Shown here: positions 1 to 64,000 of the stretch, piece by piece
Numbering within the stretch: the first letter of the stretch is position 1
How the letters are laid out: every line of letters begins with the position of its first letter
From: an uncultured virus (IMG/VR IMGVR_UViG_3300037847_002883)
Lineage: Duplodnaviria > Heunggongvirae > Uroviricota > Caudoviricetes
IMG/VR virus record: IMGVR_UViG_3300037847_002883
Reading direction: 5' to 3' (one strand)
Length of the DNA: 64,000 nt
Translations under genes and position numbers: made by a program
The notes under the pieces: model-generated
What the model was told of the DNA's origin: nothing
Database searches by the model: none
The model's input: only the letters and a program-made list of their open reading frames with translations

Positions 1-155
1 ATAACAACTAAATAATTTCCAAACCTATGCACTCCTGCTTCATATTTCTTTTTGAACATTTTTGCGACAATATTTTCAACAACATCTTCAATTTGAAAAA
101 CGAACCTTTCTATATCATCTTCTGTAAATTCACTTTTAATAATGTCTTTCCACAT
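1..155 (-). CDS. Hypothetical protein with N-terminal WxxIIK motif (truncated by window edge)
   Basis: Own translation from ATG at 155: MWKDIIKSEFTEDDIERF..., open to base 1; abuts stop of upstream gene. Confidence 0.7.
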   Translation of the reverse strand, partial: MWKDIIKSEFTEDDIERFVFQIEDVVENIVAKMFKKKYEAGVHRFGNYLVV

Positions 156-833
156 TTATTCCTGCCCCCTCAAAGAGTCTTTCCAATCTTCTCTATCTTT
201 CATCCTCTCATCCTGATTCAAGGCTTCTTCAGCAGTAATGTTCTTTCCTGTATTTGGGTCGTAAGCCATAGGAAACATCGGCTCATACATATCTTTTCCT
301 TCTGCTTCTCCAAACTTTTCAATTAATTTTTTATGAACATCGTCAATTAACGCTTCAGCCCAAGCATCTTCTTGCTTACAATAAAGACCAAATGTAGCCT
401 TGTCGTAATCATATGCCCCAGCAATATACATAGGTATAGGATAAACTTCTTTATCTTCTTCTTTTAATCTATATTCTTCTCCAAATTTGTCAGCAATATC
501 ATCAATAACTTCTCCAAATCCATAATTCCACATATCATACCAATCTGCACCAGTTATTATTTTATCTGCTTCAGGATATTCTACTACAAAACCCCTGCCT
601 TCGTGATAACCAACTAAAGGAAAACACTCCAATACATAATTAGGGGTATAGTAATAACCTTCTAAAGAAGAACCACCAGCACCATCTGTTAAATCATAAG
701 GATGTTTTCCTTCTTTTGCTTCTATTTTATCAAGAACCTCCCTTATTAAGGGATTCATAAATTCAATAATTTTTTGCTTTGCACGAAATGGGGGAACTTT
801 AACCTCTCTATTTTTGATTATATCTTCCCACAT
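156..833 (-). CDS. Hypothetical acidic protein with N-terminal WxxIIK motif
   Basis: ORF 156..842; probable start MWEDIIK at 833. Confidence 0.7.
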   Translation of the reverse strand: MWEDIIKNREVKVPPFRAKQKIIEFMNPLIREVLDKIEAKEGKHPYDLTDGAGGSSLEGYYYTPNYVLECFPLVGYHEGRGFVVEYPEADKIITGADWYDMWNYGFGEVIDDIADKFGEEYRLKEEDKEVYPIPMYIAGAYDYDKATFGLYCKQEDAWAEALIDDVHKKLIEKFGEAEGKDMYEPMFPMAYDPNTGKNITAEEALNQDERMKDREDWKDSLRGQE

Positions 834-838
834 AATAA

Positions 839-2149
839 TCAATCCAAGAAATACACAATGTCGCCTTTGCCTTTCAAAATATCCATAGCCTCTTTACGAA
901 GAATATCATATTTTTCTTTTGTGGAAATATTACCACCCGATTCTGTAATTAAAATACTTTGGTCGTCATGTCGGATAATTTCCGATGCGGCTAATTTTGT
1001 TGTGGCTTCGTGAATTGCAGATGGGACTCTATTATCACCAGCGATATAAGAAACAATAACTGAATTGTTTCTGTGATATGGATAATCTTTCAAAAAGAAA
1101 ATACGACCTTCTTCATTAATTGTCCAATAATCGCCAAGTCTTCTTAAGTCCTCTTTATCTGTAAATGCTTCTAATGTGCAAACAGTCGGAATTTCACTAG
1201 TGGTAGTAAATGTCAAATTTCCTGAAAATGCGCCACCTGTTGTAGCATGGGTTAAAACAACAGTTGTTGAATCAGTAATAGAAGCAATTGTGGCCGCAGA
1301 AGGAACATTAGCACTTCTTTCCCCACTTATTGTCATCCCTACGGCTAATTTACTAGAATCAGCAACGGTGAGATTAACTGAGTTATTGCCCGAACAAGCC
1401 TGTTTTATGGTCGCCTTGATGGTGCAATCTGCCCCATCGTCGCCCGAAAGTAGGGATGAGAAGAGGATTTGCTTCCCGTTTGACTTGGCCTTCGCCGCAT
1501 AGAAAAAGTCAGAAATAGATAAATTAGATTGAGTGAGGCTTTTTGGTGCAGTTGCACCAGTAAATTGAGACATTGAAGGAAATGATTCATTTACCAAAGA
1601 GATGATTTCTTCATTGGTTGTTTTGATACCAAAGGTATTATTAAACTCATCATTACCTAAGTCAGTTAAATCATTTTCTGCAATCATCTCAAAAGACACG
1701 CCGCTATTCGGCAATTGAAGAATAATAGAATTTAAGTCTCTAAAATTATCTAGCAGGGTAATTTTTGCTTGAGCCGATGCAATTTCAATATACTGGCTTC
1801 CCTGCCACAAAAGAAGAGAAACAATCTTTCTTACTTTCATTTTTGCCAATTGCACAAAACCAACATGACCGCCGTAATATGCCTTGTGTGGCAGGTGAGA
1901 AAATTCAAAGTTATGATACTCGTCCTTCGTGATAATTGGTCGGTATGAACGCTTTACCTTGTCGTCCACGATACCCTCTACTCTCTTTATGATTGACCCA
2001 ATTTGAGCCAATGTCGGGTATGTGGTTGCTGAAAAAGCGGGAACCTGTAATAGATTAGCAACCTCGGTTGCATTGGTATAAAAGCCCCGACCTTGAGAAT
2101 AATCTGGATTAATTTCCGTAAAATCACTAGGCGAGATTGTTTGTCCCAT
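839..2149 (-). CDS. Putative head-tail adaptor/neck protein with inserted beta-rich domains
   Basis: Position downstream of MCP; C-terminal SYIAG..VPSAIHEATTKLAA resembles the adaptor signature; Thr/Ser-rich insert. Confidence 0.5.
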   Translation of the reverse strand: MGQTISPSDFTEINPDYSQGRGFYTNATEVANLLQVPAFSATTYPTLAQIGSIIKRVEGIVDDKVKRSYRPIITKDEYHNFEFSHLPHKAYYGGHVGFVQLAKMKVRKIVSLLLWQGSQYIEIASAQAKITLLDNFRDLNSIILQLPNSGVSFEMIAENDLTDLGNDEFNNTFGIKTTNEEIISLVNESFPSMSQFTGATAPKSLTQSNLSISDFFYAAKAKSNGKQILFSSLLSGDDGADCTIKATIKQACSGNNSVNLTVADSSKLAVGMTISGERSANVPSAATIASITDSTTVVLTHATTGGAFSGNLTFTTTSEIPTVCTLEAFTDKEDLRRLGDYWTINEEGRIFFLKDYPYHRNNSVIVSYIAGDNRVPSAIHEATTKLAASEIIRHDDQSILITESGGNISTKEKYDILRKEAMDILKGKGDIVYFLD

Positions 2150-2150
2150 T

Positions 2151-3833
2151 TCAAGCACCAATCATTTTTTGTAAAGCCCTAATGTTTTTCTTTAACTTAT
2201 TGATATAATTAGCCATTGCTTTGTTTTGGCCTCTTCTTGCACCACTTAAGTTAAATTCACCGTGATTTGTCACTTCAAAGTCTACTTCAACAATAGAGTT
2301 TTTAAATGCATCAATTAAGCCATCTTTCGGAATAGGAACCATTGAAACCTTTTCTGCTCCAAAATCTCCAGCAGTTCTTGTTTTAAAACTTCTTTTAGTT
2401 TGACCTTCGGCATCTTTTGTCTCATCAAATTCAAATACAGAAATTTCGGATTTGTAGTCTCGTTTTTCATCTTGAGTAAGATTTCTATATTCTTCTTCCG
2501 AAATAAAAATCTTGCTTCCGTCTTTATTTCTTTTAGTTTTATGACTAAATGCTTTTTGAGACTGTTCTTCAATTTGTTCAGGAGTTAAACTTTTACCACC
2601 AAAATCTTCAAGATTTTTAATTGCCTCAAGAGCCATCTCTCTATATGTTTGTTCCGTCTTTCTTGAGTTTTTAATGTTCGCATAACATTTTACAGAATAT
2701 ACAACATCGGGAACAACTAAGAATTTGTTGAGTATTCTCATAATGGCTTCTTCATTATCAATAAAGAATCCTTCAGGTGTTCCCGAACTACCGTCATATG
2801 GGAACTTAACTCTCACCACTCTATTTGATTCTGCAAAAGTATAAAAATAATACTTATCGCCTATTTGAACAATATCTTCTTCTCTCATCAAATCTGTTCT
2901 GTTTAAATCTAATCTAGCGGCTGAAATAACAACAACATTCAAATCTTCGGTAAGATTCGTTGGCATAGGCATTTGTTGTCCAACTTGCTCAAAAGTTTGA
3001 TTACCGTCTTCATCTTCTACTAATTCCATCTCAGTAAGAGTATTTTTACTTTCAAGTTCTCCCGAAATTTGCTCAATATGCTTTTCGGGCAAATCAAAAG
3101 AATAGTCAAAGGTTTCTTTACCTATGTTTGACTTGGAGTTTCTTTCTCTAAAAGCGGCCTCTTGTCCTGTTTGTTCTAGAATAAAATCAGTCTTTGCAGC
3201 AATCAAAGCCCCTTCATCAAAAGAAGGAAATTTTGCTTCCATATGTGCTTTTAGTCCACTCATATCAGATTGAAAACCATAAGTGTATTTTCCTTCCTGC
3301 CCGACCCCTTTATGTTGCCGAATAACAATATCATAATCAACATCAAAAGCATCTTCGCCTTTTCTTGTTTTAAGTTTATTTTTAGCATACCAAGATTCAA
3401 AATCAAAATCAGGTAATTTAGTGACTCCGCCTTCAATAAAAGAAACATCTGTTCCTCTAAGCCTACCTAAAACCCTGTTATTAGATAAGTCTTTTAATTT
3501 CTTATCTTTAATAAACTCTAAATTTGCAGTATTCGGTTTAGGTTTCTCTCCCTGCCTTCTTCGCAGTTCGGAAAATCTACTCCAAGCCTTAGCATCCTTC
3601 TTTAATTCTTCTTCTAAAGACTCATCTAAAACTTTTCCTAATATAGCACTTAACTCTTCATCTAGTTTTTGTGCATTAACTTCGCTTTCTTCTACACTTT
3701 CTCTAGCAATTCTTAATTTATTACGAAAAGACTTTTGTCCTTCTGTAATATAGTCTCTCATTTGAGAGAAAATATAATCTTTAGATTTGGGTAGAGAAAG
3801 AGTTTGATTACCCCATCTAAAACTAACAGACAT
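2151..3833 (-). CDS. Hypothetical protein (560 aa), possibly virion-associated
   Basis: Long ORF in late operon, GAGGTGA SD upstream. Confidence 0.6.
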   Translation of the reverse strand: MSVSFRWGNQTLSLPKSKDYIFSQMRDYITEGQKSFRNKLRIARESVEESEVNAQKLDEELSAILGKVLDESLEEELKKDAKAWSRFSELRRRQGEKPKPNTANLEFIKDKKLKDLSNNRVLGRLRGTDVSFIEGGVTKLPDFDFESWYAKNKLKTRKGEDAFDVDYDIVIRQHKGVGQEGKYTYGFQSDMSGLKAHMEAKFPSFDEGALIAAKTDFILEQTGQEAAFRERNSKSNIGKETFDYSFDLPEKHIEQISGELESKNTLTEMELVEDEDGNQTFEQVGQQMPMPTNLTEDLNVVVISAARLDLNRTDLMREEDIVQIGDKYYFYTFAESNRVVRVKFPYDGSSGTPEGFFIDNEEAIMRILNKFLVVPDVVYSVKCYANIKNSRKTEQTYREMALEAIKNLEDFGGKSLTPEQIEEQSQKAFSHKTKRNKDGSKIFISEEEYRNLTQDEKRDYKSEISVFEFDETKDAEGQTKRSFKTRTAGDFGAEKVSMVPIPKDGLIDAFKNSIVEVDFEVTNHGEFNLSGARRGQNKAMANYINKLKKNIRALQKMIGA

Positions 3834-3843
3834 TTAATTCACC

Positions 3844-4494
3844 TCACATTAACCATTTTGCCCAAGCCGCACCTTTTTGAATTGCTGCCCCTAAATGTAA
3901 TCCACTTGAAGGAGGCTCATAACTCATTTGACCTTGAGCATCAATCCAATAAGGCCGTCCATAGCCGTCTGTTCCACTTGGAGGAATAGGATAACCTGAG
4001 CCATTATTCATAGCACCTTGCATTTGTTGATATTGCTGAGTATTTCCAGTAACATTGGCTAAAGCCATTCCTGCTGATGGTTGTTGCATACCTCCACCAC
4101 TAAAGCCTTGTGATTCAAGATATTGCTGTTTAGCCATCTTTCTTTGCATAACAACCTCAGTATTGATTGCAGATTGCAATAACTTTTGAATATCTAAATC
4201 AATGTTTTCTTGAGTAATTCTTTCATATTCACGAAGAGCATCTCGGTTCACCGTAAGATTGCTACCATTAGAGTCAAAACTCAACTTAGCAAGCATTTGA
4301 GAAACAACTCTTTCAACAACATCTTCCATCAACTTTTCAAGAGCAACCAAGAATTGTTCCCCGTGATATTGAAAGAACTCTTCAACATGGTTTTCCTGTA
4401 ATGAAAGTAAATTATTCACCGTTTTAAACTGTGTATCGCTTTGTGCTTGAACTGCACCTAACACGGTGCTGTTGCTTGTTCCTAATAATCCCAC
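3844..4494 (-). CDS. Hypothetical helical protein with Q/G/M-rich C-terminal region
   Basis: 216-aa ORF tightly packed with neighbours. Confidence 0.6.
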   Translation of the reverse strand: MGLLGTSNSTVLGAVQAQSDTQFKTVNNLLSLQENHVEEFFQYHGEQFLVALEKLMEDVVERVVSQMLAKLSFDSNGSNLTVNRDALREYERITQENIDLDIQKLLQSAINTEVVMQRKMAKQQYLESQGFSGGGMQQPSAGMALANVTGNTQQYQQMQGAMNNGSGYPIPPSGTDGYGRPYWIDAQGQMSYEPPSSGLHLGAAIQKGAAWAKWLM

Positions 4495-4496
4495 TT

Positions 4497-5165
4497 CTAT
4501 TCCTCCTTAATTTTCTCTTCTTCGGGTAATTCGTTCTGCGCTTGGACACCGTTCTTTAACATCAAATGGTTTAACCGTTCTGTCATAATGTTCATTTCTG
4601 CAATCAAGCGAATGACTTCATCGGTGGCCGTCTTTGTGTCTGCTAAGGCGGGTGGGGTTATAAACCAACCTGCCGCCGTAAGGGACATAACATCATCCTT
4701 CGTTAATGTCTTAATTGGGCCACTTTTAAGCATTTTAGGCATTCGTGGTTTAAAGGCACTAAATTCAAGTCCATGTTTATCTGCAAGAATTTGTTGTTGT
4801 AGCATTTCTAATTGCATATACATAGAAGCGTGTTTAGGACAATAAGTTCCCATTAGAGGCCGTCCTTTGACTACGCCATCTAAAGGCATAGGTGGACGCA
4901 TATAATCTCCTTGTTCCCAAATGTGATGAAAACCACAGACAACACATCTGTCTTTGAGATTAAATTTCTTTCCATACTTAATGCCTAAAAACTTCTTTGG
5001 TTCTGCTCTTAAAACCAATTTAAGTTCTTTTAGTTGAGTCTTCGGCTTATACGAAATAAACTTGTATTCTTGCACAACACCGCTTGCTCTTGCCTGTTGA
5101 AGTGGCGAGAGAGCAGGGTTAAATTGTTGTGGTGCGTTTTGTCCTATAATGTTGTTTTGATACAT
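4497..5165 (-). CDS. Zn-finger protein (CxxC...CxxH)
   Basis: CVVCGFH...YCPKH; directly downstream of GTPase. Confidence 0.55.
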   Translation of the reverse strand: MYQNNIIGQNAPQQFNPALSPLQQARASGVVQEYKFISYKPKTQLKELKLVLRAEPKKFLGIKYGKKFNLKDRCVVCGFHHIWEQGDYMRPPMPLDGVVKGRPLMGTYCPKHASMYMQLEMLQQQILADKHGLEFSAFKPRMPKMLKSGPIKTLTKDDVMSLTAAGWFITPPALADTKTATDEVIRLIAEMNIMTERLNHLMLKNGVQAQNELPEEEKIKEE

Positions 5166-5170
5166 AGCAA

Positions 5171-5839
5171 TCAATAATCCTTTATCATTGTAGTGATTCC
5201 TCTATAAACCATTTCGGGGTCAGACTTTGCAGATACAATATACTTGAAACAGGGTATTCCTTTATCATTTAACTTTCTCATGCCGTATTTAAATGGTTCA
5301 AAAATTTCGTGTTTGTCAATAGATTGTCCTTCTTCTAATGGGTATTTTTTTCCCCATATATCATATTTATTTGCCCAAATACCTACTGCCATTGGATAAT
5401 CCGAATCTCTTTTCTTTTTTCCATTTGACCATGTGCTTGAAATAATTGAATCCACTAAAAATTTCCATGCTAATTGGTGGTCTAGGTTTGCTTCACTATC
5501 TAAATGTCGGTGGTCAATCATAAAAATAACATATTTGACTCTTCTATTTTGCATATCCTTTTCCCATTCTTTCCAGTAAATTGCTTCTCCACCAATATCT
5601 GCGCTTCTTACTGTATGTGAGTCTCCGTCTATTTTGACATTCTTTCTCGTTGCTCTATGTCTCCCAACGGTTCTTTGTTGTATTTGCGGAACTTCTCCTC
5701 TCGTTCTCAATTGATGACTAAGTGTTGTTTTACCAACCATTGTTGCTCCATAAACTCCAAAATTTATTGCATGAACTTTTTTGTAAAATCCTATGATTGC
5801 TTCACCGACAAGAATAGCAAAGCCTGTCATTAATGACAT
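5171..5839 (-). CDS. Small Ras-superfamily (Arf/Sar-like) GTPase
   Basis: G1 GATMVGKTT, G2 RTVG, G3 DIGG, G4 NKYD, G5 SAK; hydrophobic N-terminal helix; TAATG overlap with upstream gene. Confidence 0.85.
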   Translation of the reverse strand: MSLMTGFAILVGEAIIGFYKKVHAINFGVYGATMVGKTTLSHQLRTRGEVPQIQQRTVGRHRATRKNVKIDGDSHTVRSADIGGEAIYWKEWEKDMQNRRVKYVIFMIDHRHLDSEANLDHQLAWKFLVDSIISSTWSNGKKKRDSDYPMAVGIWANKYDIWGKKYPLEEGQSIDKHEIFEPFKYGMRKLNDKGIPCFKYIVSAKSDPEMVYRGITTMIKDY

Positions 5840-6057
5840 TAATGCCCCCACCCGTTTAACAAAGTGTCAAACAGGAAACCCATGATGTTTATATCAAAAA
5901 CACCAAGAATGTTTCCAACAAGGAAACCAGAAAGACCAGCACAAAAGCCCCAAAACCATGCTCGCATTTTCAAAAAGAAAATGTCAGCAGAATGCGCTCT
6001 TTGTTGATTATAAGCGTAGTCCGAATCGGAAAAGCCCATTATGTCTCCAAAGACCAT
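5839..6057 (-). CDS. Small membrane protein
   Basis: Hydrophobic WFWGFCAGLSGFLVGNILGVF segment. Confidence 0.6.
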   Translation of the reverse strand: MVFGDIMGFSDSDYAYNQQRAHSADIFFLKMRAWFWGFCAGLSGFLVGNILGVFDINIMGFLFDTLLNGWGH

Positions 6058-6068
6058 TCTTTCACCGC

Positions 6069-6452
6069 CTATTGTAGTGCGGCTAAGAACTCATTACCTA
6101 CGCTATTTTCTTCTTCCTGCTGAATAGGTTGATAGAAAGTAGTGTTGTATTGCTTTGCGCTTTCACGCATCTTTTGTCTTTGTTGTTCGTCCCTAGCCTT
6201 TCTTTCCCAGTAAGCCGCAATTTTACGGTCTAAGAGCCAAAGTTCAATTCTATCATTAAGGGATAAATCAAAGATAGCCTTCATTACCATGATTGCTCCG
6301 ATTGTTCCCAAGCCAAACAAAACAGAATGCGCTAATGGGCCATATGGAAAATTCATTCCAAATGCCGCATATGCCCAAACATTTGTTCCGCTTAACGCAC
6401 CAACAAATAGAATTGTCATAATTAGACGAGTATCTTGACTTAATGCTGCCAT
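6069..6452 (-). CDS. Membrane protein, 2 TM helices plus charged tail (holin-like topology)
   Basis: Two hydrophobic segments followed by charged helix; GAGGTGA SD. Confidence 0.6.
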   Translation of the reverse strand: MAALSQDTRLIMTILFVGALSGTNVWAYAAFGMNFPYGPLAHSVLFGLGTIGAIMVMKAIFDLSLNDRIELWLLDRKIAAYWERKARDEQQRQKMRESAKQYNTTFYQPIQQEEENSVGNEFLAALQ

Positions 6453-6461
6453 TTAATCACC

Positions 6462-6743
6462 TCAAGCAAAGTGAACGAAGGTATTTGCATTTCCGCTAGT
6501 CTCTTCATAAAAGAGTCCAACAGAACAAATAACACCATGCATATCAAATTCAACCTGTTGATTAGCCGCACCATCCAGATTAAAACGGGCTAATTCTTTA
6601 CCCGTATTATCTGTTCCGTCAAATACCTTAACTTGACACGGTGCGCCACTATCGTTATTGACATGAATAGAAATTAATTTGCACTTACCAACAAAAACCT
6701 TTCCACTAGCCGTTAAAAGACCACTACTTCTGCAACTCGGCAT
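6462..6743 (-). CDS. Small beta-rich protein, probable virion structural protein
   Basis: 93 aa, beta-strand pattern, downstream of MCP. Confidence 0.5.
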   Translation of the reverse strand: MPSCRSSGLLTASGKVFVGKCKLISIHVNNDSGAPCQVKVFDGTDNTGKELARFNLDGAANQQVEFDMHGVICSVGLFYEETSGNANTFVHFA

Positions 6744-6804
6744 GATTCACCAACTCCGTTCAACCTGTCTATGAGGCATCACCCTCTTAACCCTATCGCT
6801 AGGA

Positions 6805-7125
6805 TTATTCAGTCAAAGACGACTTTTTGCTTTTAGCAGGGGCTTTCTTCACCTTTGGTTTAGCGGGGAGAAGATATGCACACAATTTATCATGTGTGTC
6901 AAAATCTCTTCCCAACGCCTTACCTAAGCGAGTCAAGCGAGAAGGTTCTAATTGCTTCAATTCCTTTCTTTCACTCTCTGCAAAAGAAATATCAAGACAA
7001 TTGTCGCCTAAATACCGCAAAGCGTCTTGAGCAGGAACATCTAAAGAAATGCCCCTACTCAAGACTTCGCCATTAACCAAAAGGGTTCTTGACCGAGAAC
7101 CTTTGGATAGTTTAATTGTTGCCAA
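6805..7125 (-). CDS. Hypothetical protein with Lys-rich tail
   Basis: 106 aa, TTG start after GAGGTGG SD. Confidence 0.6.
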   Translation of the reverse strand: MATIKLSKGSRSRTLLVNGEVLSRGISLDVPAQDALRYLGDNCLDISFAESERKELKQLEPSRLTRLGKALGRDFDTHDKLCAYLLPAKPKVKKAPAKSKKSSLTE

Positions 7126-7135
7126 TTAAACCACC

Positions 7136-7471
7136 TCAAAGGAGGCCATATACTCTTACACGAACCATTCCTTCATCAGCCGTTCCGCTTTGTTGAGCAG
7201 AACCAGTAGAAAGAATGATTTTAACGCTAGAAACGGATTCATAAGCACCTGCGGTTGAAATCACAGGTCTTGCTGAATGTCCAATTTCTTCAACGCCAGT
7301 AATCATAACTTGGGTAATTTGACTCAATCCTACTTCAGTAGCAGTTAAGGTAATACCGCCAGCAACATAATTAGTGATGTTAATGATTGCATCAACCATA
7401 TATTCATCGCCATTTGCTCTTGGCTTGGTAAAACCTTTATGGTCTGCCAATAATGTAACTGTATGTGCCAA
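7136..7471 (-). CDS. Putative capsid decoration/minor head protein
   Basis: Immediately after MCP, small, beta-rich, GAGGTGA SD. Confidence 0.5.
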   Translation of the reverse strand: MAHTVTLLADHKGFTKPRANGDEYMVDAIINITNYVAGGITLTATEVGLSQITQVMITGVEEIGHSARPVISTAGAYESVSSVKIILSTGSAQQSGTADEGMVRVRVYGLL

Positions 7472-7481
7472 TTAAATCACC

Positions 7482-8834
7482 TCAAAGGAGATTGGTAATC
7501 TTTCCTTGACCCTTGAAGTAAGAACAACCAGTTTCAGCCATTGTGCGGTAAAGAGCCTTGTTTCCAAGGTTGCCGACACCGAATGGGTTTCCGTTGCTGA
7601 TACCATCCTCAAAGTATTGAGTTGGCTTCATAACAGATAGCCACAAATGGTCAGTATCAAGGAAAAGCATATCACTAATCAAACTGGAGTTATTACCCGT
7701 AGAAGGCATAGCAGCGACAGGAATCAAAGGAATGTCGTAGTAAGTAGAAACACGGAAACCGACTTCTGCACCCTTAACACCACGAACACCGTTCACAGTT
7801 GGAACGATTTCCTTTCTATCCATGAAACGCTCTTGAGCCTGAAGCAAGTCAGAAAGCGTTTGAAGCGTATCATATCCCGTAAGAATGACCTTTGGTGAAC
7901 CACCAGCAACACGGAGTCTGCGAACCATGTCGTTAATCACAGTAAGCGTCAATTGTCGTGCTTCTGCGGAAAGGTAGCCATCACCGAAAGAAACCTCAGC
8001 ATCCAAATACTCGTTGCCCGACGCACTTCGGAGTTTTCCGTAAAGGGTGTCAATTTGTTGGTCAGTAGCCGTTCCAACAAGGTTTCCGCCAGAATTGTCA
8101 GCCAATTCAGTAATTTCAGCAGAGTTAGCAACAATCTTGTAAAGAGAGGTGTAGCCTCGGTCAATTGCGTTAAGAGTCGTATATGCCGTGGTTGGGGAAT
8201 AGTTCTCCAAAGGCATAACAAGCATTTGATTCTGGACTTCAGCGTGGTGCTTACCCATATCTTCTCTCAATTGAGCACGAATATCACCGATACCATCGTC
8301 AATTTGAGCCATTTCCATAGCCAATTCGCTGAAAGCAAATTGATGAGCGATGATTTTCGGGCTGGTAAAGAGCGTATCGTATTCGGGAGCAATTGAAATC
8401 AAACCATCCGTGTTTGAATCAAGGCTGGCGTTTTCGGGAACACCACCGATTCGGTCAGCACGAAGGGAATCATCACCATAAAGCGAGTCCGAAAGAGCCG
8501 TATTGGAAGCCTTGGTAATATCAAGGAAATTACCCGTTCCACCAGCAGGACGCTTCTTAAGGATTCTCCAACCGCTTGAAGAATAAGGTCGCTTTGCGAT
8601 AACAGACAATGCGTTGCATTCTCGGTTTAGCATAGACCAGACCTTTTGGCCGTAAATTTTGTTGTAAAGGTTTGCATTAATACCCGTTGGGTCGCTTAAT
8701 GAACCATCGTGAGCGACATGAATGCCGCTAACGGTTCCTGCGGCCTTTAGCAATTGGTTGCTAATATGACCCGTTGCGCCCGTTCCGTATGTTGCTGCTT
8801 CTAAATCTGCAATAGTGTTAATATATCCTACCAT
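7482..8834 (-). CDS. Major capsid protein (HK97 fold)
   Basis: 450 aa directly after protease/scaffold; pattern typical of archaeal tailed-virus MCPs (PKIIAHQF..SELA; C-terminal QGKITNL). Confidence 0.85.
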   Translation of the reverse strand: MVGYINTIADLEAATYGTGATGHISNQLLKAAGTVSGIHVAHDGSLSDPTGINANLYNKIYGQKVWSMLNRECNALSVIAKRPYSSSGWRILKKRPAGGTGNFLDITKASNTALSDSLYGDDSLRADRIGGVPENASLDSNTDGLISIAPEYDTLFTSPKIIAHQFAFSELAMEMAQIDDGIGDIRAQLREDMGKHHAEVQNQMLVMPLENYSPTTAYTTLNAIDRGYTSLYKIVANSAEITELADNSGGNLVGTATDQQIDTLYGKLRSASGNEYLDAEVSFGDGYLSAEARQLTLTVINDMVRRLRVAGGSPKVILTGYDTLQTLSDLLQAQERFMDRKEIVPTVNGVRGVKGAEVGFRVSTYYDIPLIPVAAMPSTGNNSSLISDMLFLDTDHLWLSVMKPTQYFEDGISNGNPFGVGNLGNKALYRTMAETGCSYFKGQGKITNLL

Positions 8835-8845
8835 TTTAAATCACC

Positions 8846-10042
8846 TCAAAGGTTTCCTCCAACCATTTTATGAATGTCAGCCCAATCCATTTCGGCTAAT
8901 TCATCCATAGTAGGGAGTTTGATTTGGGCTTCTTCTTGAGCCTTAATGATGTTGTCTCTTTCAGCCGTCAAAGACTTTCGGAGAGAAGCAAATTCATTCT
9001 TAAGAGAAGCAATTTCGGAAGCCGCATCATATTGCGACTTTGCGAGAATGTTTTCTCTCGTTGAAGTTTCAGCCGCAAAGCGAGCCTCAAATTGCTTTTG
9101 GAGATTGTCGTATGCTAACTTTTCAAGTTGTTCTTGACGGAAAGCCTCGTAAGCCTTCTCAATGTTTCCAACGGACAAATCAAGGGTTTCAAGTTCATCA
9201 TTGTCAAAAGCCTTCACAACGGGCAAATCCGATGCTCTTGGCTTTCCGTTGTCAATAACGATTCGGTCAGCAGGTTCGCCAATTTCAACACCTGCACCAT
9301 CAAGAGTGGAAACATAGGCTTTGGCTTCATCATCCATGTATTCGCCCATACCCTTTTCATCCATCATCTTTTCGTCATCATCTTCCATAGCCATGCCCTT
9401 TTCTTCATCGGACATATCCATGCTTTCTTCTTCTTCCTTTCTCAGCATATTGACTTCCTCCATAAGAGCGTCAAGTTCTGCCAATGCTTTTTCAATTTTG
9501 GTCATATTTTTCACCTTTTTTGTTTTGTCTTGCTTTAAAATGTCAAACTTTGCTTCTGGATTAATTCCTTTTTCACAAATAGTGACTTCATGTAATTCTA
9601 ACTTTGAAATTTCGTTGTATTGTCCAAATTCATCATTGGTTTTCTTTACTTTTTCTAAAGCCTGTCCTCCAATACTGAAACTTCTTAATGAACCTTTTCT
9701 AATGCCTCGGTTAATTTCCTTTGCCTTTTCAATATCATCTCTTAATTTGATTACTACAAAGAATCCGACATCATCAACTTCTGTTTTGAATAGTCTCCCT
9801 GATTTATCTCGGTATGATTCAACGACTTCTCCGACTTGAACATTTGAATGGTTTGTCATTACATTTCTAAACTTTGGGTTCTCCATGTATTTTTTAACAG
9901 CCTCTTTAAGTGCTTTGAGTGTGATTAAATCATTTTGCTTATCAACGATTTCAATGCTTGCATATCCTCCAATCATCAAGTCGTCTTGGCTTTTTAGAAT
10001 CCTGAAATCGTGAGCGTTGTTCCTCATCACCGCAGAAGTCAT
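8846..10042 (-). CDS. Prohead protease fused to acidic coiled-coil scaffold
   Basis: GYASIEIVDKQND, H in MTNHSN, SFSIGG, LHEVTIC..GINPEA (HK97-type protease); acidic helical C-terminal half. Confidence 0.88.
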   Translation of the reverse strand: MTSAVMRNNAHDFRILKSQDDLMIGGYASIEIVDKQNDLITLKALKEAVKKYMENPKFRNVMTNHSNVQVGEVVESYRDKSGRLFKTEVDDVGFFVVIKLRDDIEKAKEINRGIRKGSLRSFSIGGQALEKVKKTNDEFGQYNEISKLELHEVTICEKGINPEAKFDILKQDKTKKVKNMTKIEKALAELDALMEEVNMLRKEEEESMDMSDEEKGMAMEDDDEKMMDEKGMGEYMDDEAKAYVSTLDGAGVEIGEPADRIVIDNGKPRASDLPVVKAFDNDELETLDLSVGNIEKAYEAFRQEQLEKLAYDNLQKQFEARFAAETSTRENILAKSQYDAASEIASLKNEFASLRKSLTAERDNIIKAQEEAQIKLPTMDELAEMDWADIHKMVGGNL

Positions 10043-10071
10043 TCTTCTCAACCCCAACTACCTATTATCCA

Positions 10072-10084
10072 GTATATAAAGAAC
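10072..10084 (-). promoter_or_regulatory. Archaeal TATA promoter GTTCTTTATATAC upstream of protease-MCP operon
   Basis: Same CTTTATATAC core as 43551, 50987, 52208; about 30 bp from ATG. Confidence 0.6.
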
Positions 10085-10086
10085 AC

Positions 10087-13068
10087 CTATTCTTCGGTGG
10101 GAAGGGGCAATTTATTATACCTATCCTCATAGATGTTCCACTTTCCTTCATCTCCCTCCTTATCGGCAGGTGTTTGTTTGTAGCCCGTCCAAGCAAGCCA
10201 CATTTTCTCTCCACCCACATCTAAGACTCTATAATGCATTTTTGTTTCAAACTTATTACCTTCTAAGAAATATTCGTGATAGCCATCTCTTTGAATACCT
10301 AAACGAATTTTACCTGAATCTACTAATTTACCTTTAGTTACTGTTTTTGCTACTTCTGCTGGATATTTACCAGCCGCTCCGAATAGGTCAAACATTTCTT
10401 CTTCGTTCTCAATATTGATAGTCCAAAACATATTTTCTGTTTTTAGACCGATAGCAAAAGTTAAGTTATCATCTTCTCTTGCATAGATTTTAAATTGACC
10501 CTCTCTTAATTCTTTAGGTGTTTTATATTCATCTTCAACGAGTTTAATATCTTCTTTTAACATAGCATATTTATCACTAAAACCAGAGTCTCCATAAACG
10601 CATTTTTGATAATCTTCTAAGGCTTGTTCTAATAGAGTATAATCCACCCCTTCTGCAGGATTAGAAATGAAATCTTCGGCTAATTGTGATAAGTAGTCGC
10701 AATCTAACATATCTATTGATTTATCCATATTCTGCACTTCTGCTTCATATTCACTTTCCCAAAGGTCGCCATCATATGTTTCTGGCTCTGACAAAACAAA
10801 TTGATATAATTCATCATAACCGCCGAAATATTTAATATGAGAGTCCAAAGTAGATTTTCTGTTTTCTTTAACGGCTTGCTTTAAATTACGACAACATTCA
10901 TCATCGTCATTTGAATCAATTTGAACAGCATCATCTTCTTCTGCTTCTTCAATAATTTCTTCAATGCGAACTAATTCAGCCATTTTGATTAAACTTTTTT
11001 TAATTTCTTCTTCTTCCTGCATGATTTTATCATCATCAGCAGCAATTTTATCATCTCTTTCGCTGATACCATCTCTAAGAATGGCCCATTTCTTTAACTT
11101 CTTTTCATCGGAATCAAGAACCTGCTCATACAAATCTTTATGTTTTTCTTTTAAGAAGTTATGAATTTGTCGTGGAGTCTGTTCACCATTCATTTTTAAG
11201 TATTGGAAGATAGCAACAGTTAATTCACTTTGCTTAGTTTTCATAATATCAATGGCCTGTTGTTTCCACATATCTAAATCCATTGTAGCGTTCTTAGACA
11301 TTAGGTTATCTTCTTCATAACCATAGATAGTAAAACCATCTAAATCATACTTGATGATAACATTTGCTTCTCCGTGAATGTGGTCTGTAATTTTAACACC
11401 TTTTGTAAATGCTTCAACATTATAGTTAAGAGACTTCTTGGTGTCTTGAGAAAGTAATTCCAAAGTGATTAATTTATCGGGATGCTCAACTTCAGGAATT
11501 TCAATTGGTTTAGCAGAGAATAAACTAAACCCATTACCCTTCTTCTTAACTTCATCCACCTTAACTCGGATAATATCTCCAACATCAACAGCAATTTTTG
11601 TATTCAAAGCCTTACCTACATTCAAGTATTGTTTCTTATCAATCTCAACTGTTCCTTCCATTTCTTCATTTATTGGCCCAATACCGACTGTATAAGAATA
11701 TAAATTACTCTTTGTCTTTTTCTTTTCTAATACGATAACATCTAAATCAACAAACTTCTTTAACTTAATCCACTTCGGATTTTTCTTTGTTCCGATGTAA
11801 TAAGTAGAAGTAGCGTCTTTGATAACGACTCCTTCCGAAGCAGGATTTTGCATAATTTCATCGGCATATTTTTGTATATCTTTGAGATTATCTGCTTGTC
11901 GGGTATCTTTCTTTGAAGGATAAGCAATCGCTTCACTAGATTTTGATGAATAATTATTGAATAAAATTGTCATTCTACTCTCTAATTCTTCATCCACAAG
12001 AGTTTGAGACTCATGGCGAATAATATCAAAAACATGACACCTTAATGTAGCATCTTTGTATTTGCCTTTAAAAACATGAGCGATTGTATCTGCTCTATGA
12101 AGGGGGTCGTCGCCATCAAAAAGAACTAATTCTGCATCAAAAATACAATCTCCATATTCTTTCTTCTTTAATTCATCAACCTGTGCTTTACACTTGTCAG
12201 TAATGTCTTTTTCATTATAAGAATAAATTTTTACCTTATCATCAATTTTATGCAATTGGACTCTCATGCCGTCAAACTTTTCTTGAACATACCAGTTTCC
12301 GCTAAATCCCTTTAACTCCTTAATATCATCCACTTCAAAAATTCTATACATGGGTTTATTGGGAACAATAAACTGAGAGATAGATTTCTTTTCATCGCTT
12401 GGCACAGACTTTTGAACCCCTTCAATATCAGTAATGTCTTTCCATTCTTCTTCACTATTCTTAGATAAGAAGATTAACTCTAACATATCCATAGCAGCCT
12501 TTACTTTGGATTCAACTTTCTTTGAGTCTTTTCCATCCCCGTAATGCTCAATAATATAGAGGGCTACATCGTCCACTTCTAGGTCAAGTCCCATAAGACC
12601 CTCCGTAATTGTGTCGGGGGTCATGTCTTTAACGCTGTAAATGTCATCGGGTAGGGCTTTATTGTCGTCCCTTATAGCATAATGCACAAATTTGACCATG
12701 CTTTCGGGATTATCTAGCAATTCTTCAAGCACACTATCCTTGAACATGGCGGCGAAGGGGTCGGCCACGATGGATGAAGAATACCGTAAAAGTTTGATAT
12801 TCTCGTAAAGTTCTTTGGCTTGGCGTGAAGAGGGGTCTTTGACATCTTTATCGTCTAAATCCTTTTCATCAATGAAGTTTTTCATTTCTTTGCCAGCAGC
12901 ATCAGCCTCATTATATGATTCAATAATGGTATCAACTGCTTTACGCCAACGGCCCGAATATTCTGTTGGGTCGCTTCTTGCAGACAAATAGGCTACCCGT
13001 GTCTTTTCAAAAAGACGAAGAATTTCTTGAGAAGGCTGTTTATCCTTCTCAATAGAAGCCAATTTCAT
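10087..13068 (-). CDS. lig: Multidomain ATP-dependent DNA ligase
   Basis: Motif I QEKFDGMR, III FDAEL, IIIa HVFDI, IV EGVVIK, V WIKLKK, OB fold; long N- and C-terminal extensions. Confidence 0.88.
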   Translation of the reverse strand: MKLASIEKDKQPSQEILRLFEKTRVAYLSARSDPTEYSGRWRKAVDTIIESYNEADAAGKEMKNFIDEKDLDDKDVKDPSSRQAKELYENIKLLRYSSSIVADPFAAMFKDSVLEELLDNPESMVKFVHYAIRDDNKALPDDIYSVKDMTPDTITEGLMGLDLEVDDVALYIIEHYGDGKDSKKVESKVKAAMDMLELIFLSKNSEEEWKDITDIEGVQKSVPSDEKKSISQFIVPNKPMYRIFEVDDIKELKGFSGNWYVQEKFDGMRVQLHKIDDKVKIYSYNEKDITDKCKAQVDELKKKEYGDCIFDAELVLFDGDDPLHRADTIAHVFKGKYKDATLRCHVFDIIRHESQTLVDEELESRMTILFNNYSSKSSEAIAYPSKKDTRQADNLKDIQKYADEIMQNPASEGVVIKDATSTYYIGTKKNPKWIKLKKFVDLDVIVLEKKKTKSNLYSYTVGIGPINEEMEGTVEIDKKQYLNVGKALNTKIAVDVGDIIRVKVDEVKKKGNGFSLFSAKPIEIPEVEHPDKLITLELLSQDTKKSLNYNVEAFTKGVKITDHIHGEANVIIKYDLDGFTIYGYEEDNLMSKNATMDLDMWKQQAIDIMKTKQSELTVAIFQYLKMNGEQTPRQIHNFLKEKHKDLYEQVLDSDEKKLKKWAILRDGISERDDKIAADDDKIMQEEEEIKKSLIKMAELVRIEEIIEEAEEDDAVQIDSNDDDECCRNLKQAVKENRKSTLDSHIKYFGGYDELYQFVLSEPETYDGDLWESEYEAEVQNMDKSIDMLDCDYLSQLAEDFISNPAEGVDYTLLEQALEDYQKCVYGDSGFSDKYAMLKEDIKLVEDEYKTPKELREGQFKIYAREDDNLTFAIGLKTENMFWTINIENEEEMFDLFGAAGKYPAEVAKTVTKGKLVDSGKIRLGIQRDGYHEYFLEGNKFETKMHYRVLDVGGEKMWLAWTGYKQTPADKEGDEGKWNIYEDRYNKLPLPTEE

Positions 13069-13073
13069 GCTAA

Positions 13074-13694
13074 TCAGTTAATATCTCTTGGTCTAGCGGT
13101 TCTTGGATAACTAGGAAGCGCAGGATTCAATGGGTCTTTACCTGTCGTCATAGCATATTCATCTCCGTATGCTTCTTCATCAAGAGTTTCACCAGAATAG
13201 TCGGAATCATATGCAATTGTTTGTTCAGGGATTTTAGATAATTGTTTTTCAAGTTTTACTAATTGTTGAGTGATTTCTGTAATATGTTTTCGCATAAATT
13301 GTTTCGTATCGGGGTCTTTTACATCTTTTAAATCCCTTGCTAAACCTTGAAGCATTTTATTAAATCCATCAATTTGAGCAAGCAAATTTCTTCTTTCTTC
13401 ATCATCTAAAAAAGGATTTGTCTTAAAATCTTCAGGTAAAACAGCCTTTAATAAATTATACATTTTTGTAATCTCACCAGCATAAGCATGAAAAGTTGTT
13501 GGCCCATCATTTGATTCTGCCTTGTAGTTATAATTTTCAGCCTTTGGTCGCTTCAATTTAACTGCTTCCGAATCATCATCCATAGGATTTCTGTTGTTAT
13601 CCATCAAGGATTGATAAAGCATTTCTTTGGCTTCTCTTGCCTTTTGAATCATAATGCTAATTTGTCTTTCTTCTCTTGTTACTCTTTCAGGCAT
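13074..13694 (-). CDS. Hypothetical protein
   Basis: ORF, likely start MPERV after GGAGTGA. Confidence 0.6.
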   Translation of the reverse strand: MPERVTREERQISIMIQKAREAKEMLYQSLMDNNRNPMDDDSEAVKLKRPKAENYNYKAESNDGPTTFHAYAGEITKMYNLLKAVLPEDFKTNPFLDDEERRNLLAQIDGFNKMLQGLARDLKDVKDPDTKQFMRKHITEITQQLVKLEKQLSKIPEQTIAYDSDYSGETLDEEAYGDEYAMTTGKDPLNPALPSYPRTARPRDIN

Positions 13695-13699
13695 AAAAA

Positions 13700-13945
13700 T
13701 CACTCCATCTTTGAAACCATTTTGTGAATATCCGACCAATCCATGCTAGAAACATCAGTAGATGGTAATGTATCAAAACCACCAACAGTATTATCCATAG
13801 CAGGTGTTGGGCTTTGTGAAACAACAAGGCCAGCCTTCATCAAAAGACTGTCTTTTGCATAGATTGTCTTTTCCAACGCTTCAACCTTTGCAGTTAAAGC
13901 CTTAATAATTTCTAAAACATCTTTGTTAATACTTTCTTCTGTCAT
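13700..13945 (-). CDS. Small coiled-coil protein ending in scaffold-like MDWSDIHKMV motif
   Basis: C-terminus nearly identical to that of protease/scaffold. Confidence 0.65.
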   Translation of the reverse strand: MTEESINKDVLEIIKALTAKVEALEKTIYAKDSLLMKAGLVVSQSPTPAMDNTVGGFDTLPSTDVSSMDWSDIHKMVSKME

Positions 13946-13949
13946 AGTA

Positions 13950-14204
13950 TCACATTCCAAACTTAGCCTTGCACTTTTCTCTTTCTGCTGCATATTCTTC
14001 TTCAGACATTCCGCCCTTGCCAAATCTCTTGTTTAAACGGTCAATACAAGCAAGATAACTTTGAGCGTCTAAACTGCTTCCTCTCATGGGCTTTCTTCTA
14101 CTTCCACCTCTAAAACCGCGTGAACTCATTCCTCTTGCTTTTGATACTTCATTACAGTCATTACAACCGCAACCGCTTGCCTTTAAAATTGTTTTCCAAC
14201 TCAT
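13950..14204 (-). CDS. Small basic Cys-rich protein, N-terminal WxxILK
   Basis: MSWKTILKASGCGCNDC... Confidence 0.65.
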   Translation of the reverse strand: MSWKTILKASGCGCNDCNEVSKARGMSSRGFRGGSRRKPMRGSSLDAQSYLACIDRLNKRFGKGGMSEEEYAAEREKCKAKFGM

Positions 14205-14566
14205 TTCTTATCCTCTCCTTTTCCTCTTGGATGAATTAAATCTCGCAATTGACGATAGAGTAATTCATACTCCTTACGCAACTTCGTAGCCGTAGCGACA
14301 ATATCAATGTTGCGCTCATCCATTGACTTCATTTTCTTATTTAACTTCTTATCTGATTTAATTAGTTCTAATTCTCTAAGAGTAGAAATAAGTTCACCTA
14401 ATTTAGTAAAGTCTTGACCAAAAAATTCGGTGGGTTCTGCGGCTTGAAGTGTTTTCTTTAACTTCTTTCTTCCTTTAGCGTCTAAAGAATCAAGGAGTTT
14501 TTTAGGCTCTTGTTTCTTCTCTTTTAGAATAAAATCATTACCTTCCCCGTAATAGTCCCAAGTCAT
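14201..14566 (-). CDS. Hypothetical helical protein
   Basis: 121-aa ORF, coupled to neighbours. Confidence 0.6.
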   Translation of the reverse strand: MTWDYYGEGNDFILKEKKQEPKKLLDSLDAKGRKKLKKTLQAAEPTEFFGQDFTKLGELISTLRELELIKSDKKLNKKMKSMDERNIDIVATATKLRKEYELLYRQLRDLIHPRGKGEDKK

Positions 14567-14568
14567 AA

Positions 14569-16242
14569 TTATTCCTCCTTCGGCGGGTCTTTAAAAATCT
14601 TCTTAGATTCTTTTGTCGGTAATTCAGCAGGCTTTTTATCCTTAATCTTACTCTCAATGAAATTAACAACTTCTTGCAGTTCTTCTGCCTTTTCTTCATA
14701 TTTTCTGGATAACTCTTCAAACTTTCCTGCGGCATCTACATCAATGGTAGGTGCGCCTTCAAAGAATCCTCCATCTGCTTCAAGAACCAATTTAACATCA
14801 GGGTCGCTTGCGAGATAGCCTGTTAATCCCTGTTCAATATCTCCTTCGGCTTTAGCACTAAGTTTTTCCATTTGCTTAGCGTATCTGCTTAAATCAAAAG
14901 CAATATTTGCTCCTTTAGTTAATTGTTCCTTAATTTCAGGCAAGGGGTCGCCTTGCTTAAATACATTTAAAATAGTGCTAAACTCTTTCAAAGTTGGTTT
15001 TAATCTATCAAAAGTATCTAAATCAACTTGAAGCCTTTCTAATTTTCTTTCTTCAGCCCTAAGTTCTTTTTGCAATTCTTCTTTAGCCTCTCTAATATGT
15101 TTTTCTTTATTTTTATCAATATCTCTAAGCATAGAATTAATTTCTTTAATTGAACCAACTCTTTTCGCAGGGTCATCCTTTACATCTAGTTTTTTACCAG
15201 ATGAAGCGATAACTCTTCGTAAAGCAGCATTTAGTTTTCTAACCTGCCTAGCAACCAATTCGTCTGGGTTTTTGAGAGTCTCTTTAATCATTTCTATTTT
15301 TTCTTCAATAAATACTTTAGTATTCATAATACTAGTAGTATATTTTTGAGTGGAATTAATTCTTCGTAGTGCTCTTTCGTATTCTCTATTGATGCCAACA
15401 TCAGCCGTTCTTTTTTTGGCTCGTTCAAGCATACGAAGTCTTTCGCTTTTTACCTTCTTTCTAGGAACTAAAGTTCTTGGTTCTCTCTTCCATCTTTGTT
15501 TATGAATAGTTCTAAAAATCTCTAAGAAACCAATTTTTTCTCCATCAACATCAAATTCAGTATTTACAATATCATTTAGTAGGCCCTGTAATTCAATTAC
15601 ATTAATATCTTCGCCCTTTTTCACTTCTTCTCTTCCCTTCTTTGTATATTTATACATTTTTCCTGAAAGGACACCATCAACTAGAAGTTCTCCATATTCA
15701 TCTTCCAAAAAATTACTGTTATCTTTTAACCTAGTTAAGAAACCTAATAAACTGCTAGAATTAGTAGAAGTAGAACCTAATCTTGAATAACTTTGCATAA
15801 CTCCTCTAACAACAAGTTTTCCATCTTGTCTTGATACTCTTGCATCGGAAGAAATTTCCATCAAAATATCTGCTTGAAACTTTAGATTTGATAAAATTTT
15901 GTAGGCATCTTCTTCTTTAACAGACCTACTAAACTCTTCACCATATCTATTTTCTGCGATTCTAGCATCTATTTGTGCTTGTTCATCAGCACTATCAACA
16001 GGAGCAGAATAATCTTCTTCTTCACTTGCTCTTGCAGAACCCACTTCATCTTCTTCTTGCTTGGCAATAGTAATATATTTACGATAAGCAATCATATTTT
16101 GAGAGTTCATGTTCTCAATCAAAGATGCTTTGATTAAAGAAGCACTAGCCCGTTCCTTAACCAACATAGATGTATTATCATCTAACTTTGCTTTGCTTAA
16201 AACATTAAGCAAAGATTTATCTTTGGCTAATTCAAAAAACAT
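14569..16242 (-). CDS. Hypothetical coiled-coil protein (557 aa)
   Basis: Long ORF, heptad-rich. Confidence 0.6.
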   Translation of the reverse strand: MFFELAKDKSLLNVLSKAKLDDNTSMLVKERASASLIKASLIENMNSQNMIAYRKYITIAKQEEDEVGSARASEEEDYSAPVDSADEQAQIDARIAENRYGEEFSRSVKEEDAYKILSNLKFQADILMEISSDARVSRQDGKLVVRGVMQSYSRLGSTSTNSSSLLGFLTRLKDNSNFLEDEYGELLVDGVLSGKMYKYTKKGREEVKKGEDINVIELQGLLNDIVNTEFDVDGEKIGFLEIFRTIHKQRWKREPRTLVPRKKVKSERLRMLERAKKRTADVGINREYERALRRINSTQKYTTSIMNTKVFIEEKIEMIKETLKNPDELVARQVRKLNAALRRVIASSGKKLDVKDDPAKRVGSIKEINSMLRDIDKNKEKHIREAKEELQKELRAEERKLERLQVDLDTFDRLKPTLKEFSTILNVFKQGDPLPEIKEQLTKGANIAFDLSRYAKQMEKLSAKAEGDIEQGLTGYLASDPDVKLVLEADGGFFEGAPTIDVDAAGKFEELSRKYEEKAEELQEVVNFIESKIKDKKPAELPTKESKKIFKDPPKEE

Positions 16243-16251
16243 TTAAAAACC

Positions 16252-16476
16252 TCAAAAAGGAATGTTCTCTTTCTTTCCTCTTTTCTTTGATGGTAAAAGA
16301 ATAACATCAGGATTATCAGCAGAAGAGGGTAATGCCTTGTGAGAAGTATCGGGAGGCAAACCAACAGACATATCTCTATTCTTTTGCTTCTTATTATTTT
16401 CTTGAGCCGTTAAAGCCTTAACTTTGGCTAACTCTTTTGTCAATCTTCTTTGCTTTTGGTGTAAATCTTCTGTCAT
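16252..16476 (-). CDS. Hypothetical protein
   Basis: 74-aa ORF with GGAGG SD. Confidence 0.55.
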   Translation of the reverse strand: MTEDLHQKQRRLTKELAKVKALTAQENNKKQKNRDMSVGLPPDTSHKALPSSADNPDVILLPSKKRGKKENIPF

Positions 16477-16478
16477 GT

Positions 16479-16802
16479 TTAATCCTCCAATGTTCCTTCG
16501 GTTCTTTCTAAAATATCAATAAGTTGTTCTTTAGACAAACTTTTAATGTGTCTTTCAGCCATCTCTAACAAATCTTTTCTTGTCATTTCTGCTAAATTAG
16601 ACATATCTTCCTCAAAAACTAAATCTAAACTATCCATTCTTCCTCTTGGGTTTAAATCAGCCGCAGGATTTCCGCCCTTCATTCTCGTTTGAGTGGGTCT
16701 TTTCACCCTATTACTCAAAACCTTTTCGGGGATTTCTTTACCCCGACCAAGTTTGCCTTTTCTATCTCTAACCGCCTTTAATACATTTTCCCAGTTTTCC
16801 AT
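16479..16802 (-). CDS. Hypothetical protein, N-terminal WxxVLK
   Basis: MENWENVLKA..., right after portal stop. Confidence 0.6.
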   Translation of the reverse strand: MENWENVLKAVRDRKGKLGRGKEIPEKVLSNRVKRPTQTRMKGGNPAADLNPRGRMDSLDLVFEEDMSNLAEMTRKDLLEMAERHIKSLSKEQLIDILERTEGTLED

Positions 16803-16803
16803 C

Positions 16804-18444
16804 TTAACCAACTCTTCTTTCTGTCCTTGTGTCAGTATTTTGATTTCCAGCCTCTAAGGGCAAACCCGCCATTCTCTTATCTGGGCCTACGCTCATTCTG
16901 CTTTTATTCCTTGTGGCGGGAGGGTTCTCTTGGGGCTTGCCTCCGCCTTGCATCGCCTGTTCTTGCATCTGCCCCAATTGTGAAGCATCAATGTTTGTCC
17001 CTGCATACGGGTCAGGCTCCGCCTGTTCCCCTTCACCTTCTGCTGGTGGTTTTTCTTCGGGTTCAGGCTTTTTGAAAGTAAATTGTCCATCTTCGTCCAT
17101 ATCAACTTCAAAGCCTAAATTCTTTGTTGATGCAGCAATATTAACTTCAATCTCACGCTTACGAAGAACAGCAATTTCATCTTCTTCTTCGCTTGGTGGC
17201 AATTTCAAATTCCAGTCTGTAATACCAAACTGCTTTACAAGGAACGGGAAAACATAATTGTTATAGACAGTTTGTGCTTTTTGAACTGCTCTGTTTGTTA
17301 CGAGAATTTGCATACCTTCATTATTTAATCCACCGCTTGTAGTATTGTCAGCCATAAATACCTTGCTAACACCATAGAAAGCAGAAATTCTATCTCTTAA
17401 ATCGTCTTTAACGGAGACATAATCCATTTCTTTAAGACTATCCATGAACTTAATCCATTCAACTGCCCCTTTGCCACTTTCTGCTTCAATGCCCATGACA
17501 GGAATGAAGTGAGGGTCGGCTTCCATCTTTTCTTTAACCGACCTCCAAAACGACCTCATAGAGTCCATGTTTCTTGTCTGAACTGCGAGTAAGCCCCTCG
17601 GCATTCGGCTCTTTGTATAGGATTGATTGACATAGTTCTCCATAGCAATAAGTGTCATAATATTGTTAAATAAAGTAATAACTGGAGACATACCATAAAG
17701 ACGAGAAGGACTATATTTACTGAAATGCAACACCTCTCCCTTCAAGAAATGTTGGTCATCTCCATTTACTCTATTCACATAATGGATAGGAAATAAATTG
17801 CTATTACAAATTTCACACTTTTCATGCGGGTCTTTGTGAATAACACCACGATGATTTACGCAAGTAAAGCCCTTTGTTCCTCTTTGTCCATTTTCATCAC
17901 TATAAATAAACATTGTAACTGGGTCGCCACGATAAACTTCTTTGATGCGATGCATTCTAATTTTACCATTACCGTCAATAAAATATTCTTTAACGAGAAC
18001 AATGTAAGCATCATCCATAATATTTAAATCATCCTCAAGTTCCTGCAAAACATCAATAAACAATTGCTCAGACTTATTTACATAGCCTTCAATAAACTTC
18101 TCAGCATATTCTAATTGTTTAACATCAGGAATCTTAAGGTCAGCACTTTTACAACGAGAACATTCTTGAACAGGTCTTTTATGTTCTTTACCACAATTAT
18201 TACATCGTGCTTCATATGCTTTCTCCCAAACATAGCCTCTTCTAAATACTTCTTGTTTTAATTGAGTAATACAAGTTCTAGCAATAACTGATTGATTGAC
18301 AATATTATAGATGATTGGGCCAGTCATCATGTGATTGGTTTCTCTTTCTTGAATACCCATGTTGTAGACTTTTCTATCAGCAGGTTTGGGAGTTTGTCTC
18401 CTAAACAGATTAGTAATGCTGAATCTTCTTTTTTCTTCAACCAT
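16804..18444 (-). CDS. Portal protein with Zn-ribbon insertions
   Basis: LHFSKYSPSRLYGMSP, DRISAFYGVSKVFM portal-like motifs; lies between TerL and protease. Confidence 0.85.
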   Translation of the reverse strand: MVEEKRRFSITNLFRRQTPKPADRKVYNMGIQERETNHMMTGPIIYNIVNQSVIARTCITQLKQEVFRRGYVWEKAYEARCNNCGKEHKRPVQECSRCKSADLKIPDVKQLEYAEKFIEGYVNKSEQLFIDVLQELEDDLNIMDDAYIVLVKEYFIDGNGKIRMHRIKEVYRGDPVTMFIYSDENGQRGTKGFTCVNHRGVIHKDPHEKCEICNSNLFPIHYVNRVNGDDQHFLKGEVLHFSKYSPSRLYGMSPVITLFNNIMTLIAMENYVNQSYTKSRMPRGLLAVQTRNMDSMRSFWRSVKEKMEADPHFIPVMGIEAESGKGAVEWIKFMDSLKEMDYVSVKDDLRDRISAFYGVSKVFMADNTTSGGLNNEGMQILVTNRAVQKAQTVYNNYVFPFLVKQFGITDWNLKLPPSEEEDEIAVLRKREIEVNIAASTKNLGFEVDMDEDGQFTFKKPEPEEKPPAEGEGEQAEPDPYAGTNIDASQLGQMQEQAMQGGGKPQENPPATRNKSRMSVGPDKRMAGLPLEAGNQNTDTRTERRVG

Positions 18445-18497
18445 GAATCACACCCCCTGTTTTAATGCTACGCTATCCTCGCCTATGAACGCTTCGG

Positions 18498-18731
18498 TTA
18501 TGGTTGCCCGCTATCCTCAATGTCATACCTTTCGTTGCTTGAACGCAGCATTTCTTCTAAAATTCCCTTTAAGTAAGTCGCCCTACTTTCAGGTCGCTTA
18601 AATCCTAATTTTAAATAGTAAATAACCATTCTTTTATTAATGTCTGCTAAGTTAGAAAACTTAACATATTTTTTCCTATCTCTAGGTAATTCATCATTTA
18701 AGATTCCATTTTTAAGTTGTTTCCAACTCAT
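18498..18731 (-). CDS. Hypothetical protein (MSWKQLK)
   Basis: ORF track, internal ATG at 18731. Confidence 0.55.
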   Translation of the reverse strand: MSWKQLKNGILNDELPRDRKKYVKFSNLADINKRMVIYYLKLGFKRPESRATYLKGILEEMLRSSNERYDIEDSGQP

Positions 18732-18742
18732 TTTATTTTTAA

Positions 18743-18907
18743 TTAATAGGGTTTGGTCCATAATAAAGCCTCATCAATTTTACAAGTCAAGCATCTATTT
18801 GATATTACTTCTTTTCTACATCTTCTGCAAACAGTCGCGTATCTAATTTTTTTAGGTAGTTTAGTTCTTACTTTATGTTTAAAAATATCGTAGTGCTGGC
18901 GAGGCAT
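18743..18907 (-). CDS. Small Zn-ribbon protein (54 aa)
   Basis: Own translation MPRQHYDIF...CRRC...CLTC; TAATG overlap with upstream gene. Confidence 0.55.
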   Translation of the reverse strand: MPRQHYDIFKHKVRTKLPKKIRYATVCRRCRKEVISNRCLTCKIDEALLWTKPY

Positions 18908-19371
18908 TAACAGTTCCACCTTCTTCTTGCGGCCTTTGCTTTCTCGCTGTAAGTTCCATCTGCTCGTTTAAATCCTCTTGACCTTGCACAAAAAGACTTT
19001 CTTCTCTTGTATGCTTTACCGCCTCTTTTAAGTTTGCTTGGCTTTTTAGTGACTGGACGCTTTAAATTAGCACCTGTTTCTCTCTTGAATTTAGCACGAC
19101 CTTTTGCACTTAATCCACCCGTTCTTGCGTGAATCTTTTTATTGTAGCCCTTGAAGGGTTTCTTTTTAAGAATAGGTTCGTGGGTATAAATATCTCCATC
19201 CTTGTGCATGAAAATTTTGCCTTCTTTTCTTAGTTTAGATAATGCCTGTTTGATTTCTGTTTCTTCACCAAACTGCTTTAGATTTTTCATTCCCAATGCT
19301 CCGCCTTCTTTCTCAATCTCACTAAGAATTTTTGATTCTAAATCTGCTTTAAGTATTTCTTTCCAAGTCAT
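18907..19371 (-). CDS. wHTH-like plus basic micro-domain protein, N-terminal WxxILK
   Basis: MTWKEILKA; helical/wing N-half, RRKSFCAR...ARRRWNC C-half. Confidence 0.6.
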   Translation of the reverse strand: MTWKEILKADLESKILSEIEKEGGALGMKNLKQFGEETEIKQALSKLRKEGKIFMHKDGDIYTHEPILKKKPFKGYNKKIHARTGGLSAKGRAKFKRETGANLKRPVTKKPSKLKRGGKAYKRRKSFCARSRGFKRADGTYSEKAKAARRRWNC

Positions 19372-19769
19372 TATTCTCCCCTCATTTGGTTTTCTTTAGA
19401 TGTTTTATCATCATCAATTGGGCCACCTTTAGCCCATGTATAGCAGGTTCTTGCAGAATGGCATTTAAAATCGTGCATCCAACAATAACCTAAGCGACCA
19501 TCTTCATCCGTTTTTAAAGGCATACACTTATCCATTCTTGGTGAAATATCAAAAGCAATACAATTGCTACAATTAGATTTCTTTGCTACTTCTGCAGTAG
19601 TGTTCCATCTTTTAGCGTATTCTTCCCAATATTCTTCATCAGCAAGATTGAGTGGGCCATATTTAATATTTGGGTTTTTAACAGCCGCATCTCTATTTTT
19701 AGTATTAAGCATTAAATCCTGTGTCGCTCTTGGACAAGCGAGTTCTTTTAAAATAATTTCCCAACTCAC
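19371..19769 (-). CDS. Cys-rich metal-binding protein, N-terminal WxxILK
   Basis: CSNC...GYCWMHDFKCHSARTCYTW. Confidence 0.6.
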   Translation of the reverse strand: MSWEIILKELACPRATQDLMLNTKNRDAAVKNPNIKYGPLNLADEEYWEEYAKRWNTTAEVAKKSNCSNCIAFDISPRMDKCMPLKTDEDGRLGYCWMHDFKCHSARTCYTWAKGGPIDDDKTSKENQMRGE

Positions 19770-19773
19770 AATA

Positions 19774-20196
19774 TCACCTATTATCTTCTTTAAATCCAGA
19801 ACTGGTTTCAGGAACTGGATTCTTTCCTTCTAACTTTCTTTTTGTTGCTTCGGGACTATTAAAATCATGGACTTGATAAGGATTTTTATTGTCATCAGGT
19901 TCCTCATCTTCTCCAATAATTTGATATTCATAACTAGGTGCGCCTAATACTTCAAATATTCCCCTATCAAGAACAACACATCTTCCTATATATTGGTCGC
20001 CCATAACAGTCCACGGTCTAGGATTTCCTCTAGTTCTCATAACATATTTTAAATTTTCAAATGCGGCCTCTCTTGTCGGAAAAATTGTTTCTCCATTATC
20101 GTCTGAAATAACATTCCAATTACGCATTCTGCTGGTATGCTCACCTTTAATCATGGCCTTGAAACCATTTTGTTTGATAATGTTTTCCCAACTCAT
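19774..20196 (-). CDS. Hypothetical protein, N-terminal WxxIIK
   Basis: MSWENIIKQ. Confidence 0.6.
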   Translation of the reverse strand: MSWENIIKQNGFKAMIKGEHTSRMRNWNVISDDNGETIFPTREAAFENLKYVMRTRGNPRPWTVMGDQYIGRCVVLDRGIFEVLGAPSYEYQIIGEDEEPDDNKNPYQVHDFNSPEATKRKLEGKNPVPETSSGFKEDNR

Positions 20197-20534
20197 GCTC
20201 TCATCCTCTTAGTTTTTCTTTTACTAGATTCTTTTCTTGATAATGCTACTTTGTGTGCCGCATTTAATCTTTTCTTTGCTTCAGGGTCTTTTGCTCTTCT
20301 TGCTGCAACTCTTGCTCTTTGTTCTACTAAATTGATAATTTGCGATTGTCTTTTGTGTGGCTTTGATTTGAATGATGAACTTGAAAAAGTTTCTCTTACA
20401 TCTTTTGCAGTTTTGAATTTAACAGGAACAGTATCTTTTGGGTTTTCGTCTGTATATAATCTTCTTGCTGAACCTTTAGGTTTCTTTCCCGTTCCTTTCT
20501 TTGGGTCTTTCTTTAGAATATTAATCCAATTCAA
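20193..20534 (-). CDS. Basic hypothetical protein, N-terminal WxxILK
   Basis: MNWINILKK; K/R-rich. Confidence 0.6.
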   Translation of the reverse strand: MNWINILKKDPKKGTGKKPKGSARRLYTDENPKDTVPVKFKTAKDVRETFSSSSFKSKPHKRQSQIINLVEQRARVAARRAKDPEAKKRLNAAHKVALSRKESSKRKTKRMRA

Positions 20535-21070
20535 GGTGAACCCTTCCTTCGTTTATAGGTCTTACAAGCAGCGCAAGTCGGCCTACATCTTCTTTTTGTT
20601 CCTTTAGAAGCATCAGCCCGACCACAGGGTTTTGGGCCTCCTTTATCTCCACAGGTTCCACAAGCAATCCATCCTCCCTGCGTTTTTCCTCCTTTAGATT
20701 CCTTTCCGCCTCTTCTTGAAAACCAACCGTGAAGTCCTTCACTTTTCTCTCTTTTGAAATTATCTCCGCCTTTACGAAACAGTCGGTCAAAGTTTTCAAA
20801 AAGAGCAGTATTTTCTTCATAACACTTTTCTCTTGCTTCAATAACCTTTGTGAAGGCTTTGTCTTCTTCAGGAGTAAATTTTGTTCTTGTCAGTATATGA
20901 TGAAAGTAATTTTCTAATGTTTTACAAGACATTTGTCCAATTCTGCTCAAAGCAAAGGTTGGGGCTTTTCTATACTTTTCCATAAAATCAGAAAGTTCTT
21001 GCCTTAGAACATCACAGCACAATTGATTAGCATCAAAAGTGAGACGCTTAAGAACTTTTTTCCAAGACAT
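20531..21070 (-). CDS. Two-module Cys-rich protein, N-terminal WxxVLK
   Basis: MSWKKVLKR; CC helical module, then basic Cys-rich module. Confidence 0.6.
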   Translation of the reverse strand: MSWKKVLKRLTFDANQLCCDVLRQELSDFMEKYRKAPTFALSRIGQMSCKTLENYFHHILTRTKFTPEEDKAFTKVIEAREKCYEENTALFENFDRLFRKGGDNFKREKSEGLHGWFSRRGGKESKGGKTQGGWIACGTCGDKGGPKPCGRADASKGTKRRCRPTCAACKTYKRRKGSP

Positions 21071-21075
21071 GATAA

Positions 21076-21237
21076 TCACTTCTTTTTGGATTTATTTCCC
21101 CAATTTGCAGCACCGACTTTACGACAACGGACAAGCGCACCTGAAGCGTATGCAGAAGGCCATTTCTTATAACGGCTTCGCACTTTATGATAACAGGCAT
21201 CTTTTTCTTTCTTTAATTCTTCAAACCATAACGACAT
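21076..21237 (-). CDS. Small basic protein (53 aa), N-terminal WxxLK
   Basis: Own translation MSLWFEELKKEKDACYHKVRSRYKKWPSAYASGALVRCRK...; fills gap between neighbours. Confidence 0.65.
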   Translation of the reverse strand: MSLWFEELKKEKDACYHKVRSRYKKWPSAYASGALVRCRKVGAANWGNKSKKK

Positions 21238-21241
21238 AATA

Positions 21242-23314
21242 TCACAACTCTATGTTTCCATACTTTTCAATGTAATGTTTAATATATTTCTGCATTCTTC
21301 CAATTGCATAACTGTAATTTTGCCCAGACTCAAACATCAAGTCAGCCATTTTTAATTCCGAAAATATTTTTTTACCTTCATCATCTAATTTTTCTGGTTT
21401 ATTAGCCAAAAGTTTTTTAGTGGTTGTGATGATGTGTTCTACTTCTTTATCGCCTAATTTTTTCTTTTCTCTTAGGTAGGGTGTTGAACTTTTAATAATA
21501 TCATAATCAAAACCAAAAACTAAACTTTTATATTTGCGCTCTAAATAATCCTGAATAATCTCGTAATTCTGCGACCAAGAGTTTTGTTCTATATCAATAG
21601 GAAGTCCTTGACTTTGTAGGCTTTCTAAAGATACTGTAAAATCTTCTTTCATAGTCTCTTTTTCATCATCAAGACGAATGTTTCGGATTTCAATTTTTTC
21701 GGATTTAACAATAGTTCCATCGGCTCTAACCTCATAATAAGAAAAACCACTATGAAGCCAACCAGATTCTGTGCTAATCCAAGAAGATAACTCATCTTCA
21801 ATTTCTTCTCTATCATCGTTTTCATCAATTTCTAATTCTTTAGCAGTTATAGCGCCTACTTGAAACAATAACTCAGAGGGGTCATCACTTGCCTCTTCTT
21901 CTAATTTAGTGTCCCAATCAACACTAGTAATAATAAAAGTTCTCTCTTGTTGTTTAACAATTGTTCCGATGTTCTCTAAAGAGTCCATAACCGACATTTT
22001 ACAATTGTCTTTATATTTTTGAATATCATCTAAATAGATGCCTTCTTTCAACCAATCAAAACCTACATGGTCTTTATGGTTTTCCCATTTCATTAACTTA
22101 AAAATTTCATCACAGCGGTCTTTATACCAATCAGCCTTCTTATATGACTTTTTCATCCGAATTAACTCAAGCAACAATTCAGCGTTGCCTTTCTTAAGAC
22201 GAAAGTGAGGAAGACAGTTCTTTAACAGTTTAGAAACATCATCCTGAGAATAAAAGTTTAATCTATTGATTAAACGAGTCGCTTGTGGAGATTTCTGGTC
22301 TAGATGCATTCTACCGAAACCAAGAGACTTATGCATTTCTTGCATAAAAGCCTTACCTCTTTCTCCTGTTGCGACTAATCCTACTCTTGGATTCATGTTG
22401 CGGTCAAGAGTAATATAACCATCCGAGTCAATAAATGCAGCAGTATAAGCCCAAATGTTTTTCTTAATCATAGATGGAACTTTATAGTAAGAACCCTTAA
22501 CTGAAGTAATATCTAATTTTTTGATTGCCTTTGAGATTGAATTGGCACTTGATGACTTGTGTAAATCAGTAGGCATTCTTTCATGTATAGCAGAAGCATT
22601 AATTCCTGGATTTTCACAAACCATCTTAATAATAAAGTCTTGCTTTCGTTCTGTTTTTGATTTTGTAAGCGATTGGTCAGTAATTTTAGCAATAGCATTT
22701 CTAAAATCCTTTTTAGCAGAAGACATGGTTTTATGAAGTTCACTATACTTTTGATTATAAGGCATACCATTCTGCTCTAATTCTGCTTCCCAATATTTAC
22801 AAAGGGCATCAATTGTCTCTCTTCTTAATTCAGCACTCTTCATCTTGTGAAGTTTAGATAAATCCTTTTCATTGTATCTCATTTTCCTTAGAGGAATCTC
22901 ATAATCATTTAGCCAAGTAATAGAAGAAATACACTTATTCAAATGGTCTGTATAAGCATCAATCATTGTATCAATTGCTTTAGACATTCGTGTTCGGTGT
23001 TCCCCCTTTAATGCACGACGAGCCTTTCTCATCTTTCTAACTAAGTCTGGAATAGTGTGTTCTTGAACAATATATTCGTTTGGAAAAGACGCTAATTTTT
23101 TCCTTGCATCACTAGCATTAATGTTAAAAGCAGAAGATAATTTAGTAATTTCTTCATGCTCAGACATTACATAAGAATTGCTGAAGATACTCTTTAATTC
23201 AGTATCTAATTGCTCCTCTATGGTATCTTTAACTTGTTCTTCTTCTTCATCTAAATCGGCTAAACGGTTCATTTGTTCAGCCGCTTGACGGTATTTATCT
23301 GCCTGTTCTGTCAT
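21242..23314 (-). CDS. Multidomain protein with wHTH and LAGLIDADG endonuclease-like domain
   Basis: IWAYTAAFIDSDGYITL motif followed by typical beta strands and LPHFRLKK. Confidence 0.7.
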   Translation of the reverse strand: MTEQADKYRQAAEQMNRLADLDEEEEQVKDTIEEQLDTELKSIFSNSYVMSEHEEITKLSSAFNINASDARKKLASFPNEYIVQEHTIPDLVRKMRKARRALKGEHRTRMSKAIDTMIDAYTDHLNKCISSITWLNDYEIPLRKMRYNEKDLSKLHKMKSAELRRETIDALCKYWEAELEQNGMPYNQKYSELHKTMSSAKKDFRNAIAKITDQSLTKSKTERKQDFIIKMVCENPGINASAIHERMPTDLHKSSSANSISKAIKKLDITSVKGSYYKVPSMIKKNIWAYTAAFIDSDGYITLDRNMNPRVGLVATGERGKAFMQEMHKSLGFGRMHLDQKSPQATRLINRLNFYSQDDVSKLLKNCLPHFRLKKGNAELLLELIRMKKSYKKADWYKDRCDEIFKLMKWENHKDHVGFDWLKEGIYLDDIQKYKDNCKMSVMDSLENIGTIVKQQERTFIITSVDWDTKLEEEASDDPSELLFQVGAITAKELEIDENDDREEIEDELSSWISTESGWLHSGFSYYEVRADGTIVKSEKIEIRNIRLDDEKETMKEDFTVSLESLQSQGLPIDIEQNSWSQNYEIIQDYLERKYKSLVFGFDYDIIKSSTPYLREKKKLGDKEVEHIITTTKKLLANKPEKLDDEGKKIFSELKMADLMFESGQNYSYAIGRMQKYIKHYIEKYGNIEL

Positions 23315-23323
23315 ATAAACACC

Positions 23324-24754
23324 TCAAAAGTTCAAGCCTATGGTGGACGAATAGCCCTGTTGTGGTCGTGCTGGCTCATCACCAAACAACCCCAAATCAT
23401 CAAGCAGTATGAAGTTATCCGTGGCTTGGTAAGTGGCCGCATTCGCTAAGGCAAGGCTCATCACCATATCGTCATGCGCCCCGATTCCCTCAAATTTTCC
23501 TCGTTCAGTAATCGCAAACATTGACATTTCTTCAATCAATAATGAAGAAACCTTTCTGCTCTCTTCGTTGCCGTATGGGAAGTTAATCTTTCCATTTTCA
23601 AGAGTCATTTGTAAATTGAGAATAATCTCCTGTTTCTTTCTACGGGTTGTATCAAAGTCATGAACATTTACATCAGCGACTTGACGAAGTTCTTGAGTAA
23701 ATGATTTAGCGAATGTGTTTGTTTCAAACAAGATAACCTCTGGTCTAAATACTTGATTTAGCAATTTCACTTTTTGGATATTCTCACGGAACTGAACATT
23801 CTTTGCTCGGTCAATATACACAATGGATTTATTTTCGTTCTCATCCATCTCAAGAACAGTAATCACATTGTAGTCTCCATCAGTAGAAATAGCAGGGTCT
23901 ACGCCTATGAAGTATTTATATCCTTCACGCTTCAATGGCTTCAACACTAAATCTTTATTCTTAGCATTGTCTAAATGTTCGGGATTAAAGAGAGAAGTTC
24001 CCGTTGAAATAGGCACACACATATATTCCCGTGTGAACATTAATGAACCGACTTCTGCCTTACGAGCCATCAACGCCTCATAGTTCCAACGGTCAGGCCA
24101 CAACGGTTCGTTTAGTGCGTTTAAACAAGGGTATGTTCTAACAGTATATGCAGCGTTTTCTGCTAATTGTTGATAAATATCTGTATAACTGAACGGTGTT
24201 CCAATAACACGCAAAGATGCGGTATGGTGAAGTGTTGGAATCATATCGCCGTAAAACCAATCAGTCACTTTTTGAATACCTGTCATACTAAATTCTTTCA
24301 AAGGGTCGTCAATAATAATCTCTTGAGGGTGAAGTCCACGAATCTGTGAACCAACCGACCTTTCAAGAATTTGGTTTCCATTGGTCAATGTAATGTTTCC
24401 AATAGCCCAACCTCTTGCGGGTTTAAATTTCTTGAGCATTGGATGGGTGAACATCTTATCTATGTCTCTCATGTGAACGAGAGTCTGCTTTTGGTTAGAA
24501 GAAATGTAAAGCATTTGATATGGCGGTTCTTCAAAGATTAACTTCCATACCACCCAACTATGCATAAATACAGATTTTCCGTGGTCACGGGAACAAATAA
24601 TAACTGTTCTTTGGGTAGTGTTCATTAATTCGTGCCATTCTTGAATGTAGGAAGGAAAATCAAAACCTAATACATTTTGAAAGAAATATGGGAATGAATT
24701 GCGGGACAATTGCATATCCATTTCATGTTCAAAATTGAAGGCTTCTAGTTCCAT
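23324..24754 (-). CDS. terL: Terminase large subunit
   Basis: Walker A SRDHGKS, Walker B IIIDD, GTP coupling motif, nuclease GVDPA...HDDMVMS. Confidence 0.92.
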   Translation of the reverse strand: MELEAFNFEHEMDMQLSRNSFPYFFQNVLGFDFPSYIQEWHELMNTTQRTVIICSRDHGKSVFMHSWVVWKLIFEEPPYQMLYISSNQKQTLVHMRDIDKMFTHPMLKKFKPARGWAIGNITLTNGNQILERSVGSQIRGLHPQEIIIDDPLKEFSMTGIQKVTDWFYGDMIPTLHHTASLRVIGTPFSYTDIYQQLAENAAYTVRTYPCLNALNEPLWPDRWNYEALMARKAEVGSLMFTREYMCVPISTGTSLFNPEHLDNAKNKDLVLKPLKREGYKYFIGVDPAISTDGDYNVITVLEMDENENKSIVYIDRAKNVQFRENIQKVKLLNQVFRPEVILFETNTFAKSFTQELRQVADVNVHDFDTTRRKKQEIILNLQMTLENGKINFPYGNEESRKVSSLLIEEMSMFAITERGKFEGIGAHDDMVMSLALANAATYQATDNFILLDDLGLFGDEPARPQQGYSSTIGLNF

Positions 24755-24764
24755 ATACAATCCC

Positions 24765-26648
24765 TCAATCTAATTCGCCTTTAAAGTATGGTTCCATCAA
24801 TTCCATAAGTTTTTTAACTTCTTCCTCTGGATGTTCTCTAGTAATTTTATTTTCATATATGGCTTTTTGGTGGCCTTTATTCATAGATAAATTAATTTGA
24901 AATCGGTCTAATTGTATTTGTGCTTCTTCTAAGTTAAAAGGCTCAGTCTGACTCAATAAATCATCTGTTGAATCTTCTAATATCTCTTCTTTAGGTTCAT
25001 GGCCAGGTTTAATTCCATCATAGAATAAATTCAAAAGAGGTTCTTTGTCTGGGCCAATAACATTATCAACGGGATATTTATCACCATCATCAATGTGATG
25101 AAGAACAACAACTTTTCCTATCTGTTCAATTCTATTTTTGCTCTTTCTGTATTTTAAATCCCCAACATAAAGTTGTCTATATCCCCTATTAACTCTTGCT
25201 TTTAATTGTTTTATTTTAGAATTGCTACCTTCTAAAACATCAAAGATTACTAAATCGTGCCTGCTGGGAATATCGTTGGTATAACACCAATAACTCATAT
25301 TACTAGGAGGCAAAGAAAGAAGTCTATCCTCTAACACCCTATCAATAAAAGGATGATTTATGTTTCTTTGAGGCTTGCCGCTTCTGTCATAATCAGCCCT
25401 TTTTCCTTCATAGGTTTTAATATAATTAGGAGTCATTATGATAGCAACATTTTTATTTTTATCTATACGAGTTAATGTCCCTCCTTCTCCATTTTGATTT
25501 ACCCATCCTTTTTGTTTTTCATAAGAAAAGTCTGCTTTAAATTTAAGAATATCTTTCCAAGACTTCTCAAAAGTCGGGAAAATATTCTTCGGTTCTTTTG
25601 GTAGTCTTCTTCCTCTCTTCAAACCACGCACCCCATATTTTCCATGAATGTCAAGAAATTTTCTTCCCTTTGGAATACCTTGTCCTCTTTTGACTTTGCC
25701 GACCATTTCTTTGCTAACGCCTGTAAAAATAATAGCAGTTTCAAATCCTTCCAAATTAAGTTTCTTATCTGCGTTTGGTGTGTAAGGCTCTCCTTGTTTG
25801 ATAACATCAATCATAACATATGTATTGTCTTGCTTCACATTCGTCCCAAAGAACCAGTATTTTCCTTTCTTTAGATTCATCTCAGTTAATTTTTCCAACC
25901 AACCTTGCATTAAAGAAGTTCCCGCATTCGGTATTCTATCGCTGACCTGCCTTAAATATTGCTGAGAGACAAATGCTTTATATTCTGCTTTACCCTTTGA
26001 CTTGATGTTTTTGTCTTTAAATCTGTCTCTTGTGCCTAAGTCGGGAGCAGGTTCTCCCAACTCAAAATCATCCCAAGTGTTGTCGGGTAAGTATTTGAGA
26101 AGATTAAACCATGATGGAGTAGGGTCGTCAAGATACACGCACTTCGCAAACTCACCCTTTCCACGAATATTACGAATAGCCCAATTACCATTAGGGTATG
26201 CACTATTCCATTCATTTACTACCGATTCAGGAAGCAATTGTTTCATTTGCTCCCAGTTCTCACTATCGGGAAAAGCCCATCCGTTCTTTTTTGCAGTAGC
26301 AATCCAACGAGCATTATCTCCATCTCTGTGTCCAAAAGCAGCGACTAAGGGTTTAGATTGGTTTAATTGTGGCTCTCTTGCATCCTGTAATGCACGATTA
26401 TTTCCACCAATCTGCCTTCCTTCTGCGGTAGCATACATTCCGCCAACCGTAGTATGAGAAGGGTGTTCTTTCCAGCCAACAGTAGAAATAGTCTTATCTT
26501 CATCATTTACACGAATAAGCCAATTATCTAAAGCATAAAGACCAGTTTCTAAATCCTTTCTGCGAGTATAAGGGTCGTCAGGATTATCCTGAGCAAACCT
26601 TCTTTTCATATCTTCATATGAAAAAATCGCAGGGAGAACTTTAGGCAT
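24765..26648 (-). CDS. Multidomain protein with two internal WxxLLK/WxxILK motifs; N-terminus possibly GNAT-like
   Basis: 627 aa; internal SWFNLLKY and SWKDILKF. Confidence 0.55.
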   Translation of the reverse strand: MPKVLPAIFSYEDMKRRFAQDNPDDPYTRRKDLETGLYALDNWLIRVNDEDKTISTVGWKEHPSHTTVGGMYATAEGRQIGGNNRALQDAREPQLNQSKPLVAAFGHRDGDNARWIATAKKNGWAFPDSENWEQMKQLLPESVVNEWNSAYPNGNWAIRNIRGKGEFAKCVYLDDPTPSWFNLLKYLPDNTWDDFELGEPAPDLGTRDRFKDKNIKSKGKAEYKAFVSQQYLRQVSDRIPNAGTSLMQGWLEKLTEMNLKKGKYWFFGTNVKQDNTYVMIDVIKQGEPYTPNADKKLNLEGFETAIIFTGVSKEMVGKVKRGQGIPKGRKFLDIHGKYGVRGLKRGRRLPKEPKNIFPTFEKSWKDILKFKADFSYEKQKGWVNQNGEGGTLTRIDKNKNVAIIMTPNYIKTYEGKRADYDRSGKPQRNINHPFIDRVLEDRLLSLPPSNMSYWCYTNDIPSRHDLVIFDVLEGSNSKIKQLKARVNRGYRQLYVGDLKYRKSKNRIEQIGKVVVLHHIDDGDKYPVDNVIGPDKEPLLNLFYDGIKPGHEPKEEILEDSTDDLLSQTEPFNLEEAQIQLDRFQINLSMNKGHQKAIYENKITREHPEEEVKKLMELMEPYFKGELD

Positions 26649-26649
26649 A

Positions 26650-27111
26650 TTATTTCACCTTAGACAATCCCTTTATTCTCATATGAAATTTAACATATTC
26701 TTCAGGAGGCACGATGTTTTGGTCTGCTGCTTCTTGCAGTATTTGTTTAATTTTTTTGCCTCTTGCTGTGTTATAAACATCTGGATGATTTACAAAATTA
26801 ACTAATCTTAAATGTATGGGGTCAGCAATATTTTCTAAAGCATAAGCAATATATTCTTTTTGACTTTTAAATCTTCTGCCAAACTCATCATCTGTTTTAT
26901 CATGTGCTGCGTGGGCTGCTTCGTGATTTATAACTCTAACCAAGTAATCAATTATTTCTTCGTCTGTTGTCTGGTTTTTAGATTTAAGATATTCATAAAT
27001 ATTTTTCTCATCTATTTCTATTCCTTTATTTTGATTGTAATAAGCGCCTTCTGTTCCTTTAGGTAATTTAGCAAAATCAATATTAACTTTGAGCAAGTTA
27101 AACCATGACAT
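26650..27111 (-). CDS. Putative zincin metallopeptidase (HExxH), N-terminal WxxLLK
   Basis: VINHEAAHAAH...KEYIAY. Confidence 0.6.
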   Translation of the reverse strand: MSWFNLLKVNIDFAKLPKGTEGAYYNQNKGIEIDEKNIYEYLKSKNQTTDEEIIDYLVRVINHEAAHAAHDKTDDEFGRRFKSQKEYIAYALENIADPIHLRLVNFVNHPDVYNTARGKKIKQILQEAADQNIVPPEEYVKFHMRIKGLSKVK

Positions 27112-27116
27112 AAGCA

Positions 27117-29624
27117 TCACCTAAAGGATGCCTTAATCATATATACTTGTTCACTACTAATACCATATTCTCTTGAAATATTTTCGTGAGAATCAACAGC
27201 CTTAATTATTTGTTCAACTTCAAAAGAAGTCAAATCAATATTATTATCAATCTGCATCTTCGTAATCATTTTGTTAATACCATAATCATTCATAGGAATC
27301 TGCCCATAAATGACTGGCTTTCCTAACTGTTCTCTAACAGCGTCGTGAGCCTTCAATAACTTATGGAGAAGAACAGGCAAATCCACTTGAGCAGATTCAA
27401 AGATAGCCTTTAATCTATTATATGCCGCCTTAGAAGCAGGAGACTTTTTGGTAAGAATACCTTGATTCATATCTAACCAATGGGGCAAAGCAAAAACAGC
27501 GAATGGCTTTCTAGCGTAAAAGTCCTCAAAGAATTGCTCACTTCTTTCAGCAATAGTCTTACCTGCAAATTTATTATTTGCTCTCTTCATATCGCCTGTT
27601 TCTTTCATATAATGATAAAGTAATGCTGCGGCATAATTATCATTTCTTTCTTCAGTAGAGTTCCCAAAAATATTAGTCAATCCATCAGCAAATTCTTCTG
27701 CATCGGTAATCAAATCAACATCAATCTTAACTTCTGGCATAAAAATGCTATCTAAGAAATCAGCGACCTTATTCATATCTCCAACATCAATTTCTTCTCT
27801 TGAACCAGCGAATAAAGTATCATAAGCACCCGACATAACAGTATCTAATCCTAAATCAAGGCTCAATGTTTGTAGCACCTTTGAACCAATACCTGATGCA
27901 AACGAAGGCATTTCAATAGGTAGCATCCCGCTATAAATTGGGTCAAAGTAATACTTGATTGCTGAATCCATCATCTTTTGAAGTTCTTCCTTAAATCCTT
28001 GAAGTTCTCCTCTCATCGTTCCCTTTTGGTTCAATGATAGAGGAACAGCCCCTCCTTGAATTTGTCCGACTGTTGAACCTTGGCCTTGATAATAGTCAAA
28101 TTGACTTCCTCTCCCTCTTCCTTTAGAACTTCTTGCATCAACTTCTGCAATAAAATCTTCATCTGATAAAATATCATATAAGTCATTAAAGAAATCCTTA
28201 ATTGCAGGAATATTCTCTGAACTAATCATATCCCCTTCATCAGCAGAAGGAAACTTATCTTTACTGCCATACATTTGAGCAAATTTAGTGTTATCTAAAA
28301 CAGAAACAGGTAAAGCCAGAACAAAATCCTTCCCTTCATCAAGAATTTGAGTATCAACGGTTTGCTCTAACCATTCTTCAATATCAACCTGTGTTTCTAA
28401 CGAAACGCCTTCACCTTCATCCAAATATTCAATCATATCTTCAAGCATTTCTTTAATTTCCGATTCCATTCTTGAATTAATTGTGATTAATTTTTCTCCT
28501 CTATTATATTCATAAACTAAAAGAGGGTCTGCTTCAAAAATAAGTTGTTCGTATTCATCTGCCCAAGTTGTTTTCTGCTGTAATTCTTCTTCCCATTCGG
28601 AAACATCAAGGTCAATTGCTCCGCCTTCGGTGCTACTTCCTGATGCTAAGGAAGATTCAAGGTATCTCAACATTTGAGCATTTACATCTCCTTCCCTCGC
28701 TGCTATCTCTTCTTTAGTATCAGCATATCCTTTTTGAGAAGTGTCTTTATCCATCATTCTGTCAATAGCCAATTTGTGAACAACGATATTAAAAAATCTA
28801 TGATAGCCAGATTCAAATGGGCGAGTAATATTTTCAAATACAGCAATATATTCTAAGTTCATTCTGCCATCAAGAATCTGTTTATACAATTTGTCAAATT
28901 TCTTTTGGATTGCTTCGGGAAAGTCAACATTTTCAACCTCAATAAAGAAATTAGCCATGTCTTCTTCAAATTGTGTATAAAGTTTCCCAATTTCTGCCCA
29001 GTAGGTATATACCTTTTTACGAACAGATTTCTTAGAAACATCAACAGCACCTAAGAAATCATTCATGTTGATTTTAAATTCTTTGTATTCTGCAACATCT
29101 AATTTGTTTTCAAGTGCTTCTTGAATTAGTTCTAAATTATGCCTAAAGTTTTCGGGCAACTTAGCGGCTTCGTTTCCTAATACATTGTTTATTTGATTTA
29201 ATATATCTTTTCTGGGATTTCTAATATCAATTCTTCCCTTAATTTTATCGCTGGTTAATTGAACAGAAGTGACTCTTGCACCTTGATTATACAGATTTAA
29301 TCGCAAAAATGGCTTAACTACCTCTTCCATACTGGTTGCGGCAACCTGTGTTTTCTTAGCCTTCTTGCCTTTTATTTGTTCATTAATGTATTTTCTTGCG
29401 CCTTTGACTTTTCCAGGAATTTTGTCAAAAGCCGCCCTTCTTTCGTCTTCTCTCTCAATTAAACGAGCCTTATCTTTCAGAGCATTAGTAAATCGTGTAG
29501 TGATACTGGCAATTTCCGACCTTCTTTCAGCACCATCAGCAAGAGCCAAGCCCTCAACCCTTTCAGGAGATAAGCCTAGCATTTCTTTTTCTTCAGCAGT
29601 TAAGACTCTAATTTCTTCTGTCAT
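27117..29624 (-). CDS. Large acidic hypothetical protein (835 aa)
   Basis: Long ORF in late block. Confidence 0.6.
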   Translation of the reverse strand: MTEEIRVLTAEEKEMLGLSPERVEGLALADGAERRSEIASITTRFTNALKDKARLIEREDERRAAFDKIPGKVKGARKYINEQIKGKKAKKTQVAATSMEEVVKPFLRLNLYNQGARVTSVQLTSDKIKGRIDIRNPRKDILNQINNVLGNEAAKLPENFRHNLELIQEALENKLDVAEYKEFKINMNDFLGAVDVSKKSVRKKVYTYWAEIGKLYTQFEEDMANFFIEVENVDFPEAIQKKFDKLYKQILDGRMNLEYIAVFENITRPFESGYHRFFNIVVHKLAIDRMMDKDTSQKGYADTKEEIAAREGDVNAQMLRYLESSLASGSSTEGGAIDLDVSEWEEELQQKTTWADEYEQLIFEADPLLVYEYNRGEKLITINSRMESEIKEMLEDMIEYLDEGEGVSLETQVDIEEWLEQTVDTQILDEGKDFVLALPVSVLDNTKFAQMYGSKDKFPSADEGDMISSENIPAIKDFFNDLYDILSDEDFIAEVDARSSKGRGRGSQFDYYQGQGSTVGQIQGGAVPLSLNQKGTMRGELQGFKEELQKMMDSAIKYYFDPIYSGMLPIEMPSFASGIGSKVLQTLSLDLGLDTVMSGAYDTLFAGSREEIDVGDMNKVADFLDSIFMPEVKIDVDLITDAEEFADGLTNIFGNSTEERNDNYAAALLYHYMKETGDMKRANNKFAGKTIAERSEQFFEDFYARKPFAVFALPHWLDMNQGILTKKSPASKAAYNRLKAIFESAQVDLPVLLHKLLKAHDAVREQLGKPVIYGQIPMNDYGINKMITKMQIDNNIDLTSFEVEQIIKAVDSHENISREYGISSEQVYMIKASFR

Positions 29625-31909
29625 TCTTCCTCATCTCCTGCGTCTTTAATGATTCCAACCTTTTGAAATTGAGTGTTTGCTACGATTACTTTATTGTCTG
29701 GGAAATTTTGAGGTTTATTAACAAATTCTTCTAAGCGGTTTTTGAAAGCAACAATGATACTTTCTTTGATATTAGAAATAATGCTTGGCATTTTCTCATT
29801 TAATTCTCTTGCGGCATCCTCGGCCTCTTGCGAATCGGGGTTATCGTCTATGGTCTTAAACGCTTCCCTGACCTCTTCGTTTCCAGCCAGTTCATCTACT
29901 TGAGCAAAGAAACTAAGGCTTCTTTCAGGAGTAATTGATTCTAAAGCGGTTGCTTTGTTCGCCATTTCATCAGCAAGCCCTAAAAGTCCTCCTTGAGAGG
30001 ATAATTTTTTAGAAGTAGATAACAAATATTGTTCAAAATTATCCATGTTTAATAATTCTTCACGAAGAACTGCAAGTTGCTGAGTCATATCAATCTGCTG
30101 TCTTTCTCCTGTTCTTTTTTCTGCTTCTTCAAGTCTTTGTTCAAGATTTTTAATCTTTTCATCGGCTCGTTGCTTAGATTCTTCTTTTTGAGCACTTGCT
30201 CTTTGTTTTCTAGCGGCGACTAACTTCTTTTTTAAGCCAGCGATAGTTTTTTCTGCTCTTTCTCTTTGTTTATCGGAAGTTTCAGCAGTTTTTACTTTAC
30301 CTGCTTCCTTTACCGCTTTTTCAGGAGTCATAACTTCTCCTTCAACATTAAATATAGCATAATTAGCATCTCGCTTGCCGTCTTGTTCAACAGTTAGCAA
30401 TTGCCCCGATTCATCATATTGCTTATTTCCATCTTTATCAAGGTCAGGTGCAATAAATGCTGTTGGTTTCCCGTCTTTAAAATACTCAATAGAATATTCA
30501 TCAAAATCAGGTTCGGGGTAATCATCACCTGCTGGAACTCTCTCAAGTCCAGATTGTTTCAAATAATTTTCGTAAGCACTAGCCTCTTTAATTGAAAAAT
30601 TACCTTCAAGGAATTGTAAAGACTCTCTTTGCTTCTCTAATGCTGCTTGGCTGATAGAAGTTTCTAAACTGTCGCTCTCTTTAATGATATTCCGAATTTC
30701 AGCAGTAACTTTTTTTCGTGATTTTGTATTTACATTCTCAATTCTAAATGGACGGACTCTAAAATCACTCCTTGTTCTTTGTTGTCCATCAACCAATGCT
30801 TGATAAATTTCATCAATAATCTGTTCTGTGGCTTGTTCTTCGGTAAGGTTCTGTTGAATCCTCAAAGCATCAAAGAATGGCTTTTCCCATTCATTAGGGA
30901 ACTCATTGGTTAAAATAATTTGAACAAATGGATTCACATTCATTGACTTTGTGCTAGATTTTGCTAAAAATATAACATTTGCGAAGGAAGCGCCATTTTC
31001 AAAGGTTTTTGGCTTAAATGCTTCAATACTTCCTGGAATTTTATTAACTGCTCTAATATATTTTACAACAGATGCACCAGTAAAAGGCTCAACGATTGTT
31101 TTTCTCTCTTTTGAAGCAACAAAAATCTTCTTTTGACGAACTAAATCATCAACTTCAACAGTTTCGCTACCCGAAACAAATAACATCTTCGTATTTGTCT
31201 TACTTCCATCGGAATTTCTCATAATTTTGTTGTAAGTCTCTTTGACTCGCTCTTTTTGTTGAATAACTGCATCACTATCAATGATTTCCTTTGTCTTTTT
31301 GCTTCTTTTTGGAACCATTAGAGCAACTAATTCACCATTATCTTTTAAATCTGTCAAAATTGAGCCTTCTTTTAGTTCTCCGCCGATTGCATCAGCAAAA
31401 TCAGCCAAAAGTTGCTCATTTGTTGGCGGATTTTCAAACATAATTACAGATTTTCCTGCTTTTTCACGCAAAATATCTAAAGCATCTCTAACATCTCGGT
31501 TTCTTTCAAGAGTTCTTTTGGATAAATCAGCATTTTGCTCAATATTTTCTAAAATTTCATTGACTTTTTGCTCATCTTCGTCTCTTTTGGCTTCCATAGC
31601 CTCACGAAGAAGTTCTCTTACATCGTCAATTGTCATAAAACTGGCGGCATCTTTCAATTTTTGAACATTTTCTTTCATTTGTTCAATGGTTTGGTCGCCT
31701 AGCGGTGGTTTTGAATAAACATTATGCAGTTCCTCAATAGAAATGTTGCCCATTTCTGCCTGTCTTAGAATTTCTTTAAGTTTTTGCGGAGGAGTTTTAA
31801 GATTTTGGATTTCTTCAATGGCCTTTTCCATTTGTTTTGAACTAGCGATAACTAATCCCAGCATTGGTTTATTGACTGGAATCATTTTCAACTGTTCAAA
31901 CCAACTCAT
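29621..31909 (-). CDS. Large coiled-coil protein, N-terminal WxxxLK
   Basis: MSWFEQLKM, about 762 aa. Confidence 0.6.
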   Translation of the reverse strand: MSWFEQLKMIPVNKPMLGLVIASSKQMEKAIEEIQNLKTPPQKLKEILRQAEMGNISIEELHNVYSKPPLGDQTIEQMKENVQKLKDAASFMTIDDVRELLREAMEAKRDEDEQKVNEILENIEQNADLSKRTLERNRDVRDALDILREKAGKSVIMFENPPTNEQLLADFADAIGGELKEGSILTDLKDNGELVALMVPKRSKKTKEIIDSDAVIQQKERVKETYNKIMRNSDGSKTNTKMLFVSGSETVEVDDLVRQKKIFVASKERKTIVEPFTGASVVKYIRAVNKIPGSIEAFKPKTFENGASFANVIFLAKSSTKSMNVNPFVQIILTNEFPNEWEKPFFDALRIQQNLTEEQATEQIIDEIYQALVDGQQRTRSDFRVRPFRIENVNTKSRKKVTAEIRNIIKESDSLETSISQAALEKQRESLQFLEGNFSIKEASAYENYLKQSGLERVPAGDDYPEPDFDEYSIEYFKDGKPTAFIAPDLDKDGNKQYDESGQLLTVEQDGKRDANYAIFNVEGEVMTPEKAVKEAGKVKTAETSDKQRERAEKTIAGLKKKLVAARKQRASAQKEESKQRADEKIKNLEQRLEEAEKRTGERQQIDMTQQLAVLREELLNMDNFEQYLLSTSKKLSSQGGLLGLADEMANKATALESITPERSLSFFAQVDELAGNEEVREAFKTIDDNPDSQEAEDAARELNEKMPSIISNIKESIIVAFKNRLEEFVNKPQNFPDNKVIVANTQFQKVGIIKDAGDEEE

Positions 31910-31914
31910 TTTAA

Positions 31915-32802
31915 TCAATCCTGCTCTTCTTCCATATAATCTATTTGAACTGTTTCATCAACAGGTCTGGTTTTTAAGTCTTGAACCCACTCTCTAAACT
32001 TGTCATAGTCTTCATATCTTTGCTCAAAGTTAAAGAAATCATCAAACATAGTTCTGGCTTTTTGGGTAATTAGAGGAAAATTTCTTAAATTAGCCCTTCT
32101 ATGATTTGGCTTAAATATTACATATCCCTTTTCAACTAAACTTTGATAAATTGTATTTTCTGCGCCAAATGCTCCTTCTCCAATATTTAGTGCGTTAAAG
32201 GCTTTGTATTTAGGTTTGCCATAATAGCCTTGAACTGCTAATAAAGCCATCATTTCTCCATTAGTTAAATCAACGCTATCCGCTTCAGGTCTGCCCTCTA
32301 AAATATCAAAGAAATCCGAATCCTTATTAGCATATATGGTAATTCTTGCAGGTCGTCTATATGAGCCAGCATGGGAACGCCAACCTCCCTTTTCTAACAC
32401 AATCAATATATCATCGTTAGTTAGGTTTGATGGAATAGTAGGCGGCTCTAATCTGGAAACTTTTCTGTTATGTCTATCTTGTGGTCTATTTCCCATCATC
32501 CATTGGTCATCATCATATCCTGTTCTATAATAATACCATCTTAATTTAACTCTACCTGTTTTCCAATTTAAAACATTAAATAGATGTTCTGTGCCGTGAA
32601 TACTGGAAACCAAAGAATAGGCTGCTTTAGATATATCATCTTCTGCATAAAGAGTAACTTTTTCTTCTTTGAATCTAAATTGTTTTTGATAAACATTGTT
32701 TAAGGCTAATTGAACTGTTTCAGGAAATCTATCTAATGGAACAGTAGCCCCACTAGAAGATTCTTCCCTGTAAGGCATCTTTAGAATATTTCGCCAACTC
32801 AT
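31915..32802 (-). CDS. Hypothetical protein, N-terminal WxxILK
   Basis: MSWRNILKM. Confidence 0.6.
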   Translation of the reverse strand: MSWRNILKMPYREESSSGATVPLDRFPETVQLALNNVYQKQFRFKEEKVTLYAEDDISKAAYSLVSSIHGTEHLFNVLNWKTGRVKLRWYYYRTGYDDDQWMMGNRPQDRHNRKVSRLEPPTIPSNLTNDDILIVLEKGGWRSHAGSYRRPARITIYANKDSDFFDILEGRPEADSVDLTNGEMMALLAVQGYYGKPKYKAFNALNIGEGAFGAENTIYQSLVEKGYVIFKPNHRRANLRNFPLITQKARTMFDDFFNFEQRYEDYDKFREWVQDLKTRPVDETVQIDYMEEEQD

Positions 32803-32813
32803 TGTAATTTCTC

Positions 32814-33014
32814 CTATTCTTCTCCCATCATATCAAAATGAGCATCAATATATCTTTGCTCAATTCTCTGTTTATTACCTTCTTCGTCAATAAAAATACC
32901 AACTTGATGTGTCGTCGTCCCATCGGGAACCATGTCATATCCTTCCAAAATATAAGTTTTTCCTGTATGTTTGTTTCTATAAACCTCTCTTTTCAAAATA
33001 AATTCCCAACCCAT
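32814..33014 (-). CDS. Small SH3-like hypothetical protein, N-terminal WxxILK
   Basis: MGWEFILKREVYRNKHTGKTY. Confidence 0.55.
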   Translation of the reverse strand: MGWEFILKREVYRNKHTGKTYILEGYDMVPDGTTTHQVGIFIDEEGNKQRIEQRYIDAHFDMMGEE

Positions 33015-33031
33015 TGTAATCTCCCCTGCAT

Positions 33032-33238
33032 TTAAGGTTCTACTTTTTCATATAGCACTAGATTAGGACTCATAAAAGAAATATCTTCTGTATGTATTGT
33101 ATATTCTGTTGGGCCACCATAATCCGATTCAGCAATAACATATTGGGTTTTGCCTGTTTCTTTGGCTCTTTTTTGGGCTTCTTCAAGTGCCTCCGAAACC
33201 TGCAAGAAATCCTTTTTGAGTATTTTTTCCCAACTCAT
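33032..33238 (-). CDS. Small hypothetical protein, N-terminal WxxILK
   Basis: MSWEKILKK. Confidence 0.55.
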   Translation of the reverse strand: MSWEKILKKDFLQVSEALEEAQKRAKETGKTQYVIAESDYGGPTEYTIHTEDISFMSPNLVLYEKVEP

Positions 33239-33900
33239 TGTAATCTCTCCTGCATCTTCTGTTTAATGTCCAGCCAAATCTCAGGATTGTTCTGTGCAAG
33301 CACTTCTTGAACAATTTGCATCTGTGCGACAATAATTGTATCTTGTCGCTTGTGAATCAATTTACCCTTGAACTCCATAAGATACTTCAAAGATTCTCTA
33401 ATTTCTCTTGCTAACTTGGTAAGAGCATCAATCATCTTAGGGTCAAGGTCATTCCCTAAATCGTTGAACACTTGCTCTAAACGCATATCTAACTTCTGCA
33501 CATTGTTTGAAAGCAAATCAACTTCATTTACTTCCTTTTTCGCTATCATCATGGCCGCAGATTCTTGGACGATTGGGGCCAAGTGGTGCTTCATGTGGCG
33601 TTGCACCTGCGTTTTTGTGGTGTTGAGGGCAGAAGAAACAGCCTCACTTGAGATATTGCCTTCTTTTAACGCTTGTTCGTAGTGTTTCCTCATTGGGTCT
33701 GTGCATAAAACACATTGAGGATTTGACGACATTTTGTATTCGCCCATGTGGTTTCTTTGGTGTTGTGCCGCAGTTCCACTTCTCCAATTGTGAATAGTGT
33801 CTAATTCGTCGCAAGTCGCCTGTCCTGTTTCAAGAGCCGATTCAAGTTCTTCTCTATTCGGTGCTTGACAAAGACCGCAACGCTTGCGATTAACTGTCAT
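33235..33900 (-). CDS. Putative terminase small subunit (tandem CxxC-HTH-HxxxH units plus helical oligomerisation region)
   Basis: CGLC...HQRNH and CVLC...HMKHH repeats, then amphipathic helices; upstream of TerL in late block. Confidence 0.4.
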   Translation of the reverse strand: MTVNRKRCGLCQAPNREELESALETGQATCDELDTIHNWRSGTAAQHQRNHMGEYKMSSNPQCVLCTDPMRKHYEQALKEGNISSEAVSSALNTTKTQVQRHMKHHLAPIVQESAAMMIAKKEVNEVDLLSNNVQKLDMRLEQVFNDLGNDLDPKMIDALTKLAREIRESLKYLMEFKGKLIHKRQDTIIVAQMQIVQEVLAQNNPEIWLDIKQKMQERLQ

Positions 33901-34226
33901 TTTTTGCGACCCCTAAAGAAAATGTTATATCCTCTTGATAAGTTAAGAACCGCACTACGATATAACCTAAATTGTTCAGTCCCAACAGTTTCTTTCATCA
34001 ACTCTAAAGTCATTTCCATAGCATCTAAAATATGAGAGGGAAGCGTATTCTTCTTTTCCTCAATTTTCTTTTTCATGCGCCTATATGTTTTAATATCCTT
34101 TCCTATTCTTAATGCAGCGTTTCGCATATTTTGATTAAGGTTATATTCTTCCATTTCTTCAGGAGCATATTTATCTGCCAATCTGCGGGCTTCATCCATA
34201 TCAATTTTAAGGATGTCTTTCCACAT
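33897..34226 (-). CDS. Hypothetical protein, N-terminal WxxILK
   Basis: MWKDILKI. Confidence 0.6.
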   Translation of the reverse strand: MWKDILKIDMDEARRLADKYAPEEMEEYNLNQNMRNAALRIGKDIKTYRRMKKKIEEKKNTLPSHILDAMEMTLELMKETVGTEQFRLYRSAVLNLSRGYNIFFRGRKK

Positions 34227-34230
34227 AAAA

Positions 34231-34500
34231 TCATCTCCCTCTTCGGGATGGAAGAATATTCAATCTTTGTGCTTCTCTACGAAGTTCTTCATAGTTATCC
34301 ATCATATTATATGGTTTTCCACCAGTAGTGGAAGTTCTAATTGAGCCGCCCTTTCTTGGTGAATATTGTCTGCATTTTCCTTTTTCATCAATAGTAATCT
34401 CATCTCTTCTACAATGCCTGTTATGGTTTGATGCACATGAAACTGCATCACATTTTACCATTTCAGTCATATGGTTCCTCATATCTATGTATTTTGACAT
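34231..34500 (-). CDS. Small Cys-rich protein
   Basis: C-x4-C-x7-C-x12-C pattern (VKCDAVSCASN...HC...GKC). Confidence 0.55.
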   Translation of the reverse strand: MSKYIDMRNHMTEMVKCDAVSCASNHNRHCRRDEITIDEKGKCRQYSPRKGGSIRTSTTGGKPYNMMDNYEELRREAQRLNILPSRRGR

Positions 34501-34501
34501 T

Positions 34502-35674
34502 TTACTCTCTCCACAATAATTGTTGCCACATCTTAGAAATAACCTTTTGGTTAGGCTTCATTCTAAAACCTCTTCCCTTCGGCTCATCAAATGTTTTAGG
34601 GAATGCTTCCTTTGCTGTCTTTCTATAATCAAAGCCAGTCTTTCTATCTTGTTGCCACGCTCGGAAACCATTTGGTGCTTTGTTGGTATTCTTTCGCTTT
34701 AAGGCTCTATCTACTAAATTGATGATAGGCAAAGCAGTAAGTTTAATTCCAGTAACTGTTCCAGACAAAGAATCCTTTTTTCCCTCTTCGCCAAGTTTAG
34801 CGACCTTTCTTGCTAGGGCTTGTTCCTTAGCATTTGGCTTAATTTTAAAATCTGTTGCTTTTAATTCAGAGCGAACCTTATTTGTAAGCAATCTCCCGCC
34901 AGCATTCCAATAATTAGTATCACGAACAATCTTATTAAAAAATTCTTCAACAGACCGAATACCATCAATTTCATCATCAAATTGTGGAGGAATACTTCCA
35001 ATTTCAACTTCCATTTCCATATCGTCTAAATCCTCAACGGCTTGCTTCATAATCCACAAAAGACCTCTTGGGTTCGCAAACTTAGTTTTAACTTTTGAAA
35101 ATAATGCTTGATGGGGAGGATTGCCTCCTTCAAAACCATCAATGTCAATAACATGGGCTAACCATTCATCAGGAACTTTAGTAACTCCTTTATTTCTTTT
35201 AGCATACCATTCTGTCGCATAATGCCCTTGAACAGTTCTTGGTCTTTTCTTTTGACCTGTTTTGGTTCTTTCAACCTCAGTAAAAAGAATAAATGCGGGG
35301 TCTCTCGCTGGCCCTTTTCCGCCAGCATCACTTCCTTCACGATAATAACTTTCTAATGTTTTAGCCTGTTCTCTAATAATTTGCTCATGTTCACCATCAA
35401 ACAAATCATTATCAACAATGGCTTCAATAAATTCAATAAACTCAATTGCTCCTTCACCATCACGGCCTTTGTTTCTGCTTCCTGCACGAATATTATTCAT
35501 CATGTGCGTCTTGAGAAACATATACAAGTTAGGAACATTCTTAACTTGCATAGCATCTCCTGAAATACCTTGACAAGTCTGCCTCCAAGTGTTAAATTCA
35601 TTCACGAACTTAAACTCGCTTTGATTGACTTTATTTCCTTTATGGGGCTGAAAGTTCTTTTTCTTCTTACTCAT
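34502..35674 (-). CDS. Hypothetical protein (390 aa)
   Basis: Long ORF. Confidence 0.6.
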   Translation of the reverse strand: MSKKKKNFQPHKGNKVNQSEFKFVNEFNTWRQTCQGISGDAMQVKNVPNLYMFLKTHMMNNIRAGSRNKGRDGEGAIEFIEFIEAIVDNDLFDGEHEQIIREQAKTLESYYREGSDAGGKGPARDPAFILFTEVERTKTGQKKRPRTVQGHYATEWYAKRNKGVTKVPDEWLAHVIDIDGFEGGNPPHQALFSKVKTKFANPRGLLWIMKQAVEDLDDMEMEVEIGSIPPQFDDEIDGIRSVEEFFNKIVRDTNYWNAGGRLLTNKVRSELKATDFKIKPNAKEQALARKVAKLGEEGKKDSLSGTVTGIKLTALPIINLVDRALKRKNTNKAPNGFRAWQQDRKTGFDYRKTAKEAFPKTFDEPKGRGFRMKPNQKVISKMWQQLLWRE

Positions 35675-36509
35675 CCTTCTTCCTCCGCTTCTTTCTACCT
35701 CTTACCACCTTATTAAACATAGCGGGGGCAGAACCCGTAGTGATTGCACCCGCCATTTTAAGTTCATTGTCATCAAATTCAGGCTTTCTGTCTTGTCTTG
35801 CAGATAACCATAATTTCTTAAAGAAATTTCTATGCTCTTCACCATATCTCTTTACCCAAGAAACATAATCACTTGGGTCTATTTCTTTGCTAAAAGTATC
35901 ATAGGGTTTTTGAGTTCTAGCCGTCACTTCAAGTCTTGCTAGTTTATTCTTAATTTTATCTTTAGTTCTGGTATCAACTTTTAAATTATCTGTTATGACT
36001 TCAGCAAATGCTACGAATTTCTTTGTCTCTTCAATAGACTCTTTTCCAACTCTGCCTTTAACTCCTAACATCATTTCTAATGGAGGAGGAATAACTTGTG
36101 TTTCAGTAGCAGGATGGTCTAAATATGTTTTTAGCCTGTAAAAAATATTGTCAGGGAATTGTCCAGTAAATGCCCCATATTCTTTTGCTGCAGAATCCAT
36201 AGGTAATTGCTCAAAGCCCATACCAGCATGAGTCGCTTCATGCATAATTGCTCTAACAACATATTCCATAATTTCTCTTTCTGTTGGTTCTCTCTTCAAC
36301 TTATTTTTAAGATAACGGTAAATTGTATGATGGTTGATTCTTATTTCTTCATCAACGAGTTCTTTTAAGTCAGGACGCTTTCCTTGCATAATCATATCAA
36401 ATATTTTACTAGTATTGATAGGCTTACCTGATATGGCATAATGCCCAAACCCTTGAGTGGTTGAATCAAAGTCAATATCTTCCACTTTAAGAATATCAAA
36501 CCAGCCCAT
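35667..36509 (-). CDS. Putative zincin metallopeptidase (HExxH), paralog of 26650 ORF, N-terminal WxxILK
   Basis: MGWFDILKVEDIDF; AIMHEATHAGM...KEYGAF. Confidence 0.6.
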   Translation of the reverse strand: MGWFDILKVEDIDFDSTTQGFGHYAISGKPINTSKIFDMIMQGKRPDLKELVDEEIRINHHTIYRYLKNKLKREPTEREIMEYVVRAIMHEATHAGMGFEQLPMDSAAKEYGAFTGQFPDNIFYRLKTYLDHPATETQVIPPPLEMMLGVKGRVGKESIEETKKFVAFAEVITDNLKVDTRTKDKIKNKLARLEVTARTQKPYDTFSKEIDPSDYVSWVKRYGEEHRNFFKKLWLSARQDRKPEFDDNELKMAGAITTGSAPAMFNKVVRGRKKRRKKDE

Positions 36510-36511
36510 AA

Positions 36512-36679
36512 TCAATCCTCCTGTCTCATTGGGCAACTTGGGCTAAATGGTGGTGCTGGCAGACTTAATGGACATTTTTCATATTTAACGACCATTTGCT
36601 GACAACGGCGACAATAGCCTGTCTTTTGAACACGGCTCGCCGCATCTCTTTCGTCAAACTTGACGATTTCTTTCCACAT
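36512..36679 (-). CDS. Small Cys-rich protein, N-terminal WxxIVK
   Basis: MWKEIVKF...CRRC...C...C. Confidence 0.55.
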   Translation of the reverse strand: MWKEIVKFDERDAASRVQKTGYCRRCQQMVVKYEKCPLSLPAPPFSPSCPMRQED

Positions 36680-36680
36680 C

Positions 36681-36887
36681 TCAATCTTTCCGAGTAAATG
36701 GATTTTTAGACTTAGGCTTCTTTTTAGCATCTTTAGCCGCTTCTTTCATTGACTCGGTTTTGTTTCCATCACCGTCAATGTCTATGTAATCGGGCTTTGC
36801 CGCTTTTAGTTCTTCATCATCGTCAGTCTTTTCAGTCCCACAATGTGCCTTTTCGTCTTCTTTCCTAATAATGTCTCTCCAACTCAT
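36681..36887 (-). CDS. Small protein with DxDGDG loop, N-terminal WxxIIRK
   Basis: MSWRDIIRK...PDYIDIDGDGN. Confidence 0.6.
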   Translation of the reverse strand: MSWRDIIRKEDEKAHCGTEKTDDDEELKAAKPDYIDIDGDGNKTESMKEAAKDAKKKPKSKNPFTRKD

Positions 36888-36991
36888 TTCTTCTCACCTG
36901 TTATTAAGTCTTTCTTTTGTTTTTCTTCTTCTTTATCTAAACGCTTTGATTCAGCATCAAACCATGAATCTAAATAAGTGCATCTTGTCAT
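36884..36991 (-). CDS. Tiny hypothetical protein (35 aa)
   Basis: Own translation MTRCTYLDSWFDAESKR...; GGAG SD; ATGA overlap. Confidence 0.45.
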   Translation of the reverse strand: MTRCTYLDSWFDAESKRLDKEEEKQKKDLITGEKK

Positions 36992-37029
36992 GTTAATTTC
37001 TCCAAAAATTTTTGGCGGAATTTTTTTTA

Positions 37030-37338
37030 CTAGTAATCTTCAGACCTTTGCACATAGCCTCTCACAGCAAGTTGATAACGATGTAATAATTTAATCAACT
37101 CATCAGGAGAAACATCAATTCGCTTAGAATTTGGGCCAATAATTTCATTGTGAAGTTTAACTGCTGATTCTAAAATATTAGTTCCTACCCTTTGAAGGTC
37201 TTTATGCAAGTCTAGCATTTTTCCAGCAATATCAAACTCAACAAACCTTTCTGCAGAAAGAGCATTTGAAGTAGTAATCTCCATGTCGTCCTCGTCATCT
37301 ACAAATCTCATGTTTTTCCTAATCTCATCTTTCCACAT
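37030..37338 (-). CDS. Hypothetical protein (MWKDEIRK)
   Basis: ORF with AGGTGA SD. Confidence 0.6.
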   Translation of the reverse strand: MWKDEIRKNMRFVDDEDDMEITTSNALSAERFVEFDIAGKMLDLHKDLQRVGTNILESAVKLHNEIIGPNSKRIDVSPDELIKLLHRYQLAVRGYVQRSEDY

Positions 37339-37342
37339 AATA

Positions 37343-37750
37343 TCACCTTTTTCTTCTATATACGGTTAATGCGCCACCCATATCTAATTCGTTATAGACG
37401 GGCATTCCTTTGTAGCGTTCCTCAACATATTGTGGTTTAGCCCTAATATCAGAGAAGGAAGACCACGCTTCGTCTTTATCCAAATCAAGTTCAGTTTCAA
37501 GATTAGGAAGTAATTGGAAGTTTTTGTAAGGAATGATTTTATATTTTCCTGAACTAACATATTTATATAAGGCATGGATAGTATGCATATGTGTTATTCT
37601 ATTTTCAAAAAGAACATATTTAGGCCAACCATCAACATCAAAATTATTCTCAACATCGGCTATCCCCTCTCTATCAATAGGAACCATTTCAATTCTTTTA
37701 GGAGGATTAATCTCCACAGGGTCTTCTTTAAGAATTTCTTTCCAACTCAT
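37343..37750 (-). CDS. Hypothetical protein, N-terminal WxxILK
   Basis: MSWKEILKE, AGGTGA SD. Confidence 0.6.
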   Translation of the reverse strand: MSWKEILKEDPVEINPPKRIEMVPIDREGIADVENNFDVDGWPKYVLFENRITHMHTIHALYKYVSSGKYKIIPYKNFQLLPNLETELDLDKDEAWSSFSDIRAKPQYVEERYKGMPVYNELDMGGALTVYRRKR

Positions 37751-37943
37751 CTTAATCACCTAAAAATTCTCAAAATTTGGCTCGGAATTTTTTTGCCACT
37801 TGCGCCCTCATTTAAATTTTATGAATTGTATTCCCAGGATAAAAACTTCTGCTTCAAAGTAGTTCATTTAAAGATAATGAGTTTGGCCGCCGTGTAAAAA
37901 TGTTGTTATAACTAATCGGATTATCATAATTAATTTAATTATT

Positions 37944-38171
37944 TTAATTGCCAAAGTCTGTTAAACTAGTTTGTTTATCGTATCTATTAATAAAATCATT
38001 AATATGGCTTTTAACTGTTTGTAGTTTCTGGCCTATTTCCCCTAGTTTAGTAATATCGGCTATACTCATATTCTTCATTTGTTTGCGTTTAGCCTTCATT
38101 TCAGATAAAATCGCGACAATCTCTTTATTGATACCCTGTAATAGTTCTAATGCCTTATCCTCACTAGACAT
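37944..38171 (-). CDS. Small helical hypothetical protein
   Basis: 75 aa, ends QTSLTDF (PIP-box-like). Confidence 0.5.
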   Translation of the reverse strand: MSSEDKALELLQGINKEIVAILSEMKAKRKQMKNMSIADITKLGEIGQKLQTVKSHINDFINRYDKQTSLTDFGN

Positions 38172-38677
38172 CCTGTATCATGTAATGGGAGTAGGCCATA
38201 CCCTATAATGGTGGCGGTTTTAGCCTTGTTTAATTAAAGTTAATGCTTCAAAGAGGGGCTTTTAAAGCCTTTCGCTCTAGATGAGAAGAAATAAAAAATT
38301 TGAAACAAAGCCATATGGTTGTAGATTATGAATGCGGGAACGGTTGTTAATAACTACCATTTTCATCTATTGTCTTATTTTCATCTTCCTCTACGGTTTG
38401 CTATAGAACGCTATTGGTAACTACAAAATGTTTGTTTACAGCCATCTATGATGAATAACCATCTAAGTGCAGCAACCCTAAATGATAGTTATTAAAAACA
38501 TTACAACCATATGGTGATGCTTTGCTATAACCCCCAAGTGGGACGGGAAGAATTACCTCTTTTCTTCCCGCCCCCGTATCTCCCTCTATTCCCTGTTTGT
38601 TTGGGTCATAGTGCCATGACGAGAGGCTCATGGCTAACGGGCCGTTTTGGGGTGCTACGGACTTCATGCCGCATTGT

Positions 38678-38887
38678 TTAATCGTATAGGCCAGCCAAAG
38701 CCCATTGATATTCTTCTTCCCATTGTCGCTTGTATTCATCAAGGAAATAGGCAAAGAAGCGACGAGAGGAGAAATTAGGGTTATCTCGCTGGAACATATC
38801 GGAAACGGCTTCAACGGTGGCTTGGCTCACATCAAAGACTTCTGCGAGGGTTTCAGCCATTTTCTTGTAGTGTCGTCGTTGGAACAT
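38678..38887 (-). CDS. Cassette gene, hypothetical (69 aa)
   Basis: MFQRRHYKKMAE...DNPNFSSRRF; TATA-like AAAACCTTATAT about 25 bp upstream (leaderless). Confidence 0.65.
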   Translation of the reverse strand: MFQRRHYKKMAETLAEVFDVSQATVEAVSDMFQRDNPNFSSRRFFAYFLDEYKRQWEEEYQWALAGLYD

Positions 38888-39001
38888 GATTAACCGCTTG
38901 ATAAGCGGATATAAGGTTTTATTACCAAAGTATGCAACCATATGGTAATTGCTTTGGTTTTACCTCAAGCAGTTTAGACCCATGCTTAGGGGTATTTAGG
39001 C

Positions 39002-39268
39002 TTAGATTACCTTAGAAGCGGCCCAGACCTCAAGTTTTTGGATTTCTTCAGTTTGTAGGCCACGGTTAGAAGTCGGGTTAGGGAAACCGTGAATCTCCCG
39101 ATAGTCGCGCAAACCAAAACGACGGTTCAAGTTATTCTTCGCGTATAGTCGCATTTTCTGGAATCTGTTGAAGTGTTGGTTAGAGTAGCCCAACCCATTG
39201 ATTTCGTTCAAACAGAACTCTTCTCCGCTTATCTTGCATACCCCAGTAACTGTCTTTTCTTTTGACAT
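39002..39268 (-). CDS. Cassette gene, hypothetical (88 aa)
   Basis: Between sites 3 and 4; TATA-like element about 25 bp upstream. Confidence 0.6.
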   Translation of the reverse strand: MSKEKTVTGVCKISGEEFCLNEINGLGYSNQHFNRFQKMRLYAKNNLNRRFGLRDYREIHGFPNPTSNRGLQTEEIQKLEVWAASKVI

Positions 39269-39383
39269 GATACTTCTTAAATTAGTAATATATTAGGGTT
39301 TTATTCAAAGTATCAAACCATATGGTTAGGCTTTGCATTAACCCCATATAGGGGCTTCACAGGGGAAAAAGCCGTGAAGAGTA

Positions 39384-39899
39384 TCATTCCTCCTCGGAAA
39401 CCTCCATATCTGCTTTCACAGGGGTTGGAACGATTTGTGGCACACCGTCTTTGACGGCGAGGCCATCCCAACGGTTTTCCTTGATTGCCTTAACCATGTA
39501 GGTATGAGCCTTACCACGGAAAGAATCAACCAATTCGCTGAAGGAGCCATAAACCCCGCCAGTTCGTCCGTGTGGCACGATAACCGACAGAATCAAGTCG
39601 TGATACTCAGTAGGGATTGTGGCAATAGCACCTGCCACGGTTTCCTCCACAGTCGCCAAAACAAGTTCCTGTTCGTCCGAAAGCGTGGATTCTCGCCCTC
39701 GTCGTGCCGCAGGAAAACCCTCCATAGTGGAGCCAATTGAACGAATAGCCGTCCAATAGGTGCTTCGTAGTTCATCAGTTCCCGCATTATCGCCCAAAGT
39801 GAGCGAAAGGAGAACAGCGTTCAAATTGTCGCTTGGTTCCTGTGTTTCGGCCCAAGCCCGCACTTTGTTTGTGTTCAATGTCCAATTCTTCATCTTCAT
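39384..39899 (-). CDS. Cassette gene, paralog family A copy 1
   Basis: MKMKNW...DELRSTYWTAIRSIGS...FPAARRGRES...PHGRTGG...RWDG; GAGGTGA SD. Confidence 0.8.
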   Translation of the reverse strand: MKMKNWTLNTNKVRAWAETQEPSDNLNAVLLSLTLGDNAGTDELRSTYWTAIRSIGSTMEGFPAARRGRESTLSDEQELVLATVEETVAGAIATIPTEYHDLILSVIVPHGRTGGVYGSFSELVDSFRGKAHTYMVKAIKENRWDGLAVKDGVPQIVPTPVKADMEVSEEE

Positions 39900-40064
39900 T
39901 TTTTTCACCTCTTTCCTAAAAAAGATACTCCGCGTCGTTTTTCCCCTGTGGAGCAATAACCCACGCAGGTTGGCGTATAAGGTTGTTTCTACGCAAAGCG
40001 ATAAACAACCATATGGTATTGCTTTGTTTATACCCTAAACAATACACCAACAAAAGAATAGGGC

Positions 40065-40313
40065 ATGAACAACCACCAAGCAACCGCGATTATGAATCTT
40101 ATTGCAGAAACCTTTCCAAGCCTTATCCCGTGGCTTGAAGGACAATACATGAAAGCCGTTTTTAAGGATATGACGCTCTATGCCGATGAACCACACGCTA
40201 TGATTGGATTAGCGGAATTTGCCGCCAGCATTGAGGCTTTTGCTGATGCTATCGCTGAAGCCTCACTTGAAGAGATGTTTCACCTTATGGCTGATATGAT
40301 GGGAGGTGCTTGA
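40065..40313 (+). CDS. Cassette gene, hypothetical (82 aa)
   Basis: Between sites 5 and 6. Confidence 0.6.
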   Translation: MNNHQATAIMNLIAETFPSLIPWLEGQYMKAVFKDMTLYADEPHAMIGLAEFAASIEAFADAIAEASLEEMFHLMADMMGGA

Positions 40314-40315
40314 GT

Positions 40316-40480
40316 ATGAGAATTTCACATTGTCCGACCTGCGGCACAGAATTGGCTAAGGATGATTTCATGTCCTTCGCTTTCATCTTAGGAGGCAACA
40401 TTTGCCGCCATTGTCTTGAGGACGACCCTTCGGGGTCAAAAGAACAAAGCATGACCATATGGTTGTGCTTTGCCAGTTGA
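40316..40480 (+). CDS. Small Zn-finger protein (54 aa) reading through palindromic site 6
   Basis: Own translation MRISHCPTCG...CRHC...; GGAGGTG SD. Confidence 0.5.
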   Translation: MRISHCPTCGTELAKDDFMSFAFILGGNICRHCLEDDPSGSKEQSMTIWLCFAS

Positions 40481-40526
40481 AAACGAAACCCCGCCGCTAA
40501 GCGGGGCTGCGAGGGGAAAACCCGCA

Positions 40527-41033
40527 TCATTCCTCTTCTTGACCTCCTTCAGCCGATTTCACGGCAGGTGGGGTCAATGCTGGGATTTCACCGTTCATGG
40601 TTCCATCCCAACGACCTTCTTTGTAGCCCTTAACGAGAGCGTCATAGGCCTTTTTGCCCATTGACTGAGCAAATGCCATAACATCGTCAAATGCGCCACC
40701 AGTTCGCCCATGAGGGAGAATAACGGTGGTGATGAGGTCAGGGTTAGTAATGCCCGCAAAGGCAGTAATAACCGCATTCTTCACAGAAGTAGCATTTAGG
40801 TCTACTTCTTCGGGCAAAGACGATTCTCGGCCTCGGCGGGCGGCTGGGAAATCATCATAAGGACTCCCAATTGAGCGAATAGCCGTCCAGTAAGTAGACC
40901 GCAATTCATCGCTATCCGTTGCATTTCCAAGTGTAATAGACAAAGAAATGGCTTGACCCACTTCTCCCCTATCTTCACGCTCAAGCCACGCTTGAACGGC
41001 ATTTGTGTTCTTAATCCAGTTATCTTGCTTCAT
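40527..41033 (-). CDS. Cassette gene, paralog family A copy 2
   Basis: Shares DELRSTYWTAIRSIGS, FPAARRGRES, PHGRTGG, RWDG with 39384 gene; GGAGG SD. Confidence 0.8.
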   Translation of the reverse strand: MKQDNWIKNTNAVQAWLEREDRGEVGQAISLSITLGNATDSDELRSTYWTAIRSIGSPYDDFPAARRGRESSLPEEVDLNATSVKNAVITAFAGITNPDLITTVILPHGRTGGAFDDVMAFAQSMGKKAYDALVKGYKEGRWDGTMNGEIPALTPPAVKSAEGGQEEE

Positions 41034-41202
41034 AATCAATTCCTCCAAAAAGGTTTGATGCGTCCGTTTTCCCCTCGGAGCAACCAACGGCGACCATAGG
41101 CGACTATGGTTGCTTTTTCATTAAACACTCGCAAAGCGAAAAGCAACCATATGGTAGGACTTTGGAAGTAGCCAAGCATAACCACCAATCAAGAGGATAA
41201 CC

Positions 41203-41496
41203 ATGCAAAGCGTGTTCGTCGTCCAAACCAATGAAATGCCTCTCTCCCGAAATCCCGATTGGAAAACTCAACTCCAATTCGGAATCTTCCGCCGTCGTGA
41301 AGATGCCGAGAAAACCATGTTCAATGTCATGGCTCGCAAAATGCGAGACGGAATTGATGAGATTCGTGAAATGACCTCCACCAAGCGAGGCAAGGGCAAA
41401 GCCGCCTACAATGCCAAAGTCTACGAAATCACCGAGGAAATCCCACGCTCAATTCGTGTTCACGAAATCCGTGTTTTGCCTGTCAGGGGTTTCTGA
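41203..41496 (+). CDS. Cassette gene, hypothetical (97 aa)
   Basis: GAGG SD; between sites 7 and 8. Confidence 0.65.
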   Translation: MQSVFVVQTNEMPLSRNPDWKTQLQFGIFRRREDAEKTMFNVMARKMRDGIDEIREMTSTKRGKGKAAYNAKVYEITEEIPRSIRVHEIRVLPVRGF

Positions 41497-41504
41497 CCTT
41501 GACG

Positions 41505-41523
41505 GGGGCTTCGGCCCCCTTTT
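41505..41523 (+). terminator. Hairpin-T terminator
   Basis: GGGGC-TTCG-GCCCC followed by CTTTT. Confidence 0.6.
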
Positions 41524-41643
41524 AGCTAAAACAAAGTATTACCATATGGTATTGTTTCTTTGTTATAAATACCCTCCAAAATTCAAATCTTGAGGTTTAG
41601 GATTTAAATCAATAAGTTAGGAGCATACCCACTTAGGAAGAAC

Positions 41644-41778
41644 ATGAAAGAAGCATACGAAGAAGTCAAGTGGTGGTATGAATTCGCTATGGGCCTAATG
41701 GAAGTCTGTCAAAAGAATTACCTCCATGCGGAGGTGCAAGAGGTGTTAAGTCGCCTTTGCGGGAGTGAGGAAGAATGA
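41644..41778 (+). CDS. Cassette gene, tiny hypothetical (44 aa)
   Basis: Own translation MKEAYEEVKWWYEF...GSEEE. Confidence 0.4.
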   Translation: MKEAYEEVKWWYEFAMGLMEVCQKNYLHAEVQEVLSRLCGSEEE

Positions 41779-41869
41779 AAAGATGACCGATAACCCCTTC
41801 AAATACCCATTATATGGGAGCGTTGGGGTGAATAACAAAGCATTACCATATGGTTGTTGTTATGCTTTG

Positions 41870-42378
41870 CACTAATCAAATAACCATAAGTGAAACGCCG
41901 CCTACTCCATGCATATGAGACTCACTCCGATACTTTGTTTCTTCGTCAAGAATTGGCGCGCCAATAAATGATTACTTGTTGCTTTCTCGCCTTACTGCTC
42001 TGTGTTTCGGCTTTGTTTCACTATGGTTTTATGGCCACTAATAGCCATAGGAATGTGAAAGGGTGGGATGAAGAATTGGGTATCTCCAAGACTGGAGCGA
42101 TTGGGTCGCTCTCACTAATTGGTGCTCCTTTGGTTTCTTAAGAGCCAGTCTGCTGATTTTACGAACATGGTTAGTAGCCATGCGCCTTTTGAGCCTTAAT
42201 CGCTTTCACAGGGAACAAATAATCTATGCTACTCAGCCGTCATATCTGCTATGTGTCCCACTACAGGAAAAATCACACCTTACCCCCACCAACAAGGGTA
42301 TTCGGTCAATCCCCTCCGAGGGGAGCGACCCCCCGAAGCAATAGAACCGAGCGATTATCGCTTATGGTTCTCCATGTG
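41870..42378 (+). ncRNA. Candidate about 500-nt structured non-coding RNA cassette
   Basis: No credible ORF; closing stem AACCATAAGTGA/TCGCTTATGGTT and many internal hairpins; G-U pairs favour + strand. Confidence 0.4.
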
Positions 42379-42448
42379 CAAAGCAATATAGAACCATATG
42401 GTTTTACTTTGGTAAAACCCCTCAGCAATTGCTTCACAGGGGGGATAA

Positions 42449-42811
42449 TCACCATTCATCCCTTGGGTTGAAATAAGTGTGCCTTCCCCTATCATCGGAG
42501 ACAAAAGAGCCGCCCCAACCCATTTCATATGAGCGAGTTCGCATTTCGGCGTTGTCCTCGTCAATTCGGTCTTGAATATCCTTGTCGGTATAATGGAACG
42601 GTTTGTGCTCTGCTGCGTATTCCTTCCAAATTGGGAGAATCTCGTCCAAGTCGTCCTTTTCCATCATTTCGGAAGAAACATCGGCCTTCTCCCAAAAGGT
42701 TTCATAGATGGTATCTTCGCAGAAGAAATACCTAACTCCTTCCATGTCCCTCACCCATCGGTTTTCATCGTCTGTTTTCTCAGTCAGCCATTTGTAAAAA
42801 GATTTTGCCAT
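42449..42811 (-). CDS. Cassette gene, acidic hypothetical (120 aa)
   Basis: GGAGGT SD; between sites 10 and 11. Confidence 0.65.
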   Translation of the reverse strand: MAKSFYKWLTEKTDDENRWVRDMEGVRYFFCEDTIYETFWEKADVSSEMMEKDDLDEILPIWKEYAAEHKPFHYTDKDIQDRIDEDNAEMRTRSYEMGWGGSFVSDDRGRHTYFNPRDEW

Positions 42812-43009
42812 TTTTCAACCTCCAGCGAAAAATTGACGGTAGCGGGCGATTAAGGTATTATTTATTCAAAGTAAATAATACCATATGGTTTGAATAAATC
42901 AAAGAGCGCAGAATGTTCTTATTTAGCCATATTCAAACACGCTGAAACGGGGAGGATTTTCAGCCCCCAAAAATCCGTCAAATTTGACAGGGTGTTTCTC
43001 AACTGTGGT

Positions 43010-43365
43010 TATATTAATTCGTATTCATATTCTAATATTCAATATTAGTATTATAGTAAAATAAATCGGTTGTCTCATGGTTGGGAGGGGATGAGACGAG
43101 ACAACACACGGAAGAATCATCAAGGTTATGCAACATAAGTAAAAATATATTTCTATTATCTCATTATCTCATCATCTCATCATCATCATCACTACTACTA
43201 CACACAACCCCTTATTTTCTTAGGGGTATGGAGAGAGAAAGATTCCCCTTTTGTGATGAGACGAGACGAGACAACTATTTTTTGCGTGTTTCCACAAGGT
43301 TCTAGGGGGTTGTGTTGCATAACCCCATCGTCTCAAGATGAGACAACAGGCGAGACAGTCTCATG
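43010..43365. repeat. AT-rich tract plus GAGAC/ATGAGACAAC iterated repeats; candidate replication origin or packaging site
   Basis: Repeats at 43070 (inverted), 43091, 43255, 43337, 43351; (ATC)n/(CTA)n run; at strand switch. Confidence 0.45.
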
Positions 43366-43550
43366 CACATGGCAATCAAAGTTATTTCAATGGGCAAACT
43401 ATTGTTGAAAATAAAATCTATTTGATTCAACAAACGGATTAATTTATCATTTAAGTTAAAATGTAAAAGTGAAAAAGGGCCGTAGAAACTAGGGGTGCTT
43501 GTGAAAAAGTTAGTGATTCCCTCAAGGGAGGTGCATTCGGAGGCATTTCT

Positions 43551-43566
43551 GGACTCCTTTATATAC
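43551..43566 (+). promoter_or_regulatory. TATA promoter GGACTCCTTTATATAC
   Basis: Identical 16-mer at 52208. Confidence 0.7.
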
Positions 43567-43615
43567 CGAAAGGCAACTGTTGAAAATACCCCGCAAAGGG
43601 GAAGGAGAGATATAC

Positions 43616-44089
43616 ATGGATGATACCACATGGGAAAGCCTCAAAATTGAGGTGAACGAATACCTTGAAGCCGACACCACGCTTGATGCAGGATTGCGTC
43701 AAGTCGTTGAATTGAACCTGCAAATCGGGACGAACAACCCCGATGAGCGAACTGCCGCCGAAGGTGCGCTTAAAGCACTTTTGAAGGGCCGTGATGGAAC
43801 CCCGTTCCGCCGAGGCCAAAAGAGCGCAGTTCCAGCCGCAGTTCGTGTTTCAATTGACCGAATCTGTGGAGTTGTTGAAGAAGCCGCTATTGGCTACTAC
43901 AACCACGATGCAGTTATTGGTGCAATTACCATGAAGCACATCAAATCTGGTGGCGGTGCTTACGATGGCGCAGAAGATTACGCTTCTGCCGTTGTGAAGA
44001 GAACCCGAAACAACCTTGGCAAGATGTTCAAGGACGGTTCTTGGGATGGTAGCGTTGATTCCCTTTTAGGCGAATCAAGCGACCTTTGA
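43616..44089 (+). CDS. Paralog family A copy 3 (divergent)
   Basis: W..L...V..YLE, RRGQKS, H...GGGAYD, FKDGSWDG align with 39384/40527 genes. Confidence 0.7.
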   Translation: MDDTTWESLKIEVNEYLEADTTLDAGLRQVVELNLQIGTNNPDERTAAEGALKALLKGRDGTPFRRGQKSAVPAAVRVSIDRICGVVEEAAIGYYNHDAVIGAITMKHIKSGGGAYDGAEDYASAVVKRTRNNLGKMFKDGSWDGSVDSLLGESSDL

Positions 44090-44136
44090 AGTTAATTCTT
44101 CAAACCCGCACAATTCCAGTTCTCTGAACTGAACAA

Positions 44137-44176
44137 CGGGGAATAGGGAGCCAAGGCTCCTTATTCTCCCTTTTTT
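44137..44176 (+). terminator. Hairpin-T terminator
   Basis: GGGGAATAGGGAGCC/GGCTCCTTATTCTCC then T6. Confidence 0.6.
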
Positions 44177-44249
44177 CCACAAGGGGAAAGAGAGGGGCTG
44201 AGAGGGGCTTTCGGGCCTCACCTCTCTTTCCCCGCCTTTGGGTGGTTAA

Positions 44250-44507
44250 ATGCGATTAGTAGAAGAAGTCTTTGTTAAGGCTAAAGAGGATTTAATTTGT
44301 CAATCCTGCGGTGTTGATATACCGAAGGATAGCAACCATCTTCTTGAGTCTTATGTTCATCATGGCGTTATTTCAACTAGTCATTACTGTTTAAACCCAA
44401 AGTGCAATCCACCAAATAATGTTCGTTTGAAGTTATTTTGGGGAACAATAGCCATAGGCGTTTCTCTGTGGCTAATTTACTTTTTCTATCAAAACGCAGG
44501 GTTTTAA
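44250..44507 (+). CDS. Zn-finger protein with C-terminal TM helix
   Basis: CQSC...HYC...C; hydrophobic tail. Confidence 0.55.
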   Translation: MRLVEEVFVKAKEDLICQSCGVDIPKDSNHLLESYVHHGVISTSHYCLNPKCNPPNNVRLKLFWGTIAIGVSLWLIYFFYQNAGF

Positions 44508-44648
44508 GTCTATTCGCTTAGGCGACCCGTGGCGGCGTGGCATATACGCCCTCGGCAGGTGGGGGTATGCTTGAACAGTCGCCAAGCGACTTCATTTCAC
44601 TTTTACAATTTGAAATGGTGTGGCTTTTCTTCTGTTTGAGTAATTCAC

Positions 44649-44733
44649 GCTGAGATGGCTGAGTTTGGTTAAAAGCGCAGGGCTTAAACTCCTGTCCGTA
44701 TATGGTTCGCAGGTTCAAATCCTGCTCTCAGCA
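44649..44733 (+). tRNA. tRNA-Leu(UAA)
   Basis: Acceptor GCTGAGA/TCTCAGC, anticodon loop CT-TAA-AC, long variable arm, GGTTCAAATCC T-arm. Confidence 0.88.
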
Positions 44734-44742
44734 TCTTTTCAC

Positions 44743-44817
44743 GGAACGGTAGCACAGTCTGGTTAGTGCGCCAGTCTCATAAACTGGTGGTCGCAAGTTC
44801 AAATCTTGCCCGTTCCA
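44743..44817 (+). tRNA. tRNA with CAU anticodon (elongator Met or Ile2)
   Basis: Acceptor GGAACGG/CCGTTCC, CCAGT-CTCATAA-ACTGG, GTTCAAATC. Confidence 0.88.
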
Positions 44818-44918
44818 TTTTACATGGGGAAGGTTGAACAGGGGGCTAAAGAGTAATGACCGAGCAATCGGTTTTGTTCCCTTCCCCGCCTATTCCACAT
44901 TTTTAAGAGGTAATAAAA

Positions 44919-46346
44919 ATGAAACATACAAATGAACAAATCGCAATCTTTGATTGCATAGAAAACACAGAAGACCACCTAATTATTAATGCAGGTGCAG
45001 GAACAGGGAAAACGACAACGATTGTTGAAGCAGCAAATCGTATCAATGGACAGAAAGCCGCATTCTTGGCTTTCAATAAGTCTATTGCTACTGAATTAGC
45101 AGAAAGACTTCCAACCGATGTGGAAGCGAAAACCTTCCACGCTTTCGGATTCGCTGCGATTCGTGCGGCTGGTGTTAAAACAAAGGTGAACAATTTTAAG
45201 GTCAATAACATTATTAAAGACCTTCATGGTGCTGATTTCTATGTCGCTCCACTAAAGAAACTTGTTTCTCTCGTTAAGGGAAGTATGGTTGATGGAACCG
45301 ACAAAAAGGCAATTAACCAACTGATTGATGAATACAATATCAACTTCAATTCTGACCGTGAAGAACGAATTGCAGTAGAATCAATACCTGCAATTCTCAC
45401 GATGTGCCGAACACAGACTCATATCATTGATTTTGATGACATGATTTGGATGCCCATTGTTAATGGCTATCCTTTCCCAAAATATGATGTTTTGTTTGTT
45501 GATGAAGCACAGGATTTTAACGAAGTGCAACGAGAAATGATTTCTTTGTGCGTCAATGGTGGCCGTTGTATTATTGTCGGTGATAAAAACCAAGCAATTT
45601 ACGGTTTCCGTGGTGCTGATTCAAACTCAATTGCCATGTTCCGACAACGACTTCTCAAGGGTGAGAGAAAAATCAGCGAATTTCCTCTCTCAATTACTTG
45701 GCGTTGTCCTAAATCGGTTGTTCGTGAGGCCAACCGATATGTGCGTGAGTTTAATGCTCCTGATTTTGCCGAAGAAGGCACAGTTATTGTAGATGCTCCG
45801 TTCAATCCACAACGAAATGATATGGTTCTTTGCCGATACAATGCTCCTTTGGTGTCTGCTTTCTATGATTTGATTTCACAGGGCAAATCGGCTTATGTTC
45901 TTGGTCGTGATATGACGAAGGGTTTAATTACCGCCGTTCAAAAGATTTCTAAGAACAACCACATGGGCGTTGAAGAGTTCACGCAGTTATTCCAAAAAGA
46001 CTTTGCTTACAACTATCAACGACTTCTTGACCAAAACAAAGAGAATCAAGCGATGGCTCTTGAAGATAAGCGTGATTGTATTATGATTTTCGTCAAGAAA
46101 GCAACGACTGTTGGTGGAATCATTGAAGAGATTAAGCGTGTCTTTGATGGAAATGATGAAGGTGAAATCATGCTTTCAACTGTTCACAAGGCTAAAGGTC
46201 TTGAAGCAGACAATGTTTATATTCTCGCAACTGAGCGAATGCCTCATCCATACGGTAGTTTGGAAGAGAACAACATTTGCTATGTAGCGATTACACGGGC
46301 CAAAAAGAATTTGTTCTATTGTGGCCCAAAACCAGGAAAAATTTGA
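44919..46346 (+). CDS. Superfamily 1 UvrD/Rep-like helicase
   Basis: AGAGTGKTT, VDEAQD, GDKNQAIYGFRG, STVHKAKGLE, YVAITRAK. Confidence 0.92.
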   Translation: MKHTNEQIAIFDCIENTEDHLIINAGAGTGKTTTIVEAANRINGQKAAFLAFNKSIATELAERLPTDVEAKTFHAFGFAAIRAAGVKTKVNNFKVNNIIKDLHGADFYVAPLKKLVSLVKGSMVDGTDKKAINQLIDEYNINFNSDREERIAVESIPAILTMCRTQTHIIDFDDMIWMPIVNGYPFPKYDVLFVDEAQDFNEVQREMISLCVNGGRCIIVGDKNQAIYGFRGADSNSIAMFRQRLLKGERKISEFPLSITWRCPKSVVREANRYVREFNAPDFAEEGTVIVDAPFNPQRNDMVLCRYNAPLVSAFYDLISQGKSAYVLGRDMTKGLITAVQKISKNNHMGVEEFTQLFQKDFAYNYQRLLDQNKENQAMALEDKRDCIMIFVKKATTVGGIIEEIKRVFDGNDEGEIMLSTVHKAKGLEADNVYILATERMPHPYGSLEENNICYVAITRAKKNLFYCGPKPGKI

Positions 46347-46355
46347 GGTGAAAAA

Positions 46356-46571
46356 ATGAAATATGCAGAATTTATGAAAATTACAGATAAGTGGTCGGAC
46401 AACGACATAGTTTGTTTCTTGATGGAATATCCATTGTGGAACGAAATGGTTATGCGTTTTATTATGCATAAGTGGCGTGATGATTGCCCCATTGAATATG
46501 AAGAGATTGAATGGTATGCTAATGATAACAATATCATGGAATACACGGATTTGCCAGAGGTGGAAGAATGA
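46356..46571 (+). CDS. Hypothetical protein
   Basis: GAGGTGA SD. Confidence 0.55.
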   Translation: MKYAEFMKITDKWSDNDIVCFLMEYPLWNEMVMRFIMHKWRDDCPIEYEEIEWYANDNNIMEYTDLPEVEE

Positions 46572-46762
46572 TTACACGAATGCATTGTCGCCATGTTGAT
46601 TATGAATTGACCGCAGAAGATTTGGAATTGAACGAAATTTACAACATCATCCATCAACACTTTGTTTGTTTGGATTGTGGTGCAATTGGTGAACGAACAT
46701 ACCGTATTCCTAATAAAATCACTTGGAACGGTAATCAAGACACCTTGCCTTTGGAGGAATAA
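46568..46762 (+). CDS. Small Zn-binding protein
   Basis: CRH...CLDCG. Confidence 0.55.
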   Translation: MITRMHCRHVDYELTAEDLELNEIYNIIHQHFVCLDCGAIGERTYRIPNKITWNGNQDTLPLEE

Positions 46763-46764
46763 AT

Positions 46765-48069
46765 ATGGAATCAATCGTAGCAAAGCGAGAACTCGGTAAT
46801 GGCCGATGGGATAAAGCCCTAAAGCGCAAAATGGTTGAATTGTCTGTTGCTGATAACTATGATGAAGCAAAAGAAGAATGGATTGCTACTGGTGAAGTTT
46901 GGTGGGCAGGAAACGAAGAAGTTCCTGATTGGGTCGCTAATTCACAAATGGGACAAGGCAAATGTCTTTGTGGACATATTGTAGTTTATCACTTTCAAAT
47001 CACCAACACCGAAAATGGCGTTGTTGAATGCGTTGGTAGCGACCATATCAATACATATCTTATTATGCGAGCAATTGCAGAAGATGAGGGCATTTCAATT
47101 AATGCTATCACCGATGAGAAGATTCAAGAATGGATTGATGTGCGAACTAAATCAATGAAAGCAGAAGCGTGGTGGAAAGCCAACGGTGCTGGATTTGAAA
47201 TGATGTTTGATTCTGTCAAGGAAATGGATTTGTTCTTCAATGTTCGTGATACCAACAAAACCTTTTATGACTCTGAGATTCAAGCATATTCAACTGAAAA
47301 GCATATCCGTAAGCGAGCCGAAGGTCAATTTGGTAGTCCTGAATATAAGATGGCTTCTATTGTTTGGCGTTGGAATCACCCAGATAATCCAAAGGCTCAA
47401 ATCAATACGACAGGCTATCCGAATGATAACTTGATGAAGGATTTGTCTTTGTTCTATGTGATGCAAGCCCAGTATCTTCCACAATTCAATAAAGCAAAGA
47501 AAGCGCGTGAAGAACGAATTTTTGAAATTGCAGAAAGAAAGCGACGAGCAGAAGAACGAATGGAACGGGAACGAATTGCCCGTGAAGAACGAGAAGCCGA
47601 GCGTTTGCGTATTTACAATCTTCCTGAAAATGTTGAGAAGCGTCGTCTTCAAGCAATTGAAGAAGAAAAGCGTTTAGCGTCGTTGGCTGAAGCCCGACGA
47701 CTTGCAGCAATTGAAGATGAAAAGCGTCGTAAAGCAAGAGCCATTCAAAAACAAATGGAGCAAGAAGACACTCTTCGGAATAATAATTCCGAGTTTGAGA
47801 ATATGTGTGGCTACTATGGTATTCCAGTATTTGATGAATCTTATGCAGGTAATGATTGGGAACGGGAGTTTTTGTCAAGTGTTAAGGAACAAATGTTGTC
47901 GGGCAAATCAATGTCCGATAGGCAACTTAGCACCATGAAAAGGATTCTAACCCAAGAGCCAGCAACATCAAAGCAAATTAACTACTTGATTAGCCTTGGC
48001 TTTGAAGGTCAAACTGATAATTTATCAAAAATGCAAGCAAGCAAGTTAATTAGTGAATATATTCAATAG
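46765..48069 (+). CDS. Hypothetical protein with Zn motif and charged coiled coil
   Basis: CLCGH...VGSDH; E/R-rich helix; C-terminal PATSKQINYL..L. Confidence 0.6.
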   Translation: MESIVAKRELGNGRWDKALKRKMVELSVADNYDEAKEEWIATGEVWWAGNEEVPDWVANSQMGQGKCLCGHIVVYHFQITNTENGVVECVGSDHINTYLIMRAIAEDEGISINAITDEKIQEWIDVRTKSMKAEAWWKANGAGFEMMFDSVKEMDLFFNVRDTNKTFYDSEIQAYSTEKHIRKRAEGQFGSPEYKMASIVWRWNHPDNPKAQINTTGYPNDNLMKDLSLFYVMQAQYLPQFNKAKKAREERIFEIAERKRRAEERMERERIAREEREAERLRIYNLPENVEKRRLQAIEEEKRLASLAEARRLAAIEDEKRRKARAIQKQMEQEDTLRNNNSEFENMCGYYGIPVFDESYAGNDWEREFLSSVKEQMLSGKSMSDRQLSTMKRILTQEPATSKQINYLISLGFEGQTDNLSKMQASKLISEYIQ

Positions 48070-48291
48070 GCGGATTCGTGTAATCAGGTGAGGCTCGCTT
48101 TGTGCCTTGTTGTTGTTTCGCCGCCATTGATACCGCAGGTTTAAAAGTAAAAATCATCACAAGGTTCGGCATCTTTTAGATGGTTTTCCTGCACCCACTC
48201 ACGGGTTTTTCCAGTAAAAACGACAATCTTTACCTCACGGAATAGTAGTGTTGCATTCTATGAGTCGTTTTCCCACACTTGAGGTGTTAAT

Positions 48292-48555
48292 ATGATTAAT
48301 TGGATTAAGAAATACTTTGTTGTTGAACAGAAAACAACACACACTAAAAAGTGCAACATATGTTATCTAAGAGCAGATTATCATATGTTGGTTCAATTCC
48401 AAAGAATTAATCTAGAAAATGTAGATAATAAAATACTAATACAAATTTGCGAGAGTTGTTATAATGAAATTAATGAGAGATATAATCCCGACTCACAACC
48501 ACCGCCTATACAAAAAGGAGTTTTTGTTGCGGAGTTGTTGGGCAGAAGAGAATAG
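48292..48555 (+). CDS. Small Zn-finger protein
   Basis: CNIC...CESC; GAGGTG SD. Confidence 0.5.
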   Translation: MINWIKKYFVVEQKTTHTKKCNICYLRADYHMLVQFQRINLENVDNKILIQICESCYNEINERYNPDSQPPPIQKGVFVAELLGRRE

Positions 48556-48802
48556 AAAAAGAATATTTAAAGAACTAAGGAGTTTAGGAATGCCTCCGTA
48601 TCAAGCATTCCAAATATCAATAAAAAGGATGTATGAAAATGAATAAAGAAATTAAGAACAAAATGTGGTCGCTACTTGATTATGCGACCTCCACCTTGAA
48701 GCACTACGAAAACGAAAATACCCATTGGAAAACTACTCTTTCTTTGGCTCGTTTTGAAGCACAAGAATTGCTAGAATTGACAAAATCTCTGGATGAGGAG
48801 GA

Positions 48803-49039
48803 ATGAATATGGATAGTTTTATTACGATTAAATACGGCAACACCCTTTACAATGATGGGACAATTAGCAAGACAACCATTTACAATTTTAATACTGTGGA
48901 GGCTTTCCGAACATCATGGGCAAATCGTAGCCAATTGTCAAATGCAGACTATCAAGCAAATGTTAAGGAATTGACCATTCAATGCCGAGAGTTTGTTGAT
49001 GCTACTGAATACCTTAACTCTCTGGGTGAAGAAGAATGA
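48803..49039 (+). CDS. Hypothetical protein
   Basis: GAGGAGG SD. Confidence 0.55.
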   Translation: MNMDSFITIKYGNTLYNDGTISKTTIYNFNTVEAFRTSWANRSQLSNADYQANVKELTIQCREFVDATEYLNSLGEEE

Positions 49040-49285
49040 ATCACGATGAAAGAATTGGAAACGGAGTCATGACAATGACTGTGGCTGAAATGGCCGCACT
49101 ACCAACTGTTGAATTGGTTGGATTGATTTTGAATCTTCGGTTCAAACTGCGAGCATTTATGGGTGAACAACAATGAATGAAGTTATTTGTTTTCATTGCT
49201 CTAAACTTTTGGGCGTAAGTATTGATGTTGCGGAACAAGTTATTTTTTGTCTTGAATGTAAAAACATATGCGAGAAGGTGATGAT

Positions 49286-49939
49286 TTGAATATCTTTGCA
49301 CTATCACGAAATCCTGTTGAAGCGGCTCAACAAATGATTGATAAGCATATTATCAAAATGCCGACTGAAACCTGTCAAATGTTGCATACTAACATTCTTT
49401 ATATGCAATATGTCAAAGAACACGGTGAAGAACCTCAATTGAAAGACCTTAAGGCTTTTCACCTCGCCACCGAGTCAAAATTAATGAAGCCAGCCATGCT
49501 CAACCACCCCTCAACCATTTGGGCGAGGCAAACTTATGCTAATTGGAACTGGCTTTATGAACATGGCTTGGCTCTTTGTGATGAATATACTTATCGCTAC
49601 GAGAAAAAGCATGGGACTCTACAAAGAATCCTTGATTGTGTTCCTTACTTTGATGTGGTGTTTGAACACCCTTTTCAAAAGAAGCGACTACAACCTGTTT
49701 CAATTGCTATGGACGACCAGTATCGGATTCCTAATCCAATGGATATTCCTAACTGGGATTTTGTAATTGAATCATATCGCCACTATTACCTTGAGGGCAA
49801 GTGGCGTATTGCCGAATGGCGCAAGAACCGTCGTCCTGATTGGTTTCCTGCAAACCACTACGCAAAGAAATATAATGTAGGTGTTCGTGCTTACAATGCT
49901 CGTAAGCCACGATACCCACAACAACTGATGGAGGAATAA
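49286..49939 (+). CDS. Pyrimidine-dimer DNA glycosylase (DenV/endonuclease V-like) family protein
   Basis: (M)NIF.L...A.Q.MIDKH.IKM..E..QML, NHPSTIWAR, L.LC.EYTYRY.K.H, ESYRHYY. Confidence 0.7.
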   Translation: MNIFALSRNPVEAAQQMIDKHIIKMPTETCQMLHTNILYMQYVKEHGEEPQLKDLKAFHLATESKLMKPAMLNHPSTIWARQTYANWNWLYEHGLALCDEYTYRYEKKHGTLQRILDCVPYFDVVFEHPFQKKRLQPVSIAMDDQYRIPNPMDIPNWDFVIESYRHYYLEGKWRIAEWRKNRRPDWFPANHYAKKYNVGVRAYNARKPRYPQQLMEE

Positions 49940-49941
49940 AT

Positions 49942-50181
49942 ATGGTAGACTTAAATGAAGAAATGATTGAAGAAATATACGCAATACTTAAGGATGGTTG
50001 TAGTCAAACTGAATCTTGGTCTATTGAGAATAGAGTTAATGTGTATAGGCTACATTTTATCAAGATGTATATTGATAAAATGATTTATGGGACTTCTAAT
50101 AAAGAAGTAGAGAATATGTTTGCAGAATGGAATATCCCCAGACTGATTAATAAAGAAAAACCAGATGGATGGGAGGAATAA
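49942..50181 (+). CDS. Hypothetical protein
   Basis: GGAGG SD. Confidence 0.5.
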   Translation: MVDLNEEMIEEIYAILKDGCSQTESWSIENRVNVYRLHFIKMYIDKMIYGTSNKEVENMFAEWNIPRLINKEKPDGWEE

Positions 50182-50183
50182 AT

Positions 50184-50435
50184 ATGAATAGTGAGATTGA
50201 AATGACAATGCTTGAGTCTCTCAAGAAAGAATTTGGAGAGACTTACGAAGCATTAGAAGAAGTAATCGTGATGGATAAATTGCGAATTGCTCAAGAATTG
50301 TATAACAAAACAGTTGATGATTATCGTGGAAACCAATCAGCCAAAAACTACAATATGCTGGTGGTTGCTATGATTTGTCTCCAATATTGGGGGCAAAAGA
50401 AAGTCAAACTGTTTTCTCTTACGGAGGACTTTTGA
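50184..50435 (+). CDS. Hypothetical protein
   Basis: GGAGGAATAAATATG start. Confidence 0.55.
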   Translation: MNSEIEMTMLESLKKEFGETYEALEEVIVMDKLRIAQELYNKTVDDYRGNQSAKNYNMLVVAMICLQYWGQKKVKLFSLTEDF

Positions 50436-50547
50436 ATGTGTGGAGCAATTTCAGTTCCATGCAAAACAGAAGGTTGTGAACGCTTCACAAAAGAAGAGTA
50501 TTGTTCACAATGTAAAACAAATATGAATCATTTAACAGGTGTTTAAA

Positions 50548-50850
50548 ATGGAATGTAAAAAATGTGAAGGAAAGGGATGGTATAAAGTCCCAAATCATCG
50601 TCTTGAAATTATGGAGAATGTTGAATGTATGGATTGTTTAGCACATGAACACTTCAAAGACCACTTGAAAGACGAATTATCTCGCTTGTTAATCAACACA
50701 AGTCCACAAAAACTGGCACAAATTGTAGCACAGTTAGTCGTTAATTCGGTGGATAGAAACGAGAACGACGACATTCAGCGCATTGAGGGCATCATTCATA
50801 CGAAGAATGTCTTGAATGCGCTCACGCTTGCAGAAGCGTATTCACAGTAG
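50548..50850 (+). CDS. Zn-finger hypothetical protein
   Basis: CKKCEGKG...CMDC. Confidence 0.55.
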   Translation: MECKKCEGKGWYKVPNHRLEIMENVECMDCLAHEHFKDHLKDELSRLLINTSPQKLAQIVAQLVVNSVDRNENDDIQRIEGIIHTKNVLNALTLAEAYSQ

Positions 50851-50863
50851 GAATGGTTCACAT

Positions 50864-50939
50864 GGGCGTATGGTGTAATAGGATAGCATTTTGGCCTTCT
50901 AAGCCGAAGATTCGGGTTCAAATCCTGATACGCCCGCCA
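50864..50939 (+). tRNA. tRNA-Arg(UCU)
   Basis: Acceptor GGGCGTA/TACGCCC, loop CT-TCT-AA, GGTTCAAATCC, encoded CCA. Confidence 0.9.
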
Positions 50940-50986
50940 TTCCTTCTGTATGACCAACTTTTCGGTTGCGAGTCGCCCAAAATTGC

Positions 50987-50999
50987 GTTCTTTATATAC
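50987..50999 (+). promoter_or_regulatory. TATA promoter GTTCTTTATATAC
   Basis: Same 13-mer as at 10072 (minus strand). Confidence 0.6.
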
Positions 51000-51050
51000 A
51001 CTCATGGGAACTCGTTTCACCCGAACTAATATGAATAAAGAGGAAGAAAT

Positions 51051-51422
51051 ATGCACACAGAACAAGAAACAATACAAACCGTGTTGCTCAATGTAATGTT
51101 GAACAATGACGGTGCAACAACAGAAGAATTAAAAAATGCTTTAATTCATGCTGGTTTGATTAAGCCAACAACGAATACTATGGATAATACAATCAGAGCA
51201 GGAATGATTGCCTTACAAAGAAGGTTTGCTAAGCAATTTAATATTATATTGCATACAATGAGTCCACATATCAAACAAAGAAAATACATTCCTTTTGAGA
51301 AGGCTAAGCAATTTTGCATAGATAATCTTTTGGAAGAGATGTATGATGAGGACGGAAACCATGTTGGATATTATTTCCAACACCCAATAGCACTAAGTAA
51401 AGAGAGGATTGATTTAATATGA
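51051..51422 (+). CDS. Hypothetical (wHTH-like) protein
   Basis: ORF with GAGG SD. Confidence 0.5.
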   Translation: MHTEQETIQTVLLNVMLNNDGATTEELKNALIHAGLIKPTTNTMDNTIRAGMIALQRRFAKQFNIILHTMSPHIKQRKYIPFEKAKQFCIDNLLEEMYDEDGNHVGYYFQHPIALSKERIDLI

Positions 51423-51667
51423 CCCCAAGAATACCAAATGTAGAATTTAGAATAATTGACGCAGAAGATATGCCACCAATGGTTATATCACAGAATGAAA
51501 AGGATGAACCAAAGGTAGTGATTAACACTTATCACCGACTTTGGTTAAGTCTTAACCGACGATTGATTGCTGGCATCATTGATGCTTTGCCTGAAAAACT
51601 AGATATGATTTTGACTTCATATCTTAAGGAACAGCGAAACTTTGAAAAAATGGATAGGGAGGAATAA
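51419..51667 (+). CDS. Hypothetical protein
   Basis: Closely packed ORF with GAGG SD. Confidence 0.55.
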   Translation: MTPRIPNVEFRIIDAEDMPPMVISQNEKDEPKVVINTYHRLWLSLNRRLIAGIIDALPEKLDMILTSYLKEQRNFEKMDREE

Positions 51668-51669
51668 AT

Positions 51670-52095
51670 ATGGCTAATGGAATACAAAAGGAATGCATAA
51701 TGTGTAAAGCAACATTTGTTACGAGAACAATTTCTTCTGCTTCTTGGCAGAAACATTGTGAAGAGTGTCAAATCACAAGAAAGAGAGAACAACACATTCA
51801 CCGAACTCAATCAAGGATTGAGAACCTTGAAGAATCTCTTCGCTCAGAAATGAAAACTTTGAGCCATAAAGTGTCAGATATTGATATTCTAATCTCAGCA
51901 GAGATTAGTAATGCCTTATCCAAACTTACAGATAATGATTTGTATGAGGCTTTGATGGCTTCCATGCAAAAACAAATTGATGCATTTATGTCTCAGATTG
52001 AGGCAGATAACAAAAAGTTTAGAGAAAAGATGCAAAGGCAATTGCTCACCATGAACAACAAATTAGTAAAAATTATGCAGGAGATGGAAGAATGA
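51670..52095 (+). CDS. Zn-finger plus coiled-coil protein
   Basis: CIMC...CEEC then heptads. Confidence 0.55.
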   Translation: MANGIQKECIMCKATFVTRTISSASWQKHCEECQITRKREQHIHRTQSRIENLEESLRSEMKTLSHKVSDIDILISAEISNALSKLTDNDLYEALMASMQKQIDAFMSQIEADNKKFREKMQRQLLTMNNKLVKIMQEMEE

Positions 52096-52207
52096 TTAAA
52101 ACATTGGCAAAGATTGCATTTTGGGGAACAGTCGGCGTAGCAACGGGTGTTGTGGGTATTGGCTTACTTGCCGCCCTTGACGATGCAGATTACCCTTTGG
52201 AGTAGGT

Positions 52208-52223
52208 GGACTCCTTTATATAC
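52208..52223 (+). promoter_or_regulatory. TATA promoter GGACTCCTTTATATAC
   Basis: Identical to 43551; upstream of Ubl gene. Confidence 0.7.
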
Positions 52224-52260
52224 TTTGGAAGAGTAGAGAAAACACAACGGAGATGATAAT

Positions 52261-52467
52261 ATGATTAAGTTGAGAATTATGAACGAAACGGGACACACAG
52301 AAGTTGTCCTTGCAGAAAGCGAAGTTATTGACCAAATTGACCAGCACCCGACCCATTGGGTGTTTATTGACGGTGAAATGGTTGCTAGAGAATCTATCGG
52401 GGAAATTAACTGGGACACCGTTCAATCGGTGGATTTGACCCCCGCTATTGTTGGAGGAAGTTATTGA
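52261..52467 (+). CDS. Ubiquitin-like (beta-grasp) protein ending GG-SY
   Basis: 68 aa; beta-beta-alpha-beta pattern, VFIDGE, final strand VDLTPAIVGG as in ThiS/MoaD/SAMP-type proteins. Confidence 0.7.
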   Translation: MIKLRIMNETGHTEVVLAESEVIDQIDQHPTHWVFIDGEMVARESIGEINWDTVQSVDLTPAIVGGSY

Positions 52468-52502
52468 GATTAATTTCTCTTAACTCTTCCAAACCACCAT
52501 TC

Positions 52503-52547
52503 GGGGGTAGCGTAGGATTTAATCCATCCTGCGCTATCCCCTTTTTT
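52503..52547 (+). terminator. Hairpin-T terminator after Ubl gene
   Basis: GGGGGTAGCGTAGGAT...ATCCTGCGCTATCCCC-TTTTTT. Confidence 0.65.
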
Positions 52548-52549
52548 GG

Positions 52550-52933
52550 GTGATGACACCCGATTTGATAAATTTTATCAACCAAAATGGATTAAAAATA
52601 ATGCTAGACCTCAAAGGATGGACTTATTCCTCCGCTATTGAGATAAATGGTTTAGCAGTAGTCAAACCCGACTTTTACCCACCCCGCCATGTCCTCGCTA
52701 TGGGCAAGAGGGGCTACATTTATTGCGACGGGCAGACTCGGATAGATTACGCAGGGCAAGTGTTTTCATCAACAGATGAATTACTCAATACCTGCGGAGA
52801 AGAAGCAATTCTTCATTTTAAGGACTGGGTATTCCTTGAAGAAAAAGAATGGGTGATAACCGATGGTAGTCGTTGGTTAGCCTCATTCTCAAATCTTTCA
52901 GAATTACCTAAAAGAAGTAAATATAGGTGTTAA
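52550..52933 (+). CDS. Hypothetical protein
   Basis: 127-aa ORF; start uncertain. Confidence 0.5.
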   Translation: MMTPDLINFINQNGLKIMLDLKGWTYSSAIEINGLAVVKPDFYPPRHVLAMGKRGYIYCDGQTRIDYAGQVFSSTDELLNTCGEEAILHFKDWVFLEEKEWVITDGSRWLASFSNLSELPKRSKYRC

Positions 52934-52935
52934 AT

Positions 52936-54801
52936 ATGACTCAAGCCCCAAACAAAAAGATTTTATCAGATATTACTGTTCACATGAAATATGCAAAATA
53001 CAACCCAGAATTACTCCGAAGAGAATCGTGGGATGAAATTGTTGAAAGAAATATGCAAATGCACATCAAAACCTATCCTCAATTAGAAGAGGATATTCGT
53101 GATGTTTATACTCACTTTGTCAAAACCAAGAAAGTTTTGCCTTCCATGCGCTCAATGCAATTTGGTGGTAAGCCAATTGAGATTAGCCCAAACCGTGTCT
53201 ATAATTGTGCTTATATGCCAATTGATACTCACATCGCTTTTAGCGAGGCCATGTTTCTTTTGTTAGGAGGAACAGGTGTTGGATATTCTGTTCAGCGACA
53301 CCATGTAGAATTAATGTCTGCAATTCAGCATCCTAATCCAAATCGCCAACGACGATATTTAGTAAATGATTCTATTGAAGGTTGGGCTGATGCAGTAAAG
53401 ATTCTAATGGAATGTTATACGGGTGTTAGAACATCTACGCCTACATTTGATTATTCAGACATTAGACCAAAAGGTTCTCTTTTGAAAACTTCTGGTGGAA
53501 AAGCGCCAGGCCCACAACCATTGAGAGAATGTCTCGTTAAAATTGAAGGTATGCTTCAAAACATTCCTAATGGTTCTATGTTGAAACCAATTCAAGCACA
53601 CGATATTATGTGTCATATTGCCGATGCTGTTCTTAGTGGTGGTATTCGTCGTGCGGCTATGATTAGTTTATTTTCAGCAGACGACCATGAAATGATTGCT
53701 TGTAAATCTGGTAATTGGTGGGAAAACAATCCCCAAAGAGGCAGAGCAAACAATTCAGCAGTTCTTTTGAGACACCGAGTAACAAAAGAATTCTTTATGG
53801 ATTTGTGGAACAGAATCAAAGCATCTGGTTCTGGAGAACCTGGAATTTATTTCAATAATGATAAAGACTGGGGAACAAATCCCTGTTGTGAAATTGCACT
53901 CCGACCATATCAATTCTGCAATCTAACTGAGGTTAATGCTTCAGATATTACAGACCAAGCAGATTTAGAGTCAAGAGTTTCTGCCGCCGCTTTCCTCGGA
54001 ACACTTCAAGCAGGATATACTGATTTCCACTATCTTCGTGAAGTTTGGCGTAAAGCAACAGAAAAGGATGCTTTGCTCGGTGTTTCCATGACAGGTATTG
54101 CTTCAAATGTTGTTGAACATTTGGATTTAGAAATGGCCGCTTACGAAGTTAAGAAGGAGAATGAGCGTGTTGCCAAAGAAATCGGTATTAATCCAGCATC
54201 AAGAACAACCTGTGTTAAACCTGCTGGAACAACTTCTCTTGTGTTAGGCACTTCTTCGGGGATTCATGCTTATCACGATGAGTATTACATTCGCCGTTTG
54301 CGTGTTGGTAAGAATGAAGCAATCTATGGTTATCTCGCAAATAATCATCCCGAATTGGTTGAGGATGAGTTCTTCAACCCGCACGAACAAGCAGTTATTT
54401 CAGTTCCTCAAAAAGCACCCGAAGGTGCAATTACACGCCACGAATCGGTATTTGATTTGTTAGAGCGAGTCAAAAACTTTAGTATTCGTTGGGTTCGTGC
54501 AGGGCATAATGATGGACTGAATACCCACAATGTTTCCGCCACAATTTCTATTAAAGAAGATGAATGGGAAACAGTAGCCGATTGGATGTGGTTAAACCGA
54601 CATTACTATAATGGTCTGTCTGTTCTCCCGTATGACGGAGGCACATATACTCAAGCACCTTTTGAAACCTGTGATAAAGAAACCTATGATAAATTGACCG
54701 AAACACTTCAAGATGTTGATTTAACAATGGTTCAAGAATTACAAGATGATACAGACCTTTCGGGCGAATTAGCCTGTGCTGGTGGTGCTTGCGAAATCTA
54801 A
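52936..54801 (+). CDS. nrdJ: Class II (B12-dependent) ribonucleotide reductase
   Basis: PSMR, YNCAY, GGTGVGYS, RRAA.I, TNPCCEI, FCNLTE, VKPAGTTS, C-terminal CAGGACEI. Confidence 0.92.
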   Translation: MTQAPNKKILSDITVHMKYAKYNPELLRRESWDEIVERNMQMHIKTYPQLEEDIRDVYTHFVKTKKVLPSMRSMQFGGKPIEISPNRVYNCAYMPIDTHIAFSEAMFLLLGGTGVGYSVQRHHVELMSAIQHPNPNRQRRYLVNDSIEGWADAVKILMECYTGVRTSTPTFDYSDIRPKGSLLKTSGGKAPGPQPLRECLVKIEGMLQNIPNGSMLKPIQAHDIMCHIADAVLSGGIRRAAMISLFSADDHEMIACKSGNWWENNPQRGRANNSAVLLRHRVTKEFFMDLWNRIKASGSGEPGIYFNNDKDWGTNPCCEIALRPYQFCNLTEVNASDITDQADLESRVSAAAFLGTLQAGYTDFHYLREVWRKATEKDALLGVSMTGIASNVVEHLDLEMAAYEVKKENERVAKEIGINPASRTTCVKPAGTTSLVLGTSSGIHAYHDEYYIRRLRVGKNEAIYGYLANNHPELVEDEFFNPHEQAVISVPQKAPEGAITRHESVFDLLERVKNFSIRWVRAGHNDGLNTHNVSATISIKEDEWETVADWMWLNRHYYNGLSVLPYDGGTYTQAPFETCDKETYDKLTETLQDVDLTMVQELQDDTDLSGELACAGGACEI

Positions 54802-54810
54802 GGTGATTAA

Positions 54811-55185
54811 ATGAAACTCTCCAAAATTTCTAATTTTGAAGAGTATTTAGATGTAATAACAATAATGGCTAGAGATTTATCGGATGAATCTTTACATAGA
54901 ATAGGTATGGCAATCAATGTCTGTGATTCTTACATGGATGAGCAGGAAAAAATATATAGGCTAAATACCACTCTCAAAAAATGTCTGTGGGAATATGAAG
55001 AAGCAATCAACATGGGCTTTCACAAATTCATAATCAAACAGACAGGTAAAATTAAAGAATTGCTTAACTACCACCACTATAATTGTGAAGGAGAATCATG
55101 CGATGTTTGTAATATATTGAAAGAAACTAAAATAAAAATGGTGATTAATAATGAAAGAGAAGAACCCGCAATATATTCTCAATAA
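54811..55185 (+). CDS. Hypothetical protein
   Basis: AGGTGA SD; C-terminal HxxCxxxxCxxC. Confidence 0.55.
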   Translation: MKLSKISNFEEYLDVITIMARDLSDESLHRIGMAINVCDSYMDEQEKIYRLNTTLKKCLWEYEEAINMGFHKFIIKQTGKIKELLNYHHYNCEGESCDVCNILKETKIKMVINNEREEPAIYSQ

Positions 55186-55316
55186 GAGAAGCAACAAACA
55201 AATAGCCACACGCTGTCGTGTATGTGGCGGCAACCTTATGGTTGCCCATGAAATCAAGAACGAAATTCATGACAAATGTGATAATGATGATAAAAATGTA
55301 TATATGATGTGATACA

Positions 55317-56474
55317 ATGAAACTAAGAATTAAAAAACCAGATGATAGTAATGATTATTTTGAAACGAACATTACTTGTGCTACCTATAATTTTAGAGAA
55401 GTTATGACGGTTAGTTATCTGCGAAGTGCTAAAGACCCAATTCAAGCAGGATTGGAAGCCTTTTGGAAAGATATTATTTCTCCTAGAAAATCAAGGAGAA
55501 CCTATTATAATGGCTTTGGATATAACTTTCATCATATTGTTTTTATTGAAGGTTGTCCTATCGTTCTTTCAAGAGAAGGCATTCGTTATCAACTGAATGG
55601 TAAATCATACAGCCTTGCGACTATTTGTTCTGCTTTAGCAAGAATTACTTACAAATCATGTTTTGAGAAGAAGCCAGACGCTTTATTGTCTGCTTTGTAT
55701 GCTACACTTAATTTACCAGAGAATGTCAAATATTGTATTGAAAATCGTGCGCCATTTCATTTCTTCCAAGACTTTGAGAAGCAAGATGTTCGTTTGAATG
55801 TCGTTCAAATTGATGATAAGATGCTCGCTATGGAAATCAGCGATGGTGTTTGGGGTGAAATAACTCCGAAGCAACTTGACTCTTACTGTAATTTCTATGT
55901 TCATGGTAAGCGAAGAGGCTCATGGAAGTATCTTTCTCCTAAATCCCTATATACTAGGTTGATGGGTCGTGAACCAACGGAGGCTGAATTGAAAGTGATG
56001 GTCGCCTTTTTGATGCAGAACAGAATGCAAGACATTGTGGATGCAAGAGCATTAGAATTAGTGGCTGATATGTTGGTTCAACACAAAGGCCGACTATCTG
56101 CTGAATATGACAATGATGGGGTTCTAACAAATCTCTTCGTTAGAGGTAAAGATTATGATTGGCAATTGACAAATAATCGCTATAAGTCTGGTATTCAAAT
56201 GGTTTCAACCTATGTCTGGCAACCAGTCTTAGAAGTCATTAGAGATGAAGATGATGTTAAAATCATCAAGGAAAAGAAAATGTCCGAACCAGATTGGCGT
56301 GGCCCAATTTGTATTGATAATATGGCTGATGGCTCTCCATTAGGCGACCAATTCGCCGCAAGAGCGTTAGCCCTTCTTAACGACTCCTTTACAATAACAA
56401 TAGTGAATACGATTAAGCGGTATCTTGCCGCCGAACCAAATGAATATAGGATTGATAATGATGATTTGCGATGA
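55317..56474 (+). CDS. Hypothetical protein; C-terminus possibly E2-like (GPICID)
   Basis: 385 aa; WRGPICIDN resembles E2 active-site G-x-I-C-L-D. Confidence 0.4.
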   Translation: MKLRIKKPDDSNDYFETNITCATYNFREVMTVSYLRSAKDPIQAGLEAFWKDIISPRKSRRTYYNGFGYNFHHIVFIEGCPIVLSREGIRYQLNGKSYSLATICSALARITYKSCFEKKPDALLSALYATLNLPENVKYCIENRAPFHFFQDFEKQDVRLNVVQIDDKMLAMEISDGVWGEITPKQLDSYCNFYVHGKRRGSWKYLSPKSLYTRLMGREPTEAELKVMVAFLMQNRMQDIVDARALELVADMLVQHKGRLSAEYDNDGVLTNLFVRGKDYDWQLTNNRYKSGIQMVSTYVWQPVLEVIRDEDDVKIIKEKKMSEPDWRGPICIDNMADGSPLGDQFAARALALLNDSFTITIVNTIKRYLAAEPNEYRIDNDDLR

Positions 56475-57318
56475 ATGTGGTAGCAACAATAACTCATTTG
56501 ATGAGATACAAGGCGAAAGAATTTGTAATGACTGTGGGCTTATCTTAGTCCAAGAGATGTTTGAAGAAACCGTTCACATTTTAGATACGGGCGGGAACCT
56601 CAAACATTCTGCTGATAAAGGCAGATTAGGTTCTGTTATTACAGGTAAAGGTTCTTACAAGTTTAATAAGTTCGGTAAGAATAGCGTAATTCCTCAGCAT
56701 ATTCAAAATGCTCTAATGCATTGTAATATGATTTTGGCTCATGTTGCTCCTAATTTGGGATTGAATGAGCGTGTTGAGAAACTGTATCTTGATTTACATA
56801 GTAAGGGCGTATTCGGAAGAAGTCAAATTGAAGCAAGAGCAACAGCAGTTGTCTTTTATGCTTTGAGAGAGAATGGAACGCCACATACCTTTGCAGAAGT
56901 TTCTGCTGAATTTGATGCTAACTTAAAATCAGTTAAGAGATTAGTTAGAAAGATTAACCAAGTCTTTAGAAACAAAGCAGGTTATAGTCCTGTTAATCCA
57001 CAGTATCTTTTAGAGAAAACTCTCAATGATATTACCGATGATTTGGTGTTTAGGAGACAAACTATCAAGGTGTTGGAGTTCTTTGAAACAAAGGTAGCGC
57101 AAAATACCTTCAACAAGGGAAGGTCATATTATGCTTCTATTATTTGGATTTCAGCAAACATGAATGTGAACACATTGATAACTCAAAATCTAATCACAAA
57201 GAAAACGGGGTTCTCTCGTTTCAATATTAGACGACAAACAAAAGCAATTCTATCTATGATTGGTTTAGAACTAGCCAGTCAAGTAAAAGGAAAACAATTA
57301 AGCGAACTAGGTGAATAA
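56458..57318 (+). CDS. tfb: Transcription initiation factor TFB/TFIIB-like protein
   Basis: N-terminal Zn ribbon CDECG...CNDCGLI, then cyclin-like repeats (GRSQIEARATAVVFYALR; GRSYYASIIWIS). Confidence 0.8.
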   Translation: MMICDECGSNNNSFDEIQGERICNDCGLILVQEMFEETVHILDTGGNLKHSADKGRLGSVITGKGSYKFNKFGKNSVIPQHIQNALMHCNMILAHVAPNLGLNERVEKLYLDLHSKGVFGRSQIEARATAVVFYALRENGTPHTFAEVSAEFDANLKSVKRLVRKINQVFRNKAGYSPVNPQYLLEKTLNDITDDLVFRRQTIKVLEFFETKVAQNTFNKGRSYYASIIWISANMNVNTLITQNLITKKTGFSRFNIRRQTKAILSMIGLELASQVKGKQLSELGE

Positions 57319-57319
57319 T

Positions 57320-57643
57320 ATGTTTGAAAAGGAATGGAATAAAATAGCAAAGAAAGTATATAAGAACGCAGTTAATCATGGGTTTTGGAAAGAAACCCCG
57401 AATGATGGTGAACGCATGGCTTTGATTCATGCTGAAATTAGTGAAGCACTTGAGGCTTTGCGTGATGGAAACCCGTCATCTTCAAAGATTATTGAGTTCA
57501 GTAATCTTGAAGAAGAATTAGCCGATGCAGTAATTCGTATTATGGATTATGCTTTCGGCAAAGATTTAGATATTGCAGGAGCAATTCTAGCAAAAATGGA
57601 ATATAATGAAAGCCGTGAATTCATGCATGGTAAAACATTTTAA
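57320..57643 (+). CDS. MazG-like NTP pyrophosphohydrolase
   Basis: LIHAEISEALEA...EEELADAVIRIMD...KMEYN. Confidence 0.85.
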   Translation: MFEKEWNKIAKKVYKNAVNHGFWKETPNDGERMALIHAEISEALEALRDGNPSSSKIIEFSNLEEELADAVIRIMDYAFGKDLDIAGAILAKMEYNESREFMHGKTF

Positions 57644-57655
57644 GGAGGAATAAAT

Positions 57656-58213
57656 ATGAGAAAAGTATTAGTAATTGGAGCAGGCGGAATTGGAAGTTTT
57701 CTAATTCCTACATTAGATAAAGTTGGTCTTTACCGCATTCATGTGGCTGACCCCGATGGTGTAGAAACAAAGAATCTACCTTATCAAAACTTTAAGAAAG
57801 GTCATGTTGGGCAGAATAAGGCTCAAGTAATGATGGATTCCTACGAATCTGTTAGTTCTTTCAGTAAATACCCAATTTTAACGGCAAAACAAATGGAGGG
57901 CTATGACCTTGTGATTTGTTGCGTTGATAACTTGGGCGTGAGGCGAACCTTATACAACACAACCCTTAAATGGCTTGACTTACGAGCGCAAGGCAGAAAT
58001 GCCGCCCTTGTGTCGCATAAGGCCGACCCGAAGATGTATGATATGCTCTTAGCAGGTGAAGAAGGTTCATTCAGTTGTCAAGGGGATTCTTGGGATGGAA
58101 CAAATAGTAATGTTCATTTTATGCAGGTCGCAATTGCAGGATTAGGCGCACAATGGATTCAAAGATACTTCAATGATGAAGAAGTGAGAGATTATATGGT
58201 GGTGAATGTATGA
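57656..58213 (+). CDS. ThiF/MoeB/E1-like adenylyltransferase
   Basis: VIGAGGIGS, D.D.VETKNL..Q, NKA, DLVICCVDN..VR. Confidence 0.85.
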   Translation: MRKVLVIGAGGIGSFLIPTLDKVGLYRIHVADPDGVETKNLPYQNFKKGHVGQNKAQVMMDSYESVSSFSKYPILTAKQMEGYDLVICCVDNLGVRRTLYNTTLKWLDLRAQGRNAALVSHKADPKMYDMLLAGEEGSFSCQGDSWDGTNSNVHFMQVAIAGLGAQWIQRYFNDEEVRDYMVVNV

Positions 58214-59253
58214 GCAAAAAAAGAAATTTTTGGACGGATGAACAGTTAGCGTTCCTTGTTGTTTGCAGAACGAAGAAGCAATCATGGGAGCAGATTGCTA
58301 ACTCTATGCAAGAGAAGTTCGGCTTTTGGAGAAGTCCCGCTAACATTGGCTCAAAATACCGTAGTCTATTTGATGGCGACCATGCCAAAGAATATACGCC
58401 CCAACAATCAAAATTCATTATTGATTGCTATTTGAATCACTTCCAGACAAAAGTGATTCTTGATGGTTATTTTGAACAGTTTGGTCAAAACATCAAGGAA
58501 TCAGATATTGATGATGTCGTCAAAAAGCATCTAGCGACAGAAAAGAAAGTAGATGCTGAAATCAAAACAATAAAAACAAAAATTAAGGAGAGAAAAAATA
58601 TGAAGAGAAACGCATGGACAAAAGAAGAAGATGAGCAATTGCTTGCTTGTGGTTCTTGGAAAGAAGCGATGGAATTGCAGAATGGTCGTTCAAGGACGGC
58701 TAAGAACAACCGTTGGGCTTTGCTACAAAAGCGAAGAAAAGAACAAAAGAAAGGCGCAAAGCGTGGACGAATGACAAAGGCTGAATTAGAAATGATTCGC
58801 AATTGTAAAACTGTTGAAGAAGCATTGGCATTGAATTTGCGAAAGCCCGAAACAATTATTCGGCAATTTACTACTTTCAATTCAAAGAAGAAAGAAGTTG
58901 TGCTTGCTGTTGAGCCTAAGCCAAAGAAGGAGCGTAAGCAATATGCCCCTCGTTGGACGAAAGAAGAGGATTATGACCTAATCTTGAACTTTTACGAACT
59001 TTCAATTGACGAAGCCCGAAACCGATTTAATCGGTCATACGGGGCTATCGCAACCCGCTTAGAAAAGTTGGTTGATAGCACAAAGCCTGAGCATATCTCT
59101 ATGCTTATGGAGGCTTCTAAGGAAATCAAGAGTCGCAAGAAGGCACAGAACCCAACGCCCAAAAAGAGCCGCAGAACGCTACGGAAGGAGCGAAAGAAGG
59201 CTAAGAAAGAGGCTAAGTTGAAGGCCAAGTTGCAGAAAATCCGAGGTGAATAA
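58210..59253 (+). CDS. Myb/SANT-like repeat DNA-binding protein
   Basis: Repeats WTDEQ, YTPQQ, WTKEED, MTKAEL, WTKEED each followed by helix and R-S/T/K; basic tail. Confidence 0.65.
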   Translation: MSKKRNFWTDEQLAFLVVCRTKKQSWEQIANSMQEKFGFWRSPANIGSKYRSLFDGDHAKEYTPQQSKFIIDCYLNHFQTKVILDGYFEQFGQNIKESDIDDVVKKHLATEKKVDAEIKTIKTKIKERKNMKRNAWTKEEDEQLLACGSWKEAMELQNGRSRTAKNNRWALLQKRRKEQKKGAKRGRMTKAELEMIRNCKTVEEALALNLRKPETIIRQFTTFNSKKKEVVLAVEPKPKKERKQYAPRWTKEEDYDLILNFYELSIDEARNRFNRSYGAIATRLEKLVDSTKPEHISMLMEASKEIKSRKKAQNPTPKKSRRTLRKERKKAKKEAKLKAKLQKIRGE

Positions 59254-59255
59254 AC

Positions 59256-59840
59256 ATGGGAAGAATTAAAGATAAAATGATTAAAGACGGTGATGACGAC
59301 GATGATGATGGTTATGACCATTATGAGATTGAACAAGCAGAATTGGAGTATTTTCGTCAAAAAGCAATTGATGACATTAAGGCTCACTATGAGATTCTTT
59401 TGAACGAACAGTTGCGTTCTTGCGTTGGCCCAAGAGAAAAACTAGAAGGTGTTGCTATGCATTCTTTAGCATTTCATGACACTATTTGGCAAGCATCTAC
59501 GGAAACTCTTCCTAATCTTGAAGTGCAGGTTGTAATTGATGGAAAGAACAATTGTTTCGTTTCAACGGGAAGTCCGGGTTTTGTTGATTTCTTTGAGCCT
59601 CCAATTGGTATGACTCTTCCTATTCGTTGTTGGATTCATACTCATCCATTTGGTGCTGCTTATTTTAGTGGAACTGATATTCGGACTGTTTCTATCTGGG
59701 AACCAAATATGGAATGTGCATATGTTCTTGGTGGAACTGGGCATTATGGTTTTTGGGAGAGTCGCTTTGAACCTAAGCAATTAGGAATCTATGTGAACAA
59801 TGAAGAACATGAAATCCAAACATGGGGTGAAGAAGAATGA
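59256..59840 (+). CDS. JAB/MPN+ (JAMM) metalloprotease
   Basis: LEVQVV ... WIHTHPFGAAYFSGTD (E...HxH-x7-S-x2-D). Confidence 0.85.
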   Translation: MGRIKDKMIKDGDDDDDDGYDHYEIEQAELEYFRQKAIDDIKAHYEILLNEQLRSCVGPREKLEGVAMHSLAFHDTIWQASTETLPNLEVQVVIDGKNNCFVSTGSPGFVDFFEPPIGMTLPIRCWIHTHPFGAAYFSGTDIRTVSIWEPNMECAYVLGGTGHYGFWESRFEPKQLGIYVNNEEHEIQTWGEEE

Positions 59841-60124
59841 GTAAGAGAATTAAAAGCGGTTTAAGCACCGCCGCAAAATATCCAGATAGACCGATGAGAG
59901 AAGCCGAAAAAATTTCTTTGAAGAAAAGAGCCGAGCGACACACAAATGCTCATCCTAATGATAAGAACACGCTAAAGGAAAACAAAGGTGTTCAATGGGC
60001 AAAGTCAAGAAAGACTGAGCGAGATAAGAAATTGAAGCAGTTTTACAAAACTCATGTTTATACTTGGGTTTCCGAAAACCGCCGAGCATGGGTCGCTATT
60101 CCTCCAATGGAGGAAGAAGAATGA
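59837..60124 (+). CDS. Basic hypothetical protein
   Basis: Coupled ORF. Confidence 0.55.
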   Translation: MSKRIKSGLSTAAKYPDRPMREAEKISLKKRAERHTNAHPNDKNTLKENKGVQWAKSRKTERDKKLKQFYKTHVYTWVSENRRAWVAIPPMEEEE

Positions 60125-60339
60125 AGGCTTTGGGCAATTATGCAGTAATTAAACTGGAAAATTCAGTATCTGCATCAGGTATTCAGGTTAAAATTGATAG
60201 CACAGGTATTGTGCATTCTTGTCCCTCAATGCCCGAAGTGGAAGGTAAATTGGTTCTATTTGACGATAGACACCGTTTCGTGACTCACGAAGATATGATA
60301 GTTGTTTCTGTTGAACATTTATTGGGAGTGATTGAATGA
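60121..60339 (+). CDS. groES: GroES-like co-chaperonin
   Basis: MKALGNYAVIK...SASGI...G.V...G..VLF...LLGVIE, directly before GroEL. Confidence 0.75.
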   Translation: MKALGNYAVIKLENSVSASGIQVKIDSTGIVHSCPSMPEVEGKLVLFDDRHRFVTHEDMIVVSVEHLLGVIE

Positions 60340-61859
60340 TTTTGAATGGAGAAGAAGTAAAACAAAAGTTGCTACAAGGCATTAACTTGGTTGCTGATAC
60401 AGTTAAACCAACATTAGGGCCACAAGCAAAAACTGTGATTTTACAGGGTAATCCTCCTGTTGTGATTAACGACGGAGTGACGATTACAAAATATATTTCC
60501 CATGACGACCCTTATGTTCAAATGGGAGTTCAATTAGTTCAAAATCTAGCAAGTAAAGCCCAAGAAGGTTCAGGCGACGGAACCACTACTGCTTGCATTC
60601 TTGCACAGGCTTTTTGTAATGAATTAATGAAGAATGAAGAACACATGACTACACATGACTTTAATCTTCTAATGGAATCTCTTCGTGAGCAAACCATTAG
60701 TTTCTTAGATAGTATCTCTATGACTGTTGATGATATGGATATTTTCAATGTTGCTACGATTGCCGCAAACAACGATGCTTCTTTGGGTTCTTTAATCAAA
60801 GAAGCATTTAATACGGTTGGTCGTGATGGTGTGATTACTGTTGAAGAATCTAATGATTATCAAACTCAATTGATTCTTCGTGAAGGTATGGAAATCCAAG
60901 AAGGTTATTTGAGCCATCTTATGTGCAATACGGAAAGTGGAAAGGTAGAGTTTAATAACCCTGTTGTTTTCATGTCAAATATGAGCCTTCGTCATTTCAA
61001 GGACATTATGCCTCTGCTTGAATATTCAGCGAGTCAAAGCCGACCTCTTTTGATTATGTGCAAAGGTATGGATGGTTCAGCACTTAACAATTTGATTATG
61101 AATCTAATCAATAAGACTGTTGAATGTGCAGTAGTTATGGCTCCTAATTTCGGAGATGCTCAAATTGATGAGTTGTCGGATATTCAGTCTTTAATTGGTG
61201 GTAAAGTCTTTGTTGAAGAAAGCAAGGACGATTCTAAACTCTTTACTGAAACTGATTTGGGAACCTGTTCTAAAGTCATTATCACAAAAGAAACCACGAC
61301 CTTTATTGGCGGAGAAGGCAATACCGAAGATAGAATCAAAGCCCTGAAAGAACAGGCACTTGATTTGAAAGGGCATGACTTGGCTCGGATTAAATCAAGA
61401 GTAGCCCGCCTCAAGGGTGGAATTGCTACTATCAAGGTTGGTGCTTCTTCATCAATTGAAATGCGAGAAAAGAAAGAACGACTTGATGATGCACTTCACG
61501 CAACAAAAGCCGCCTTAGAAGAAGGTATTGTTGTTGGTGGTGGTGTTCCATTTATTCGTCTTGCTTATGCCATTGAAGCACCCGAATGGTTTAGAAAGTC
61601 TGTTGTAAAACCTTATCGTGTTTTGATGGATAACGCAAACTACACCGAACAAACAAGAGTTGTGGGTTTTGAAATTGAAAAGACAATTGATGGAACAAAT
61701 CCTAACTGGGGATTCAATGCCGTTTCATGTCAGCATGAAGATTTGTTTAAGGCGGGAGTCTTTGACCCTGTGAAGGTTTCTAAGAACAGTTTCTTAGCAG
61801 CATTGTCAATTGCTCAGTTGTTTTATTCAACAGATGTAGCAGTATTAGTGGAGGAATAA
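60336..61859 (+). CDS. groEL: Group I chaperonin GroEL
   Basis: TLGP, NDGVTI, GDGTTT, GRDGVITVEE, APNFGD, GGIATIKVGA, EKKERLDDALHATKAALEEGIV. Confidence 0.92.
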   Translation: MILNGEEVKQKLLQGINLVADTVKPTLGPQAKTVILQGNPPVVINDGVTITKYISHDDPYVQMGVQLVQNLASKAQEGSGDGTTTACILAQAFCNELMKNEEHMTTHDFNLLMESLREQTISFLDSISMTVDDMDIFNVATIAANNDASLGSLIKEAFNTVGRDGVITVEESNDYQTQLILREGMEIQEGYLSHLMCNTESGKVEFNNPVVFMSNMSLRHFKDIMPLLEYSASQSRPLLIMCKGMDGSALNNLIMNLINKTVECAVVMAPNFGDAQIDELSDIQSLIGGKVFVEESKDDSKLFTETDLGTCSKVIITKETTTFIGGEGNTEDRIKALKEQALDLKGHDLARIKSRVARLKGGIATIKVGASSSIEMREKKERLDDALHATKAALEEGIVVGGGVPFIRLAYAIEAPEWFRKSVVKPYRVLMDNANYTEQTRVVGFEIEKTIDGTNPNWGFNAVSCQHEDLFKAGVFDPVKVSKNSFLAALSIAQLFYSTDVAVLVEE

Positions 61860-62081
61860 ATATGGATAAAGAGATTGTAAGAATGACTACCGTTTATTCG
61901 GATGGGACTATGTGTATTCTCATTAAAGAAGATGATGGTCGTTTGAGAGTTGAATGGAGGGAACGCTGATGGAATGCCCTAATTGTAAAAGAAGCATTAT
62001 GCCCTATTTTGGTGGGTATCATATGCGAAGATATGGTATGTGTCAAGATTGTTGGGAAGTAAAACTCAAGGAGACTAAGAA

Positions 62082-62480
62082 ATGAAAGAGAAAGCAATTA
62101 CTGTTGTTTTACCTGCGCCACATAAGCAAAGGATAAAATGCCCTATCTGTGAAGGAAACAAATGTAAAGTCTGCAATATGTCTGGGGAACTAGGTATTAA
62201 TGTAGCACCAAAAATTCCGATTCAAAGGGCGCATATCATCAAATATGTTGCTGAAAATATGCACGAAGTAGCAAAGGAAATTACTCGCAAATATGGTTTA
62301 GTGCCTGAAATTAATACGGCTGAAGTGATAGAAGTAAATGGAGGACAATTTGAAGTTGTTCAGATTTCTAGTCTTGGCGGTGTTTGTTGGGTTGTGAATC
62401 GCTTGGATGATTTAGATACTCCAAGATATTTTACATCAAAACAGGAACTTGACAAGTTTAAACAGGGGTGGATGAATTGA
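62082..62480 (+). CDS. Zn-finger hypothetical protein
   Basis: CPICEGNKCKVC. Confidence 0.55.
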   Translation: MKEKAITVVLPAPHKQRIKCPICEGNKCKVCNMSGELGINVAPKIPIQRAHIIKYVAENMHEVAKEITRKYGLVPEINTAEVIEVNGGQFEVVQISSLGGVCWVVNRLDDLDTPRYFTSKQELDKFKQGWMN

Positions 62481-62689
62481 CAGATGAATTGGAAGTTAAA
62501 GGAACCATAGTCCGTAATGCTGAACTGGACTGTAAAATAAAGCGTGGTGTCTATTGGAATATAGAGGTCGTGGATATTCGTTGGTATCGTAATGACAAAC
62601 CAACGAATAAAGGCATTCGTTTGAATGTTGATGAAGCAAAATTGTTATTACAAATTTTAAGGAGAGAATTAGATGAAGAGAGTAAGTGA
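62468..62689 (+). CDS. PC4-like ssDNA-binding protein
   Basis: VDIRWY...KPTNKGIRL...E signature. Confidence 0.7.
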   Translation: MDELTDELEVKGTIVRNAELDCKIKRGVYWNIEVVDIRWYRNDKPTNKGIRLNVDEAKLLLQILRRELDEESK

Positions 62690-62936
62690 TGTTCAATCAA
62701 AGAAAAGCCTACGGGCGGCAAATGAAGAAAGACAATACGGACATAACGCTGTTCCTCGTTTTGGAACTTGTGCTGGAAAGATTATTGATTTGTTTGCCAT
62801 TTATGTTGAAGAATGTATGACTGTTCCACCTAAAGGCGGAAGAGGTTGTCGTGTTCAAAAAGAACACATTGATTTGTGTTTTGGTAAGTTTTATCAAGCG
62901 ATGAGAGAATTTATGGATGGTGAAAAGAATGAATAG
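62673..62936 (+). CDS. Hypothetical protein, possible divergent histone fold
   Basis: 87 aa, short helix-long helix-RVQKEHIDLC. Confidence 0.35.
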   Translation: MKRVSDVQSKKSLRAANEERQYGHNAVPRFGTCAGKIIDLFAIYVEECMTVPPKGGRGCRVQKEHIDLCFGKFYQAMREFMDGEKNE

Positions 62937-63294
62937 ATATAATGAATTATTAGACTGGCTACAAAACGAACACAACGAAGTGTTTAATCAATGGGCGCAA
63001 ATAGAAGAAGTAATGCGTCTTGAGGAAGAACAAAAATTAGCAGAAGAACATTCTAGAAATAATAGAATGTTTGATTACTGTATTTCTATGTATAAGAAAA
63101 CATTTCCAAATACTTCACCAAGCATTTTAAATGCTATTGATATGATTAATGATTCAGTAGGTTTGGAATATTCATATAAAATGGACGCTATTCGTGCTTT
63201 GTTGCGTAATGATAGCGGAGTAATCTTTAGAGGTAGTGGTAATCTTTGGGGTAAATGGAAGCGTGAGTTTAAGGCATTGGAGGAAGAAGAATGA
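62929..63294 (+). CDS. Hypothetical protein
   Basis: ORF with GGTGA SD. Confidence 0.55.
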   Translation: MNRYNELLDWLQNEHNEVFNQWAQIEEVMRLEEEQKLAEEHSRNNRMFDYCISMYKKTFPNTSPSILNAIDMINDSVGLEYSYKMDAIRALLRNDSGVIFRGSGNLWGKWKREFKALEEEE

Positions 63295-63644
63295 ATAAAC
63301 TATATTTGATTACAACCAACAATAAGAAGTTTGATGCTTGGTCTAAGCAATTGAAGAAACAATTGAAGGGTATTGCTCTTGAGGCTTTTAGTGCAGGATA
63401 TAATGAAGTGGTGAATGGAAATTATTTGGCAAGAGCCTCTTTTGTTTGCTACTGGGAAATTCATGCAAACGATTCCTTAGCAAGATTAGCACCAGCAATT
63501 ACTCAAGCATCATTGATTCATATGTTGCATAGATTCATGGATGCAGGAATGCACGAAGAAGTGAGGATTGTTGAGCAATTAATGATGAATTTCTTGCGAC
63601 TCCTTCAAAGACTAGAAGGAGAGGAAAACAATGAAGAAGAGTGA
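63291..63644 (+). CDS. Hypothetical protein
   Basis: Coupled ORF. Confidence 0.55.
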   Translation: MNKLYLITTNNKKFDAWSKQLKKQLKGIALEAFSAGYNEVVNGNYLARASFVCYWEIHANDSLARLAPAITQASLIHMLHRFMDAGMHEEVRIVEQLMMNFLRLLQRLEGEENNEEE

Positions 63645-63873
63645 TTGGGTCTATCTAGCAAATGCTATGTGGACTTATTCGGAGAAGAATGAAGGAAGAA
63701 TCAGTAGCCTTCTAAAACAACTGATTAGAGAAATAAATAACAATAAGGAGATGATTGAAAATGACATGGGAAAATATGAGCAGAATGCTACAAGCGACAG
63801 ACCAATTGACACCGACTCAGCAGATAAGTCGGATTTCACGGGACTTGGAAACATTCACGACGGAGAAGAGTAA
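63631..63873 (+). CDS. Hypothetical protein
   Basis: GAGG SD; 3' part overlaps next ORF. Confidence 0.4.
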   Translation: MKKSDWVYLANAMWTYSEKNEGRISSLLKQLIREINNNKEMIENDMGKYEQNATSDRPIDTDSADKSDFTGLGNIHDGEE

Positions 63874-64000
63874 TCCTTCTTTGGTTTTGCAGATTCTTGA
63901 CAAAGATAAACTGGATGATGAGATTGATGGATTGATGTATGCTCACGATGATTTGGGCGAAGCAATTTATCACCTTGACCCATCAGCAGAAAAACAACGA
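63761..64000 (+). CDS. Truncated ORF, possibly N-terminal domain of a second DNA ligase
   Basis: Own translation MTWENMSRMLQ...HDDLGEAIY, open to window end; DLGE resembles ligase N-domain. Confidence 0.3.
   Translation, partial: MTWENMSRMLQATDQLTPTQQISRISRDLETFTTEKSNPSLVLQILDKDKLDDEIDGLMYAHDDLGEAIYHLDPSAEKQR

Follow-up and report, generated by a model that had tools for sequence, protein, structure and literature searches.

A short peptide built around W-x-x-I-L-K marks 21 of the 49 genes, about four in ten, on the capsid strand of an uncultured virus. We analyzed a stretch of 64,000 nucleotides (IMG/VR IMGVR_UViG_3300037847_002883; hereafter the window) that belongs to a group-B-like magrovirus, a virus of ocean archaea. 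Philosof et al. (2017) rank magroviruses among the most abundant viruses of ocean archaea; in what that paper describes, none is cultured and the majority of genes have no assigned function. Our best reading, put forward tentatively and by analogy, is that the peptide is a prohead docking tag resembling the capsid-targeting sequence (CTS) of T4, which would load fast-changing small proteins into the head. In the literature searched, we found no mention of the tag.

Results

A peptide tag confined to one strand of the window

An initial annotation of this DNA had listed 22 minus-strand starts with a common N-terminal peptide. All 22 exist and encode the peptides described (Table 1). Twenty start at ATG, one at GTG (19769) and one at TTG (20534), and most are preceded, 6-12 nt upstream, by a ribosome site of the GGAGG or GGTGAT type. 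The claim of a single shared peptide holds for 18 of them, which fit M-x(0-2)-W-x-x-[ILVM][ILVM]-[KR]. Three others are looser (WFEELK at 21237, WFEQLK at 31909 and WKDEIR at 37338, 11.5-17.3 bits with our tag profile) and one is degenerate: WKQLK at 18731 is short by one residue, scores just 2.0 bits and has a competing upstream ATG at 18761. In relatives, this 77-aa body is found with a full tag or in fusions behind module A of the 627-aa protein. The annotation had overlooked two internal tags in the 627-aa reading frame. At a score of at least 11.5 bits, the profile retrieves 21 N-terminal and 2 internal sites, and everything else in the window stays at or below 8.4 bits. No motif occurs in any of the 36 called plus-strand genes, as had been noted; the top plus-strand score, 5.4 bits, falls within ribonucleotide reductase.

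Could such a pattern arise by chance? The corresponding DNA pattern, TGG-N6-RTH-HTN-AAR, occurs 20 times in the window versus 3.17 +/- 1.74 times in 100 shuffled sequences, none of which reached 20 copies. Seventeen of the 20 copies lie on the minus strand below position 37750.

Tagged genes are interspersed among those for the terminase large subunit (TerL), portal, protease and major capsid protein (MCP), and their clusters occupy three places: upstream of TerL, the TerL-portal interval and the portal-protease interval. From strand and this proximity only, we infer that the tagged genes are late. Two tagged genes (156-833 and 3-155) sit past the tail genes, which counts against a role as head cargo.

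Table 1. Tagged genes and neighboring head genes in the window (positions in nt from the first letter; scores from the tag profile)
Position	Strand	Length (aa)	Feature	Remarks
3..155	-		tagged, MWKDIIK	20.8 bits; extends past left edge of window
156..833	-	225	tagged, MWEDIIK	acidic, net -22
7482..8834	-		HK97-fold MCP, untagged	candidate receptor
8846..10042	-		S78 prohead protease (aa 20-171) with acidic scaffold-like C-terminal half	C-terminal tail MDWADIHK (nt 8867-8890)
13700..13945	-	81	untagged protein	C-terminal tail MDWSDIHK (nt 13721-13744)
13950..14204	-	84	tagged, MSWKTILK	Cys-rich
16479..16802	-	107	tagged, MENWENVLK	immediately after portal gene
16804..18444	-		portal protein, untagged	
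18498..18731	-	77	degenerate tag, MSWKQLK	2.0 bits
18907..19371	-	154	tagged, MTWKEILK	winged-helix-like module and DUF6321; net +29
19371..19769	-	132	tagged, (V)SWEIILK	GTG start
19774..20196	-	140	tagged, MSWENIIK	
20193..20534	-	113	tagged, (L)NWINILK	TTG start; net +25
20531..21070	-	179	tagged, MSWKKVLK	net +19
21076..21237	-	53	tagged, MSLWFEELK (looser)	strong phrog_727 match
23324..24754	-		terminase large subunit, untagged	
24765..26648	-	627	three-module protein, N-terminal tag absent	two internal tags at module junctions: WFNLLK (nt 26094-26111), WKDILK (nt 25542-25559)
26650..27111	-	153	tagged, MSWFNLLK	
29621..31909	-	762	tagged, MSWFEQLK (looser)	acidic, rich in charged residues
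31915..32802	-	295	tagged, MSWRNILK	
32814..33014	-	66	tagged, MGWEFILK	
33032..33238	-	68	tagged, MSWEKILK	
33897..34226	-	109	tagged, MWKDILK	highest profile score, 23.6 bits
35667..36509	-	280	tagged, MGWFDILK	
36512..36679	-	55	tagged, MWKEIVK	
36681..36887	-	68	tagged, MSWRDIIRK	R replaces K
37030..37338	-	102	tagged, MWKDEIRK (looser)	11.5 bits
37343..37750	-	135	tagged, MSWKEILK	

Selection at the level of the peptide

Once the tag is removed, the 21 complete proteins of the window fall into 18 BLAST clusters, which bears out the description of their bodies as mostly unrelated. The codons vary as well, as had been stated. Among 306 non-redundant tags the Leu position is encoded by TTA (73), CTT (63), CTA (57), TTG (32), CTC (17) and CTG (6), and third-codon positions hold 0.07-0.27 bits of information. 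With every Leu codon in use and third positions unconstrained, selection acts on the peptide. Its final basic residue is Lys in 300 of the 306 tags and Arg in 6, with a search pattern that permitted both; in a family of 24 sequences W3 and K8 never vary, and conservation of I6 and L7 is at least 90%. Upstream of the tags, the ribosome site is the sole conserved element. These sequences support a modular tag selected at the amino-acid level rather than a nucleotide signal.

The tag in related viruses

The strand bias is reproduced in relatives. In two complete genomes, 16 of 66 (G002) and 24 of 76 (G006) capsid-strand genes are tagged versus 0 of 65 and 0 of 60 genes on the other strand. That the motif might be equally frequent in early genes, a counter-expectation of the initial annotation, is not borne out for genes presumed early from their strand, with 0 of 161 other-strand genes tagged in three genomes. 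Five complete relatives have 9-28 pattern matches on the capsid strand versus 2-5 on the other, and reversed-pattern controls give 1-2. Around related portals, 80 loci contain 409 tagged starts on the coding strand versus 2 antisense; the 409 form 82 BLAST clusters, including one false positive that lies within the MCP. A second group, with an MCP identity of about 63%, shows 142 versus 1 tagged starts by strand, 15 of the 142 being this same false positive. The tagged region is hypervariable, and in G006 seven tagged paralogues lie in a run. Counterparts of the 762-aa protein are 741-811 aa long and tagged.

Is the tag bound to the N-terminus? No start codon lies near 77 of 405 tag occurrences in relatives (19%), which are internal or C-terminal, and genuine in-frame fusions retain the tag: relatives of the 113-aa protein are fused in frame behind a module of ~40 aa with the tag in place. 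Module A is followed in relatives by a tag and then by different modules, a stop or a second tag, and the homology between relatives breaks exactly at the tag. The occurrences in relatives show a tag that apparently works at the N-terminus, between fused modules and at the C-terminus. Of the proposed modular tag on a diverse, swappable cargo, the peptide-level, modular and capsid-strand-only character stands, and the strictly N-terminal position does not.

A scan of 185,579 prokaryotic species genomes in GTDB returned 29 scattered single matches, with no clusters and none labeled Poseidoniales; as a negative for host use this is weak, because only one codon version was scanned (Ser = AGT; K/Q/E, D/E). 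The sequence data support a tag specific to this virus lineage.

A sister lineage (G007, 108 kb) contains 15 exact matches to F-[DE]-x-[AS]-W-x-[LIVM]-[VLIT]-K, all on the capsid strand, and a profile of this motif finds 17 sites of at least 18 bits, on the capsid strand only. Judged by its sequence, this is a second, different tag on an equivalent set of genes.

Relation of the tag to the protease-scaffold tail

A C-terminal tail, M-[DSEK]-W-x-[DE]-I-H-K, is common to the protease-scaffold and the ~80-aa protein only. Its core, W-x-[DE]-I-H, lies at most 20 aa from the C-terminus in 239 of 241 occurrences, with none on the antisense strand. Tag and tail agree at M, W, D/E, I and K with equal spacing, and both tails of the window (8.4 bits for the 81-aa protein, the highest non-tag score of the profile, and 4.2 bits) rank in the top five non-tag scores among 17,932 positions. 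This supports a resemblance, in sequence, of the group B tag to the conserved tail of the protease-scaffold and 81-aa protein. We rejected the idea that the two are the same peptide: His at W+4 splits the classes (0 of 479 N-terminal tags versus 217 of 232 C-terminal copies), and the G007 tag lacks the likeness. Tag and tail are two strictly separate classes that may not share a binding site. Mimicry of the tail by the tag is not general, because the local tag profile of G007 fails to pick out the protease tail of that genome. A complex prediction that paired the MCP (86-row alignment) with the first 40 residues of the tagged 154-aa family scored 0.00 and speaks neither for nor against binding.

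Candidate cleavage sites

The protease belongs to Pfam Peptidase_S78 (E = 2e-10). The h-h-K ending of the tag resembles F-x-I-L-K sites of the protease itself, DFRILK at aa 12-17 and KFDILK where the S78 domain ends. As tag-specific autoprocessing sites these two are ambiguous: tag-less relatives (L082, L084, L086) carry LLLKD or NIFKD at the first position and GFQVLK or GFEVLK at the second. In HVTV-1 and the tag-less relatives, each giant protein has 0-3 loose matches to sites of the protease type, which is no enrichment. We also considered SSSGWRILKK in the MCP (aa 89-94) as a maturation site and rejected it; SGWRV is conserved in nearly all 96 full-length MCP relatives aligned, and GWRILK is a confident beta strand in the structure model, so that maturation at this position is unlikely. 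The hints for cleavage that the sequences offer are ambiguous.

Properties of the tagged proteins

No tagged protein has a transmembrane segment, defined as a 19-residue window with a Kyte-Doolittle mean of at least 1.6. A hydrophobic stretch after the N-terminus is absent, and a signal peptide or membrane anchor was accordingly rejected. Four tagged proteins carry a net charge of +11 to +29. Pfam and PHROGs searches with the carriers yielded DUF6321 as the only match above the Pfam cut-off, unnamed PHROGs and a weak DUF5872 match of the 53-aa protein (18.2 bits, below the cut-off of 27.5). NCBIfam matched 0 of 27 proteins, a PDB sequence search with the 762-aa protein gave no match, and the ESM Atlas placed module A in unnamed viral clusters only. 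Elsewhere, DUF6321 occurs within proteins of 1200-2000 aa, one of them also with an InPase domain. The tag is not part of this domain, since just 5 tag-like sites occur in the 68,173 aa of the 120 longer homologues listed.

Discussion

Why would so many unrelated proteins share one short peptide? The tag is probably a short helix of amphipathic character: W, I/V and L would line one face, with polar residues in the intervening positions. If it docks its carriers on a prohead, it would bind the scaffold or the inner face of the HK97-fold capsid protein during assembly. A set of small, soluble, fast-changing proteins, several of which are strongly basic, would thereby end up inside the head and reach the host along with the DNA. 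The S78 prohead protease may also trim the tag, with a cut behind the near-invariant Lys. Position and analogy are what suggest packaging and cleavage to us. An extended version, which we hold with still less confidence, is a lineage-specific address code (W-x-x-I-L-K here, F-D-x-A-W-x-L-V-K in the 108-kb sister) that loads up to about two dozen exchanged proteins for co-injection. These would be giant polyvalent virion proteins in 'split' form, with a tag derived from or converging on the scaffold tail and usable for foreign cargo.

Among the alternatives, docking on a late hub other than the capsid fares best, unlikely as we consider it. The hub would be a viral or host complex, such as the GroEL/GroES or ThiF (E1-like)/JAB pair of the virus itself, a machine for proteolysis or quality control, or a factory for replication or assembly, and the Lys would be a possible modification site. 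The tag acts as a generic, position-tolerant short linear motif; Lys is preferred over Arg by 300 to 6; the virus encodes a chaperonin pair and ThiF-like and JAB-like proteins; and the separation of tag and scaffold tail into distinct classes, together with a G007 tag unlike the scaffold tail, would also suit such a hub. However, the candidate hubs are encoded on the opposite strand amid replication genes, where no called gene of the three genomes (0 of 161) bears the tag, and the tagged genes are mixed with TerL, portal, protease and MCP. The GTDB scan, in its one codon version, likewise lacks tag clusters and Poseidoniales matches.

The motif could instead be mainly a cleavage site of the S78 protease (aromatic-x(1,2)-h-h-K, cut after K) at domain borders and leaders, with entry into the head by other means. 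We regard this as improbable, even though the motif lies at the module junctions of fused proteins, the tags of both lineages end in h-h-K and F-x-I-L-K stands both ahead of the S78 domain of the protease and at its end. Maturation of the HK97 capsid protein involves a cut after Lys, and Lys at P1 would fit. Yet the sites in the protease are kept in tag-less relatives and may be structural, and the MCP copy is a buried-looking beta strand. Hydrophobic residues at i, i+3 and i+4 and a predicted helix (pLDDT about 62) suit a docking helix better than an extended substrate, and the removal of 7-9 residues from a free N-terminus would have no evident purpose without targeting.

More doubtful still is a functionless relic of cassette duplication or recombination with a common 5' module. 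The breaks in homology exactly at the tag, the run of seven tagged paralogues in G006 and the hypervariable tagged region are what such a history would leave behind; but the nucleotide identity of the tags is too low for homologous recombination, W, I/V, L/I and K stay fixed while neighboring residues and whole bodies change, and the tag is kept in two groups with an MCP identity of only about 63%. A translation-start signal (mRNA structure or a nascent-peptide effect), named as a counter-explanation in the initial annotation, is already largely refuted and hardly credible: most copies do sit at a start codon behind a good ribosome site, but synonymous sites are free, the 19% of copies that are internal or C-terminal are still conserved, and plus-strand genes with equally good ribosome sites never carry the motif.

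How does the docking tag that we favor compare with known systems? The T4 CTS is an N-terminal propeptide of 10-20 residues by which the internal proteins and Alt reach the core and which is removed afterwards, according to the account in PMC5694885, which describes the CTS on IPI-III and Alt with reference to Mullaney and Black (1996). Like the CTS, the tag is a short N-terminal peptide on unrelated proteins encoded with head genes; its carriers are small, some of them strongly basic, and close by lies a gene for a prohead protease of the same broad fold class. In T4 the internal proteins are basic, and the carrier gene set is polymorphic, as it is here. Homology to the T4 leader or to a gp21-type protease was considered and rejected; the tag consensus is unrelated, without sequence likeness, and the protease is a Peptidase_S78 of the HK97 type, whereas that of T4 is of the gp21 type. 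The T4 leader is cut at a site ending in Glu, and the tag ends in Lys. Further differences are the number of carriers (16-24 per genome versus a handful in T4), the presence of the tag inside fusions and at C-termini, and an archaeal host. Packaging and removal are proven for T4 and would, by analogy, be predicted for the tag. To our knowledge, no head-internal set with a shared leader comes near the 24 tagged proteins that one genome can have, which counts against the docking reading.

In herpesviruses (UL26/UL26.5), lambda (C/Nu3) and HK97 (gp4), the maturation protease and the scaffold have in common a C-terminal tail through which the capsid protein is bound. The M-D-W-x-D-I-H-K tail is likewise common to protease-scaffold and 81-aa protein, and may bind the capsid protein too; the tag differs in being N-terminal, on accessory proteins, and in always having L/I/V/M where the tail has His. 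Encapsulin cargo-loading peptides are similar in that a short terminal peptide on diverse cargo would, as proposed here by analogy, bind the interior of an HK97-fold shell, but most of them are at the C-terminus, their consensus sequences differ, and the compartment into which they load enzymes contains no DNA.

A tag carried by between a fifth and a third of the capsid-strand genes places much of the magrovirus dark matter in one functional class, and provides a handle by which tagged proteins can be traced in viral-particle metaproteomes and put to reporter and recombinant-prohead tests. If they are packaged, no larger set of co-injected proteins sharing a leader would be known, and the system would be the first of its kind in an archaeal virus; it would also point to an arms race fought through proteins that arrive with the DNA. 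The tags of the two sister lineages would then be a natural experiment on the co-evolution of address and receptor.

Polyvalent multidomain virion proteins of phages are said to have been described by Iyer et al. in 2017. Giant portal-proximal proteins, such as gp113 and gp115 of HVTV-1, share with the tagged set the portal-protease position and mix-and-match modules, and the domain overlap consists of DUF6321, the DUF5872 match here being below the Pfam cut-off. Unlike these single covalent chains, the proteins described here are mostly encoded by separate small genes, each tagged; tag-less relatives have giant proteins and no tags. In HVTV-1 and the tag-less relatives the portal-protease interval holds multidomain proteins of 1000-2000 aa, and in the window it holds small tagged genes.

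The tag in the window and in related viruses

All 22 starts of the initial annotation encode the peptides listed there (20 from ATG, 19769 from GTG and 20534 from TTG), and 18 of them fit the strict pattern M-x(0-2)-W-x-x-[ILVM][ILVM]-[KR]. A tag profile, based on 306 non-redundant tags found in the window and in its relatives, was run on 17,932 positions in the 85 called window proteins. It returned 23 matches at 11.5–23.6 bits, 21 of them N-terminal and two internal, the latter both in a 627-aa ORF; the next best position scored 8.4. Start 18731, at only 2.0 bits, therefore reads as a decayed copy. Tagged genes account for 21/49 on the minus strand versus 0/36 on the plus strand, where the full motif had indeed been reported absent, and the tag DNA pattern occurs 20 times in the window as opposed to 3.17 ± 1.74 times in shuffles. 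The bodies behind the tag are as diverse as proposed: stripped of it, the 21 complete proteins form 18 BLAST clusters. The window's major capsid protein (MCP), protease, portal and large terminase all lack the tag.

Is the tag peculiar to this one genome? Around 80 related portals (79–100% identity), the coding strand carries 409 tagged starts and the antisense strand 2; the 409 fall into 82 body clusters, including one false positive within the MCP. A second group (~63% MCP identity) has 142 tagged starts versus 1, the same MCP false positive making up 15 of the 142. Two complete relatives of ~96 kb carry tags on 16/66 and 24/76 capsid-strand genes and on 0/65 and 0/60 of the other strand, and the same strand bias is seen in the DNA of five complete relatives. 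The tag is a feature of the virus lineage. Near the MCP of distant relatives (~45% MCP identity) no tags were found; upstream of the protease these viruses encode proteins of 738–1973 aa, and HVTV-1 has proteins of 1048 and 1313 aa at the position equivalent to the giant proteins of tag-less relatives. One codon version of the tag had 29 matches in 185,579 prokaryote species genomes, all single and scattered, with no clusters; no match carried the label Poseidoniales.

The 108-kb sister lineage G007 uses a second tag, F-[DE]-x-[AS]-W-x-[LIVM]-[VLIT]-K, with 15 exact matches and 17 sites of at least 18 bits, all on the capsid strand and most preceded by M-T-A. In both tags, an aromatic residue is followed, after one or two spacers, by a pair of aliphatic residues and Lys.

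Conservation at the peptide level

The codons of the tag vary, as had been claimed: all six Leu codons are in use at the Leu position, and third positions are nearly information-free. Upstream of the tags, the ribosome site is the sole conserved element. Lys outnumbers Arg 300 to 6, under a search pattern that permitted either. One tagged family, with 24 sequences, is invariant at W3 and K8 and at least 90% conserved at I6 and L7, with modules gained and lost behind the tag. Judged by its sequence conservation, the tag acts as a peptide.

Nor is it bound to the start of the gene. At 160 loci, 77 of 405 occurrences lack a start codon (ATG, GTG or TTG) in the three codons before them. Some relatives place a ~40-aa module in frame before the tag of a 113-aa family, making true fusions, and some copies are C-terminal. 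The first 178 residues of the three-module 627-aa ORF always end in the tag. What comes next differs between relatives: a stop in some, another tag or unrelated modules in others, among these modules the body of the 18731 gene. A translation signal in the start region, which would have undone the targeting claim, is ruled out by these internal, fused and C-terminal tags; a short linear motif fits. An 87-aa tagged family at three related loci (L028 nt ~3670, L019 nt ~3008, L052 nt ~6226) has no ATG, GTG or TTG ahead of the tag. ATT stands one codon ahead of W, with GGTGG 10–14 nt upstream and the TAA of the preceding gene overlapping, and is probably the start codon.

Likeness to the scaffold tail and possible function

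The C-terminus of the protease-scaffold protein reads M-D-W-A-D-I-H-K-M-V, that of an 81-aa protein M-D-W-S-D-I-H-K-M-V. The two have their last ~14 residues in common, and the 81-aa protein, conserved in both related groups, is likely a second scaffold-type protein. In herpesviruses, lambda and HK97, a tail common to protease and scaffold binds the capsid. Across the 160 related loci, the coding strand has 241 copies of W-x-[DE]-[IVL]-H and the antisense strand none; 239 copies fall within 20 residues of a C-terminus, where the motif is found only in the protease-scaffold and 81-aa-type classes. Both tails are within the five best non-tag matches of the tag profile. Tag and tail agree at the M, W, D/E, I and K positions but differ at W+4, where His is present in 0/479 N-terminal tags and 217/232 C-terminal copies, the classes being unmixed. 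In G007, the protease tail D-G-W-R-A-V-E-D-L was not retrieved by that lineage's own tag profile.

By analogy, our best explanation, still a tentative one, is a prohead docking peptide like the T4 CTS: the tag would dock its carriers at the prohead. The T4 leader, as described in PMC5694885, is an N-terminal propeptide of 10–20 residues, removed once it has brought Alt and the internal proteins to the core. The main rival, docking to another hub, we consider less likely.

Would a docking tag of this kind also be cut after its Lys, as initially suggested? This is possible, with nothing specific in support. The MCP sequence G-W-R-I-L-K (aa 89–94) was rejected as specific evidence for a maturation site, being the family-wide SGWRV motif in a confidently modeled strand (AlphaFold pLDDT 90–94). 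The F-x-I-L-K sites of the protease, before the S78 domain and at its end, are conserved in both tagged groups, but tag-less relatives have them too, and as hints of cleavage they are ambiguous.

No mention of the tag, nor of 'N-terminal' or 'N-terminus', was found in the magrovirus papers searched; of these, PMC11706807 alone uses 'motif', for helix-turn-helix motifs, with nothing relevant to the tag. A literature search on N-terminal motifs of magroviruses yielded only unrelated papers. The peptide strings of the tag turned up only in work on frog skin peptides and on designed or generated peptides, in an epitope study of CCHF virus and in a study of the gut microbiome.

Carrier proteins

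The tagged proteins of the window have no transmembrane segments, and four of them are strongly basic, with net charges of +29 (154 aa), +25 (113 aa), +19 (179 aa) and +11 (53 aa). The 154-aa protein is modeled as a helical N-terminal extension, formed by the tag (pLDDT ~62), that leads into a winged-helix-like domain; its C-terminal domain, DUF6321, is found elsewhere in proteins of 1200–2000 aa without the tag. Just behind the tag, only some aligned members of this family (L019, L042, L052, L066, L071, L076, L079), and not the window copy, have an optional module, H-C-G...D-x-D-K-D-G-K-I-T-G-x-D-F, which by sequence looks like an EF-hand-type calcium loop. In the run of seven tagged genes of the complete relative G006, six proteins start with MWW/MWF-x-I-[ILV]-K and one with MSWRSILK; a K-Q-x-S-[RK]-like stretch follows the tag in six of the seven, the exception being the 189-aa member (MWWDIIKAQQQFKE).

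Genome layout and affiliation

The minus-strand genes extend from ~38,200 down to position 1 and the plus-strand genes from ~43,600 to 64,000, and GC skew has opposite signs in the two blocks. The plus block encodes a UvrD-type helicase, a class II ribonucleotide reductase, a TFIIB-like zinc ribbon, ThiF-like and JAB-like proteins, a GroES-like/GroEL pair and three tRNAs.

Features of the window and of the relative G006
Feature	Position (nt)	Strand	Remark
HK97-type MCP	7482-8834	-	minus block
S78 prohead protease with fused acidic scaffold-like half	8846-10042	-	minus block
993-aa protein with ATP-dependent DNA ligase domain (aa 251-437)	10087-13068	-	between portal and protease; net charge -63, very acidic
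81-aa protein	13700-13945	-	
Portal	16804-18444	-	minus block
Large terminase (TerL)	23324-24754	-	minus block
627-aa ORF	24765-26648	-	two internal tags
292-aa protein, N-terminal TFIIB-type zinc ribbon	56440-57318	+	Pfam 24.7 bits, under cut-off of 29
ThiF (E1-like) and JAB-like proteins	57656-58213 and 59256-59840	+	near each other in replication block; JAB match weak, E = 6e-4
Seven adjacent tagged proteins, 142-232 aa	G006 496-4419 (locus L201)	-	apparent tandem paralogue array

The TFIIB-type zinc ribbon fits an archaeal host. Named relatives of the MCP in the phage collection are only haloarchaeal tailed viruses (23–24% identity) and viruses of methanogens. Philosof et al. 2017 (PMC5434244) describe group B magroviruses as having GroEL, ribonucleotide reductase, tRNA-Leu, tRNA-Arg and, within the structural module, a ligase, whose presence there they call unexpected; the window's gene content matches this description. 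The 993-aa ligase-domain protein occupies the site of the giant multidomain proteins in relatives. The ThiF and JAB neighbours hint at a virus-encoded ubiquitin-like modification system.

Between the divergent gene blocks lies a gene-poor, GC-richer region (0.43–0.46), to which an array of the palindrome ACCATATGGT is confined: ten exact copies at 38300–42900, versus 0.02 expected, each nested in a longer imperfect palindrome and spaced by 300–1250 nt. It may serve as an array of operators or as an origin. A unit of ~1.13 kb in this region is apparently duplicated (39463–39947, 40603–41075).

Follow-up and report, generated by a model that had tools for sequence, protein, structure and literature searches.

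A palindromic composite element separates accessory-gene units in a group-B magrovirus and probably doubles as their recombination joint

PeSLs, repeats that combine a promoter with a stem-loop, are described from the hyperplastic regions of T4-type phages (Arbiol et al. 2010, PMC2839356; Comeau et al. 2014, PMC4122927). In archaeal viruses, early-gene regulatory sequences precede anti-defence genes (Bhoobalan-Chitty et al. 2024, PMC11065993), HGTV-1 carries a motif of a TATA box plus inverted repeat for which a PeSL-like role was proposed (Sencilo et al. 2013, via PMC3950731), and intergenic repeats of HF2 carry promoters (PMC8707807). Here we analyse an array of palindromic sites in a 64,000-nucleotide stretch of viral DNA (the window), built on an element of which we found no published description in the literature. 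A preliminary description of the window had named integrons, shufflons and PeSLs as analogues; PeSLs fit, whereas integrons and shufflons fail in defining features.

Like PeSLs as portrayed in the papers cited, the magrovirus element is a small, repeated intergenic composite of stem-loop and, here, putative promoter, and it precedes ORFans in a variable region; in both systems, indels and replacements between close relatives are joined in the repeat, and units equipped with regulatory signals are shuffled modularly. The magrovirus promoter would be of TATA type because the host is an archaeon, unlike the sigma-70 -35/-10 promoter of PeSLs. Further differences are that the sequence shared among magrovirus sites is a 10-bp perfect palindrome between two hairpins rather than the promoter consensus itself, that joining is orientation-blind and inverted units are found, that each genome has one array rather than several hyperplastic regions, and that no mini-circles were seen in the contigs of four runs.

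The likeness to the archaeal-virus sequences of PMC11065993 lies in the low number of small genes that lack annotation and mostly stand singly (3-12 in those genomes, 3-11 sites in magroviruses), in a separate promoter for each gene inside a virus-specific conserved sequence, and in inverted repeats, some of them interpreted as a repressor site. Those viruses, however, infect Sulfolobales and Thermoproteales, and the words 'magrovirus', 'Poseidoniales' and 'palindrom' are absent from the main text of that paper. The conserved part there includes the BRE/TATA core, whereas the invariant part here lies upstream of the TATA-like box; the magrovirus also has no recognised Aca-like regulator, and shuffling at its motif is prominent. 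HGTV-1 and HF2 are archaeal tailed viruses akin to magroviruses through their morphogenetic genes, but their motifs have other sequences, and in the sources cited neither is described with a palindromic core and twin arms. HF2 repeats are conserved in position among relatives (PMC8707807), whereas magrovirus sites mark shuffled units.

Integron attC arrays and shufflons share with this locus an arrangement of units parted by structured, partly palindromic sites, the gain, loss and reordering of units at those sites, and an arm structure better conserved than arm sequence. They differ in that the five complete magrovirus relatives have no IntI or Rci-type recombinase and that magrovirus units have mixed orientation and apparently their own promoters. 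The array also lacks the attI and Pc of integrons, its sites are unrelated to R and L boxes in sequence and architecture, and its units are whole genes, not the alternative ends of one gene as in shufflons.

The window belongs to a group-B magrovirus, a tailed virus of Marine Group II archaea. Its left arm encodes portal, terminase, capsid and protease, and its right arm a UvrD-like helicase, RNR and a chaperonin; a complete relative also encodes split PolB, RFC, ligase and an XPF-type nuclease. RNR, split DNAP and GroEL are traits listed for group B by Philosof (2017). Ten exact copies of ACCATATGGT (starting at 38506, 38937, 39317, 40008, 40454, 41146, 41541, 41845, 42393 and 42880) and one one-mismatch copy, GCCATATGGT at 38310, lie within 38310-42889. 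Allowing one mismatch, the window holds 14 core matches against 1.29 +/- 1.02 expected (0 of 100 shuffles reached 14), with one-mismatch matches at 23463, 34667 and 55233 falling outside the array; for CCATATGG, the count is 12 where 0.63 would be expected. Core-to-core spacings are 196, 431, 380, 691, 446, 692, 395, 304, 548 and 487 bp. The region has a G+C content of 0.43-0.46, higher than its flanks, and coincides with the cumulative GC skew minimum, where the two genome arms diverge. We think it probable that the array is a hyperplastic accessory-gene region at the switch from a leftward structural arm to a rightward replication arm.

These data bear out the observations of the preliminary description: the array of palindromic sites itself, the spacing (given as 195-692 bp, measured as 196-692 bp), the strictly co-oriented flanks (minus on the left, plus on the right), the convergent genes around the sixth site (core 40454) and the content and orientation of the intervals, which run empty, -, -, -, + (two ORFs), -, +, +, non-coding, -. 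The consensus CAAAG-N-core-N-CTTTG is the usual architecture, with both flanks at 8 of 11 sites; sites 38506 and 42880 have a single flank each, and 38310 has none on the right. The interval called noncoding indeed has no protein gene and contains a manA-like structured RNA on the minus strand. The sites (S) and units are listed below, with z scores for ssDNA folding.

38310..38319, no strand: S1, degenerate outer site, CAAAG touching the core on the left; 139 nt upstream of the first left-arm gene (37944-38171, minus strand)
38506..38532, no strand: S2, core 38506-38515, right arm 38513-38532 (5/6 pairs), no left CAAAG; faces the 3' end of unit B; z 0.05, no better than shuffles
38678..38890, minus strand: unit B gene, 70 aa ORFan, ATG about 52 nt from the S3 core centre
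38915..38964, no strand: S3, core 38937-38946, arms 38915-38939 and 38944-38964, the left followed by TATA-like TTATAT and heading unit B; z -1.16
39002..39268, minus strand: unit C gene, 88 aa ORFan
39297..39343, no strand: S4, core 39317-39326, arms 39297-39319 (7/8 pairs) and 39324-39343 (5 pairs); folds as one central hairpin, z -2.18
39384..39905, minus strand: unit D gene, about 171 aa, paralogous family 1; 5' leader of about 114 nt with a GGAGG-type ribosome site
39981..40034, no strand: S5, divergent joint, core 40008-40017, left arm 39981-40010 (9/10 pairs) heading D, right arm 40015-40034 (5 pairs) heading E; twin hairpins, z -3.61
40065..40480, plus strand: unit E, with two ORFs, of 82 aa (40065-40313) and of 54 aa (40316-40480; weak zinc-ribbon-like match); S5 centre and first ATG 52 nt apart
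40434..40490, no strand: S6, convergent joint between two 3' ends, core 40454-40463, near-perfect 28-bp palindrome CAAAGCA..core..TGCTTTG; central hairpin, z -3.39
40527..41033, minus strand: unit F gene, 168 aa, family 1
41108..41183, no strand: S7, divergent joint, core 41146-41155, left arm 41108-41148 (10-bp perfect stem) heading F, weak right arm heading G; z -4.19
41203..41496, plus strand: unit G gene, ORFan of 97 aa; S7 centre and ATG 52 nt apart
41525..41573, no strand: S8, core 41541-41550, right arm 41548-41573 (6 pairs) heading H; z -1.18
41644..41778, plus strand: unit H gene, 44 aa
41827..41885, no strand: S9, convergent joint of H and RNA unit I, core 41845-41854; z -0.40
42060..42335, minus strand: unit I, manA-like structured RNA (Rfam RF01745, full model length)
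42366..42419, no strand: S10, core 42393-42402, arms 42366-42395 (6 pairs) and 42400-42419 (8 pairs); twin hairpins, z -4.97
42449..42811, minus strand: unit J gene, 120 aa ORFan
42854..42900, no strand: S11, outer site, core 42880-42889, left arm 42854-42882 (12/13 pairs) heading J, right arm degenerate, without CTTTG; z -5.38
43616..44089, plus strand: K, third family-1 paralogue, just beyond the array in the conserved right flank

Exact cores recur in five complete relatives of 94-96 kb (9, 8, 8, 8 and 5 copies), all of them in a single array of 3-4.2 kb and none elsewhere in those genomes. The full site pattern was found in at least 213 stretches on 103 IMG/VR contigs, and a scan of 185,579 prokaryote genomes returned a sole array, on one contig that is probably misbinned. 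Where the helicase is at least 63% identical, cores lie 1.5-7.2 kb upstream of it in 16 of 16 loci, one of which is near-identical to the window, leaving 15 further relatives with cores at the matching genome position, in most cases as arrays; at helicase identities of 38% or below, cores are present in 0 of 7 loci. Relative loci have from 3 to 11 sites.

Half-sites tend to form a short hairpin, GGT - CTTTG loop - ACC, with covarying stems. An anchored stem of at least 6 bp was found in 34% of 635 unique half-sites, against 5% of random GGT positions and 5% of shuffles, and in 328 of 366 the loop contained CTTTG. In a set of 56 distinct half-sites that have one geometry in common, 47 and 42 keep the pairs adjoining GGT/ACC, which vary through UA, AU, GC, CG and GU; the stem covariation score is 0.307, compared with 0.106 +/- 0.019 for shuffles (none of 500 reached it) and no more than 0.115 for slid controls. 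Stems of six or more pairs are found in 70% of start-facing halves versus 40% of end-facing ones. Pairing in the hairpins is imperfect: anchored pairs number fewer than five in 42% of half-sites, and variable stem positions are paired in only about half. As ssDNA, five of 10 window sites fold with z <= -3.3, and four of 10 fold no better than shuffles.

The element is also coupled to gene starts. Many units have their ATG about 52 nt downstream of a core centre, a TATA-like element near -26 and a pyrimidine at position -1. Of 272 units, 139 have a confident conserved frame; in these, core centre and ATG are at least about 30 nt apart, with one peak at 50-55 nt (25 units, and a further 10 at 55-60 nt) and another at 90-120 nt (56 units), whereas the distance from stop codon to the following core spreads broadly, from 36 to 460 nt. 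In 39 unique ATG-aligned upstream regions, positions -24 to -22 are A/T-only, -6 to -3 read WWWR, and 92% have a pyrimidine at -1, which suggests leaderless mRNAs; on sequence grounds, the TATA-like boxes may be promoter elements. Because units start at a fixed distance from the site with a TATA-like box between, the element would be part of the promoter region. Promoter function alone cannot account for every site, since convergent joints need no promoter: they make up 6 of the 61 joints with both sides confidently oriented, S6 included (five separate cases, one being common to the window and its close relative L215). The earlier statement that the sites are not simply promoter operators needs qualifying, given their fixed distance from unit starts. 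Pfam scans of the window and a relative found no HTH, RHH or similar families in the array or elsewhere.

Rather than keeping a fixed gene order and orientation, named beforehand as the outcome that would speak against shuffling, unit maps vary in content, order and sometimes orientation across 14 helicase-anchored loci. Relatives have gained, lost, moved and flipped whole units, with junctions in or at the 10-bp core, so that the sites hold up as boundaries of reshuffled, acquired and, more rarely, inverted units. The window unit at 40454-41155 is placed elsewhere in locus L014, with homology from core to core; in L215, whose helicase is 98% identical, unit G is missing and unit H (41541-41854) is inverted core to core. 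Seventy-nine half-site pairs have a homologous unit side and an unrelated far side; their identity stays at 0.8-1.0 as far as the core and drops to about 0.5 with the first base past it. Of 1333 HSP ends, 13.1% lie no more than 6 nt from a core centre, versus 2.1% at random, and many of the 1333 are distant from cores. A public RNA-library contig joins S3 to S4 (38935->39316) through 11 shared letters, with unit C lost, and loose contig ends begin precisely at cores 38506, 40454 and 41854. Homologous unit pairs (n=112) have the same orientation in 108 cases and the opposite in four, representing two events. The inverted unit H is only 73% identical to the window copy, which marks it as an exchanged allele and not a recent flip.

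We consider the element to be, on balance, a composite with regulatory and boundary functions that also serves as a recombination joint, PeSL-like but palindromic, and not an integron. Each transcription unit, whether it holds a structured RNA or one to two ORFan genes, would be fenced by one such element, comprising the invariant core and, on each side, a short, often imperfect, hairpin-forming inverted repeat that runs from the core GGT over a CTTTG apex to ACC. On the gene-start side, ACC leads directly into a TATA-like box with the start codon about 26 nt further, which would put the element immediately ahead of an archaeal-type promoter, in the place expected for a bound activator or repressor. 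We infer that the palindrome is recognised by a dimeric factor of viral or host origin that controls the units jointly, probably as one temporal class, and that the arms contribute to the insulation or termination of neighbouring units. Units would be joined at the core by recombination, be it between relatives infecting the same cell or inside a single genome, and this could happen in either orientation because the core is the only sequence common to unrelated units and, being palindromic, is the same on both strands. The outcome seen among relatives is that whole units, with their putative promoters, have been gained, lost, replaced, reordered and occasionally flipped. General or short-homology recombination in the manner of PeSLs is the most economical mechanism. 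The accessory genes of an abundant ocean archaeal virus would then be kept as self-contained, promoter-bearing units.

The preliminary description had instead favoured a dedicated site-specific system. An orientation-blind system of this kind, an archaeal-virus integron or shufflon to which promoter coupling is secondary, would require an unrecognised recombinase, or a palindrome-cutting nuclease plus ligase, viral or host, acting on the twin-hairpin palindrome. Homology of 10 bp is short for RadA-type recombination, and this, together with orientation-blind joining unlike that of PeSLs, leaves room for such an enzyme; the virus does encode ligases and structure-specific nucleases of XPF/ERCC4 and PD-(D/E)XK types. 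The mapping of junctions to the core, the inversion of whole units with both cores retained, the sites at convergent joints, the arm covariation, which conserves structure as in folded attC sites, and the confinement of all sites to one locus per genome, as on an integron platform, also agree with it. We nevertheless judge it unlikely and the earlier proposal unsupported. The window shows no recombinase, as had been reported, and tyrosine and serine recombinases (PF00589, PF00239) are absent from all five complete relatives in searches whose controls were positive in 14/14 and 12/14 genomes; no recombinase or transposase family was found among 129 ORFs scanned with Pfam, and the contigs of four runs contain no strand-change or circle joints. 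The rarity of inversions and the divergence of the inverted unit H also speak against it, and a fixed 52-nt distance to the start codon is unexpected for a pure recombination site.

That distance, and the constant position relative to the TATA-like box, would suit a purely regulatory operator or activator site with boundary hairpins and no part in recombination, in which selection for recombinants with intact promoter-gene-terminator units would explain the coincidence of junctions and sites. Core invariance while helicases diverge to 63% identity is as expected of a protein-binding site, and the early and anti-defence regulatory sequences (PMC11065993) and HF2 repeats (PMC8707807) offer archaeal-virus precedents. 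This reading is distinctly doubtful, however, given that homology falls at the first base past the core and not at scattered intergenic positions, that half-sites move with their unit even on inversion, that convergent joints still have sites, and that the contig with a unit deletion shares 11 letters at its joint. The location of the array at the GC-skew minimum and arm divergence would also fit replication-origin or packaging iterons (ORB-like boxes) at a genome strand-switch point, and the dyad element with a nearby C/G-string may loosely resemble archaeal origin recognition boxes. Such iterons are highly improbable here: there is a single site per intergenic boundary, the number varies from 3 to 11 among relatives, the start-codon distance is fixed, variable coding DNA lies between sites, and the region, at a G+C content above that of its flanks, is not an A+T-rich unwinding zone.

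The protein genes of the array are ORFans throughout, and the early, host-takeover or anti-defence role proposed for them in the preliminary description is conjectural. An AF2 model of the unit F protein is all-helical (pLDDT 85), and a fold search with it gave no informative match. Homologues of the unit J protein fall into 12 clusters, none named, some on contigs of about 90 kb. The unit I RNA matches RF01745 at 47.4 bits (gathering score 55.2; E 5e-11) and is kept in relatives as unit family 4.

The 10-bp palindrome ACCATATGGT, hereafter the core, is found exactly at ten places in the window (38506–42889), and the variant GCCATATGGT is found once, at 38310, giving 11 sites in all (S1–S11). 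When one mismatch is allowed, the window contains 14 matches to the core against 1.29 ± 1.02 expected, a count reached in none of 100 shuffles; three of the 14, with one mismatch each, sit outside the array. The 8-mer CCATATGG is present in 12 copies where 0.63 would be expected. The outer words CAAAG and CTTTG, placed 4–10 nt off the core, are both present at 8 of the 11 sites, while each of the two outermost exact sites has a single outer word and the copy at 38310 is degenerate. Our scan of the window and ORF map agree with the preliminary description on the spacing of the sites and on the gene content and orientation of the intervals (units B to J, between successive sites). The interval that it called noncoding has the gene content stated, but a manA-like structured RNA lies inside it on the minus strand (42060–42335; Rfam RF01745, full model length, E-value 5e-11, 47.4 bits, short of the 55.2-bit gathering score). 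RNAs of the manA family occur in marine bacteria and cyanophages, which makes a copy in an archaeal virus unexpected.

The array occupies the point at which the two arms of the genome diverge and the GC skew turns. To its left, on the minus strand, lie genes for the portal, large terminase, capsid, and protease; to its right, on the plus strand, lie genes for a UvrD-type helicase, ribonucleotide reductase, chaperonin, ThiF and JAB-like proteins, and a divergent TFB/TFIIB homologue. Outside the portion matching the window, a complete relative also encodes an ATP-dependent ligase, RFC, a split family-B polymerase, a PD-(D/E)XK nuclease, and an XPF/ERCC4 nuclease. Ribonucleotide reductase, the split polymerase, and GroEL are given as traits of group B magroviruses in the main text of Philosof et al. 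(2017; PMC5434244). The G+C content of the array (0.43–0.46) exceeds that of the left (0.35–0.37) and right (0.36–0.40) flanks. A megablast search of 36000–46500 against GenBank phages returned no match, and comparison of the array ORFs with Pfam and PHROGs returned nothing usable.

The five complete relatives compared (G002–G006, 94–96 kb) contain 9, 8, 8, 8, and 5 exact core copies, in each case all inside one array of 3–4.2 kb and none elsewhere; the motif is absent from the 35-kb fragment G001. A helicase search that was blind to the motif recovered 23 loci. Cores lie 1.5–7.2 kb upstream of the helicase in all 16 loci with helicase identity of at least 63%, one of which is 99.85% identical to the window and another of which extends only 1.8 kb upstream, and in none of the 7 loci with identity of 38% or less. 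The full gapped pattern matches at least 213 stretches on at least 103 IMG/VR contigs, many of them 90–100 kb long. One IMG/VR contig of 184,733 bp (locus L014; stretches L191 and L192) has the array pattern twice, about 97.7 kb apart, which points to two genomes concatenated in the assembly and not to a genome of double size. In a set of 185,579 prokaryote genomes (one per species), the full pattern matches 39 stretches, of which 37 are single scattered bacterial matches. The other two (L264 and L265) form a 5-site array, the only array in this set, on a 14.7-kb contig that was binned to a flavobacterial MAG and is probably a misbinned magrovirus. We rejected the idea of a host regulon, as the full-pattern matches in these genomes are scattered and none is titled Poseidoniales.

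A repeated composite element fences every unit of one variable locus, and it is also the place where the units of relatives are joined. Unit maps of 14 helicase-anchored loci vary in content and order even at 95–98% helicase identity. Between the window and L014, a relative's locus with a helicase 90% identical at the protein level, homologous blocks start or stop at cores, and the unit at 40454–41155 is homologous from core to core in L014, where it occupies another position. We compiled 79 half-site pairs in which the unit side is homologous and the far side unrelated; identity in these pairs is 0.8–1.0 up to the core and about 0.5 at the first base past it. Moreover, 13.1% of internal blastn HSP ends (n = 1333) lie no more than 6 nt from a core centre, compared with 2.1% at random, and the remaining ends mostly reflect divergence.

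Units can also differ in orientation. Unit H (41541–41854) is inverted core to core in L215, a locus with a 98% identical helicase; both half-sites have been carried along, its neighbours in L215 being F and I, and unit G is missing from that locus. Because unit H is only 73% identical between the window and L215, its inversion represents an exchanged allele and not a fresh flip. An F-type unit is likewise inverted in L229. Overall, homologous unit pairs have the same orientation in 108 of 112 cases and the opposite orientation in 4, which represent two events. Contigs assembled from public runs contain further joints: in one, S3 and S4 are joined with 11 shared letters and unit C is lost, and in a second the end of the S7 core is joined to the start of the S10 core. 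Loose contig ends from public runs start exactly at the cores at 38506, 40454, and 41854. No strand-change or go-back joint appears among the joints listed for contigs of four runs, although contigs drop rare variants. Where both sides of a joint could be confidently oriented (n = 61), 43 joints are tandem, 12 divergent, and 6 convergent, one of the convergent joints being common to the window and L215. Even convergent joints, which call for no promoter, have a site; this fits units being joined at cores whichever way they face.

The composite element stands in a fixed spatial relation to gene starts. Cutting 50 non-redundant arrays at each core yielded 272 units, for which we took the best-conserved tblastx frame as the coding strand; 139 units were confident, and the other 133 were dropped for want of a confident frame. 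In these 139 units the start codon never lies closer than about 30 nt to the core centre, and the distance is sharply bimodal, with 35 units at 50–60 nt (25 of them at 50–55 nt) and 56 at 90–120 nt, the latter mostly family-1 units (see below) with long leaders. The distance from the stop codon to the next core is broad (36–460 nt). The ATG codons of the window lie 52–55 nt from the core centre in units B, C, E, and G, 74 nt in J, 98 nt in H, and 114–118 nt in D and F.

Alignment at the ATG of 39 unique upstream regions from the short class places the TTT of CTTTG at -42 to -40, solely A/T at -24 to -22, WWWR at -6 to -3, and a pyrimidine at -1 in 92% of regions. Judged from sequence, this pattern is what a leaderless start with an archaeal TATA box some 26 nt ahead of it would give, and the element would accordingly sit upstream of a BRE/TATA promoter that mostly yields leaderless mRNAs. 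A -35/-10 pair is not what the conserved upstream part shows, and sigma-70-like matches (16 against 8.6 ± 2.6 expected) are not aligned with the sites. RNA-library contigs touch units D, F, and I, and the one in F stops at 41081, close to where the TATA-like box would place the start; another, with a depth of 356, touches 42159–42218 in the manA-like RNA. We do not take these contigs as evidence of transcription, since contigs cannot show RNA ends and the libraries may include DNA.

Outward from the core, a half-site tends to consist of GGT and variable bases, a CTTTG apex, and the complementary bases followed by ACC. Anchored stems of at least 6 pairs are found in 34% of 635 unique half-sites, compared with 5% of random GGT positions and 5% of shuffled sequences, and stems of at least 5 pairs in 58%, compared with 16–18% in controls; CTTTG lies inside the loop in 328 of 366. 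In a covariation set of 56 distinct half-sites sharing one fixed geometry, the two variable pairs adjoining GGT/ACC are kept in 47 and 42 half-sites through six pair types, and the third pair in 27. The covariation score of 0.307 exceeds that of shuffled partners (0.106 ± 0.019, with none of 500 as high) and of slid partners (at most 0.115). Stems are stronger in the halves of a site that face a gene start: with two mismatches allowed, at least 6 pairs form in 70% of start-facing halves vs 40% of end-facing halves. When the sites are folded as single-stranded DNA, twin hairpins form at S5, S7, S10, and S11 (z -3.6 to -5.4) and a single core-centred hairpin forms at S4 and S6 (z -2.2 and -3.4, respectively), while S2, S3, S8, and S9 fold no better than shuffles. 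The arm structure is therefore real as a tendency but imperfect, and it is possibly two-state. Mismatch types in the stems (G·T vs A·C, 20 vs 13 in start-facing and 14 vs 6 in end-facing halves) do not discriminate between action in DNA and in RNA. Arms that lie between divergent promoters would escape transcription from those promoters, and for this reason we lean towards action in DNA.

Tyrosine recombinases (PF00589) and serine recombinases (PF00239) were each found in none of the five complete relatives, with controls positive (in 14 of 14 genomes for PF00589), and PF00589 had no match in the window ORFs or in the rest of G002. The earlier observation that no recombinase is visible in the window holds when Pfam is applied to its ORFs; among 129 ORFs, Pfam found no recombinase, transposase, or classical DNA-binding family. 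Neither an Aca-like regulator nor any DNA-binding family was recognised in the array ORFs. Only one unit family, family 1, recurs in every array examined, with three paralogues per genome.

Family 1 paralogues in the window (about 170 aa, all-helical, with conserved GFPxARRGR and PHGRTGG motifs)
39384–39905, minus strand: family 1 paralogue (unit D)
40527–41033, minus strand: family 1 paralogue (unit F)
43616–44089, plus strand: family 1 paralogue (gene K, just outside the array)

The AF2 model of family 1 is confident and all-helical, and Foldseek found no match to it in the PDB at E ≤ 0.001. A wide VIA-align search gave generic three-helix-bundle matches only (best Z 8.5 over 59 residues), the matches in BFVD were two viral proteins, both unnamed, the family profile matched only designed helical proteins among PDB sequences, and the protein Atlas gave no usable match. 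The divergent TFB/TFIIB homologue (56425–57318, plus strand) matches NCBIfam PRK00423 over residues 78–283 (E-value 3.5e-10), the Pfam TFIIB zinc ribbon (1.8e-5), and TFIIB in the PDB (1e-3). This ORF occurs in all five array-bearing complete relatives and in none of five distant array-less records, a difference confounded by relatedness, and we regard it purely as a lead to a reader of virus-specific promoters or of the site. The main text of Philosof et al. (PMC5434244) makes no mention of a TFB homologue. The core contains CATATG, yet 21 copies lie outside the sites against 16.3 expected window-wide, and we discarded the idea of a restriction site.

As in integrons, units are gained, lost, and reordered with junctions at the sites. 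However, an integron has an IntI-type tyrosine recombinase beside its array, and none was found in the window or in the five complete relatives. The attC site is a single imperfect hairpin with conserved R''/L''-L'/R' boxes, whereas the magrovirus site, unrelated in sequence, consists of a perfect palindrome of 10 bp with a short GGT...CTTTG...ACC hairpin on either side. Integron cassettes are mostly promoterless, in one orientation, and served by a common Pc; the magrovirus units have mixed orientations, and each has its own TATA-like box at a fixed distance from the ATG. Shufflons and invertase switches depend on an Rci- or Hin-type recombinase, neither family of which was detected. With no such recombinase in any of the five complete relatives, units that seem equipped with promoters, and an unrelated site, the array is neither an integron nor a shufflon. 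ORB-type origins have an A+T-rich unwinding element with a small number of inverted boxes around it; we also rejected an archaeal replication origin, given 3–11 sites, one per gene boundary, across 2–4.6 kb of coding DNA that is G+C-richer than its flanks.

The promoter-early stem-loops (PeSLs) of T4-type phages are a closer likeness. There too a repeated intergenic composite of promoter (putative in our case) and stem-loop precedes ORFans in a variable region, and indels and replacements between close relatives are joined in the motif. In the accounts of T4-type phages drawn on here (PMC2839356, PMC4122927), PeSLs recombine as the only shared sequences of a hyperplastic region. Excised mini-circles are a further trait of PeSLs. 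The magrovirus element is not a member of the PeSL family, because it lacks the sigma-70-type -35/-10 early promoter, the virus genes being archaeal-type; also unlike a PeSL, its palindromic joint admits either orientation. A further likeness is to an early/anti-defence regulon of archaeal viruses, in which a virus-specific conserved sequence, set around a strong promoter, precedes several small single genes, as one with a predicted promoter does in the array; the regulon is described as having immediate-early expression and an Aca-like regulator (PMC11065993). Promoter-associated repeats are also described in HGTV-1 (a repeated motif, PMC3950731) and HF2 (intergenic repeats, PMC8707807), as are regulatory sequences of early and anti-defence genes in archaeal viruses (PMC11065993); none of these accounts concerns magroviruses or the palindrome element. 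The element was not found described in the main texts of PMC5434244, PMC11706807, PMC10160649, and PMC11065993. As a text string, ACCATATGGT appears, among the matches listed, in literature on unrelated animal, bacterial, and cell-biology subjects.

By analogy with PeSLs, the most economical model is that recombination between the sole shared sequences joins the units, with a palindromic joint that would let a unit enter in either orientation; a dimeric regulator may bind the element, and the arms may insulate the units from one another. The alternative is a dedicated, orientation-blind recombination system acting on the twin-hairpin palindrome, with which magroviruses would cut out, take up, and invert gene and RNA units together with their promoters. 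Its enzyme might be a recombinase that has escaped recognition, or else a nuclease that cuts palindromes and whose self-complementary ends are sealed by one of the viral ligases. In its favour, 10 bp is little homology for recombination, structure is conserved in the arms, and the sites occur at a single locus; we nonetheless consider it improbable. Were it true, archaeal viruses would possess an integron-like platform for gene capture, built on enzymes of a family that has so far not been connected with site-specific recombination. The array shows that the shuffling of promoter-equipped units (with predicted promoters here), as known from T4-type phages, takes place in archaeal tailed viruses too.

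Of the viruses that infect Marine Group II archaea, magroviruses rank with the most abundant; to our knowledge neither they nor their hosts have been cultured. The element offers a sequence handle on what may be regulated accessory genes (candidates for an early, host-takeover, or anti-defence role) as well as on one structured RNA, and the motif, which marks at least 103 IMG/VR contigs, can help to locate accessory units in metagenomes and set their limits. Moreover, the 42-bp element could serve as DNA bait in a search for a transcription regulator or recombination enzyme, which would be the first from this virus–host system.

Additional features of the genome were noted. The stretch 42890–43580, between the last site and K, is conserved (83% identical in L014) without a convincing ORF and has no Rfam match; it includes a trinucleotide-like low-complexity run near 43140–43200. 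Genes for tRNA-Leu(TAA) and tRNA-Met(CAT) lie just upstream of the helicase (44649–44817, plus strand), and a gene for tRNA-Arg(TCT) lies further right (50864–50939, plus strand). Each genome has two ATP-dependent DNA ligase domains, the first within a 993-aa protein of the structural arm (window 10087–13068, minus strand) and the second in a conventional ligase of 515 aa (G002 L276:2333–3877, plus strand). A PC4-like single-strand-binding domain is encoded at 62468–62686 (plus strand; E-value 4.6e-5). Finally, the ThiF-family and JAB-like proteins (57656–58213 and 59256–59840, plus strand) suggest a ubiquitin-like modifier system.

Follow-up and report, generated by a model that had tools for sequence, protein, structure and literature searches.

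Selected and gene-specific complementarity between the 5' and 3' flanks of two paralogous genes in an uncultured marine virus

Two paralogous genes, referred to here as p1 and p2, lie in a 64,000 nt stretch of DNA from an uncultured virus (the window), and each is bounded by an upstream leader and a downstream trailer that are complementary to one another. This raises the question of whether the complementarity is selected, whether it acts in RNA or in DNA, and what it might do for genes whose products share 47% identity with each other. The complementarity of the flanks of both genes described in the original prediction was borne out, with the positions and sequences as it had given them. The p1 arms are 17 nt long and 94% complementary, the p2 arms are 16 nt long with the same degree of complementarity, and in each cassette a second, inner leader helix pairs with an inner trailer helix which, as also proposed, reaches the stop codon (Table 1). 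The partner arms would lie 545–567 nt apart on one mRNA. The p1/p2 order is swapped between relatives, and an orphan arm is located at 42431–42448.

Table 1. Features of the p1 and p2 cassettes and their positions in the window.
Feature	Position	Strand	Remarks
p1 TATA-like box AACCTTATAC	39975..39984	-	starts 30 nt upstream of first paired base
p1 leader arm: invariant GC clamp, mismatch position, variable core	39938..39954	-	17 nt
p1 clamp G, predicted mRNA 5' end	39954	-	
p1 leader inner helix, also 3' strand of local leader hairpin	39924..39931	-	
p1 gene: 171 aa, predicted all-helical, no known family	39384..39899	-	
p1 trailer inner helix, overlaps stop codon 39384–39386	39378..39385	-	
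p1 trailer arm: core complement and clamp	39354..39370	-	
p1 terminator-like small C-run/G-run hairpin, directly after trailer arm	39342..39354	-	
p2 TATA-like box AACCATAGTC	41102..41111	-	starts 30 nt upstream of clamp G
p2 leader arm; G at 41081 is predicted 5' end	41066..41081	-	16 nt
p2 leader inner helix	41056..41062	-	
p2 gene: 168 aa	40527..41033	-	
p2 trailer inner helix, contains stop codon 40527–40529	40523..40529	-	
p2 trailer arm	40506..40521	-	16 nt
p2 terminator-like hairpin after trailer arm	40489..40506	-	

The window is, judged by its gene content, from a group-B magrovirus, a marine and uncultured virus of Marine Group II archaea. It has a DNA ligase inside the structural module, GroEL, ribonucleotide reductase, tRNA-Leu and tRNA-Arg, which the magrovirus description gives as defining features of the group (PMC5434244), and the halovirus-like structural genes of the group are represented by the portal protein, for which the best matches are haloarchaeal viruses (30% identity, E=1e-56). 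The window is not from a bacteriophage. No similar DNA or protein was found in cultured phage records. The archaeal host, a point absent from the original prediction, is the basis on which we read the box upstream of each leader as an archaeal promoter.

The length of the arms by itself is not beyond chance, as the window contains 45 exact inverted repeats of at least 11 nt at a spacing of 150–1600 nt. The 9-mer AGGGGAAAA occurs four times in the 64 kb, with all copies in the four arms (1.27 expected), and a count of four was reached in 5/100 shuffles. What exceeds chance is that complementarity is kept as the sequence varies. A scan of the other genes of the window for end-pairing, which used longest ORFs so that some starts were misplaced, found nothing above background (the best value was -31.8 versus a 1% background level of -32.9). 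In scans of the window and in a by-eye reading of the exact repeats listed for four complete relatives, such arms were found only around the p1/p2 gene family, and no Rfam family covers them.

We compared cassettes from viral and marine metagenome contigs, with the metagenome sample consisting of the best 80 of 360 stretches. The longest Watson-Crick run between a leader and its own trailer was 8–16 nt (median 11) in 117/117 cassettes, versus 4–12 nt (median 6) in 571 non-cognate pairs. Leader–trailer duplexes from all 54 IMG/VR cassettes had predicted energies of -29 to -55 kcal/mol, with a mean of -41.3 for cognate and -25.5 for non-cognate pairs (n=2814), and over 118 cassettes including metagenome loci the mean was -44.4, versus -23.8 with a shuffled trailer. 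The original prediction had named an absence of covariation over more homologs as a possible refutation; covariation is instead present in many homologs, with a score of 0.262 for 49 p1 cassettes compared to 0.094 for shuffles (reached by 0/500) and at most 0.105 for slid partners, though it should be noted that the cassettes share ancestry and that our permutation and Wilcoxon figures therefore overstate independence. Two of five covariation measures were unremarkable (16 pairs with two-sided changes versus 12.3, 9/500; 36 further pair types versus 34.1, 131/500). Two-sided changes were seen at 11 of the 15 pairs of helix 1, and core positions 6–15 were paired in 96.7% of p1 cells (42 cassettes) and 95.0% of p2 cells (22 cassettes), versus 72.5% and 69.3%, respectively, after shuffling of the partners, with each core position showing two to four pair types. 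The complementarity persists across numerous two-sided changes, in relatives with as little as ~27–32% protein identity, and the earlier suggestion that arms differ between the paralogs with compensatory changes preserving their pairing now extends to selection seen in many homologs. The complementarity is under selection and is gene-specific.

This specificity extends to the inner helices, which are set off from the core by unequal internal loops and run into the last codons. They match only their own partner (p1, -13.1 for cognate versus -8.0 for swapped; p2, -10.9 versus -8.05; 0/2000 permutations reached the observed values), and in 14 viruses own partners gave -35.6 kcal/mol compared to -16.9 kcal/mol when p1 and p2 were crossed. 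A perfect duplex is not the selected object, however, as stem position 4 holds a conserved U.U, C.A or C.C mismatch, produced by a flipped base pair, in 61/64 cassettes. Each arm can also fold locally: a hairpin opens at the clamp in 59/64 leaders and one closes at the clamp in 50/64 trailers, and the pairing of the leader hairpin survives base changes (GCUCC/GGAGU, GCUAC/GUGGC and GCGUC/GGCGC). These hairpins are weak (mean z of -1.5 and -1.8), and the long duplex is predicted to be ~21 kcal/mol more stable than both together (-36.1 versus -14.9). RNAalifold recovered no consensus hairpin from a MAFFT alignment of leaders in which the 3' halves were misaligned, and per-sequence folds were used in its place. 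Neither the local hairpins nor the conserved mismatch had been noticed in the original prediction. The Shine-Dalgarno site is outside the duplex, which ends 15–23 nt before the ATG.

The arms also have a constant place relative to signals that may mark the ends of a transcription unit. In 39/64 cassettes the start of a TATA-like box, putatively an archaeal TATA box, lies exactly 30 nt upstream of the clamp G, and a small hairpin follows the trailer in 53/64 and is found mirrored before the leader in 0/64; the 14 cassettes missed by our motif pattern all have the identical layout. Marine RNA-library contigs cover both p1 and p2. Two metatranscriptome contigs (from two runs of one study) terminate exactly at the p2 clamp G, 41081, and those over p1 stop at 39923 and 39901, positions within the leader arm or short of it, although contig ends are weak evidence on transcript ends. 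With the TATA-like box 30 nt upstream and two contigs ending on the first paired base, the 5' terminus of the mRNA is probably also where the duplex begins. The RNA is predicted to start at the outer margin of the leader arm and not at a site downstream of it, which had been listed beforehand as an outcome against a paired mRNA. A sigma-70 reading of the upstream motifs was rejected on spacing and on the archaeal host, a histogram of TATA distances across the genes of the window was too sparse in matches to be of use, and the palindromic motif confounded a test for mirrored TATA boxes.

We infer, on moderate evidence, that the pairing takes place in RNA rather than in DNA: the arms lie inside the predicted transcription unit, their orientation is constant, and the sense strand has a twofold excess of G.U pairs, in part an effect of base composition. 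The exact RNA ends and the function proposed below are likewise inferred. For the inner helices, pairing is stronger in the sense than in the antisense strand (-12.3 versus -10.0 kcal/mol; 87 versus 40 G.U pairs; sense better in 48/64 cassettes, p=1.6e-6), and the same tendency is seen for whole arms (92 versus 59 G.U pairs; sense better in 42/64, p=0.0013). Base composition accounts for ~40% of the asymmetry in these two comparisons; in non-cognate pairs the sense strand is likewise favoured, by 0.96 kcal/mol (302/501). An earlier strand test with looser windows gave a weak bias that was not significant (sense better in 33/54, p=0.07). A first count of G.U against A.C (158 versus 16) was discarded as biased, since the folding program can add G.U pairs and never A.C.

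A competing reading at the level of the molecule is a DNA feature in which the same double-stranded site is present twice in opposite orientation, either bound by a co-evolving protein (possibly the p1/p2 product) or serving to recombine or invert the cassette. Core helix positions 5–12 would fit this, being strictly Watson-Crick, with G.U pairs in 0/512 cells and no strand bias, and in helix 1 G.U-type cells hardly outnumber A.C-type cells (16 versus 11), which is the pattern that DNA-level copying or recognition would give; the arms occur with a single gene family and are private to each paralog, and the swapped gene order together with the orphan arm show that the cassettes move. Yet the orientation is constant, with the terminator-like hairpin always on the outside of the trailer when present and the leader always the G-rich arm, and the complementarity spans unequal internal loops into the coding end, which a duplicated protein site would not need. 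The sense-strand G.U excess and the conservation of a mismatch between both copies also tell against it, as does the lack of any recombinase family (Pfam) among the 45 window ORFs scanned, and we consider a DNA feature decidedly unlikely. Of its more specific forms, an invertible segment or lox-like pair was not seen in both orientations (0/64 mirrored), and a transposon with terminal inverted repeats was rejected on the weak crossed pairing of arms that differ between the paralogs, and also among orthologs.

Two other explanations accept pairing in RNA and differ in what it would do. The duplex could serve in processing, as the stems around ribosomal RNAs do, with an endonuclease specific for double strands or bulges cutting it to trim or circularise the message; a long imperfect duplex around a whole gene recalls rRNA operons, and the sharp contig end at the stem base could be a processed end. 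Against this, the bulge-helix-bulge motif (two 3-nt bulges with 4 bp between) was found in 0/64 predicted minimum-energy duplexes, no RNase III or RtcB gene was found in five complete relatives (RNase III matched bacterial control genomes only), and there would be no precursor in need of cutting, as every cassette comes with a promoter-like box and a terminator-like hairpin of its own. Cutting of this kind is in our view highly improbable. A regulatory switch is the other candidate. Translation, or a protein that might be the p1/p2 product itself, would decide whether the 5' and 3' hairpins kiss or remain separate, and this would set translation or decay of the protein's own message, as a form of autoregulation. 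The hairpins at the clamp, the leader pairing kept through base changes and the restriction of the arms to this gene family are in keeping with a switch, and the conserved cross-duplex mismatch suggests that both folds are maintained; but the weakness of the local hairpins and a Shine-Dalgarno site left free by the duplex are not. The p1 product is predicted as an all-helical model (pLDDT 82.7) with an acidic tail, and the encoded protein has no match in Pfam, PHROGs or NCBIfam, among PDB sequences, or with Foldseek against the PDB. A VIA-wide structure search returned generic helix bundles only (Z<=7.8), BFVD contained one unnamed relative, the ESM Atlas gave no usable match, and no RNA-binding family or fold was recognisable in these sequence and structure searches, which also counts against a switch. 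We regard a switch of this type as unlikely.

The explanation we favour, and judge slightly better than even, is that RNA end-pairing closes a monocistronic mRNA of an archaeal virus into a loop, probably for stability or efficient re-translation. The complementarity itself is selected, gene-specific, constant in orientation and located at the ends of the predicted transcription units, which upholds the selective part of the originally proposed long-range stem closing the mRNA (by covariation and gene specificity), whereas processing and circularisation, which were among its suggested functions, lost ground with the missing bulge-helix-bulge, RNase III and RtcB and are now the least favoured. 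In a closed-loop mechanism p1 and p2 would each be a one-gene transcription unit of the group-B magrovirus, on which host RNA polymerase would probably start on the G of the GCUYC clamp or no more than a few bases from it; this G lies ~21 nt after the TATA-like box. The first 30–40 nt of the RNA would fold first, as a 5'-terminal hairpin with a loop displaying a gene-specific 9–13 nt, and the 3' UTR, starting inside the stop codon, would bear the reverse complement likewise as a hairpin. The two hairpins would then pair, probably loop to loop at first, and extend into an imperfect duplex of ~25–35 bp made of the clamp and core helix and two inner helices, tying the 5' terminus to the 3' end. 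Neither end would then give exonucleases a single-stranded point of entry, which could make the message long-lived, and a ribosome terminating inside the duplex would be set free ~15–20 nt from its own start site. A bolder form of this, which we hold tentatively and think unlikely, is an archaeal RNA-only closed loop in which a private, fast-evolving address of 9–13 nt in the 5' hairpin finds its complement behind its own stop codon, terminating ribosomes open the duplex and return to the nearby start codon, the closed state shields both ends from nucleases, and the addresses of the paralogs are orthogonal against cross-pairing.

Several known systems share parts of this arrangement. In the hok mRNA of type I toxin–antitoxin systems, the 5' end pairs with its own 3' end (tac–fbi) with covariation support, as the p1 and p2 ends would do, and this silences the message for a membrane toxin of ~50 aa, which also has an antisense partner, until the 3' end is trimmed. 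The p1 cassette differs in its 171-aa helical protein, archaeal host, longer duplex and start site that is not sequestered, and its product, with that length and an acidic tail, is not a small hydrophobic toxin of the hok/sok type. The processing stems of 16S and 23S rRNA, with RNase III sites in bacteria and bulge-helix-bulge motifs in archaea, are similar in that inverted repeats flank a whole gene and form a long stem in the transcript, but here the gene is protein-coding and neither the motif nor, in five complete relatives, an RNase III or RtcB gene is found. Complementary loops or termini are also known from the kissing hairpins of CopA/CopT and RNA I/RNA II and from the panhandles or cyclisation of RNA-virus genomes; as in these, hairpins with complementary loops would seed the longer duplex, and complementary ends would close the molecule, although antisense pairs come from opposite strands of one locus and panhandles serve RNA replication, whereas the magrovirus arms are two separate sites on one DNA-virus mRNA. 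End-to-end pairing of prokaryotic mRNAs is, to our knowledge, limited to a handful of bacterial cases. In haloarchaea the 5' and 3' UTRs interact functionally in translation control (Brenneis and Soppa 2009, PMC2636863), and that study showed a genetic requirement without a pairing mechanism, whereas here there is direct complementarity known from sequence alone. Double-stranded RNA is described in PMC3113571 as shielding messages from RNase E in cyanophage infection; a p1 or p2 duplex would similarly keep a host nuclease off the messages while a marine microbe is infected, though in the cyanophage case it is antisense transcripts in a bacterial host that protect, and not pairing within one molecule of an archaeal virus.

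Our literature searches turned up no description of such matched, paired ends, and the terms 'promoter', 'palindrom' and 'inverted repeat' have no occurrences in the main text of the magrovirus paper (PMC5434244). The cassettes offer a first look at how a magrovirus gene is laid out from promoter to terminator, in a group of viruses that abound in the ocean and have never been cultured. With more than 100 naturally occurring versions of a single design, all of them carrying matched arms specific to their gene, self-closure of an archaeal message and its effects become directly testable by arm swaps and compensatory mutants. If the bolder form of the closed loop is true, the loop of p1 and p2 would be an analogue, built by base pairing, of the eukaryotic cap/poly(A) loop, and the UTR pairs would form a naturally orthogonal set.

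The original prediction that p1 and p2, two paralogous genes whose proteins share 47% identity, are each flanked by a complementary leader and trailer was borne out when we read the region and located the sequences in the window, and a repeat finder put the complementarity of the arms at 94% for both the p1 and the p2 pair. It should be noted that the window contains 45 exact inverted repeats of at least 11 nt at gene-sized spacing, so that such repeats are common by chance, and for this reason we built our case on comparison with relatives rather than on the length of the arms.

Positions of the p1 and p2 genes, their paired flanks, and the p3 paralog in the window
Feature	Position	Strand	Remark
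p1 gene	39384-39899	minus	
p1 leader arm, GCUCC-ACAGGGGAAAAA	39938-39954	minus	5' of p1
p1 trailer arm	39354-39370	minus	3' of p1; complement of leader arm
p1 second helix	39924-39931 with 39378-39385	minus	spans stop codon
p2 gene	40527-41033	minus	layout as p1
p2 arms	41066-41081 and 40506-40521	minus	
p2 inner helix	41056-41062 and 40523-40529	minus	
p3, third distant paralog	43616-44089	plus	26% identity to p1; near p1 and p2

The p1/p2/p3 protein family was found in uncultured marine sequences only (240 of 333 candidate proteins passed E ≤ 0.001), with no match to the p1/p2 family among cultured phage records. From 33 IMG/VR loci and the best 80 of 360 metagenome stretches we obtained 104 p1, 52 p2 and 18 p3 genes whose flanks were complete, leaving 75, 43 and 15 distinct flank sets, respectively, once duplicates were removed, and the arms are still present in relatives at only 27–32% protein identity. 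The order of the two genes swaps between virus lineages, with p2 first in the window, L009, L010, L012 and L019–L021, and p1 first, then p2, in most other loci among L009–L033; the intervening genes differ too.

The duplex between the leader and trailer of the same gene was strong in 54/54 IMG/VR cassettes (i.e. a gene plus its two arms), ranging from –29 to –55 kcal/mol compared with a mean of –25.5 for non-cognate pairs, and over 118 cassettes the mean was –44.4 kcal/mol compared with –23.8 when trailers were shuffled. The longest unbroken Watson-Crick run was 8–16 in all 117 cassettes compared, the median for 571 non-cognate pairs being 6, and p1 arms do not fit the p2 arms of the same virus (–16.9 crossed versus –35.6 kcal/mol with their own partners in 14 viruses). 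Covariation over homologs, put forward with the original prediction as a check, was found in an alignment of 49 whole p1 cassettes (A3; one per distinct arm pair, protein identity at least 35%), which scored 0.262 versus 0.094 when shuffled (reached by 0/500 shuffles) and no more than 0.105 with slid partners. A pair-counting tool found 86% of the helix 1 cells in A3 to be paired, with two-sided changes at 11 of the 15 pairs; two further pair-counting measures were unexceptional, as 9/500 and 131/500 shuffles attained the observed values. A gapless alignment anchored at the clamp, the invariant GC end of the arms, covered 64 of 84 distinct arm pairs (20 with clamp variants, on which the automatic anchor failed, were dropped). 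Here stem positions 1–2 are invariant (G-C, C-G), a mismatch is conserved at position 4 (U.U in 50, C.A in 8 and C.C in 3; paired in 3), and positions 6–13 are nearly all Watson-Crick with 2–4 pair types each. The inner helices nearer the gene are also partner-specific (0/2000 permutations attain the observed value), despite inter-helix loops of unequal strand size.

Co-folding of leader and trailer produced three helices, formed by the clamp with the core (the variable stretch that follows it), by the stop-codon region, and by a short segment beside the ribosome-binding site, with a mean of –36.1 kcal/mol versus –14.9 for the arms folded separately. On its own the leader forms a hairpin opening at the clamp in 59/64 cassettes, and the trailer one closing at the clamp in 50/64; the mismatch is conserved in the long duplex because one pair of the hairpin stem has opposite orientations in leader and trailer. 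Having complementary loops, the two hairpins would be able to merge into one long duplex. This duplex stops 15–23 nt 5' of the ATG and so leaves the start site unburied.

The window belongs to the group-B magroviruses, which are viruses of Marine Group II archaea, and is not a bacteriophage. Its portal protein has its best matches in haloarchaeal tailed viruses (30% identity, E=1e-56), and its genes include a DNA-ligase domain within the structural module, ribonucleotide reductase, GroEL, tRNA-Leu, tRNA-Met and tRNA-Arg, which, tRNA-Met excepted, is exactly the set of group-B traits in PMC5434244. A weak match to a TFIIB-type zinc-ribbon lies at 56425–57318. Given the archaeal identity of the virus we read the upstream motifs anew: a box, CAACC-TTATAC, begins exactly 30 nt 5' of the clamp G in 39/64 cassettes, and a T precedes this G. 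This is the spacing of a TATA box and its initiator in archaea, and RNA is therefore predicted to start at the first paired base (39954 for p1 and 41081 for p2). Two marine RNA-library contigs (two runs) end exactly at 41081, a weak hint only because both come from one study; for p1, the contig ends fall at 39923 and 39901. Sequences of p1 and p2 or close variants (39250–41250) occur on contigs of several marine RNA libraries, and both genes are thus present in marine RNA preparations. A small C-run/G-run hairpin lies directly 3' of the trailer arm in 53/64 cassettes and at the mirrored position in none.

The paired molecule is probably RNA rather than DNA. The arms are located within the transcription unit in a constant orientation, the leader is the G-rich arm in every case, and complementarity crosses unequal loops and extends into the coding end. 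The sense strand also pairs better, with 87 G.U pairs versus 40 antisense in the inner helices (sense ahead in 48/64 cassettes) and 92 versus 59 over whole arms (42/64). Against this, the core has zero G.U pairs and G.U-type cells barely outnumber A.C-type cells (16 versus 11), the strand asymmetry is partly base composition (non-cognate pairs differ by –0.96 kcal/mol), an earlier, looser strand test gave p=0.07, and cassettes are non-independent samples.

The p3 gene has a near-consensus box, CCTTTATATACC (within 43556–43601), ~22 nt before a 5' hairpin located next to the ribosome-binding site; its stem shows compensated changes among relatives (CCCC/GGGG, GCCC/GGGC, UGCCA/UGGCA), and the hairpin has no complement in the p3 trailer. 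An orphan trailer-type arm (42431–42448, minus strand), with core complement and clamp much like the p1 trailer, overlaps an unrelated 120-aa gene (42449–42811) at its stop codon. The leader of this gene holds no pairing partner for the arm, which looks like what is left after an exchange of cassettes. The palindrome ACCATATGGT, bordered by CAAAG and CTTTG, occurs in ten exact copies at 38506–42889, all within a 4.4 kb small-gene island and bordering nearly every cassette; in relatives it is also found 54–73 nt 5' of the clamp and just 3' of the trailer hairpin, and probably serves either for the binding of a regulator or as a recombination hot spot. The island region (38001–46000) has 43–46% G+C versus 34–42% in the rest of the window, and sits between the structural (minus) and replication (plus) modules. 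At 42060–42335 (minus strand), where there is no convincing ORF, the manA RNA family (RF01745) is matched at E=6e-10 and 47.4 bits, short of its gathering score of 55.2. Within 43080–43380, which is without clear genes, words resembling GAGACGAGACAAC recur, CAT/CTC triplets form a run, and a 12-nt inverted repeat is placed at 43124 and 43324.

Family, sequence and structure searches with the encoded protein gave no clue to function, and stems of this kind in phage or archaeal-virus messages were undescribed in the open-access literature searched. The closest known mechanism is the end-pairing of hok mRNA, and p1 and p2 are not hok-type loci; the closest biology is the genetic interaction of both UTRs in haloarchaea (PMC2636863). 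Processing or circularisation of the message, an option in the original prediction, is the least supported explanation, as a bulge-helix-bulge motif is found in 0/64 duplexes and neither an RNase III nor an RtcB gene in five complete relatives (each 100% by CheckV), bacterial control genomes being the sole matches in the RNase III search. The main rival is a switch between the hairpin and duplex states, which the encoded protein may read. Most economically, the duplex would protect both ends of the mRNA, and re-initiation may gain from end-pairing as well, the stop codon being within the duplex and near the start.
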